32,000 bases of DNA, taken from Candidatus Saccharimonadota bacterium. Lineage in GTDB: Bacteria; Patescibacteriota; Gracilibacteria; BD1-5; UBA2023. How positions within the stretch are numbered: the first letter of the stretch is position 1; each line of letters opens with the position of its first letter. The translations under genes were made by a program, and so were the position numbers. The stretch is from positions 1,251,674 through 1,283,673 of the forward strand of contig JAXLZO010000001.1 of NCBI GenBank assembly GCA_046350815.1, read 5' to 3'. Of this stretch, positions 1 through 32,000 are shown one piece after another. A model generated the notes under the pieces. That model ran no database searches, had not been told where the DNA came from, and worked only from the letters and a program-made list of their open reading frames with translations.

Positions 1-1715
1 GATAAGGCATAATAAGTACCTCATCAATTCGATTGACCATTGCAAATAAGGCTATCATCAGCCACATCTGATGTCCATAAAACATATGCATGTATGGGAT
101 CTAATGAATTTAATTCAGATTTAGTAAGGCTCTTATTTATTATAGGAATAGAATCATTGGGAAGTTTCGTCCATGATAATTCAGCGGTTCATAATTCATC
201 TCTTGGTTTAGATAAATTATACGCGACAGAATCCCGAGCAAACTTCACAGCAACTTCAATAGTAGGAGGCAAAAATACATATATATTTTTGGTTACAGTA
301 TGCTCACCATTGTTGACATCAATACATGTAAAAACATAGGACTTCATTTGACCAATCTTATAATGACGAATCGGATCATACGATCGCTGAATCCATTCTG
401 GTTTAACGGTAAAATTTGGATACTTATCTTGAGGTACAAATCAACCTGTTGCCGTATAAAAAATATGTGTATCTGATGAGCTATTACCAGTCGTTTCATT
501 CAGAGTTGTTGTGCATGATTTCATACCATTGGCCAACAGGCTCACTTGTATTGGCTGACCACTCATAATTTTATCTCATCCAGCTGAAGTTTGCATAGTT
601 ACAGAAAGCTGTGTCCTAATATATAAACTCACATATGCTTGAGATGATACAGTTCTTGTCTCTGATCCTATTCTTTGAGTATGAAAACATTCAAGAATAT
701 AATCTCTTCTTTTATCAGGAGTAACTTGTTCCATTCATATAGGTTGTTTGGATCCACTCCATCAGCCACCCGATGCTTCGCACGTATCTGCATTCGATGC
801 CATCCATACCAATGTTCGGCTCTCTCAGAGATCCATCTCCGTACTCGTCGTACTTCATGTCATACCGAAGAGTATCGTGGGAGTAGTCGGATGGATAACT
901 TCTATTTGCGGCGTACTTCGAACAATACTATCTCCTTGTAGCGACGTGCAAGAGAGAGTGAAGTAGGTACTACTACGAAGTGGACTACTCGAATACGTAC
1001 CTCCCGTAGCACTCACTGCTCAAGATGTATAACTTCCACTTCCTGTGATTCATGAACATGATCTCAGATTTGCACCAGTCCATGTAAGTGCAACAGTCTG
1101 ACCAGAGAATATCTGCGTTGCCGAGACCTCAAATGTTAGGGAAGGTGGTCATGGGATCATCTCTACACGAATAGTCCGATCTCCGGTATTCGTCCCATCC
1201 AATCATACGCAGCTCATAGTATACGTTTGAGAGATGTTGGATGTTACGGAAGGTACAACGATACTCATACTGCTTCTAACACGTAGCAGACTGCCAGAAT
1301 TTGCACCCAAAGAACTTACATCCCAATCCACACGACACGACCGAACATACTGTGGATTCCACGTGATCGTAAAAGTCTCACCTCAGCGAACCACACGGCT
1401 CGGATCGTTATCAAGACGGTTGCCATCGTTATCATTCGCCTGAAGTGTCAGTGTCGGAGAAGGTGGGGTCACCAAATTTTCAAACTTCTCACAAGCAGGC
1501 GTTCCATCATTCGAAAATCCCATCACCACTCCACCCGTCGCACCCATAAGAGAATCACATGAAGAGTTTAAAATCTTCTGAAACTGAGAAACAATGGGAT
1601 TTCACTGAATATTTGATCCAGTTGGATAAGAGATTATCGGTGTTGCAAAAATTGCATTTGAATAAATCAAACTTATAAGAACTATCAATACTGATAAGGA
1701 TAAATATTTATGCAT
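1..1715 (-). CDS. Secreted repeat-rich surface protein with tandem Ig-like/beta-sandwich modules; the C-terminus lies beyond the window start
   Basis: ATG at 1715-1713. N-terminal signal peptide MHKYLSLSVLIVLISLIYSNAIFA. I checked every codon down to position 3 and found no TAA or TAG, and 15 in-frame TGA by my count. Roughly 90-aa modules recur with the pattern ...TW..N..SC...G...Y.L.C. The standard-code track shows no minus-strand ORF here because of the TGAs. Confidence 0.75.
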
Positions 1716-1736
1716 AAAATTAAATATGATTTAAAG

Positions 1737-3830
1737 TTATTTATTAATATAGTTAGGAAAAACATATTTATCAAATTGAGAAAGTGAATTTAAATCATAC
1801 GTGCTTTTAACATAACCAGAAGATGGTCAATAAACAATTCAATTTCGAAACGATCCATGTGTGCTTGTTCAAAATGCATAGCTTCATATAGAAACAATAC
1901 CATTTCAAAGATTAATAGATTGCAGTTTGTTTTCATAAAAAGCTCAATTTCAAATGGACTCAACCCCATTTGGAATTACTACTCATGTTAAGGAATTATT
2001 TGAGAATGCGGATTCACCAATATAACGAATATTATTTCATAATGAAAGTGATTCAAGTCAATTTCCATAGAATGTATATTTTGGAATAGTATATATGTTA
2101 TCTGGAATATTTAGTGAGGATATGTTATTCGCCATAAATGCTCAATCAGACAAAGTAATACTAGGTCGGCTTAAGAGAACTTGATCAACTGATTTAATAT
2201 TATTCAACTTAAATGCATATTGCCTTATCGTTAAAGGCACCAATGAAGGACGTATAATTAATGAAATATTGAATGACGAAGAAAATGCTCTTTCGTCAAT
2301 GAGTTGGACATTAGTTCAAATAGTTACTCATGAAAAATAATTAGCTGCAAACGCTTTTGTTCCGATATATTTAACACTATCTGGAATTACCAAATCTCAA
2401 CTCAAATGTGCACCACGGAATGCTTCTTTTCAAATCCATACAAGACTAGATGGAAGAATGATCGAGTCAAATCATAAAAGGTCAGAAAAAGCATCATCTC
2501 CAATAGAAACAATTGGATATCACTCAACTAACGATGGGAATCTAAGTGTTATGGATGATGCTCCACATAATAAATTCCCATATTGATTTTGTGGCGCAGA
2601 ATCAATATGTACACCAATTGTTGAAGAAGACTTATTGATCCAATAAGAACTCCGACCATCAGTAGGGGAAATGTAATCAACAAAGCTATACGTAAAACAT
2701 CGTGGATCAATAAAACTACACTGACCATCATTACAACTGACCGTAGCACCACCTTGAGCATCATTTTGACATGTCAATCATCCATTTTGAGGTGTTGGAT
2801 TCGTACAGGTACGAGTTTTGGTGCAACTCGTCTGACATGCACCAAAACTTGACCAACCACCAGGAATAGGTGGAGGTGTCACAGTCACTGAAACACTTTT
2901 TTGCATTTGGCGACCAGCATCATCGGAACAAGTGATACGATAGGTGGAAGTTGTTGTTGGATTGATCAAAGCAGATCATGAGGCACTTCCATTGACCGCA
3001 AAGGCATCACTCGTCGTACAGCTCGTGAGATTTCCAGCTTGCCATGCAAGTGTGACTGGATCTCATGGGGCAATATTTGATGGTGTGGCAGTAAAGTTAA
3101 TATACGGATCACTGGAGCCAGGACAGCTACCTGCGGACATCAATGAACTCGCCACAACGCATTTTGGTTTACCATTTGCCTCAAAACCAACAATCACCTC
3201 ATTGCTCGAGCATTTTCCTATTTCTCATCCAAGATTCGAGAGATAGTTACCAAAAATTCCTCATGTAGATTCGCCACCTGGATTCATTGTAGGCCATACA
3301 ATACCACCACCAATTGCTCAGATAGATGCTGTGTTCATTGTCTGAGATACGGTTGATCCATCTGTACCAGAACAAGAGAGAGTATAGGAGCTACCATTCG
3401 CAGGAACATCAATACTTCATCCAGTAGCAGTCGTTGAAATGCCAGAGATAGAACACTGCGTGGTATTCTCAGATGACCAAATCAAACGAATTTTGGATGA
3501 TACAGGACTACTACCAAATGTAAAATCAAGTTTTGGGTAAGAGTTAGTAGCTGGACATAGACCAAAATTTGCTACAGATATGAGTGAGTTTGCATTCGCA
3601 CATTCCTTTATGCCCGTTGCTTTGTTAATAGCGACAAGTACTTTATTTCCATCACATCTCCCGAGAAGATTCTGAAAATATGTCTTGAGTACACCACCAG
3701 GCACCTCTCAAGTGGGTGGATGGTTGGGCCATGAAGTACTCGCGGTTGCTGCAAATGCAATAATACTCATCATAAGGACGACAAGAAAAACGGTACTTAT
3801 TCTTCCTATTATCTGAAAAAAACGCTTCAT
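1737..3830 (-). CDS. Secreted 697-aa protein: signal peptide, Cys-containing beta modules, a thrombospondin type-1-like Cys module, and C-terminal BspA-type (LRR_5-like) leucine-rich repeats
   Basis: ATG at 3830, TAA at 1739-1737. It joins track ORFs 3417-3704, 2778-2969 and 2520-2777, which share one frame. I checked the remainder codon by codon: about 25 in-frame TGA and no TAA or TAG. N-terminus MKRFFQIIGRISTVFLVVLMMSIIAFAA. The C-terminal half has repeats such as IPDSVKYIGTKAF, IPDNIYTIPKYTF and IPNGVESIGNGAF, typical of BspA-like LRRs. Confidence 0.8.
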
Positions 3831-3891
3831 ACAAATATGGAATATACGATCAATATGGAATCATTGTACTGAAGAAAAAAAATGAAACAAT

Positions 3892-3920
3892 AAAAATACG
3901 TGGATATCCACGTATTTTTT
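3892..3920 (-). terminator. Intrinsic terminator downstream of rpoC
   Basis: Perfect palindrome AAAAATACGTGGATATCCACGTATTTTT, a GC-containing stem flanked by A and T runs. It lies 19 nt after the rpoC stop. Confidence 0.7.
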
Positions 3921-3938
3921 ATTGCTATGGGAATAAGA

Positions 3939-6900
3939 CTAAAGGGAAATATATTCATCTTCACCTGCGTCATCAAATGCAGCAACTAATTCACCACTAT
4001 CCAAATCATCATCACCTACCGATTCAATCGCCATAGGACCGTCATAAACGGTTTCTGGAAGATAGTATGGAGTTTCCTCGAGATCTTCTTGACCAAAGTA
4101 TTCACCGACATTTCGATTATTCTGAAAATAATCAAGAGTTGGAATAAGTCGACCAATGATCACATTTTCTTTGAGACCTTCCAGTTTATCAATCTTTCGA
4201 GCTGTTGAAGCCTCAACCAACACACGAACCGTTTCTTGGAACGATGCAGATGAGAGCCAACTTTCCGTAAAGAGAGAAATCTTCGTGAGACCAAGAAGAA
4301 GTCGAGTACCAATTGCCTGACGTTTCTCATCTTGCATGAGATTGTTGTTTTGTTTTTTGAACTCAATTACATCAACAATGTCACCAGGAAAGAATGTTGA
4401 ATCACCAGCATTCGTAATCTTTACCTTTGAGAACATCTGACGAACAATGAGCTCAATATGCTTTGAATTTACCGTCTGACCCTGAGATGCATAGATCTCT
4501 TTGATGTCATTAACAATATAGAGTTCTGTCGAGAGAGGATCAGTAAGTTCCATGAGTCGCTGAAGGTTGATATGTCCTTCTGTCAGTTTGGATCCAACCT
4601 TTACGGATTCCCCTTCTTTCACAAGGATAGAGCGAGATGCATCGATAGAATATTCGATCGTGCGAGGTGCCTCATCAACTATCACAATCGTATGCTTCGA
4701 TACCTCTTGAATGATACCAGTATGCTCAGAGAGGAGTTTACCTTTATGTTCTGTAGATCGAGCAAGTGCTTGACGGGGGTCAATATGAGCTCATTTCTTC
4801 ACAACAACTGAGTATGTATCATCAGGAATATAATATTCATAACGATTCACTTCATCAGCCTTGATAGTCACAATAACAACCTGTCAATCATAGCGAAGTC
4901 CAACGACCTTTCCGGTCAACTCAGACATAACCGCTTCACCCTTTGGTGCGCGTGCCTCAAGAAGTTCTTCTACACGAGTAAGACCCACCGTGATATCACC
5001 ACCTTGTGTCGCAACTCAACCCGAATGGTATGTACGCATCGTGAGCTGTGTACCTGGCTCACCAATAGACTGAGCTGCAATAATACCTACTGGAGTACCC
5101 ATGATCGCTCGAGCATTCGAAGAAAGATCGAGACCATAACATTTTTGACATACACCCTCTGCCGTCTCACAAGTGAGAATCGATCGAACGTGTACCTCAG
5201 GGATCTCATGTTCGTTGAGTATAGCAAGAATTTCCTTCGTAACCAACTCCCCAGATGGAACAAGTACCTGTCCATGAAGCATAATATCACGAGCAACATG
5301 CTTTCCTTTGATTTTATCATCAAATGATTCTCGGAACACAGATTTTGAGAGCTCTCGAGTTACTGTCTCATATTGGAGAGTTCCACAATCTTCTTCACGA
5401 ATGAGAATATTTTGAGCAGCATCGACGAGACGACGTGTCAAATAACCAGATTGTGCTGTCTTGAGCGCCGTATCTGCCTTACCTTTACGACCGGAATGCG
5501 TATTGATAAAATACTCAAGCACTGAAAGACCTTCTTTATAGTTACCCTTAACTGGAAGCTCGATAGTTTTACCAGTTGGAGATGCTACCAATCATTTCAT
5601 TCCACACATCTGAGCAACGTTACCCCAATCTCAACGTGCACCAGAATCAATGAGATTGAAGATGGAGTTTTGTTGATTGAACGATGTTTTCATCTCAGCG
5701 GAAACCTGATTTTTTACGATATTCCACACCTTGATAGTCTGTTCATATCGTTCTTTGTCAGTCAGAAGACCATGCCAGTAAGCACGCTGAATAAGCTTGA
5801 TTTTATCTTCCCCATGTCGTACAAGATCATCTTTGTTTGCCGGAGTAAACATGTCAGATTTTGAGATTGAAAGACCAGAAACAGTTGCATATTTAAAGCC
5901 TGTATTCTTGATACGATCAGCAAAGAATGCTGTCTCTTCGCCACCCTTAAGATCAAAAGATCGAGAGAGAAGTTTTTTAAGAGCTTTTTTATTGAGGGTC
6001 TCATTCACAAACCCAAGAATAGGATCAACAACCTCATTGAACAAGACACGACCATATGTTGTCTCAAGAATCACACCTTCGATACGAATCTTGATAGGCA
6101 TATGGAAGGTAATAACTCCGTTGTCATACGCCATGGTTGCATCTTCCTTGTTCGCAAAAACATGCTTTGCCTCCGTATCTTCATCCTTTCGAGTCAAATA
6201 GTAACACCCAAGTACCATATCCTGTGAAGGTGATACGATCGGTTCACCATTTGATGGATTGAGTATGTTCTTCGAAGTAACCATGAGTCGCGCTGCCTCC
6301 TCCTGTGCTTCATCAGTTATTGGTACATGTACCGCCATCTGATCACCATCAAAATCGGCATTAAACGCACCACAACAAAGTGGATGAAGTTGAATTGCTT
6401 TTCCTTCGATGAGCCGTGGACGGAAAGCTTGAATACCAAGACGATGAAGTGTCGGAGCACGATTGAGAAGTACATGTTTACTTTTAATTACCTCATCAAG
6501 TGCATCCCACACCTCTCGTCCACCATCTTCGATAATTTTCTCGGCCATTTTCGGGGTAAATGCAACTTCATCTTCGATAAGTTTTCCGATAACAAAAGGC
6601 TTGAAGAGCGTGAGTGCCATAGATTTTGGCAATCCACATTCGTTCATCTTAAGTGTTGGACCTACGACGATTACTGAACGACCAGAGTAGTCAACTCGCT
6701 TACCGAGAAGGTTCTGGCGGAATCGACCTTGTTTTCCCTTGAGAATATCTGCGAGGGATTTGAGCTTCTTACGATTTGCTGCAGTGTAACCTGGACGATT
6801 TGAGCGAACATCACCACTAATAAGTGTATCAATAGACTCCTGAAGCATACGCTTCTCATTCTTGAGAATCACATCCGGAGCACCAAGTTGAGTTAGTTTT

Positions 6901-8015
6901 CTCAGACGATTGTTTCGATTGATAACGCGACGATAGAGATCATTGAGATCAGACGAAGCATATCGTCCACCATCAAGCTGAATCATTGGTCGAAGATCCG
7001 GCGGAAGAATTTGGAGTGCTTCAAGGATAAACTGTCCTGGTTTTTGATCAGATTTAAAGAGAGAAGATGCAAGCTTCAATTTTTGAAGAATTTTCTTCTG
7101 ACGAGATTTTGGAGCAGCCTTAAGTTCTGCTTGGTTTTCCGCTATGAAAGCACGAAGATCAATGCGATCAAGGAGAATCTTGATATACTCAGCACCCGTT
7201 CCACCCTTGAATACATGAGGGAACTTATCATAGAGATGACGATAGTCCAATTCACCAATGACGACCGCTGGAGCGAGATCTTTAAGGAGTGTTTTAAGAC
7301 CTTGATACTCTGCTTCAAGTACATCGAGTTGAGACATGAGACCAGCCTCAACTTCTGAGAACATCTTCTTTGTAATCGCTTTTTCCTCGAGTTTGAGTTT
7401 TGCCTCAGAGAGAGATGATTGGATTTTTCTCTGGAGCTCCGTCTTGTGAGTTTTATAGGCATTATCCAAATTTGAAAGAGCCTCATCACGCTTATCCTCA
7501 TAAACATCAGTGATGATATAGCTCGCAAAATAGACAACTTGGTCGAGCTTCTTTGCAGAAACATCAAGAAGAAGGCCAATACGTGAAGGAACGGATTTGA
7601 GATACCAAATATGGACAACTGGAGCCGCAAGTTCAATATGACCAGTTCGTTGGCGTCGCACTTGTGATGTCGTAACCTCTACTCCACAACGCTCACAAAT
7701 CACACCCTTATATCGAATACGCTTGTATTTACCACAAGCACATTCGTAATTCTTGCGAGGACCAAAAATTTGTTCACAGAAGAGACCACCACGTTCAGGT
7801 CTTTGAGTACGATAGTTGATCGTCTCAGAGATGAGAACTTCACCATAGGAAAGGGAGCGAACTTCTTCTTTTGAAGAGAGCCCAATCGCAATACCCACAA
7901 GATTATCAAGAGTTTTACCTGCAGTAATATCCTTCTTACCAGCATTTTTTCCAATCTGTGTATAATCGGTGATTTTATCATTGAGGAGATTCTCGAGAAG
8001 CTTATCAGAAAACAT
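3939..8015 (-). CDS. rpoC: DNA-directed RNA polymerase subunit beta' (1358 aa)
   Basis: It joins track ORFs 5631-8015, 5016-5591 and 3939-4685, plus the interval 4686-5015, all in one frame. Motifs present: Zn finger [23 protein letters not shown], the catalytic loop [12 protein letters not shown], and [15 protein letters not shown]. There are five in-frame TGA, three of them at invariant Gly positions: DSGAR-G (5631-5633), GMK-G-L (5592-5594) and YHSG-G-VA (5016-5018). Confidence 0.97.
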
Positions 8016-8036
8016 AGATTTTGAGAAATGAGAAAA

Positions 8037-11000
8037 CTAAACTTCATCACTGAGTGCACCAGATGTCACTGGAATAGCCGCACTTTCCTTGTTATCACCC
8101 GTTGGAATATCGACTTCAATATCAAATTGTCCCTCAAGGCGTTCGAGCTCATCATAGCGAGCTGCTTGTTCTGTCTCAATCGTTTCAATTCCTTCTTTAT
8201 CGAGAAGTTCGATCTGAAGATTAAGTGCCTGGAGTTCACGCAACAATACATTGAATGATTCTGGCATATTTGGACGCTTGATTGGCTTCTTTTTCACAAC
8301 CGCTTCATATGCCTGAGCACGACCATTGATGTCATCAGACTTGATCGTGAGCATTTCCTGAAGGATATTTGCCGCACCATATCATTCGAGAGCCCACACT
8401 TCCATTTCTCCGAGACGCTGACCACCACGTTGAGCTTTACCTCCGAGTGGCTGTTGTGTTACCATCGAATAAGGACCGACGCTACGAGCATGGATTTTAT
8501 CTTCAACAAGGTGATGAAGCTTGAGCATATAGGTGAGACCTACAAATGTTCTCTCCTTAAATGGTTCGCCCGTTCGACCATCGAAGAGTTGAGTCTTTCC
8601 ATCACTATCAATACCAGCTTCTTCCATAAGCTTATCGATCTGCTCGATAGAGAGACCATTAAGTACTGGGGTCGCTACCTTAATACCGAGTTTTTTCGCT
8701 GCGAGACCGAGGTGTGCCTCAAGAATCTGTCCAATATTCATACGAGATATGACACCATGTGGATTGAGCACAATATCAATAGGCGTTCCGTCTGCCATAT
8801 GTGGCATATCTTCCAGAGCCATGATACGAGAGACAATACCCTTGTTTCCATGACGACCCGCCATCTTATCACCAACCTCAATTTTTCGAGTTTGAGCTAC
8901 GAATACTTTCACTTCTTCGAATACACCGGTCGAGAGACTATCCCCATTCTCACGACGAAGAATATGAACACCGATAACCTTACCAGATGTTCCGATAGGC
9001 ATAACCAGTGATGAATCCTTTACATCCTTTGACTTGTCACCAAAGATAGCTCGAAGGAGACGCTCTTCAGGAGAGAGTTCCATTTCACCCTTTGGAGTAA
9101 CTTTACCAACGAGAATATCACCAGCCTCAACCGTACTACCAACTCGAATAATACCATTTTCATCAAGATTTCGAAGCTTTGTTGCTGATACATTTGGAAT
9201 ATCAGAAGTTGTCTGCTCAGGGCCAAGTTTCGTCTCACGAACATCCATGATGTACTCAGTAATGTGCACTGATGTATAGTAGTCATCCTGCATAACACGA
9301 GAAGAGAGGATGATTGAATCCTCAAAATTATAACCACCCCATGGCATATATGCTACAACGAGATTGCGACCAATCGCAAGTTCACCATCTTCAATAGATT
9401 GACCATCAGCAAGAATATCACCCGGCTCGATTCGCTGACCAGCGGAAACGAGTGGCTTTTGATGAACGAGCATATCATGATTTGATCGCTCAAAAGTCAT
9501 GAGCTCATGAGTCACTTTCTGGCCATTATCATAGATAACAGTGATATGTTTGCCATCTACTCCAATAACTTGTCCATGATCGATTGCCTTGATCACATAC
9601 CCAGAAGCCTCACCAATTTGTCGCTCCATACCAGTACCTACCACCGGCGCCTCAGCACGAATGAGTGGAACTGCCTGTCGCATCATGTTTGTCGCCATTT
9701 CCGCACGAGTTGCATCATCATGTTCCAAGAATGGAATAAGAGAAGATGATTCAGAGAATATTTGCTTTGGAGAGATATCAATATGTGTTACCTGACGAAG
9801 GTGCTCTGTTGTTGCTTCAAAGTGGCGACGAGCAGCTACGCGAGTCTCAAGGAAATTCCCATGTTCATCAACAGGAGCATTTGCCTCCGCAATGATAAGA
9901 TCCTTCTCTTCATATGCATCAAAATACTCAACGGTATCAGTAAGATAGGCTCTCACCCAAAGTTCTTCATGAGGATATCGAGATTTGATCTCCTGCGCAA
10001 TCTCTGCTGTAATGAGCATCTTTTCATCGATAATCATCTCGCCCTTTGCATCCAAGAGAGCCTCTCGAGTCACACGATGTACTGACGATATTCCATCATT
10101 TACGACACTATGACCGAGCTTACGAAATGGAGTTGTAATAAATCCATATTTATCGACGCGTGCATAGCTCGCAAAGTGAAGTACGAGACCGATATTCTGA
10201 CCTTCTGGAGTTGCAAGAGGACAGATTCGACCATACTGTGTCGGATGAATATCACGAACCTCGAACCCAGCACGTTCTCTCGTGAGACCACCATTACCGA
10301 GGGCAGTCAGACGACGCTTGTTAGCAAGCTCTGAGAGGGGATTTGACTGATCCATAAACTGAGAGAGCTGCGAAGTACCAAAGAACTCCTTGAGTACTGC
10401 GGTCACTGGACGAGCATTAATAAATGTACCTGGTGTTGCATCATCAAGTTCAAGTATTGTCATACGATCCTTTGCAATCTTCTCAAGACGAGTAATACCC
10501 ACCTTAATACGATCAGATACAAGCTCACCAACCGATCGCACACGACGATTTTCAAGATGATCAATGTCATCAACACTAAACCCAGGAAGACGAAGCTGAA
10601 GACTCATCAGATATTTGAGACCTTCAACAAGATCTGCAAGTTGCAAGAATCGTCCGTCACCCTCATAGGCAATATCAACACCAAATTTTCTCTTGATCTT
10701 CATACGAGCTACCTCACCAAGATCGAATTTCTTGATATCAAAGAATGTTGTTGCAAAGAGTTGCTCAACACGTTCATCAGTACCAAGATCACCTGGGCGA
10801 ATAAGTTTGTAGAGAGCATAGAGAGCCTCAAGACGAGATTTTGTTTTATCCTTCTCAATAGTCGGACCAATATGTTTCGAGAGAAACTCAGGATTTCCAG
10901 AGAATGCCTGAATAATCTCAGCATCAGATTCAAGTCCATGAGCACGAAGAAGAACCGTAACAGGGATCTTACGCTTCTTGTCGACTTTTACCATAATAGC

Positions 11001-11612
11001 ACCCTTTTTCTCGATCTCAACCTCAAACCAAGACCCCTTTGCTGGTATAATCTTCATTGCGAAAGAACCAGGAGTCTTTGGATCATTCACCATGAAAATA
11101 CCGTTCGAACGGATAATCTGATTGACGATAACACGCTCAACACCATTCACGATAAATGTACCTTGCTCAGTCATAAGTGGGATACCACCCATATAAACCT
11201 CTTGCTCCTTGATCTCACCAGAAACCTTATTCAGCATTTCAAACTTTGCTTTGAAAGGTGCTTCGTAATTGAGATTTTTTCTCTTACACTCAGAAATCGA
11301 ATACTTTGGTTCTTCGATAGAGAGACTCTTGTAATAGATAGAAACCTTTTCACCAGAAAAATCATCAATCGGGAATGCATCAACAAACGCCTGATTGAGG
11401 AGATGATCAAGAAAGTATTTATAGCTCTCGAGTTGAACTTCAATCATTTCTGGAAGTTCAATAATCGATCGGTCATCGCTAAAGAAATATCGACCTCGTA
11501 TGTGGTAGAGACCACCAAGTCGAGGATCAAGATCACTCTCACGAATCTGAGCTGGAACATGTATAGACTCTTGGGTTCGAGCCTTGTACGTACGCGGAGA
11601 CTTTGGAGCCAT
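8037..11612 (-). CDS. rpoB: DNA-directed RNA polymerase subunit beta (1191 aa)
   Basis: Track ORFs 8382-11612 and 8037-8354 share a frame and are joined by one TGA (8382-8384) inside GEMEVWALE[10 protein letters not shown]. Unmistakable beta-subunit sequence runs throughout, for example [12 protein letters not shown] and the C-terminal ...[11 protein letters not shown]. The stop is TAG at 8039-8037, and rpoC starts 21 nt downstream. Confidence 0.97.
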
Positions 11613-11641
11613 GGAATGCTTCGAGTTTATATACTAAAAAA

Positions 11642-11680
11642 TTTGTTCACCGCAACAATTACTCAAAAAAGGTGAACAAG
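11642..11680 (-). promoter_or_regulatory. Hairpin plus T-run in the rpoB leader (attenuator-like)
   Basis: On the minus strand: CTTGTTCACC, a 19-nt loop, GGTGAACAA, then ATTTTTT. The element ends about 30 nt upstream of the rpoB ATG. The stem is 9 bp. Confidence 0.35.
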
Positions 11681-11790
11681 GACGGGGGAAGTATAGGGAG
11701 AAAGGTCAGAAAGTAAAACAAATTGTCAATCAAAAATCTTTGCAAAAGTGAAAATGATATGAGACAATGCAAGCAAAATAATATGTTAAG

Positions 11791-14148
11791 ATGTCTACAT
11801 CGCCAGAATCTCATATACAATCCCTCGAGGAGCGAGCACAAAATATTCAGAAATCATACCATGAGAGCACTGATCTTATTGGTGGGTGAGTTGATAAAAT
11901 AGTATGACTCTCCGGTGGTGAAACCGTGAAAAATGAATACATCAGACAAATAAATCTTATAAAGAAACAAGCAAATGAGGAGAGGAAAAAACTTCTTAAA
12001 GCCATTGCAGACAAACAAATCAATCAACGGACAGTCGCACCATTACTTACTCGACTCAATACAATCGCAAAACAAGAGCTGGAAGATACCTCTTTTTTGC
12101 AAGCCGCAAAAAATACCGATGTTGTACAAGCAGGAAAAAATGCAGTCTCTGGTGTGCAATGAGAAATAAATGGAGTGGTACATAGCACCGTTTCCATTAT
12201 TACTTGAACATTCGATTTACTCAAATTTCTGGGAAAATACAGCGTCAGTTATCTCGGTTATCACCCTGAATATAAAGACAAGGTAAACGCGCAAGCTCAA
12301 AAACTCTATGGATATCTCAAAAAAGAGGGTATGTGATGAGTCCAAGAAAAAGCTGTGGTACTTTTTAATCAAGAAATAGAGAGAATCAGTAAGCTTCCAC
12401 AAGAACAACAAGCAAAAGCTATCGGTAATATTACTGGAAATATAATTGGTATGCTGCTAGTTATGAAAGCGGGCACAGTAGCAGTTGAGAAAATCGGAAA
12501 AATAAGCAAGCAAACGAAACGTGGAGAGATTCTTCTTGCTCGTGAAATAAACAAAGATACTCCAAACTTAGTACGTACACAAAAACTGAAATGACTCCTA
12601 AAATCTGCTGATCAAACTAAAAAAACTCTCACAATCGCAAATATAGCACTCAATGGTGTTGCAGAGAGTATGATAGGAGCAGTGCTCACTAAACAACTTT
12701 ATCCAGCCATAGAGTTCTTTGAGAATAAAACAGAATCGATGGGTTTAAAAATTGAATTATTAGAAAAAACTCTGAAAGATTTGGATAACACATATCGTAG
12801 AGAGACAAATACAGAAAAAAGGCAAGAAATTTTGCAAGTAATAGAAACATACAAAAACAATATTTCAGTACAAAAAATAGTAAAATATCAACAAAAAAGA
12901 GATGCTATTTTAGAGAGAGCTTTTCAGAGATCAGCTGAGATGTTTCATATCGGGGAAGACATTCTGAGAAAAAATCCAGACATAGATTGAACTGGTCTTG
13001 CACAAAAGATCGAGGATCATTTCATAAAACAAGGAGTCCAACTTTCCAAAGATCAAAAAGAAATGTTAAAGATAACAGCAGCATCACTGGAAAAAGCAAA
13101 GCAAAAGAGACAGGTACAACTAGAAGAAATATTTCAAAAAGCATGAATTGCTATACCAAAAAAGTTGGAAGATATTGAATATATGATGAATACGAATTCA
13201 AATATTCAATTTGAGGAATGGAAAAACTATTCCATAAGACATTGAGGTATAAATTACATTAATATGATTCTTGCAAGAAATAAGAATGCAACTCTAAAAA
13301 TAATGAGGAGCGTATGATTAAACGGGGATGTACAAAATCTCACGCAAACGCAGAAAGAAAAACTAGTATGGCATCTTGAATGATGAATTACGACTATCAA
13401 ATTTAATATTAGCTCTCATCCAACCTGCATTATTCACGAATTTAGAAAAGCAAGTAGTTATATTGAGCAAGAGTCAAGGTGACACATGGATCTATGAACT
13501 GGAAAAATATATATCAAGGGTGGGAGAAGAAAAAAAGATATGAACTCAACTATTGAGCATGAATATCAACACTTTTTAAATCTTGCATTTCTAGAGCCAA
13601 TCGAAAAACAAATGTTGGATAAATCGCTTGGAAGCACAAACGATGTTCTCGCCTTTCAAACAAGGTTTGGTAAGAAACTGAATGAATCCCGTGAGCTCGA
13701 ATATCAATGGGAAGCCATGAAAGATGAAATTGCATCATATCTTGAGAGAAATGGGAGATTACCACAAACAATTGATTCATACCTATCAACAGGAAGCGAT
13801 GGAAAAGTCTTAAAGAGATTCGGAGAAAATATGGACAATGTCATCATAATAGACAGTATTCTACACGTACTATTAGTTCTCGGTATCAAAAAACAAGAAA
13901 TTGTTGATATAGTGAGAACTTCTGGTGGATTTGAACATGCGTACAATAGATTGCGAGAAAAATATAAACATATTGTCAATATTCCTATTGATATAACTTC
14001 ATGGAAAGCCTTTATAGACTCATGGAGAAATAGGAATGATGTGGACGCTGATTTATGGAGGAAAGCTCTGGTTAATCCAATGTATAACTTTACTGGACAT
14101 CCAAATCTAATTGAACCAATTAAAGCCTCAATATCTAAAAATGAATAA
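11791..14148 (+). CDS. 785-aa coiled-coil protein with central hydrophobic Gly-rich segments and a C-terminal region carrying an HExxH motif (possible zincin or toxin-like module)
   Basis: ATG at 11791, TAA at 14146-14148. Track ORFs 11926-12162, 12355-12594, 12670-12990 and 13540-14148 are all in frame 1. I read every gap between them and found only TGA stops. Hydrophobic segments: AIGNITGNIIGMLLVMKAGTVAV and IALNGVAESMIGAVL. HEYQH occurs in NSTIEHEYQHFLN. There is no signal peptide. Confidence 0.8.
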
Positions 14149-14743
14149 ATTATTTCTTGCTCTCTCATTGTGCATAGCTTTCACACCAACCATCACTTCT
14201 GCTGCACCCCACTTCGAGCCCACTCACCCATTTCCAACTGCCAATCAATCACAGAATGCCTGCTATTTCAATTCGGTTAATATCGCTGTCGAAGCAAAAT
14301 ACGGAACAAAAATTCGTATGAAAAGGGTGCTTCAAATAATTGATTTTGATGGGACAAGCCTTGCTACATGGGATTACAAGAAGCGATTCTCCGATCTCAC
14401 CCATATCAGAGTCCATGAATACAGTAGCAAAAAAGACCTAATAAAACTTCTTAATCAATGAGAACCAGTCCTGGTAAGCACCGAGATCAAACTCAAATCA
14501 TGAAAATTCATACGTCATGTATCGGTTGCTTACAGTTACGACAATAAGAGTATATGGGTGAGTGATCCTCTCGGTAACAAGAGAAAAAGCATCGCTTGGA
14601 GCGAGGTATTTCAGAAGAGTGGCAAAGTACGATTTAACAACCTTCGGACCGTTTCTGTAAAGCCGTATCCAAAATGGAATGAAAATTCAAAAAATCGGGA
14701 AGAAAAAGAGGATATTTGGTTAGATGAAAAGAGAATCAAATAA
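14141..14743 (+). CDS. Secreted papain-fold cysteine peptidase, C39-like (200 aa)
   Basis: The ATG at 14141 overlaps the upstream stop by 8 nt (ATGAATAA). Signal peptide MNKLFLALSLCIAFTPTITSA. The Gln/Cys motif QSQNACYFNS and the His motif RHVSVAYSYDNKSIWVSDP match the Q...C / H..V..gyd....v.DP layout of C39-like peptidases. Two in-frame TGA join track ORFs 14111-14461 and 14558-14743. Confidence 0.72.
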
Positions 14744-14744
14744 A

Positions 14745-14768
14745 AAATCCTCATAATTATGAGGATTT
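14745..14768. terminator. Bidirectional intrinsic terminator between convergent genes
   Basis: Perfect palindrome AAATCCTCATAATTATGAGGATTT, with an A-run on the left and T-rich sequence on the right. It sits between the stop at 14743 (+) and the stop at 14778 (-). Confidence 0.65.
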
Positions 14769-14777
14769 GTTAGAAAT

Positions 14778-15389
14778 TTACCTACACATTCCACTCATAT
14801 CAAGAGCACATCTCCAAGCATTTTCGGATCCATTGAGAGTAATCTTATATTTTTTCGTATATTGCTCGATAACTTTAGTAATTTGGAGTTTATAGAATGC
14901 ATCAGCCACAACTCCGAGTCATACGACTTTTCCAGTAATATCAACCTGATAAACATCATTCTTCAGCTCTACTTTTGCAACCTTGAGGTCAGACGCATAG
15001 AGCACATTATGAAGCCCTGTCTCACCATAGTAATAGGTCTTGATCTTGAAAAGTGCCGTAAGCACATTGGTGATCTTCTCTGATTCAGAGACACTACCTG
15101 ATCAAAAACCAATAGTAATAGGTTCGAGATATCGTCCTATGTCGCCATTCATATCATCCTCAGGTGGTCGAAGAAGATAGAGTAGAATCGGTTCGAACGA
15201 AACACCGGTAGCTACGAGAGGTACTTGTTTGTCAGCATGAGATCTCCCTTGTTGATAATTTATATTTGTCGATCCTCTGTATATTTTGGATTTCATAACA
15301 GAAATCCAATGAGAAAAAGGGAGAAAAGGAACAAGACAAATCACAAAAAAGAGAATGAGGAGAACAAGCGCAGTGATCCATCTTTTCAT
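14778..15389 (-). CDS. Membrane-anchored GerMN-like domain protein (203 aa)
   Basis: ATG at 15389, TAA at 14780-14778. Track ORF 15102-15389 continues through TGA codons. N-terminal TM segment WITALVLLILFFVICLVPFL. The layout ...LYLLRPP...TNVLTALFK...VAKVELKNDVYQVDITGK...LQITKVIEQYTKKYKITLNG resembles GerMN domains. The family call is by eye only. Confidence 0.6.
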
Positions 15390-15395
15390 AATATG

Positions 15396-16028
15396 CTAAA
15401 CACGAATTTTTGTAATCGTCTCACCGTGCTTGATATGACGATGCGTGACAAATTTTCCAGTCCATCCTGCAAGAAGGATGATAAAACCGATGAGTGCAAC
15501 CCAAAAACCAACATCGATATAAGCACCTGAAACATCTTTATTTGCCTGTGCGATCATCGTATAGCTCACACCCGTATTTTGAGAAGATACGATGGTTTTT
15601 GCATCATGAGAAACAGGATTCATCATGTTCCCTATAACAAGCCAAAAAAGACCAAAAGCAGAAATACCATAGCTCACTGCTCTTCGTTTTGCGAGAGGAA
15701 TATCCCATATTCACCAAAGAGCAGGAAGAAGTGCTATTAAAATAAGCACATATTTAACAACGAGTTCAGCTGTATGAGAAAGGAGACCAGGGAGGATTTC
15801 ATATGTCATGCAACCAAGCCCAAGGAGAGCAGATAACCACAAACCAATGAGAATTCGAAGCATTTTAATAGTGTGGTCTGATGGACGAGCCTTGAAAAAA
15901 TTGATAATCTTCAACATAAAAAGAAAGATAGGTATAAAAAGAAAGATAGGTATATTTTGAGGAAAATCAACTGATTTGCTCAAATACGCATCGGTAAAAA
16001 GAGAATTTTTTGACAAAATATTCGTCAT
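15396..16028 (-). CDS. Polytopic membrane protein of unknown function (210 aa)
   Basis: Track ORFs 15711-16028 and 15396-15677 share a frame and are joined via TGA at 15711-15713 (LPALW-G-IWDIPL). Several hydrophobic helices are present. It contains an in-frame duplicated hexapeptide, IPIFLF IPIFLF. Confidence 0.7.
15916..15951. repeat. Perfect 18-nt tandem duplication inside the membrane-protein gene
   Basis: ATAAAAAGAAAGATAGGT occurs twice, at 15916-15933 and 15934-15951. It encodes IPIFLF twice on the minus strand. Confidence 0.9.
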
Positions 16029-16037
16029 TGGTATATT
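16010..16037 (+). promoter_or_regulatory. Sigma70-type promoter
   Basis: TTGACA (16010-16015), a 16-nt spacer, then TATATT (16032-16037), preceded by TGg in extended -10 style. It overlaps the start of the divergent gene ending at 16028. Confidence 0.5.
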
Positions 16038-16043
16038 CGAAGT

Positions 16044-16172
16044 TATGAATCAACTCTCACTTATCGTTTCACGTCGTCGCCAGAGCTCTCACTGAGGGTT
16101 GTTTTCTGGCGTCGTGATATAGGCACGAATCTTGAAAAAAGCTCTCAGATATCTGAGAGCTTTTTATTTTTT
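16044..16172 (+). ncRNA. Structured ~125-nt transcript (small RNA or cis-regulatory leader) ending in an intrinsic terminator
   Basis: It lies downstream of the promoter above and is locally GC-richer than the flanks. Helix: CGCCAGA (16078-16084) with TCTGGCG (16105-16111), extended by CACG/CGTG. Terminator hairpin at 16141-16160. CTGAGGGT (16092-16099) can pair with the 5' terminator arm GCTCTCAG, allowing G-U pairs, so an antiterminator alternative exists. Confidence 0.4.
16141..16172 (+). terminator. Intrinsic terminator
   Basis: Perfect hairpin GCTCTCAGATATCTGAGAGC followed by TTTTTATTTTTT. Confidence 0.7.
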
Positions 16173-16197
16173 CTCTTTTTCTTTTTATGGGACGTCT

Positions 16198-16681
16198 ATA
16201 GAAATAAAGCCAGCAACTGCGCACGATCTTGATACTATTCTCAAGATTCGATCAGGAGCAAGCAACCTCAAGCACCTTGATGCTACATATATACAGCAGA
16301 ATGTTCAAGAATTCGTGCTCGCTATTCTATCGGATAGTACAACGGTTGGTATTATGAGACTCTTTACACCACTGACCGCACCACACACGGTCGAGATGGG
16401 ATCATTTGTGAAAATCACGCCTACAATAGTACCATGAGTCTCTACCACGCTCATACAGTATGCTTGAATATCAAGCAATGCTGAAACAGAAAAAAGTCAT
16501 TGCTATTGTTCAAAATCAAGTCCACTCCTGTCTCACCCAGTGTCTGGAGAGAAAGGACTGGGAAGATAAAAGCGACTCAGAAGAGTACAGTGAGAGACTT
16601 GCTGAATCACCCGGGAAACAACTCTGGGAAAAAACTCCGAAGCGACTTGATCCCGACTCAAAAATCTTCATGTATCCGTAA
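16198..16681 (+). pseudogene. GNAT-family N-acetyltransferase remnant (no canonical start, frameshifted)
   Basis: Frame 1 reads IEIKPATAHDLDTILKI...VEMGSFVKITPTIVPGVSTTLIQY, a GNAT-like N-terminal half. The GNAT-like continuation LEYQAMLKQKKVIAIVQNQVHSCLTQCLERKDWED is in frame 2 (track ORF 16460-16681). The only in-frame start is a TTG inside the terminator hairpin. Confidence 0.5.
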
Positions 16682-16693
16682 TTTTCTTCCTCT

Positions 16694-17824
16694 ATGACCA
16701 CTCTCTGGCACACCGATACTCACCTCGATAAGCTCATCGAAACTTTTACCGTGTGAGATGACTACCTCATTGATCAGATTTTTCTTCCGTATGATATTAG
16801 AGCATCTCGCGCGCATGCACAAATGCTTCAATCAATCAATATTATCAGTGGGGACAAGCTTGTTCTCATCGAGAAATGACTCCAAGAAATCCTCGATCTT
16901 CACAAAGCAGGGAATTTTCATATCGAACCTTCTCAAGAAGACTGTCACACCGCCATCGAAGTATTTTTAACGGAAAAATATGGAGATATTGGAAAGAAAA
17001 TACACACGGGAAGATCACGAAATGATCAATCACTCACGATGATCCGCCTGTTTCTCAAGGATCAAGTACAAGTAGCAGAAGAAAACCTCAATACACTCAT
17101 AGACGTCTGTAAAAAGCAAGCCCTCTCGGATATAGCTATGCCCGGATATACCCACATGCAAAAAGCGATGCCAACGACCGTCGGTACATGGATCGACTCA
17201 TACCATGATGCACTCAAAGATCAGATGAGATTCTTTGACCCACTGCAATCCATACTCGATCAATCACCTCTTGGATCTGCTGCAGGATTCGGCATTGCGA
17301 ATTTTCCCAATGATCGTGCACTGAGCGCAGAGCTTATGTGATTTGCAAAAGTACAAGAAAATCCTCTCTATTGTGGGATTTCCCGATGACTCTTTGAGAC
17401 AAATATTTTAGGAGTACTCTGAAATTTTCTCCTGATCCTATGACGTCTCAACAATGATCTCCTCCTCTTCACGACTGGAGAATTCTCATTTTTCTCTCTC
17501 CCAGAGAACATGACGACCGGCTCATCTATCATGCCACAAAAACGCAACTACGATGTCCTCGAGCTCATCCGTGCGAAAATCACTCTCTTTTTTGGCTATC
17601 ACGACCAAATGCGAAATCTCTACACTCATCTCATCTCCGGCTATCAACGCGATCTCCAGATGACAAAAAGTATTTTTCTCTCGGGATTCAAGACTTGGAA
17701 TGAAATCATTCAGATTATGACACACGTGATTCAAGAGCTTCAAATCCATGAAACAAATCTAGAGGACTCAATGACAGAAGATCTTTTTGCAACGGAAGCA
17801 GTCTACAAGCTGGTCATGCAGTAA
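16694..17824 (+). CDS. argH: Argininosuccinate lyase, C-terminally truncated (376 aa; possibly a pseudogene)
   Basis: ATG at 16694. Six in-frame TGA join the segment 16694-17038 with track ORFs 17039-17341 and 17510-17824. Fumarase/ASL signatures present: HTGRSRNDQ, GYTHMQKAMPTT and TTGSSIMPQKRN. It stops at TAA 17822-17824, although homology (KSFRDAYKEV) continues in frame for 15 codons. About 70 C-terminal residues expected for ArgH are missing. Confidence 0.8.
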
Positions 17825-17914
17825 AAATCATTTCGTGATGCTTATAAAGAGGTAAAAATGAGATTATGCTAAAACTATTATTTCTTTTGTACGATTCAAG
17901 ATAACTCTATACTT

Positions 17915-19711
17915 TTACTTCAATACGATAGATTTTTCATATCCATCTGGATACGCATACCCGAGGAGAGATGGCTTCTTTTCTTTCATTTTTTGTATTT
18001 CCTGTAAACATTTTGCAGTGCCTTCTTCTGGATTTCTAAAGCATTTTTGATCATCAAATGTTTGATTCTCACTCACATCATAGAGGCTTATAACCCCATT
18101 ATTTCATTTTGCTGATCAAGCGGGTAGAGTAAGTGCATGTTCCCGTGTTATTTCATTTTCAACAACCAATAAGATACTTTTATTTTCTTTCTTTGCAAGC
18201 AAATATTGTCTCATTGAATATTCAAAGGAACTCATATTACGAATCATTTCTCTATCTTGAATAAGAGATAGTTCACTAAATCAATCGGAGATATTTTGAC
18301 CATCTTTATTGATAATTTTCCATATTTTCCCGTCACGAACAGCGATCATATCTCTATTAATTTGAAAGAATCATCGTGCTTCACCGTAGAGGTCAAAGAT
18401 TCCCTCATCATCGTCATCAAAAGTAAATATCTCCTTATTGCTGTTTGCATTCAAAAGAACTGTCTTGTTTCATCGACGAGAGATAGTATGCTCTCTCGAT
18501 GCGATTGCAAGTCCATCTGAAAGCATGAACCCACCACCATGAGTCGCTATTCAAAAGAGAATATTATCATAACGATAGTCATCAAATCCATATATTCACC
18601 ATTTATCTCATTTTTTTAATGCGATATGTGAACCATCCATATTAGTGCGTATACTATCATGGCTATCAAATATCTCTCATGTTTTTTTATTCTTCAGTTT
18701 CTTTTCTTGTGTAATGATAAAATCAGGATGCATATTTTGATGCTGTATCAGGCTGAGTCATTCATCCTTATCCATTGTCCGTATATCCCCTTTGGTGGTT
18801 ATTTCAAAAAATTCCCATCAAGAACTATCTCATTCATTATCTCATTTGAAGGCAATCATAGTTCCACTCTGAGTAGTGATAAGCATATTGTATTCTGCGG
18901 ATAGGAACCATGTTCCATCTTCACGGATGAGTCCATAAAGACCTTGATCGTTTTGCATAATGAGTACTCCATCACGAAAGATTGAATTTTGATCAAACAA
19001 TCGATATCAGCCTGTATATCACAGAGATTCATATACGACCGTTCCATCAGTTTTCAGTATGCGAACAGCCTTGTTATGAAGAGCGAGAATAGTATTATCG
19101 TTCACCTTTCGTATGGAGGAGTATACTGGTGGAAGCCACATATTTTTCTCTCGTATATTATACACAAAAACTGATCGTGTATTATTGGGACCACTTATTT
19201 TTTCAAAAATTACTTTTTCTCAAATTGAATCAAGAATCCGAAGTTGGATATTATCTTTGAATGGTTCCGGCTGAAATAGTTGAAGTTTTGGGTGATTGGC
19301 AAGACGAATGATGGACCCATCAGGAAGCACAAACCCATCATCAAAAAGATAGCATCCATTCTGTTCATACTGCACCTTTTGATAAGATACTTCAAGAATT
19401 ACACTTCCTGACTGTGATATGAGACCAAATTTCTCTCATTTTTTTACTATCATAGATCCGTTGGAATCTGGCAAAAACACCGCATCATATTGGTCGCGGA
19501 ATTTGTATTGCAAAACTTCCCCCGAAGAGTTTAATATTACTTTACCGGTAGCAATGTTTGCATTGTTTTGTCAGGTTCCTATTTCAGAAGATCCAACTAA
19601 AGATGTATTCGCTCCTACATGAGTTTTTTCAGAATGAGAATCGATATTACATCCAGATAAAAGAACGATACTAAGAGAGAGTCATAAAACACGGAGATGG
19701 AGTTTTTTCAT
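17915..19711 (-). CDS. WG-repeat (KWG-like) lipoprotein (598 aa)
   Basis: ATG at 19711, TAA at 17917-17915. I checked every codon: 19 in-frame TGA and no TAA or TAG. Lipobox signal MKKLHLRVLGLSLSIVLLSGC. Repeats such as KGEKFGLISQSGSVIL, DQGLYGLIREDGTWFL, KGDKWGIYGFDDY and DGKIWKIINKDGQNI are typical of WG-containing beta repeats. It is invisible in the standard-code track. Confidence 0.8.
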
Positions 19712-19912
19712 ATTTTTTAACTTGCCACGAATATAACATAATCATGTCTTTTTGGCAAAAATTATCCATGATTTTCTCATTTGGGAAATTTCAAATATGT
19801 ACTATTGTTTTCTCATCACCAATTCATCTGATGAGAAAAAATCTTGCATGCGCACTTGATGGTTATGAATCGTATTTTCTGAAAATGAGTTATTTGTAAT
19901 ACTAAAAATTAT

Positions 19913-20298
19913 CTAGTATATTTTTATAAATTTCATTACTAATAGAGAAAGTAATCATCCAAGGAATAAAGTAATAGCTCATACAAGAACTAAAAATTTG
20001 AAAGTTATTGTGTCATAACGCTTTACATATTCTTCCTTAATATATACCAACTGCTCATTCGTGAAATTATAAGATTTACTCATTTGATCACTTTGTAATT
20101 CTCACAGTGATCATTCAATTATTATTTTTGTGTTATCATCCCTTTCTAGCTGAAGAGTTATCACTTCAGATATAGCTAATTCATGAATCTTATCATCGAT
20201 TCGTAAATAATTATCGTCTAAAATTACTATAATTTTAAATACTAGCATCAGGGACATCAAGAAAATAATTCCTATCAATCATCTTTGTTTTCAATTTA
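19913..20298 (-). pseudogene. 3' fragment of a membrane-protein gene split by the IS1595 insertion
   Basis: The frame is open from the IS edge to TAG at 19915-19913. It reads ...GKQRGLIGIIFLMSLMLVFKIIVIL...FKFLVLVGAITLFLGGLLSLLVMKFIKIY. It joins in frame to 21052-21344 once the IS and one target duplication are removed. Confidence 0.6.
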
Positions 20299-21051
20299 GG
20301 GTCTAAACCAGTTACGGGTTATATTGACGAAGTAACTTTAGCACTTCCTTATAAATATCTTTTCATTGAATACGACAATTATATCTGAATTCAGATTCTT
20401 TCAAAAAATAGTAGAAGTAGACTTTCTTGATTCCATTGAATTGAGAGAGTCTTCTTTTGGTATAACTCCAAAATGACTCTATTCAATTAATGTGTTGAGT
20501 TCATCTTGCAAATTCATTTGCTCCGTGATGAACACGGTAGTGTTTCTCATATCCAATATCTACAAGCCCATCATAAGCTCACCATCCATCACTGTTAATC
20601 TCAGACTCTTCTATACGAAGTTTTCATCGAATGATTGGCACGAGAGTCCTTGCTTTTACATCAGGAACTATCTCAGTATATACTTTTCAGTTTCTTTTGA
20701 GTAAACCAAAGACTATTGTCTTCATACCAGCTCACCTTCCTCTCTTTCATCGGACTCTTGTTGGTCAGAAGTAACTCTCATCTATCTCAACATTTCCAGT
20801 CCATATTTCATTCTTTTCTCTCTCACAGAGAAAGGCTATCGCCTTTCTGATATATCTATACCAATCCTGTGTTGTTTTTGGATTGAGACCTGTTAATACC
20901 GCTGTTTTATCTGAAGTAAAATCCAGAGAAAAATATTTCACAATTTCTCTTATTTTTGCATCTCAAATTCGTGATTTTTTCCTATAGGTAGTTTTACTGA
21001 TCATAGAGCCAAGTTTATGGGATAATTTATCCTGTCAACTGGTTTAGACCC
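20299..21051 (-). mobile_element. IS1595-family insertion sequence (753 bp) with 15-bp perfect TIRs and a 7-bp target-site duplication
   Basis: The left TIR GGGTCTAAACCAGTT (20299-20313) is the exact reverse complement of the right TIR at 21037-21051. Direct repeats CAATTTA flank the element at 20292-20298 and 21052-21058. It encodes a single transposase ORF. Confidence 0.85.
20312..21004 (-). CDS. IS1595-family (ISXO2-like DDE) transposase, 230 aa
   Basis: ATG at 21004, TAA at 20314-20312, inside the TIR. I checked every codon and counted 10 in-frame TGA. Family-typical motifs: VEIDESYFG, RGKRGRGAG, KTIVFGLLKRNGKVYTEIV, INSDGWGAYDG, HYRVHHG, HINGIESFWSYTKRRL and ESEFRYN. Several conserved Gly in these motifs are encoded by TGA. 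Confidence 0.85.
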
Positions 21052-21344
21052 CAATTTATAGATATGCCTTGAAGCTTATTGAGTAAACATGTTAGTAATG
21101 TTTTAATTTGTAAATTCACATAACTAAATTTATAATCACTAGGCGAAAACAAAGAATACAAAAGATGAACAGTAATCAAAATAGAAAGTATTACCCCAAA
21201 GAAAAATCACGCCCTATCTAGATCACTTCCACCAGAGTTGCTGAGAGCCATTGTGAGAAGAAAAGGAAATCCTACTAAAGAAAATACGAATAATCCAAAG
21301 CAAAAAATAAGAACTACTTTAATTACGGTGGGTATTTTTCACAT
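21052..21344 (-). pseudogene. 5' fragment of the membrane-protein gene split by the IS1595 insertion
   Basis: ATG at 21344. It reads MGKIPTVIKVVLIFCFGLFVFSLVGFPFLLT...GFFFGVILSILITVHLLYSLF...LLNKLQGISIN. The present reading frame runs on into the IS and stops at 21029-21027. Confidence 0.6.
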
Positions 21345-21385
21345 AATAATAGAAAAGTTAAAGATATAGTGAGAATAATATAGAA

Positions 21386-22096
21386 TTACCCTACTATTCC
21401 TCTCATGCTCTCAAGAAATGCTCGAACATTTTCGGGTATTTCTTGAGGCATTTTTGCTTCAAGTGTCACGATGAGATCACCTATTTTTCCATTGACTACC
21501 CTCCCCTTTCCAGCAACTTTGAGCTTGGTTCCTGGCTTCGTATTTGGCTTAATCGTGATTGTGAGGTGTTTACCATAGACCGTCTTGATATCAATCTTTG
21601 TACCGAGAATAAAATCAAAGAACGGGATTTCACGAGTCTCTATCACATCAATATTTTCACTCTCTTCATAGTACTCTGGTTGTTTCTTTTGGCGAGATTC
21701 TGTACGTGATGTGTAAGATTGGGTGCCACCAAACTGTGAGAATAAATCACCAAAGTCAAAATCCATTCATGAGCTCTGACTATGGGATCCAGGTCGTGCA
21801 CCACCAAATTGAGAGAAGATATCTTCAAATCCTCAAAATCCCTGTGAAGATCCGCCCTGAAATCCACCAAATGCACCTTCAGCAGATCCGAATTGATCAT
21901 AATTCTTTTTCTTCTTTTCATCTGATAACACTTGATATGCTTCATTGACACTTTTGAATTTTTCCTCCGCATCTTTCGATCCTTTATTGCGATCAGGATG
22001 ATACTTCATCGCCATTTTCTTATACGCCTTCTTGATCTCGTCACTCGATGCTGTTTTTGGAATCCCGAGTGTTTCATAATAATTTTTTTGTGTCAT
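21386..22096 (-). CDS. Minimal J-domain co-chaperone (DnaJ/CbpA-like, 236 aa) lacking the zinc-finger domain
   Basis: Track ORFs 21833-22096 and 21386-21766 share a frame and are joined through two TGA. J domain: [32 protein letters not shown]. Gly/Phe-rich linker: [26 protein letters not shown]. There is one C-terminal beta domain ([24 protein letters not shown]...[12 protein letters not shown]) and no CxxCxGxG repeats. Confidence 0.85.
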
Positions 22097-22190
22097 ATTT
22101 CATCATACTATGTAATAGTATCATTGTATCAAATCTCCAAACTTTCTCAAGAAATGTAAGTAAAACAAATCAATGAAAAGTGAAAAAATT

Positions 22191-22219
22191 TTGACAATAT
22201 GGCATCATCTTTGTAAGGT
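22191..22219 (+). promoter_or_regulatory. Candidate topA promoter
   Basis: TTGACA (22191-22196), a 17-nt spacer, then TAAGGT (22214-22219). The ATG lies 11 nt further on, which implies a very short leader. Confidence 0.4.
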
Positions 22220-22230
22220 AGCAAAAAAAT

Positions 22231-24450
22231 ATGAAAAATCTTGTCATCGTCGAGTCTCCCGCAAAAGGAAAAACCATTGAAAAATACCTTGGAAAAGACT
22301 TTGTAGTAAAAGCATCAGTAGGACACATTCGAGATCTCCCCGCTAAGGGTTTTTGAGTAGATCTCGAGAATAATTTCGAACCAACCTACGAAATCTCAGA
22401 TGGCAAAAAAAAGGTAGTGACCGAACTTAAAAAACTCGTCAAGCAAGCTGAGAAAGTCTGGATTGCTACCGATGAAGACCGTGAAGGAGAAGCGATCGGA
22501 TGGCACCTTTGTCAAGCACTTGGACTTGATCTTGAGACAACTGCTCGTATTGTCTTTCATGAGATTACCAAACCAGCAATCACGCATGCAATCGAACATC
22601 CGAGAACGATTGATATTGATCTCGTCAACGCACAGCAAGCTCGTAGAATCCTCGATCGTATTGTTGGGTACAAAGTATCACCAGTACTCTGGGAGAAAAT
22701 TCAACGTGGCCTGTCCGCATGACGAGTTCAATCCGTTGCAGTACGACTTATCGTTGAACGAGAGAGGGAAATTCTTGCATTCGTTAAGGAGGAATCTTGG
22801 AAGATTCGAACCAATCTCAAAACAACAAAAGAAGAAAATATTATTGCAGAACTCACAAAAATCGGTGGCAAAGCAAAAACGCTCAAAGATATTGTCAGCG
22901 TACAAAAATATCTTGCCACTCTCTGAGTCGCAGTAGCAAATCTCGAGGCAAAAGAGGATAAAAAAGGAAATCTCTCGATTGATCTGAATCTTGTTACACC
23001 TTTTTCGCTTGTATCTCAAGAACAAAAAGCATCGAAACGTTCACCGGGAGCGCCATTTACTACCTCAACTCTCCAACAAGAAGCATCTCGAAAGCTAGGT
23101 TATAGCGTGTCACAAACCATGACGATAGCGCAGATGCTCTACCAAAATGGACACATTACTTACATGCGTACCGACTCCGTCAATCTCTCCGATCTCGCGA
23201 TCAGTGCTTGCTCAAAATATATCGAAGAGCAATTTGGAAGTGAATACAGTGTCAAATGAGGAAGAAAATATAAAACAAAACAATCGAGCGCTCAAGAGGC
23301 ACACGAAGCAATACGCCCAACACACATGGAAAAATCATGAGAAGAAATTGGACTGGAATGAAGTGACGCACGACTCTATCGACTCATACGAGAACGAACT
23401 ATTGCATCACAAATGCGAGATGCAGAAGTGGAAACAACAACCTATCAATTTGCACCGGAAGTTCAAAAGGAGGATATTTGGATAGCAAAAGGTGAAGTCA
23501 TCAAGTTTGATGGGTTTATGAGACTCTATACAGAAGGAACGGATGACGAAGAGACAAGTGAAGACAGTACGCGTCTTCCCGCTCTGAACAATGGAGATAT
23601 ACTCAATTCTGAAACACTCAAAGCCATACAACATTGGAGCAAACCACCAGCACGATATACCGAAGCTCTTCTGGTTAAAAAACTTGAAAGTGAAGGGATC
23701 GGTCGTCCATCAACCTATGCCCCAACTATAACCACTATTATCGACCGTGGTTATGTAGAAAAAGAAGAAAAACGCCTCAGGCCTACAGATATTGCCATGA
23801 CAGTGACTGATTTTCTCTCAAAGTATTTTGAGCAAATGATGGATTATAAGTTCACAGCAAATGTCGAAGAACAATTTGATACCATTGCAGAAGGAAAGCT
23901 CGAATGGCAGAAAATGCTTACCACTTTCTATACGGGACTTGAAAAACAGATTGAAGGATCTGGGGCAATCAAAGGGAAGATTGAAGAGAAAGTGGGTAGA
24001 AATTGTCCAGAATGTGGCAAAGAACTTGTCTATAAATTCAGTCGCGGTGGAAAGTTCGTAGGATGTTCCGGATATCCAGAGTGTAAATATCTCGAATCCG
24101 TCGTAAATCCAAAACTTCAAGCACTCAAAGACAAATACGACGGACTCCCTTGTGAAGCTGGTGGAACTATTATTGTTCGTACCGGAAGATTTGGACCGTT
24201 TCTCTCATCAAGTCTCTATCCGGAAGTAAAATGGATAGGGAAAATCAGCGACTTCGAAGGGGCAGAACTCACTGCAAAGTATGGTTGACACAAATGTGAT
24301 AAATGTTGAGAAGGTATTATGAAAGTAAAGTTCAGTAAAAAATGACCATTTCTCGCATGTAGCAGATATCCAGAGTGTAAAAATGCAGAGAATCTCCCAA
24401 AGGAAGCTCTCGAAAAATCCCCAACTCCCGAAGATAGCGAAGAAAAGTAA
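22231..24450 (+). CDS. topA: DNA topoisomerase I (739 aa)
   Basis: ATG at 22231, TAA at 24448-24450. Nine in-frame TGA join track ORFs 22417-22722 and 23413-24288 with the gaps I read. TOPRIM motifs: [15 protein letters not shown] and [11 protein letters not shown]. Also [19 protein letters not shown], with the TGA at 22720-22722. Active-site motif ITYMRTDS. C-terminal Zn ribbons: CPECGKEL...CSGYPEC and CDKCGEG...CSRYPEC. Confidence 0.95.
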
Positions 24451-24475
24451 AATCCCCCTAGGGGGATTTTTGTTC
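24449..24475. terminator. Bidirectional intrinsic terminator between topA and the convergent small gene
   Basis: Perfect palindrome AAAATCCCCCTAGGGGGATTTT followed by T-rich sequence. The TAG stop (24460-24458) of the minus-strand gene lies in the hairpin loop. Confidence 0.75.
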
Positions 24476-24778
24476 TTGATTCCGATCCACAGCACGGATA
24501 TTTAATTGCATATCAGCCATGGGAAGGAACGGTAAATCACAGCTTGGTATCTTCATATCACCATTTACAAGATGTACCTCCAATTCCTTTAAGGTGGATA
24601 ATGACACTTTCGTCACCTTATTATTCCCAAGAATGCGATATTGAATCTCCACATTCAGTAATATCTCCGGTAATAAATAAGGTGGTATCAGCTGTTTCCT
24701 CCGGAACCACAGCGTCATACCAATACCCAAAATGAATCCAATAAATAAGAAGACAAAATTTTCAAGAAATATAGACAT
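24458..24778 (-). CDS. Small membrane-anchored protein of unknown function (106 aa)
   Basis: It is part of track ORF 24458-24811. I prefer the ATG at 24778 because the sequence MSIFLENFVFLFIGFILGIGMTLWFRRK forms an N-terminal TM helix. There are no in-frame TGA. Confidence 0.55.
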   Translation of the reverse strand: MSIFLENFVFLFIGFILGIGMTLWFRRKQLIPPYLLPEILLNVEIQYRILGNNKVTKVSLSTLKELEVHLVNGDMKIPSCDLPFLPMADMQLNIRAVDRNQEQKSP

Positions 24779-24906
24779 AGTTCTTCTCCTTCTTGAACTA
24801 CTGATACACATTTGAGATTATGATATTTATTCAGATTTTCGCAAATTATTTCTCGACAAAACTCTGAATCCGATACAATAGAAATCTTCCTTCAATACTC
24901 AATACT

Positions 24907-25392
24907 ATGTCTACAGTAAAAGAATATCAAGCGATTTTTACTACTCGAGCTCTCATTATTCATGAAAATAAACTTCTCATTGTTCGTCATTCAAATCCAC
25001 ATTCAACATACTATGCGCTCCCAGGTGGCAAGCTCGAATGAGACGAATCACTCATTAATGGACTCAAAAGAGAGATTTATGAGGAACTCAATATCAATGC
25101 CGAGATTGGACCTCTCGCACTTGTTCATGAATTTATACACCCAATATATGGCGGACGAAGAATCGAGTTTTTCTACACTATTCAAAATACTCACGAGTTT
25201 CTTACACTTCAAAATCAAGAGAACAATACATCATCTCACGCATTCGAAATTTCAGAAATTCTCTGGGTAGATATTGCAGATATAGCAAATGGTACTATCG
25301 ATCTCAAGCCCTATTGTCTGAGAGATCTCTTCAAAAGTGACCAGCTACAAAATATACAATCTTTCAATCCACACTATGTGAGTCAATACTAA
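24907..25392 (+). CDS. Nudix hydrolase (161 aa)
   Basis: ATG at 24907, TAA at 25390-25392. Nudix box GGKLE-G-DESLINGLKREIYEELNI, with the Gly at 25039-25041 encoded by TGA. Confidence 0.85.
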
Positions 25393-26167
25393 AACTTCTC
25401 TCGTACTAGGCGGTGGTGGTATCCGATGATGTGCACACATTGGCGTCTATAAAAGAATGTGTGAACTCTGAATACAACCAGATGAAATTGTTGGAACGAG
25501 TATTGGTGCAATTGTTGGTGCATTTATAGCGTTTGGACTCTCTGCGGATGATATGGAAAATATTATCAAGAGTATTCCGACCACCATTCTTCTCTCACCA
25601 GATTTGAAGACTGGGCTTCTCTCTCAAAAGGGTATGATCAAGTATTTCTCAAAGTTTCTTGGCACATCCGCACGAATAGAAGATGCTCATATACCACTCA
25701 AGATTGTCGTAACAAACTTTGATACAGGAGAGAAAGAGATCCTCACCTCATGACCTCTCCTCCCCGCTATTGCAGCCTCAGCTGCTATACCAAGCCTCTT
25801 TACTCCAGTTCTTATTGATAAGTATCGTTATATTGACGGTGGGATTGTCGACAATCTTGCTGTCAGTGAAGCAAGCTACGAGCATATCATTGCAGTCAGT
25901 GTAGTGGGTGGCAGCATCATGAAGAAATCAAAGAGAAAAAAGGCTTCCGTTTTCTGAATCAACATCTTTACGCCATATCGTGCCTACGAAGATCTCATTC
26001 AAGCGTTCAAGATCATGCTTATGCAAAATGAACTCGCAAAATTTTGAGAGAAAAGAGAGAAAATAACCCTAATTAAACCCAATGTTGATGGAGTCAATCT
26101 CCTCCAAATCAACAAAGCACTTTATGCAATGAGGCAAGGATATATTGCAGGAAAAGAAAGTCTATAA
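25376..26167 (+). CDS. Patatin-like phospholipase (263 aa)
   Basis: The ATG at 25376 overlaps the Nudix gene by 17 nt. Oxyanion motif LGGGGIR-G (TGA at 25427-25429), nucleophile elbow GTSIGA and catalytic Asp motif YIDGGIVDN. Track ORF 25553-25753 is the central piece. Confidence 0.85.
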
Positions 26168-26189
26168 AACTCCGCTTAAGCGGAGTTTT
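26166..26189. terminator. Bidirectional intrinsic terminator
   Basis: Perfect palindrome AAAACTCCGCTTAAGCGGAGTTTT, between the patatin stop (26167) and the convergent stop at 26193-26195. Confidence 0.75.
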
Positions 26190-26192
26190 ATA

Positions 26193-28637
26193 TTAAAATT
26201 GATCAATATAAGTTGTAAATATATACATATCAAATGCATTTCAATATGTATTTTTCACATATCCAGATGCTGGACCGTATATAGTTCCAGTTCCAGGATC
26301 AGAAAATTGGTGATCAAATGTTTGAACTCCTAAGTGAGTAATCGTATTTGGAAGCGTAACAGATGTAAGGTTATTATAAGCAAATGCTAAGCTACCTATA
26401 GTAGCCATCCCTTGAGGAATAACAACCGTAGTAAGTTGATTGTTTGCGAATGCATAAAATCATTCATACAGTCATCAAATAAATGTGGTGCCAGGAGCAA
26501 ATGATAGCGATGATATTTGATTATAACGAAAGGCTTCACTTCATATTGAAGCTCCAGTTGACAATAGCACAAGATCAGTAATTTGATTATTCGCAAATGC
26601 TCGATCTCAAATACTCGTTACGCTTGATGGAATCGTCAAATGAGTAAAATTATTATACTGAAAAGCTCACCCAGAAACACCTCATCAAATACTCGTTACA
26701 CTTGATGGAATCGTCAACGAAGATATCTGATTATTTACAAAAGCTCATTCGGCGATACCCACAACGCCTCATGGAATCGTCAACGAAGATAGCTGATTAT
26801 TTCGAAAACCATTATATGGAATGTAGAGCAGATTTTGTGATAAAGTAAGAGAACTGATTTGATTAAAGGCAAATGCATAACTACCGACCTGATCGATACT
26901 ATCAGGAAGATCAAGTATTGAGATATTGTTTCCATAAAATGCATAACTACCGATATTTGTAATTCCATTCGGTATAACAGCACTGTTGAGACCTTTATTT
27001 TGAAAAACCGAAGAACTAATAGCCGTCACATTAACTCATCAAATGTTACACGGAATAACAACATCAGATGGACCATTATATGCTGTAATAGTTTTCGTGG
27101 AGGCATTAAATGTAAAATAACTTTCATCTGTCACATTTGATGCATTGGTACACACCACTTCTGGAGGTGGAAGACTAATCTCCAGTTCATGTTGAGACCC
27201 CACATAAAAATCAGTTGAACTCGTTGATCCTGTACAACCATAGGGAGTAACATCGAGAAAGCTTGACTGTGGAGTACAAGCTATACTCGCATATGGAGTC
27301 TCAAATGCTATATTCGATGGCATATTAGTACTGCCAGCAAGAATAGTAACGGGAGATTGATAGTTGCTATCTAGAATGAATGTATCAATCACATATCCAT
27401 CCACCGTATCATCTATGAGTGACCCAGGAGTAATCGTCGTAATAGTCACTCCATAAGTTGCATAGAGAGATATAGTAAGAGGCCCTATATATCCATAGTA
27501 GGTATTCCCCATAATACTATACTCTCCCATAGTAAGTATATGACTTACCGGTCATCCTCCTCCACCTCCAGAATCACCACCCCCAGAACCTGATCCACTC
27601 CCCGTACCACTATTCATCCCCAAAAGACTCTTCTCATCAAAGCTTCCATTCTTCAGAGCATTGAGTGATCCAGTAGAAATAGAGGTAGAGAAATATTCAT
27701 CATTTCAAGAAGATCAAACAAGAATATCATAATTACTACTATCACTCAAAGAGATATCTCTACTTCCTGTACCCGTTACTCCATTCTGAAGAGGTTGCTT
27801 ACTTCCCTTGGAGAGAAAGATTCAGAGTCTATCTCCTGCAGAGTAGGGATATCTGGAGGAGAGATCAACAGTACTACTGTCGAGTGCATAGGCAGTACTG
27901 AAGGGATACATTATATCTCAGGCGTACGCCTGAGATACTTTCATTCCTTCCATTGTTCCTTCTGTTGCTTCACGAAGTGAAGCAGAAAGCATACCTCAAA
28001 AGTCTGAGAAGGTTCCAAGAAGAGACTGCGAAGCAGTCTCTTGTATTCCTTTCAATTGTCCTCCAAACTTATCCACTCCAACTTCTTGATTCCCCCTGTT
28101 CAGATTATCATCTCCTCTTCCACTTCATCCACCATCCAATCATCCTTCATTCATTCCAATCTTCTCATTTCCATGAAACTTTCTTCCAGCAATCTCTATA
28201 GTCCTCTCAAATCTTGGATTCTCAAGGTATGCAAGAAACTGTGCTTGGTCGTAGTGTTGATTGACTCGATAGGTATAGGGTATATTGTCTTTGGGATCAA
28301 AGATCTTATCTGATCCATACCCAAGAGGATTCACAATACTCGTACTCATGAATCCTTGGTATCCAATGAATGTTCCACTGACAGTGAGAGATACACTATC
28401 TGCTATGGGAGTAGGAAGCTTTCGAAGTTGTGCACTCGTAATCCTTGCACTCTCTGACAATGTCTTAATATCACTAATTCTCTTTCCATCTCTTGCTACT
28501 GATGACTGATGACTCATCACTACAAACCCTATCACGGATAGTATAGAGAGTATGGTGATGACTACTATGAGTTCGGTGAGGGTGAAGGCGGAATGTTTCT
28601 TGGAGAGGGAAGCAATCTTATTACGTATATTTTGTAT
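26193..28637 (-). CDS. Giant modular type IV pilin-like protein: prepilin N-terminus, pilin-like globular region, Gly/Ser linker, beta domain, C-terminal BspA-type LRRs (~814 aa; start codon uncertain)
   Basis: It joins track ORFs 28140-28535, 27039-27530 and 26769-27029, which share one frame. I checked all gaps codon by codon: 21 in-frame TGA. TAA at 26195-26193. N-terminus ...SLSKKHSA/FTLTELIVVITILSILSVIGFVV, a class III signal-like sequence. No ATG, GTG or TTG lies between the upstream in-frame TAA (28643-28641) and the FTLTE motif; only ATA (28637, 28628) or ATT (28616) are available. LRR units include IPNGITNIGSYAF, LPDSIDQVGSYAF, IPSSVTSIG and IPQGMATIGSLAF. Confidence 0.7.
26607..26810. 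repeat. Near-identical DNA copies of LRR-unit coding sequence
   Basis: 26607-26639 and 26685-26717 are 32/33 identical with a 78-nt offset. 26705-26744 and 26771-26810 are about 36/40 identical with a 66-nt offset. Confidence 0.8.
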
Positions 28638-28678
28638 ATGTTAAAATAATGGGGATATGGAGCATTTAGATATAAGTT

Positions 28679-30940
28679 CTAATTTAATCATGTAAGAGGT
28701 GGTTCTATATGGAGTGTGTTGTAACCATTAGTACGATCCCCCCAACAAGCCACACTATTGTCATTTTTTAAAGCACAAGTATGGTACTCTCAAGCATCGA
28801 TGTCAACTACATTACTCAATCATACTGGAACATTTGTCTGTCCATATCAGTTGTCACCCCAACATATAACATTTCATCATGTAATCGCACATGCGTGAGA
28901 GTCACCAACAGTTACCTTAGTAATACCAGTAGTATTTGGTATTGTCCATGGTGCTACCCACTGATTTCAGTTAGCCTTGCGTCACCAACACATCACAGAT
29001 TGATCATCATGACGTATACCACAGGTATCATACCAGCCAGCAGATATAAAATCGAATGCAAATCAAGGTGCTTCGTTTTCACTTCACCAGCAAACCACTC
29101 AACCTCTATTATCGAGAGCACAGCTATGTTCTGCTCATGTTGTTACCTGAACAAAATCAGTTCGTGAAGTTATTTCAGCTGGAACATCTTGCCCATAACA
29201 TTTTATACTACCGTTTGAATTCAGTGCACATACATGTTGCCAATTGATATCTATGCCTGATTCATTGCTAAAATATCCAGTTGGTATCTCTTCAATTTCA
29301 TCCCAGTTATTATACTCATTGTCATACCCATCACTTCACCAGCAAGAAACATTTCCATCGCTTGTGCGAACACATCCGTTCCATCATCCAACATCAATAT
29401 GTGTTGCGTTTGTGATTCATGGTGGAAAATTTTTTGCTCCGTACCAATTGTAACCCCAGCATATAATTCATCCGGTGGAGCTAATTCCACAAGTATGATC
29501 TACTCATGCTGCAATACGTTTTTCTGTTACAATTGGAGAAAAATGAATGACTGGTGGTGGCGGAGGTGGAGGATCAATCTGAATTTGAATATAAGGAAAT
29601 AACAATGATGAGGAGATTGAAACGGTTTGCCCGTTGGGTGTTATATTAGATTGGCTTTTTTGTTCAAAACTTGTTCAATAATCAGTATCCGTTGTCGCCC
29701 ACCATGTTCCCAAATCCCCAAGAAGTACATTTTCATCAAAATCAAGATAGGTAAGATGGGTAAGATTCTCGAGAGAATCAGGAACAGTATTTATATCTAA
29801 GTTATGCCAGAAAGATAGTTCTGTTAAATTTGATAAATTTCCAATAAACTCAGGTATGATAGAGATTTGATTGTAAGATAGATAGAGTTTTTGTAGCCCA
29901 GTAAGAGATTGAATCTCTAATGGAACTACTGTGAATGAATTATTTCCAAGATCAAGTATTTCTACATCCCGCAACTTCGCAACAGCATTTGGAATATCTG
30001 TAAGCCCCAGATTATTCCATTGAAGATTGGTCATCGCACACCAATCTTCAGCTGTATAACTCTCTCACTTTACAGCGTTGAGATCAATTACTTCTTGACT
30101 TGTGAGTCCACATGTTGGATCATTCGATCCACCACCTGATCCCGACCCGCTACCACTACTCGATCAACTTGATGCTACGATCGTAGCGCCTGCAAGCAAG
30201 GTATCAAGTCCGTTGTTCGTCTTGAGAGCAGTAGTTCCAGTTCCTTCGATAGCAGAAAGTTTAAGGGATTCATTCACATAGAGGAAATAGTTCGTATCTA
30301 TACCAGATGATCCAAGATCAAGAGTGCCTGTATTGGTATTTGTATTGTAGATTAATGCATTTGCTGGCTCATTGGTGGTACTACTTAAAATAATACCGAG
30401 CTTATCTCCATAGACATAGGGAACTCTCTTGGAGAAATCAGTTGCTTGAGCAGTATTGATTCAAAGAAAGGTAGAAAAATCAGCAAGAAGAATATCACCT
30501 CGAGAGATAGATGACGAGCCATTTTCAAGATAGGCAAGATACTGACTCTTGTCCCTTGCTTGTCCTACCCGGTAGATATAGGGAGTATGGTCTTGAGGAT
30601 CATAGACACTATCTGAGTATCCATAGGCTTGTGCTACGTATCATGACATATATCCTTGCCATCCAATATCGATACCACTTACGGTAAGTGCAATAGCTTG
30701 ATCTGGGAGAGGAAGCATTCTCTGTTGTACTGCCTGAAGCTGACTCGCATCATAGATATTCTTAATGCTCGCCAAACGATTTGAATCACGAGCAGATACG
30801 GTAGCATCATTCATCATAATAAATGCTACCAAACCAAGGATGGAGAGGATGGTGATGACAATGATGAGTTCTACGAGGGTGAATCAGGAGTGTTTCTTTG
30901 AGAGAGAAAATATAACTCTTGAGCTACTTAAGTCTTTCAT
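28679..30940 (-). CDS. Giant modular type IV pilin-like protein: canonical prepilin signal, pilin-like region, Gly/Ser linker, classic LRR domain, Pro-rich linker, 7-blade RCC1-like beta-propeller (753 aa)
   Basis: ATG at 30940, TAG at 28681-28679. I checked every codon outside track ORFs 30641-30832 and 29675-30034: 23 in-frame TGA and no TAA or TAG. Leader MKDLSSSRVIFSLSKKHS-G/FTLVELIIVITILSILGLVAF, with the -1 Gly encoded by TGA (30884-30886). LRR units such as LRDVEILDLGNNSFTVVPLEIQSLTGLQKLYLSYNQISIIPEFIGNLSNLTEL. Linker PPPPPPP. Seven blades of the form HTCGI..GGIICWG, ending in GDNGYGQTNVP and YHTCALKNDNSVACWG. Confidence 0.85.
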
Positions 30941-31004
30941 AAATAGAATTGATAAGATAAAATACTATTTATTTTGTTTCATCATACTTTCAGCAGAAAT
31001 GCAA

Positions 31005-31033
31005 AAAATATCACGGATGAAGTGATGTTTCAA
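31005..31033 (-). promoter_or_regulatory. Candidate promoter for the pilin-like gene pair
   Basis: On the minus strand: TTGAAA (31033-31028), a 17-nt spacer, then TATTTT (31010-31005). It lies about 65 nt upstream of the ATG at 30940. The match is weak. Confidence 0.25.
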
Positions 31034-31074
31034 GTAGACGAATATTTTGCATAGTTTGTGGTACATTTTAGAGT

Positions 31075-32000
31075 TTATGCAAAAACCTCTTCTGCTATCG
31101 TTTTTTCGATACTTTGAGAAAATATCTCAAGTGAATAAAAGAGATATTTGAGATTATTCACATAAAGTATGACGTCTGGGTCCATCATCCAAGTATTGAG
31201 TACTTTAAGAAGCTCTCAGGGTGAAATGATAGATGAAGAAACAGAGTAAGACTTTATACTATCAGAAAAAACCACAATTACATTTGAAGCAAAAACTTCG
31301 TATGTTATCCATATTTTTGAGGAAGCATTCATGTTATCAATAGACTCTTGCCACATATTGCTATGAGATATAATATGAGGCGTAGAAAAAGGAACCAGTG
31401 TTTTATCCTCAATATTCTTAACTCAAGGAGTAGATGTACTTGATGAAAATTTTTTCAAAAGTGAATGAAACTCCATCTTCGTAAGAAACTGTACAAAAGA
31501 TGGTAGTTGCAGACGATGAATTGATCAGATATAAGCATTTTCACTCGAAAACTTGACGTCTAAATCTATCATAACTGTTGCTAAATCAAGTGAGAGAAAA
31601 GCATTGTCACGTTCTGCACACAATACACTTTGCGTCTTCTCAGGCAACTCTCATAGATGCTCATATATTTGACTCAAATGTCCAAAGCGAGTAATAAGAT
31701 CAGCTGCTTTTTTCGGACCAAAACCTTTGATACCAGGAATATTATCCGAACTATCTCAGACAATAGCAAGATAGTCACGGACATACTTGCTCCCAACACC
31801 AAATTTCTCAACACACTCTTTTTCACGGGCAACGATCTTTTTCATGCCATCAACAATCTTCACATGCTCAGAGAGCACTTGATACATATCTTTGTCGCTT
31901 GAAAGAAGAGATATTTCACACTCACTTGATGAATATTGATGAGCAATACTTGCCATCACATCATCTGCTTCATGTCATTCGAGTATAATCATCGGTATTT
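31075..32000 (-). CDS. Pol I-type 5'-3' exonuclease (FEN-like) with a vestigial 3'-5' exonuclease-like tail; the N-terminus lies beyond the window end, and no polymerase domain follows
   Basis: The frame is open from 32000 to TAA at 31077-31075. I checked every codon below track ORF 31756-31959. Motifs: LE-G-HEADDVMASIA, SSDKDMYQVL, DYLAIV-G-DSSDNIPGIKGFGPKKAADLI. The C-terminal ~170 aa (…KIWITYEVFA…ILYVNNLKYLFYSLE…) resembles a degenerate 3'-5' exonuclease domain that lacks the DxE carboxylates. Confidence 0.8.

Follow-up and report, generated by a model that had tools for sequence, protein, structure and literature searches.

The window, by which we mean the whole stretch of 32,000 nucleotides (32 kb; GC content 0.39) analyzed here, contains 18 coding genes when TGA is read as a sense codon, and together these genes cover 91% of its length. 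One edge is occupied by a gene for a hypothetical secreted repeat protein (positions 3 to 1715, reverse strand, with its start at 1715 and its 3' end beyond the window; 15 in-frame TGA codons, no Pfam match), followed on the same strand by genes for a 697-aa BspA-type leucine-rich-repeat (LRR_5) protein (1737 to 3830; Pfam PF13306, 139 bits; 25 TGA), RpoC (3939 to 8015; 1358 aa, TAG stop, 5 TGA; matches to RpoC in the PDB at E=0) and RpoB (8037 to 11612; 1191 aa, TAG stop), the last with a single TGA at 8382-8384 (VWALE-x-YGAAN, where x marks the TGA). Two forward-strand genes encode a 785-aa hypothetical protein (11791 to 14148; 15 TGA) and a 200-aa Peptidase_C39_2-like protein (14141 to 14743; Pfam PF13529, 27 bits; 2 TGA), and two reverse-strand genes encode a 203-aa hypothetical protein (14778 to 15389; 2 TGA) and a 210-aa hypothetical membrane protein (15396 to 16028; 1 TGA) that has an orthologue in L083, a related Gracilibacteria locus. 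A short, 376-aa Lyase_1 (argininosuccinate-lyase-like) protein with PDB matches to ASL/delta-crystallin (16694 to 17824, forward strand; E ~1e-55; 6 TGA) and a 621-aa hypothetical lipoprotein-like protein (17915 to 19780, reverse strand; 20 TGA) precede an IS1595-family insertion element (20293 to 21057) that has 21-nt terminal inverted repeats at its ends and no counterpart at the syntenic L083 locus.

The transposase of this element (20312-21004, reverse strand; Pfam PF12762, 95 bits) has 10 TGA codons, and its ORF contains the motif RVRxKRGRxAG, in agreement with the IS1595 motif that had been read from this DNA in an earlier note. Beyond it lie genes for a 236-aa DnaJ-like protein (21386 to 22096, reverse strand; 2 TGA) with a J-domain containing HPD, whose L083 orthologue has PF00226 and PF01556, and, on the forward strand, for TopA (22231 to 24450; 739 aa, TAA stop, 9 TGA; PDB TopA match at E=6e-150), a 161-aa Nudix hydrolase (24907 to 25392; Pfam NUDIX; 1 TGA, at 25039-25041) and a 263-aa patatin-like phospholipase (25376 to 26167; Pfam Patatin; 6 TGA, one of them at 25427-25429 in the GGGxRG motif). 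The remaining genes are on the reverse strand and encode a pilin-like protein in which an N_methyl leader is fused to BspA LRR_5 repeats (26193 to 28640, ~811 aa; PF07963 and PF13306; 21 TGA), a second, 753-aa pilin-like protein with an N_methyl leader plus LRR and RCC1 repeats (28679 to 30940; PF07963, PF13540 and PF13855; 23 TGA) and a 5'-3' exonuclease of the Pol I N-terminal type (31075 to 31998, 5' end beyond the window; PF02739 and PF01367; 6 TGA). The start codon of the fusion protein is uncertain, as no ATG, GTG or TTG was found upstream of its leader.

In-frame TGA is thus a general property of these genes: there are 170 such codons among 9729, every one of the 18 genes carries at least one, and they make up 21% of the glycine codons if TGA is counted as glycine. 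Among the 17 closed genes, 13 end in TAA and four in TAG, as the earlier note had observed for the genes it closed; none ends at TGA, and none is interrupted by an in-frame TAA or TAG. Under table 11, by comparison, the 32 kb offers 16 ORFs that reach 120 aa, rpoC is split, and the 18 genes would be left as 188 pieces (median length 26 aa). The statement that rpoB, rpoC and topA are broken under the standard code holds for each of them, full length being reached only with TGA read-through.

One could suppose that the standard code nevertheless applies and that the TGAs are genuine stops or selenocysteine sites, or else reflect sequencing errors, pseudogenes or programmed read-through, and public collections do hold table-11 gene calls of this DNA, as GenBank does table-11 TopA fragments of a close relative; in Logan assemblies, for example, rpoB appears under table 11 as fragments of 1076 aa and 105 aa. 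We regard this as extremely improbable, since the in-frame TGAs occur in all 18 genes, essential rpoB, rpoC and topA included, and indispensable domains such as the TopA zinc ribbon and the C-terminal half of RpoC lie downstream of them. Identical sequence is found in independent assemblies, and replacing TGA with Cys, used as a proxy for selenocysteine, lowers the composite Pfam score described below by 58 bits. In addition, of 92 well-flanked TGA columns in alignments to independent relatives, TGA is kept in 26 and replaced by GGN in 59, a pattern that indicates purifying selection on glycine and not decay.

To identify the residue that TGA encodes, the orthologue columns opposite 12 TGA codons were scored against standard-code proteins (79 RpoB/RpoC and 76 short-lyase sequences). 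The summed log-odds were +38.6 bits for Gly, -26.5 for Ala and -73.5 for Trp, giving Gly a lead of 65 bits over Ala and 112 over Trp; six of the 12 columns are not strongly Gly-conserved (five are variable and one is a conserved Ala). The earlier note had placed TGA at seven sites in recognizable motifs, and all seven were found as in-frame TGA in the expected context: DSGAR-x (5631-5633), GMK-x-L (5592-5594) and HSG-x-VA (5016-5018) in RpoC, LSA-x-RVQS (22720-22722) in TopA, GGKLE-x-DE (25039-25041) in the Nudix hydrolase, GGGGIR-x (25427-25429) in the patatin and KKHS-x-FTLVE (30884-30886) in the second pilin-like protein. Its further proposal, that these are invariant glycines, is in line with the three RpoC sites, where Gly is found in 77/79, 79/79 and 76/77 orthologues, respectively (the denominators count orthologues with a residue at the column, one further orthologue being gapped), and with aa 164 of TopA, but not with the Nudix site, which is variable. 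The two other rpoC TGAs (4884-4886 and 4791-4793) fall in columns where Gly is the plurality residue. The comparison with orthologues that the note had recommended returns Gly in RpoC and TopA columns but mainly Ala, outside the clade, for the only TGA of rpoB (aa 1077), where other phyla have Ala 65 times, Gly 9 times and Ser once; the codon at this position is GGT in L003, the closest Gracilibacteria relative.

The topA TGAs are at aa 42, 164 (22720-22722), 232, 343, 370, 377, 686, 693 and 705; aa 42 and 164 are Gly in the TopA proteins of E. coli and M. tuberculosis, the PDB match has Gly opposite aa 42, 164 and 693, and the C-terminal zinc ribbon (CDKC-x...KK-x-PFLAC) has two TGAs inside it and one four residues upstream. 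For the short lyase, with TGA first bases at 16754, 16877, 17339, 17387, 17420 and 17441, 76-77 standard-code homologues have GGN in 70/76, 40/76, 50/77 and 75/77 cases at the first four columns, while the last two (aa 243 and aa 250) are mostly Ser and mostly Asn. The 5'-3' exonuclease aligns with the exonuclease domain of Taq polymerase in the PDB (E=6e-23) with Gly opposite the TGAs at aa 8 and aa 81. In the Nudix hydrolase, the TGA takes the place of the fourth X of GX5E within the Nudix box and is conserved in L083; E. coli MutT has Met at this position.

A second test used codon pairing in alignments to four Gracilibacteria relatives (L083, L003, L085 and L086). At the 92 well-flanked TGA columns, the partner codon was GGN in 59 (35 GGA, 14 GGT, 6 GGG and 4 GGC), TGA in 26, some other codon in 7 and TGG in none, and the resulting score puts Gly 293 bits ahead of Ser and 427 bits ahead of Trp. 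The exchanges of TGA with GGT, GGC or GGG between related genomes are two-nucleotide changes. A third test scored a composite of Pfam matches containing 33 TGAs under each candidate residue and gave 794.6 bits for G, 767.0 for A, 761.7 for S, 760.5 for R, 736.9 for C, 733.5 for W and 731.8 for L. Single families can depart from this order: for the Lyase_1 and NUDIX matches, A, S, R or W gives a slightly better score than G (for NUDIX alone, W, A or S). The patatin match is highest with G, at 72.5 bits, and none of the other residues tried exceeds 68.7. As judged from the sequences, three independent tests (orthologue columns, codon pairing and the Pfam composite) therefore support Gly over every alternative, which is what the earlier note had claimed for the entire window.

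These tests also bear on the possibility that TGA is read as tryptophan (translation table 4), as happens in several insect endosymbionts as well as the Mycoplasmatales. In favor of that assignment, TGA clearly has a sense meaning here, and some public pipelines (JGI, Logan) translate these same genes with Trp at TGA. Yet Trp, which the earlier note had named as the residue whose predominance opposite TGA would count against glycine, occurs in none of the 12 standard-code columns, TGA pairs with TGG in 0 of the 92 well-flanked columns, putting W in place of G costs the Pfam composite 61 bits, and conserved Trp columns are held by TGG alone. There is consequently almost no probability left for tryptophan.

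Glycine at TGA is also consistent with the internal repeats of the accessory proteins. The glycine position of the I-G-x-x-A-F repeat in the LRR_5 protein (1737 to 3830) alternates between TGA and GGN (three G and three TGA), the overall internal-repeat tally for the LRR_5 I-G-xx-AF position is five GGN and five TGA, and the RCC1 CW-G repeat position of the second pilin-like protein (28679 to 30940) has three of each. In the same protein, the TGA at 30884-30886 provides the -1 Gly of N_methyl leader cleavage; the other pilin-like protein (26193 to 28640) has Ala (GCC) at this position, where its L083 orthologue has TGA.

The rest of the code appears to be standard. In conserved rpoB and rpoC columns the well-sampled codons match their standard meanings (a few rare codons, with at most four columns each, are uninformative), including TGG as Trp in 6/6 columns, as the earlier note had held, and CGA as Arg in 19/19. 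We also considered whether CGA and/or CGG might be read as Trp on top of table 25, since CGA and CGG are predicted to encode Trp in Absconditabacteria, and CGG in some Gracilibacteria (Shulgina and Eddy, PMC8629427). CGG is scarce in the window (13/9729 codons), and in TopA a CGA occupies aa 387, where Trp is otherwise invariant. However, CGA is common (94 codons) and behaves as Arg in the conserved columns, and the aa 387 codon is CGT in L083, an 88% relative, so that this site reflects a real Trp-to-Arg replacement. CGG is opposite Arg codons in 8/9 well-flanked columns and never opposite TGG, a weak test in that the conserved orthologue columns contain zero CGG. Trp at CGA or CGG is thus very unlikely, and CGG, like CGA, behaves as Arg.

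RpoC is 75% identical to that of the MAG JBAZVV010000030.1 (Candidatus Gracilibacteria, the closest GTDB genome) and ~45-51% identical to all others, and the named matches among the best 120 to TopA are almost all Gracilibacteria. From RpoC and TopA similarity and the GenBank label, the host is probably a member of Candidatus Gracilibacteria of the BD1-5 type (GTDB class JAEDAM01). The TopA protein is 100% identical to GenBank MFO0764414.1, from a Candidatus Gracilibacteria MAG. Each of the nine TGA positions is Gly in that entry; therefore, this genome has already been annotated under table 25. Taken together, we place the probability that the window is Candidatus Gracilibacteria chromosomal DNA using table 25, with UGA as glycine and UAA and UAG as the sole terminators, at about 97%.

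By analogy with the clade literature, UGA would have a tRNA-Gly of its own, with the anticodon UCA and charged by glycyl-tRNA synthetase, and termination at UGA would be abolished by loss of release factor 2 (prfB). In a BD1-5 bacterium, proteomics identified 97 peptides that fit only translation with UGA as Gly, against 3 that fit only UGA as Trp (PMC4032931), and prfB was detected in no BD1-5 genome (PMC6851277). Charging of tRNA-Gly(UCA) by GlyRS is described in the account of Campbell 2013 given in PMC13293708. No tRNA gene of any kind was found within the 32 kb window, nor was a tRNA with anticodon UCA found in ~0.9 Mb of related loci.

UGA is used unevenly. It accounts for 3% of Gly codons in rpoB plus rpoC (6/195) versus 27% in the other genes (164/610; Fisher p = 1e-15), and for 50% in the IS1595 transposase. 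A tentative explanation, to which we give less than even odds, is that this organism pays a cost for UGA as a glycine codon, which would then not be fully equivalent to the others. Wobble cross-talk with UGG or residual termination, for instance, might make decoding by tRNA-Gly(UCA) slow or error-prone, and selection might then purge UGA from highly expressed genes and let it accumulate in accessory, surface and mobile ones. Ordinary codon-usage bias would lead to this pattern as well, and the present data do not distinguish it from costly decoding.

It is important to recognize that, as the earlier note had acknowledged, the code is established and not new; UGA as glycine has been known for this clade since 2013 and is verified by proteomics, and nothing here is new to biology. 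The choice of code nevertheless decides every annotation: table 11 produces fragments, table 4 produces full-length proteins with 170 wrong tryptophans, and table 25 alone is right. For these genes or close relatives of them, table-11 fragments coexist in public databases with table-4 (Trp) and table-25 translations, and the warning that standard-code pipelines miscall the region is borne out by these fragments. NCBI sets the table by taxon label, and according to the gTranslate preprint some 'Gracilibacteria' genomes carry a wrong label, so sequence-based confirmation of the code for this genome has practical value.

Among known systems, the window differs in no way in kind from translation table 25, the Candidate Division SR1 and Gracilibacteria code (Campbell et al. 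2013; Rinke et al. 2013; Hanke et al. 2014), with which it shares sense UGA at glycine, UAA and UAG stops, UGG as Trp, low to moderate GC and the Gracilibacteria/BD1-5 lineage; Codetta likewise assigned UGA to Gly in 13/15 Gracilibacteria and 6/6 Absconditabacteria (PMC8629427). Table 4, known from Mycoplasmatales, Hodgkinia, Zinderia, Nasuia, Stammera and some Eggerthellaceae, has captured the same stop as a sense codon and gives equal table-11 fragmentation, and a coding-density test is blind to the difference; the amino acid here, however, is Gly and not Trp, and the JGI and Logan table-4 versions of these genes carry the wrong residue. The variant predicted for Absconditabacteria, a sister clade, in which UGA is Gly and CGA and CGG are Trp (Shulgina and Eddy 2021), shares UGA as glycine and a rare CGG with this DNA but differs in that CGA is abundant here and encodes Arg, and CGG is found opposite Arg codons.

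Under the bacterial standard code (translation table 11), the 32-kb window, which has a G+C content of 39%, contains only 16 open reading frames (ORFs) that reach 120 aa, with rpoC plainly broken up. Long ORFs emerge when TGA is read through and TAA and TAG alone terminate translation, including rpoC (3939-8015, minus strand, 1358 aa), rpoB (8037-11612, minus strand, 1191 aa) and topA (22231-24450, plus strand, 739 aa). A set of 18 genes defined in this way covers 91% of the window, and the 17 that are closed within it terminate with TAA (13 genes) or TAG (4 genes). These 18 genes have 170 in-frame TGAs among their 9729 codons, which would represent 21% of Gly codons if TGA encodes Gly; when the same genes are severed at each TGA, they fall into 188 fragments with a median length of 26 aa. 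The earlier note had proposed that TGA is a sense codon for Gly throughout this DNA, and every coordinate it listed is a TGA in the claimed frame and sequence context. Its observation is confirmed, with two small corrections, and we place the probability of the UGA = Gly interpretation at about 0.97.

Support for Gly over other residues came from organisms that use the standard code. When the N-terminal part of RpoC was compared to GTDB representative genomes, one close relative was recovered (L003, a Candidatus Gracilibacteria MAG with 75% identity in RpoC), plus 79 distant loci from ordinary bacteria that contain rpoB and rpoC and are 42-51% identical. The window RpoB and RpoC proteins, with X placed at each TGA, were then aligned to these rpoB/rpoC loci by tblastn. 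The residue opposite the rpoC TGAs was Gly in 77/79 orthologues at 5631, in 79/79 at 5592 and in 76/77 at 5016 (with a gap in one further orthologue), and it was the commonest residue in the variable insertion regions that contain the TGAs at 4884 and 4791. The single rpoB TGA, at 8382, is opposite Ala in 65 orthologues, Gly in 9 and Ser in 1. In the conserved rpoB/rpoC columns, well-sampled codons have their standard meaning, and TGG is Trp in 6/6. Alignments to proteins in the PDB place Gly of both the E. coli and M. tuberculosis enzymes opposite the TopA TGAs at aa 42 and aa 164, Gly of E. coli TopA opposite the TGA that is the final x of CxxC-x in the last zinc ribbon, and Gly of Taq polymerase opposite two TGAs in the 5'-3' exonuclease.

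A second set of controls was provided by a short Lyase_1 (argininosuccinate lyase-like) protein encoded at 16694-17824, since a metagenome scan with this protein returned 80 loci of which 76-77 lack an in-frame TGA in the gene and could be used as representatives of the standard code. GGN codons occupy the position of the window TGA in 70/76 controls at aa 21, 40/76 at aa 62, 50/77 at aa 216 and 75/77 at aa 232, while controls have mainly Ser at aa 243 and mainly Asn at the variable aa 250. When compared to canonical argininosuccinate lyase (ASL) in the PDB, the TGA at aa 232 falls on the conserved Arg of SDRDF and that at aa 250 on the Ser of HLSR, and both of these residues are one step from TGA. 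The possibility that aa 232 is a counter-example to Gly was considered and dropped, because the protein's own family of ~375 aa has Gly at this position in 75/77 standard-code members; thus, aa 232 is consistent with Gly and the variable aa 250 is uninformative. By taking the column frequency vectors of these six lyase and six rpoB/rpoC TGA columns as emission probabilities, a score relative to background of +38.6 bits was obtained for Gly, with Ala next at -26.5 and Trp at -73.5. The 376-aa lyase is ASL-like but lacks the C-terminal domain and has Gly at the Arg position of SDRDF; metagenomes commonly contain full-length homologues of it (80 loci, 42-52% identical).

Pfam profiles provided a third measure. 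A 1403-aa composite of Pfam-domain segments containing 33 TGAs was scored with each of seven residues at the TGA positions, using the ten families present in every variant, and the remaining 13 residues were addressed by column log-odds and codon-pair likelihoods. The summed score was highest with Gly (794.6 bits), followed by Ala (767.0), Ser (761.7), Arg (760.5), Cys (736.9), Trp (733.5) and Leu (731.8). RNA_pol_Rpb1_4, near the DSGAR-G motif, scored 30.2 bits with Gly, and the sole other variant in which it was reported was Cys (20.8 bits). Lyase_1 and NUDIX score slightly against Gly, with Lyase_1 favouring Ala, Ser or Arg. The TGA at 25039, which had been considered an invariant Gly of the Nudix box, is instead its variable fourth X (GX5E), a position at which E. 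coli MutT has Met.

The exchange of codons with relatives that share this code offered a view of TGA that is independent of protein profiles. Exact-protein look-ups added three loci to this comparison: L083, a syntenic 63-kb JGI contig whose TopA is 88% identical to that in the window, and L085 and L086, from two other Gracilibacteria genomes. Codon alignments were restricted to real genes and to columns whose six flanking positions on each side were at least 60% identical, and 92 columns with TGA in either the window or a relative were retained. The partner was a GGN codon in 59 of these (35 GGA, 14 GGT, 6 GGG and 4 GGC), TGA in 26 and another codon in 7; TGG was the partner in none of the 92. 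CGA and AGA partners seen in a tally that included off-frame ORFs were spurious, and that tally is superseded by this one. If mutational proximity were the explanation for these pairings, codons one step from TGA would be expected as partners, but CGA, AGA, TCA, TTA, TGT, TGC and TGG are all absent from the 92 columns and 24 of the GGN partners are two nucleotides away from TGA, so proximity fails as an explanation. Using substitution frequencies from the same alignments, Gly is favoured over Ser by 293 bits and over Trp by 427. Exchange between TGA and GGN is also seen inside single proteins, at the CW-G position of RCC1 repeats (GGN 3, TGA 3), and at the I-G-xx-AF position of BspA leucine-rich repeats (GGN 5, TGA 5).

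Further reassignments have been predicted in this part of the bacterial phylogeny: CGA and CGG would encode Trp in Absconditabacteria, as would CGG in some Gracilibacteria (Shulgina and Eddy, PMC8629427). In the window, CGA (94 codons in its genes) is Arg in 19/19 conserved rpoB/rpoC columns. CGG is rare (13 codons); it occurs in no conserved orthologue column of the window genes, and its partner is an Arg codon in 8/9 well-flanked columns of relatives. Recoding of CGA to Trp was considered for TopA aa 387 (CGA at 23389-23391, Arg in the window), where 117/120 relatives, as well as E. coli and M. tuberculosis, have the Trp of the LIW-(E/K)R motif. This was rejected given the 19/19 conserved Arg columns and the presence of CGT at this position in L083, which indicates a true Trp-to-Arg replacement.

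TGA is used unevenly across these genes, accounting for 6/195 Gly codons (3%) in rpoB and rpoC (3939-11612) versus 164/610 (27%) in other genes (Fisher p = 1e-15). Its share of Gly codons is ~30% in surface and hypothetical proteins, and the IS1595 transposase reaches 50%. L003 is likewise TGA-poor, with 2 in rpoB and 3 in rpoC. This is the pattern expected if UGA is a disfavoured Gly codon in highly expressed genes.

From its clade, this genome is predicted to encode tRNA-Gly(UCA) and to have lost RF2; BD1-5 genomes lack prfB (PMC6851277). ARAGORN and Rfam found no tRNA genes in the window, and none of the six tRNA genes that ARAGORN found in all the related loci scanned, among them a set of 85 loci (~0.9 Mb), has a UCA anticodon.

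Several other features of this region were also observed. A compact IS1595-family element of ~765 bp (20293-21057) has terminal inverted repeats of 21 nt with 90% complementarity and has no counterpart at the same position in the syntenic L083; as its transposase requires 10 TGAs to be read as Gly, it can be functional only in a code-25 host. Two adjoining large proteins encoded on the minus strand have an N-terminal, type IV pilin-like methylation leader, KKHS-[G/A]-FTLxEL, fused to BspA-type LRR_5 repeats (26193-28640) or to LRR plus RCC1 repeats (28679-30940), and a third LRR_5 protein is encoded at 1737-3830; these proteins are candidate adhesins of the pilus tip or cell surface. In the first pilin-like gene (28580-28640, minus strand), the stretch from the preceding TAA to the leader peptide contains no ATG, GTG or TTG, and the start options are limited to ATA and ATT codons. 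The -1 cleavage position of this protein is Ala (GCC), and the L083 orthologue, which has an ATG start, has TGA (Gly). The Nudix gene (24907-25392) shares 17 nt (25376-25392) with the patatin gene (25376-26167), which lies on the same strand, and this overlap is also called in the Logan contig L087. Finally, rpoB of L083 (1-4070) is called as two genes of 778 aa and 365 aa, and a portion of it is only 47% identical to window rpoB, which suggests a frameshift or assembly error there.

Public records illustrate how the choice of code affects annotation of this DNA. The window TopA matches a GenBank protein exactly: MFO0764414.1 ('MAG: type I DNA topoisomerase [Candidatus Gracilibacteria bacterium]'), encoded on a 1,283,673-bp contig. 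That entry carries Gly at each of the nine TGAs, showing that a table-25 annotation of this genome is already in the public record. A Logan copy of the same topA has Trp at all nine positions (table 4), TopA of the JGI relative also has Trp, and rpoB in Logan is split into pieces of 1076 aa and 105 aa (table 11). The same organism is present in the sequencing runs SRR26348419, SRR26348420 and SRR26348422. GenBank also contains 'Candidatus Peribacteria bacterium' TopA fragments of 93 aa and 64 aa (P0122 and P0123; MCB9804298.1, MCA9378772.1 and related entries) whose ends coincide with TGA sites of the full-length protein (aa 343 of the window TopA; a TGA-derived Trp in the database TopA P0003). 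A relative in the 90% cluster of P0003 appears to have been annotated with table 11 in GenBank, and it is possibly mislabelled taxonomically.

A code in which UGA specifies Gly was reportedly predicted by Wrighton in 2012, and by Campbell and Rinke in 2013. Proteomics of a BD1-5 bacterium confirms it, with 97 Gly-specific peptides versus 3 that are Trp-specific (PMC4032931). GTDB assigns users of table 25 to class JAEDAM01, and some genomes named 'Gracilibacteria' by NCBI use table 11 (gTranslate preprint), so a sequence-based check of the code is still worthwhile. The use of UGA as Gly here is thus a known phenomenon for which the window's own genome is already annotated; the value of confirming it is more practical, for correct annotation, than scientific, and the depletion of TGA in rpoB and rpoC is the sole mildly new angle on this system.

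What the first reader, a model, noticed from the sequence alone, without database searches (positions are those of the whole stretch)
26193..30940. Tandem paralogous giant modular pilins: type IV prepilin N-termini fused to LRR and RCC1 adhesin-like modules
Two adjacent minus-strand genes share a homologous N-terminal region of roughly 130 aa:
- SKKHS(G/A)FTL(V/T)ELI(I/V)VITILSIL...
- ...LTVSG..IG(W/Y)QG(Y/F)MS...
- ...PY(I/T)YRV...(Y/F)LAYLEN.

This has the hallmark class III signal, the hydrophobic alpha1 helix and Glu5 of type IV pilins or pseudopilins.

Instead of ending at about 150 aa, both continue through a Gly/Ser linker into large, different C-terminal modules. One carries a beta domain plus about 10 BspA-type LRRs (814 aa). 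The other carries classic 22-24-residue LRRs, a poly-Pro linker and a complete 7-blade RCC1-like propeller (753 aa).

Modular pilins with grafted adhesive modules are known in a few Gram-positive systems. I do not recognise an LRR plus RCC1 propeller carried on a pilin stalk as a described architecture.

In a code-25 CPR-type organism, where an epibiotic or predatory lifestyle is suspected, such proteins are good candidates for host-cell attachment or recognition devices displayed on pili.
Basis: partly seen in the sequence, partly recalled or inferred. Interest (0 to 1): 0.85.

Follow-up and report, generated by a model that had tools for sequence, protein, structure and literature searches.

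The report
Modular type IV pilins, Gracilibacteria
Two neighbouring genes of an uncultured UGA-recoded Gracilibacteria genome encode pilus subunits with large sticky modules (leucine-rich repeats, an RCC1 propeller) on their ends; this design is real but already catalogued and common in these bacteria.

Summary
Read with UGA as glycine, window 28679-30940(-) (gene B, 753 aa) and 26193-28640(-) (gene A, 815 codons) both carry a prepilin signal (Pfam N_methyl above cutoff) and a shared pilin module (50% identity, E=2e-38). A second shared domain and a Gly/Ser linker follow, then different modules:
- B has one Cys-capped LRR unit, poly-Pro and seven RCC1 repeats.
- A has a beta domain and about 11 BspA-type LRRs.

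AlphaFold2 models of close proxies give a long alpha-1 helix plus a four-stranded sheet (block pLDDT mostly about 90). A family profile hits solved type IV pilins.

The novelty claim does not hold:
- The carrier defines a large family (1,635 representative clusters), mostly in UGA-recoded loci labelled Gracilibacteria or Peribacteria.
- Members form tandem arrays, some next to PilB/PilC/PilT genes.
- The same 1.28-Mb MAG has four more A-type paralogs: carrier 93-96% identical, LRRs 26-50%.
- Raynaud et al. 2021 list pilin+BspA-LRR, pilin+RCC1 and pilin+LRR.
- Saccharibacteria PilX2, a minor pilin with an RCC1 propeller, contributes to host binding.
- Only the LRR+RCC1 combination seems unlisted.

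Caveats: gene A has no canonical start codon before its pilin motif, and no pilus machinery lies in the window.

The parts
28679..30940 (-). Gene B: modular type IV pilin-like protein, 753 aa (code 25), ATG start, TAG stop
   Evidence: ORF and translation. Pfam finds N_methyl, LRR_8/LRR_4 and RCC1_2. Logan contigs L004 and L005 are 100% identical in DNA across the whole gene.
30884..30940 (-). B leader peptide MKDLSSSRVIFSLSKKHSG; the -1 Gly is a TGA codon
   Evidence: TIGR02532 scores 25.9 bits against a cutoff of 16.3.
30521..30883 (-). B pilin module (F1, E5, alpha-1 helix plus 4 beta strands), aa 20-140
   Evidence: 50% identical to A. AlphaFold2 of the proxy P0121 (gene B with W written at TGA codons) gives helices 22-46 and 48-73 and strands 80-138, with block pLDDT 84-96. 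The family profile matches solved pilins over the alpha-1 helix.
30167..30520 (-). B second carrier ('stalk') domain, aa 141-258, with family motif R-x-P-Y-x-x-G-D-[KR]-L-G-I
   Evidence: Shared with A at 37% identity, E=4e-6. Beta strands 173-221 are modelled at pLDDT about 90. The domain is conserved across the family consensus.
30125..30166 (-). B Gly/Ser linker GSSSGSGSGSGGGS, the point where modules differ between relatives
   Evidence: Relatives with the same stalk carry other modules, or none, after this linker.
29576..30124 (-). B LRR unit: two-Cys cap (CGLTxxEVxxLN...WC), about 4-5 LRRs of 23 residues, and a C-terminal beta piece
   Evidence: Pfam LRR_8, LRR_4 and LRR_14. AlphaFold2 pLDDT is 92-97. 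Foldseek matches SHOC2, Leptospira LRR proteins and internalin A at E about 1e-6. The same capped unit is repeated 2-3 times in relatives.
29552..29575 (-). B poly-proline spacer DPPPPPPP
28682..29551 (-). B RCC1-like repeat region with seven blades, each ending in C[WY]G
   Evidence: Pfam RCC1_2 130 bits and WD40_RLD 80 bits. Seven motifs lie at aa 494-732. The structure model here is low-confidence.
26193..28640 (-). Gene A stop-to-stop ORF (815 codons): modular pilin-like protein with BspA-type LRRs; start codon uncertain
   Evidence: NCBI protein MFO0764418.1 (P0348) is 100% identical from Met42 onward.
28614..28616 (-). ATT codon, the most likely (non-canonical) start of gene A, giving the leader (M)ASLSKKHSA
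   Evidence: This ATT-GCT stands immediately before TCC CTC TCC AAG AAA CA(T/C) TCC, where the L007 relative has ATG-CAT. There is no ATG, GTG or TTG between the upstream stop and the FTLTE motif.
28218..28586 (-). A pilin module (A|FTLTELIVV..., Glu5), ORF codons 19-141
   Evidence: N_methyl 25.5 bits. Ala at -1 is the majority state in the family, 77 of 137. The module is 93-96% identical to four paralogs in the same MAG.
27609..28217 (-). A Gly-rich insertion plus second carrier domain, codons 142-344
27552..27608 (-). A Gly/Ser linker GTGSGSGSGGGDSGGGGGG
27126..27551 (-). A beta-rich domain without a Pfam match, codons 364-505; shared with paralogs and with the L007 relative
   Evidence: No Pfam hit. 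It is 75-86% identical in three paralogs and present in L007_A.
26196..27125 (-). A BspA-type LRR array (about 11 repeats) with C-terminal cap ...YGPASGYVKNTY...
   Evidence: Pfam LRR_5 162 bits. NCBIfam HupY/LrrG adhesin 107 bits, below its cutoff. Only 26-50% identical among paralogs.
26163..26192 (-). Terminator-like hairpin (13-bp stem) directly after gene A; none between B and A, so the two may be co-transcribed
   Evidence: This is a consensus scan only.

Best explanation
Genes B and A are modular type IV pilin-family proteins, most likely minor, low-abundance subunits, of a UGA=Gly Gracilibacteria.

Each has a carrier: a class III signal peptide, an alpha-1 helix, a small beta-sheet pilin module and a second family-specific domain. 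A Gly/Ser linker joins the carrier to an effector module. In B the effector is one capped LRR unit, a poly-Pro spacer and a seven-repeat RCC1-like propeller. In A it is a beta domain plus a BspA-type LRR array.

Shown here:
- the domain content;
- the pilin-like signal and predicted fold;
- membership of a large lineage-specific multigene family;
- conservation of the B-then-A tandem in a related genome;
- type IV pilus ATPase and platform genes next to family members in relatives;
- strong conservation of the carrier against divergence of the effector among five paralogs in the same genome.

Inferred:
- a prepilin peptidase cuts after Gly or Ala at -1;
- the alpha-1 helix docks the protein into a type IV filament, probably at the tip, which is possible without a secretin in this monoderm-like envelope;
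- the exposed LRR or propeller modules bind host-cell surface ligands;
- the paralog repertoire supplies alternative binding specificities.
For: Prepilin signal:
- Pfam N_methyl and TIGR02532 score above their cutoffs in both proteins.
- F+1 and E+5 are present in both. The -1 residue is Gly (a TGA codon) in B and Ala in A.
- Ala at -1 is the family majority: 77 A, 59 G (including TGA-encoded), 1 S among 137 members.

Pilin fold:
- AlphaFold2 of P0001 (82% identical to the B carrier) gives an alpha-1 helix at 20-71 and four strands at 78-136, with block pLDDT mostly about 90.
- AlphaFold2 of P0121 (gene B with W at TGA codons) gives the same topology.
- The family profile hits solved pilins over the whole alpha-1 helix: geopilin 7tgg_A at E=4e-11, and also PilA, PpdD and S. 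sanguinis PilE1 8pfb_G.

Effector modules:
- LRR_5 162 bits and RCC1_2 130 bits.
- LRR model at pLDDT 92-97, with Foldseek hits to internalin and Leptospira LRR proteins.

Family:
- 202 hits were found with the B carrier. Where a source names them they are Gracilibacteria proteins, and they carry fibrinogen_C, Laminin_G_3 or CBM modules.
- 1,635 representative clusters match at E<=1e-30.
- 80 loci were recovered from GTDB species genomes, almost all in UGA-recoded DNA, with several loci per genome.

Linkage to pilus machinery in relatives:
- 10 recoded loci have a T2SSE ATPase within 10 kb of a pilin-family match.
- In L020 a T2SSE ATPase is directly followed by three modular pilins.
- L076 has T2SSE, T2SSF and a PilT-like ATPase beside pilins.
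- L006 has a PilT-size T2SSE about 3.5 kb upstream of a B-type then A-type tandem.

Paralogs: in the same MAG the carrier is 93-96% identical and the LRR array 26-50%.

Literature:
- modular pilins as adhesins (PMC8179133);
- TM7x PilX2, whose deletion reduced host binding (PMC11623550);
- Gracilibacteria encode PilB, PilC, PilD and PilT but no PilQ (PMC6851277) and express type IV pili (PMC11452946).
Against: - No pilus assembly gene or prepilin peptidase lies in the 32-kb window. The rest of this genome could not be read.
- Foldseek of the carrier model found no significant PDB match. The best pilin hit was 4bhr_B at E=9.6.
- Gene A has no canonical start codon upstream of its signal. NCBI's own gene model starts at Met42 and lacks the pilin motif.
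- The RCC1 region modelled poorly, with pLDDT below 50.
- Ala at -1 departs from the near-invariant Gly of classical prepilins (own knowledge).
- Nothing here shows processing, filament incorporation or ligand binding.
Confidence: 0.65

Rival explanations
1. The prepilin-type signal is used only for export and membrane anchoring, or for very short pseudopili. On this reading the proteins are cell-surface adhesins that are never built into long pili. The model is the archaeal 'bindosome', in which Sulfolobus sugar-binding proteins carry class III signals (own knowledge).
For: - The proteins are very large for pilins, and many copies exist per genome.
- Most family loci are not next to assembly genes: only about 10 of roughly 70 recoded loci have a T2SSE ATPase within 10 kb.
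- The same BspA module also occurs on an ordinary signal-peptide protein in the window, at 1740-3938.
Against: - The conserved 120-aa pilin module and second domain are far more than a signal anchor needs. They are the most conserved part among paralogs, at 93-96% identity.
- Some arrays sit directly after a PilB-like ATPase.
- Characterised analogues (S. sanguinis PilB and PilC, TM7x PilX2) are described as pilus minor pilins; PilX2's presence in the filament is itself inferred from mutant phenotypes.
Confidence: 0.2
2. Gene A is not expressed as a pilin. It would be a recently inactivated copy, or a start-less reserve copy whose near-identical 5' carrier sequence lets it recombine with the four expressed A-type paralogs.
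For: - There is no ATG, GTG or TTG before the FTLTE motif, whereas the four paralogs and the L006 and L007 relatives have ATG starts.
- NCBI models the gene from Met42.
- The carrier is 93-96% identical among paralogs.
- Two Logan assemblies break inside the conserved helix-coding sequence at 28566.
Against: - The 815-codon frame is fully intact, with 21 in-frame TGA codons and no TAA or TAG.
- An ATT codon stands immediately before the conserved SLSKKHS-coding stretch, where the L007 relative has its ATG.
- The gene lies 41 nt after B, with a terminator-like hairpin only after A. That fits co-transcription and coupled translation.
- No recombination event was observed.
Confidence: 0.25
3. The long ORFs are assembly chimeras that join a pilin gene to unrelated LRR or RCC1 genes at the low-complexity linkers.
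For: Two independent Logan contigs end at 28566, inside gene A's conserved 5' region. The Gly/Ser linkers are low-complexity sequence.
Against: - Gene B is 100% identical end to end in two other assemblies, L004 and L005.
- The same carrier-linker-module layout recurs in other samples and sources: P0123, P0125, P0126, P0128, P0132 and P0351-P0353.
- It also recurs in four paralogs of the same MAG.
- The B-then-A tandem is conserved in L006.
- The contig break lies in the repeated helix-coding sequence, not at a linker.
Confidence: 0.02
4. They are type II secretion pseudopilins (GspG-like), as some database names say, and act in protein secretion rather than adhesion.
For: Some relatives are named 'type II secretion system protein' or 'PulG' by NCBI or JGI. 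TIGR01710 GspG matches aa 18-91 weakly.
Against: - The GspG score of 21.6 bits is far below the 88.85 cutoff.
- The lineage lacks an outer membrane and PilQ or a secretin (PMC6851277).
- The C-terminal modules are binding domains, not piston subunits.
Confidence: 0.05

Closest known systems
Streptococcus sanguinis modular minor pilins PilB (vWA module) and PilC (concanavalin-like lectin module); Raynaud et al. 2021, Shahin et al. 2023
   Same: Both have an N-terminal class III signal and a small pilin module, joined by a short linker to a bulky binding module. Both occur in a monoderm envelope without a secretin and are proposed to be displayed at the pilus tip. Many relatives of genes A and B carry the very Laminin_G_3 lectin module that PilC has.
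   Different: - The modules here are LRR, BspA-LRR and RCC1.
- The carrier has an extra family-specific second domain.
- The -1 residue is often Ala.
- There are many paralogs per genome.
- There is no experimental evidence.
Nanosynbacter lyticus TM7x PilX2, a Saccharibacteria minor pilin with a seven-bladed RCC1-repeat beta-propeller (PMC11623550)
   Same: Both are pilin-like N-termini in a CPR bacterium carrying a C-terminal seven-blade RCC1-type propeller. Deletion of PilX2 roughly halved host binding, similar to the major-pilin and PilB2 deletions. That is the function proposed for gene B.
   Different: - PilX2 is reported to lack a predicted PilD signal, whereas B has a canonical one.
- B has an additional LRR unit and a poly-Pro spacer.
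Catalogued InterPro architectures IPR012902+IPR026906 (BspA LRR), IPR012902+IPR000408/PF13540 (RCC1) and IPR012902+IPR001611 (LRR), in Dataset S1 of PMC8179133
   Same: Gene A's architecture (pilin + BspA-type LRR) is the seventh most frequent modular-pilin architecture listed, with 18+6+3 proteins. Pilin+RCC1 (6 proteins) and pilin+LRR (1 protein) are also listed. The mapping of InterPro numbers to Pfam names is from my own knowledge.
   Different: No listed architecture combines LRR and RCC1 on one pilin. The listing is a catalogue without functional study.
Large multicopy 'GspG' proteins of the closed Gracilibacteria genome CP042461 (Sieber et al. 2019, PMC6851277)
   Same: The lineage and genetic code are the same. 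That genome has 15 pseudopilin-annotated proteins averaging 528 aa, together with PilB, PilC, PilD and PilT and no PilQ.
   Different: They were noted only in passing, without analysis as carrier-plus-module adhesins. Direct homology to A and B was not checked here.
Type IVb tip minor pilins CofB (ETEC) and TcpB (Vibrio cholerae), and the non-pilin tip adhesin PilY1 (own knowledge, and discussion in PMC8179133)
   Same: All combine a carrier that docks at the pilus tip with C-terminal beta-rich binding domains. PilY1 also has a seven-bladed propeller.
   Different: - These are diderm systems.
- CofB and TcpB modules are not LRR or RCC1.
- PilY1 is not a pilin, and its propeller is the carrier, not the effector.
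BspA/LrrA-type LRR adhesins and streptococcal HupY/LrrG
   Same: Gene A's C-terminal array is the same repeat type: LRR_5 at 162 bits, with a 107-bit partial match to the HupY/LrrG model.
   Different: Those adhesins use Sec signals and cell-wall or outer-membrane anchoring, not a pilin carrier. The HupY equivalog cutoff of 1250 bits is not met.

Membership tests
Type IV pilin / type IV filament subunit | Class III signal peptide: short basic leader, small residue at -1, Phe/Met at +1, Glu at +5, then about 20 hydrophobic residues | tested here: met
   Pfam N_methyl scores 32.6 bits (B) and 25.5 bits (A) against a cutoff of 21.2. TIGR02532 scores 25.9 and 24.2 bits against 16.3. The cleavage sites read KKHSG|FTLVE in B and KKHSA|FTLTE in A.
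Type IV pilin / type IV filament subunit | Alpha-1 helix of about 50 residues packed on a small antiparallel beta-sheet ('lollipop' fold) | tested here: inconclusive
   AlphaFold2 of close proxies gives an alpha-1 helix of about 52 residues plus four strands, with block pLDDT mostly about 90. The profile aligns the whole alpha-1 helix with solved pilins at E=4e-11. However, Foldseek against the PDB gave no significant match.
Type IV pilin / type IV filament subunit | Prepilin peptidase and assembly ATPase, platform and alignment genes in the same genome | not testable with these tools
   None lies in the 32-kb window, and the rest of the MAG could not be fetched. In relatives, T2SSE, T2SSF and PilT-like genes lie beside family members. 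The literature reports PilB, PilC, PilD and PilT in Gracilibacteria.
Type IV pilin / type IV filament subunit | Leader cleavage, N-methylation and incorporation into filaments | not testable with these tools
   Needs proteomics or imaging of a culture or enrichment.
Modular pilin (sensu Raynaud et al. 2021) | N-terminal pilin module plus at least one extra domain, not specific to pilus biology, recognisable by an independent signature | tested here: met
   N_methyl plus LRR_8/LRR_4 plus RCC1_2 in B, and N_methyl plus LRR_5 in A. The Gly/Ser linkers lie at 30125-30166 and 27552-27608.
RCC1-like seven-bladed beta-propeller | Seven RCC1-type repeats forming a closed propeller | tested here: inconclusive
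   Pfam RCC1_2 scores 130 bits against a cutoff of 22, and there are seven C[WY]G-terminated repeats. WD40_RLD scores 80 bits, below its 150 cutoff. The AlphaFold2 model of this region has pLDDT below 50, probably because the accepted proxy carries Trp at 16 TGA-encoded Gly positions in the propeller region.
BspA-type LRR (Pfam LRR_5) | Tandem LRR_5 repeats above the Pfam gathering score | tested here: met
   162.4 bits against a cutoff of 27.7, in two stretches, with about 11 repeats by eye.
T2SS major pseudopilin GspG (TIGR01710) | Equivalog score at or above 88.85 bits | tested here: not met
   21.6 bits for B, and no hit for A.
Gracilibacteria carrier ('stalk') family defined here (alignment A2) | Pilin module with the ARDxxR motif, invariant P, DP and E positions, and a second domain with R-x-P-x-x-x-G-x-x-L-G-I | tested here: met
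   The invariant columns R51, D52, R55, P77, D114, P115 and E139 are present in B. A and B both align. 1,635 representatives match at E<=1e-30.

The most novel reading that the evidence does not exclude
The A-type paralogs (at least five in one 1.28-Mb genome) form a recombination-driven host-range variation system. Their nearly identical carrier-coding 5' halves (93-96% at protein level) would serve as homology arms for swapping divergent LRR effector cassettes. Gene A, which has no start codon and sits 41 nt behind gene B, would be a silent donor copy, or would be expressed only by coupled non-AUG initiation. This would be a pilE/pilS-like scheme applied to whole adhesin modules in a CPR episymbiont.
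Probability: 0.1. Interest if true: 0.7.

Novelty: new member of a known kind. Interest (0 to 1): 0.33.

Why it matters
How ultrasmall CPR bacteria recognise and hold their hosts is an open question. Pilus-displayed binding modules are the leading candidates, and TM7x PilX2 is the first tested case.

This locus adds a well-defined example from the uncultured, UGA-recoded Gracilibacteria. It shows that the lineage keeps a conserved pilin carrier and diversifies what is attached to it: LRR, BspA-LRR, RCC1, fibrinogen-like and lectin modules. Several paralogs can occur in one small genome.

That gives concrete candidates for host-range determinants. It also gives an annotation lesson. With the wrong code, or with only canonical start codons, these genes are truncated or lose their pilin signal. 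The principle itself is already established, so the value is incremental.

Tried and rejected
- **Structure prediction of the window's own proteins.** I used exact proxies instead: P0001 (82% identical to the B carrier, with no TGA codons) and P0121 (gene B with W at TGA codons).
- **Foldseek of the carrier model against the PDB.** No significant hit. I treat this as inconclusive, because pilin crystal structures are N-terminally truncated and the model includes disordered parts.
- **Full-length B model.** The RCC1 half was unusable, so the propeller was not confirmed structurally.
- **Residue statistics at TGA columns in alignment A3.** These were confounded because the aligner matched the written W to real Trp. 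I rejected them as a test of the code and used the internal repeat and family evidence instead.
- **Fetching other regions of the same MAG.** I tried through paralog proteins P0349, P0350 and P0354. None was on record, so pilD, pilB and pilC in this genome remain unchecked.
- **tRNA and Rfam scans of the window.** Nothing found, so there is no tRNA-Gly(UCA) here.
- **Assembly-chimera idea.** Rejected on the basis.
- **T2SS pseudopilin reading.** Rejected: it scores far below the cutoff and the lineage has no outer membrane.
- **Promoter scan.** Not above chance.

Full report
**What is in the sequence.** The window has 39% G+C and is readable only if TGA is a sense codon. ORFs of at least 150 aa total 4,894 aa under table 11 and 21,213 aa under tables 4 or 25.
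- Gene B is 28679-30940(-): ATG start, 753 aa, 23 TGA codons.
- Gene A is the open frame 26193-28640(-): 815 codons, 21 TGA codons.
- Context genes are rpoB, rpoC, topA, dnaJ, a patatin-like gene, the polA 5'-exonuclease part, a transposase-like ORF and several secreted proteins. No pilus assembly gene is present.
- No tRNA or Rfam family is found in the window.

**Glycine, not tryptophan, at TGA.**
- The -1 residue of B's prepilin site is a TGA codon.
- Each of B's seven RCC1 repeats ends in C[WY]G. That Gly is TGA in three repeats and a standard Gly codon in four.
- Public translations of family members made with table 4 show 'W' exactly where other members have G, for example VWILSTVWFVSY against VGILSTVGFVSY.
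- The NCBI record of the same genome is labelled Candidatus Gracilibacteria.

**Domain content.**
- Pfam for B: N_methyl 32.6 bits, LRR_8 41 bits, LRR_4 38.5 bits, LRR_14 42 bits, RCC1_2 130 bits.
- Pfam for A: N_methyl 25.5 bits, LRR_5 (BspA type) 162 bits.
- NCBIfam adds the prepilin domain TIGR02532 above cutoff in both.
- A and B share 50% identity over 133 residues, E=2e-38. They also share a second block, B 148-225 against A 240-310, at 37% identity and E=4e-6.
- So the common 'carrier' is a pilin module plus a second domain. It ends at a Gly/Ser linker.
- After the linker, B has one LRR unit with a two-cysteine cap (CGLTxxEVxxLN...WC), about 4-5 repeats of 23 residues, a beta piece, DPPPPPPP and seven RCC1-type repeats.
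- After the linker, A has a 142-aa beta-rich domain without a Pfam match and about 11 BspA repeats.

**Is the N-terminus a pilin?**
- The signal is canonical: F+1, E+5 and a hydrophobic stretch.
- Ala at -1 in gene A looked odd, but it is the majority state in the family. Among 137 members there are 77 Ala, 21 Gly plus 38 TGA-encoded Gly, and 1 Ser.
- The predictor would not accept code-25 translations, so I modelled exact proxies.
- P0001 is 82% identical to B's carrier and has no TGA codons. Its model gives an alpha-1 helix at 20-71 and strands at 78-85, 88-95, 120-124 and 130-136, with block pLDDT mostly about 90. The second domain (strands 173-221) is also modelled at about 90.
- P0121 is gene B itself with W written at TGA codons. 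It gave the same carrier topology and a very confident LRR module (pLDDT 92-97), but a poor RCC1 half.
- Foldseek found no significant PDB neighbour for the carrier. It found clear LRR neighbours for the full model: SHOC2, Leptospira LRR proteins and internalin A, at E about 1e-6.
- A profile of the family matches solved type IV pilins over the whole alpha-1 helix: Geobacter pilin 7tgg_A at E=4e-11, and also PilA, PpdD, S. sanguinis PilE1 and Neisseria PilE.
- I conclude that the pilin signal and alpha-1 helix are established. The globular fold is pilin-like by topology but is not confirmed by structural search.

**The family.**
- A search with B's carrier alone returned 202 proteins. Where a source names them, they are Candidatus Gracilibacteria proteins. 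Most are 350-450 aa, with N_methyl plus fibrinogen_C, Laminin_G_3, Laminin_G_2 or CBM_4_9 modules.
- A profile search of 1.84 billion representatives gave 1,635 proteins at E<=1e-30.
- In GTDB species genomes, 80 loci were recovered. Most are labelled Gracilibacteria, Peribacteria or Patescibacteria, and almost all lie in DNA that reads as UGA-recoded. Several genomes have 4-5 loci each.
- Tandem arrays are common. In L020 a PilB-like T2SSE ATPase is followed directly by three modular pilins (fibrinogen-like, Laminin_G_3, Laminin_G_3). L028 has an array of 766, 746 and 531 codons. L076 has pilin, T2SSE, T2SSF, pilin and a PilT-like gene.

**Close relatives show module swapping on a constant carrier.**
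- B-type carriers at 70-82% identity are followed by two or three LRR units (L003, L006), by a Laminin_G_3 module in another frame (L001), or by nothing (L002).
- L006, from a JGI metagenome, has the same tandem order. A B-type gene is followed about 20 nt later by the frame of an A-type gene, and a PilT-size T2SSE ATPase lies about 3.5 kb upstream.
- The full-length A search found the window's own genome: an NCBI Gracilibacteria MAG with a 1,283,673-bp contig (P0348 = MFO0764418.1, 100% identical).
- It also found four more A-type paralogs in that MAG, of 865, 747, 773 and 671 aa.
- Against gene A, these paralogs are 93-96% identical in the pilin module, 81-88% in the second domain, 34-86% in the beta domain and only 26-50% in the LRR array.
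- The carrier is therefore held constant while the binding end diverges.

**Gene A's start.**
- Between the upstream stop (28641-28643) and the FTLTE motif there is no ATG, GTG or TTG.
- The L007 relative reads ATG CAT TCC CTC TCC AAG AAA CAC TCC TGA TTC. The window reads ATT GCT TCC CTC TCC AAG AAA CAT TCC GCC TTC.
- So ATT at 28614-28616 is the natural candidate start.
- NCBI's model instead starts at Met42 (28515-28517) and so loses the pilin signal.
- The frame is otherwise intact. The gene lies 41 nt after B, and a strong terminator-like hairpin occurs only after A, at 26163-26192.
- Whether A is translated from a non-AUG codon or is a recently silenced copy cannot be decided here.

**Assembly integrity.**
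- Two Logan contigs from other runs are 100% identical to the window over all of gene B, and both end at 28566.
- That position lies inside the helix-coding sequence that is near-identical among the A-type paralogs. It is not at a linker. The break is what a repeated k-mer would cause, not evidence of a chimera.
- The same architectures recur in unrelated samples.

**Most likely mechanism.**
- Shown: a pilin-type signal and carrier, adhesin-type modules, family-level linkage to pilus ATPase and platform genes, and diversification concentrated in the modules.
- Inferred: cleavage by a prepilin peptidase; insertion of the alpha-1 helix into a type IV filament, probably at the tip; no secretin constraint in this monoderm-like envelope; binding of host surface ligands by the LRR or propeller modules; and a paralog repertoire that broadens or switches specificity.
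- The main rival is surface anchoring without filament incorporation.

**Comparison with what is known.**
- Raynaud et al. 2021 defined modular pilins with S. sanguinis PilB. They catalogued 1,219 of them in 264 architectures, many in CPR bacteria.
- Their Dataset S1 lists N_methyl+IPR026906 (18, 6 and 3 proteins), six N_methyl+RCC1 architectures, N_methyl+IPR001611 and N_methyl+fibrinogen. It lists no LRR+RCC1 combination.
- Sieber et al. 2019 noted 15 large GspG-like proteins with PilB, PilC, PilD and PilT, and no PilQ, in a closed Gracilibacteria genome.
- TM7x PilX2 is a minor pilin with a seven-bladed RCC1-repeat propeller. Its deletion reduced host binding to about the level of the major-pilin mutant.
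- Gene A is thus an instance of a catalogued architecture. Gene B is a new combination of catalogued parts.

**Verdict.** The feature is real and correctly recognised, and it is biologically sensible. It is a new member of a known kind. Its interest is moderate to low as a discovery, but it is useful as a candidate host-recognition locus and as a warning about code-25 and start-codon annotation.

Noticed in passing
window 1740-3938 (-): A 697-aa protein has an ordinary N-terminal signal/TM segment, Cys-rich repeats and a BspA LRR_5 array (139 bits). Its C-terminal cap (...YGPSSGYVKSTY...) matches gene A's (...YGPASGYVKNTY...). The same effector module is therefore used on a non-pilin carrier in the same genome.
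   Followed up: partly
window 28515-28640 (-), gene A 5' end: The public NCBI gene model (MFO0764418.1, 774 aa) starts at Met42. It omits the prepilin motif because no canonical start lies upstream. The four paralogs in the same MAG have ATG starts and leaders of 12-44 residues.
   Followed up: yes
window 6897-11693 (+): Under code 25 a 1,599-codon ORF runs antisense to rpoC and rpoB, and other long antisense ORFs exist (for example 3990-6893 +). This is probably a by-product of having only two stop codons plus codon bias.
   Followed up: no
window 20315-21043 (-): A 243-codon ORF looks like an IS1595-type transposase. The judgement is by eye from its translation, without a family search.
   Followed up: no
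window 14111-14740 (+): A small secreted protein has a Peptidase_C39_2-like domain (27 bits, cutoff 24).
   Followed up: no
L001 9842-11289 and L002 4173-5000: A B-type carrier (about 70% identical) ends right after its Gly/Ser linker. In L001 a Laminin_G_3 module follows in a different reading frame. In L002 the module is absent. This points to frameshift or deletion at the linker in natural populations.
   Followed up: partly
L004 1-345 (same genome, about 10 kb beyond the window's 32000 end): Another, different prepilin gene (KKGG|FTLVELVVVITILGIL..., 257-aa gene call) lies upstream of polA, yceG and a tRNA synthetase gene. It could be a smaller pilin of the same system.
   Followed up: no
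L006 5311-9888: Directly upstream of the conserved B-type/A-type tandem in the related genome lie a PilT-size T2SSE ATPase, a cNMP-binding protein and a VirD4/TrwB-like coupling ATPase.
   Followed up: partly
window 28566: Two independent Logan contigs (SRR26348422 and SRR26348420) are 100% identical to the window, and both stop at this base, inside the FTLTELI-coding sequence. This fits a repeat shared by the A-type paralogs.
   Followed up: yes
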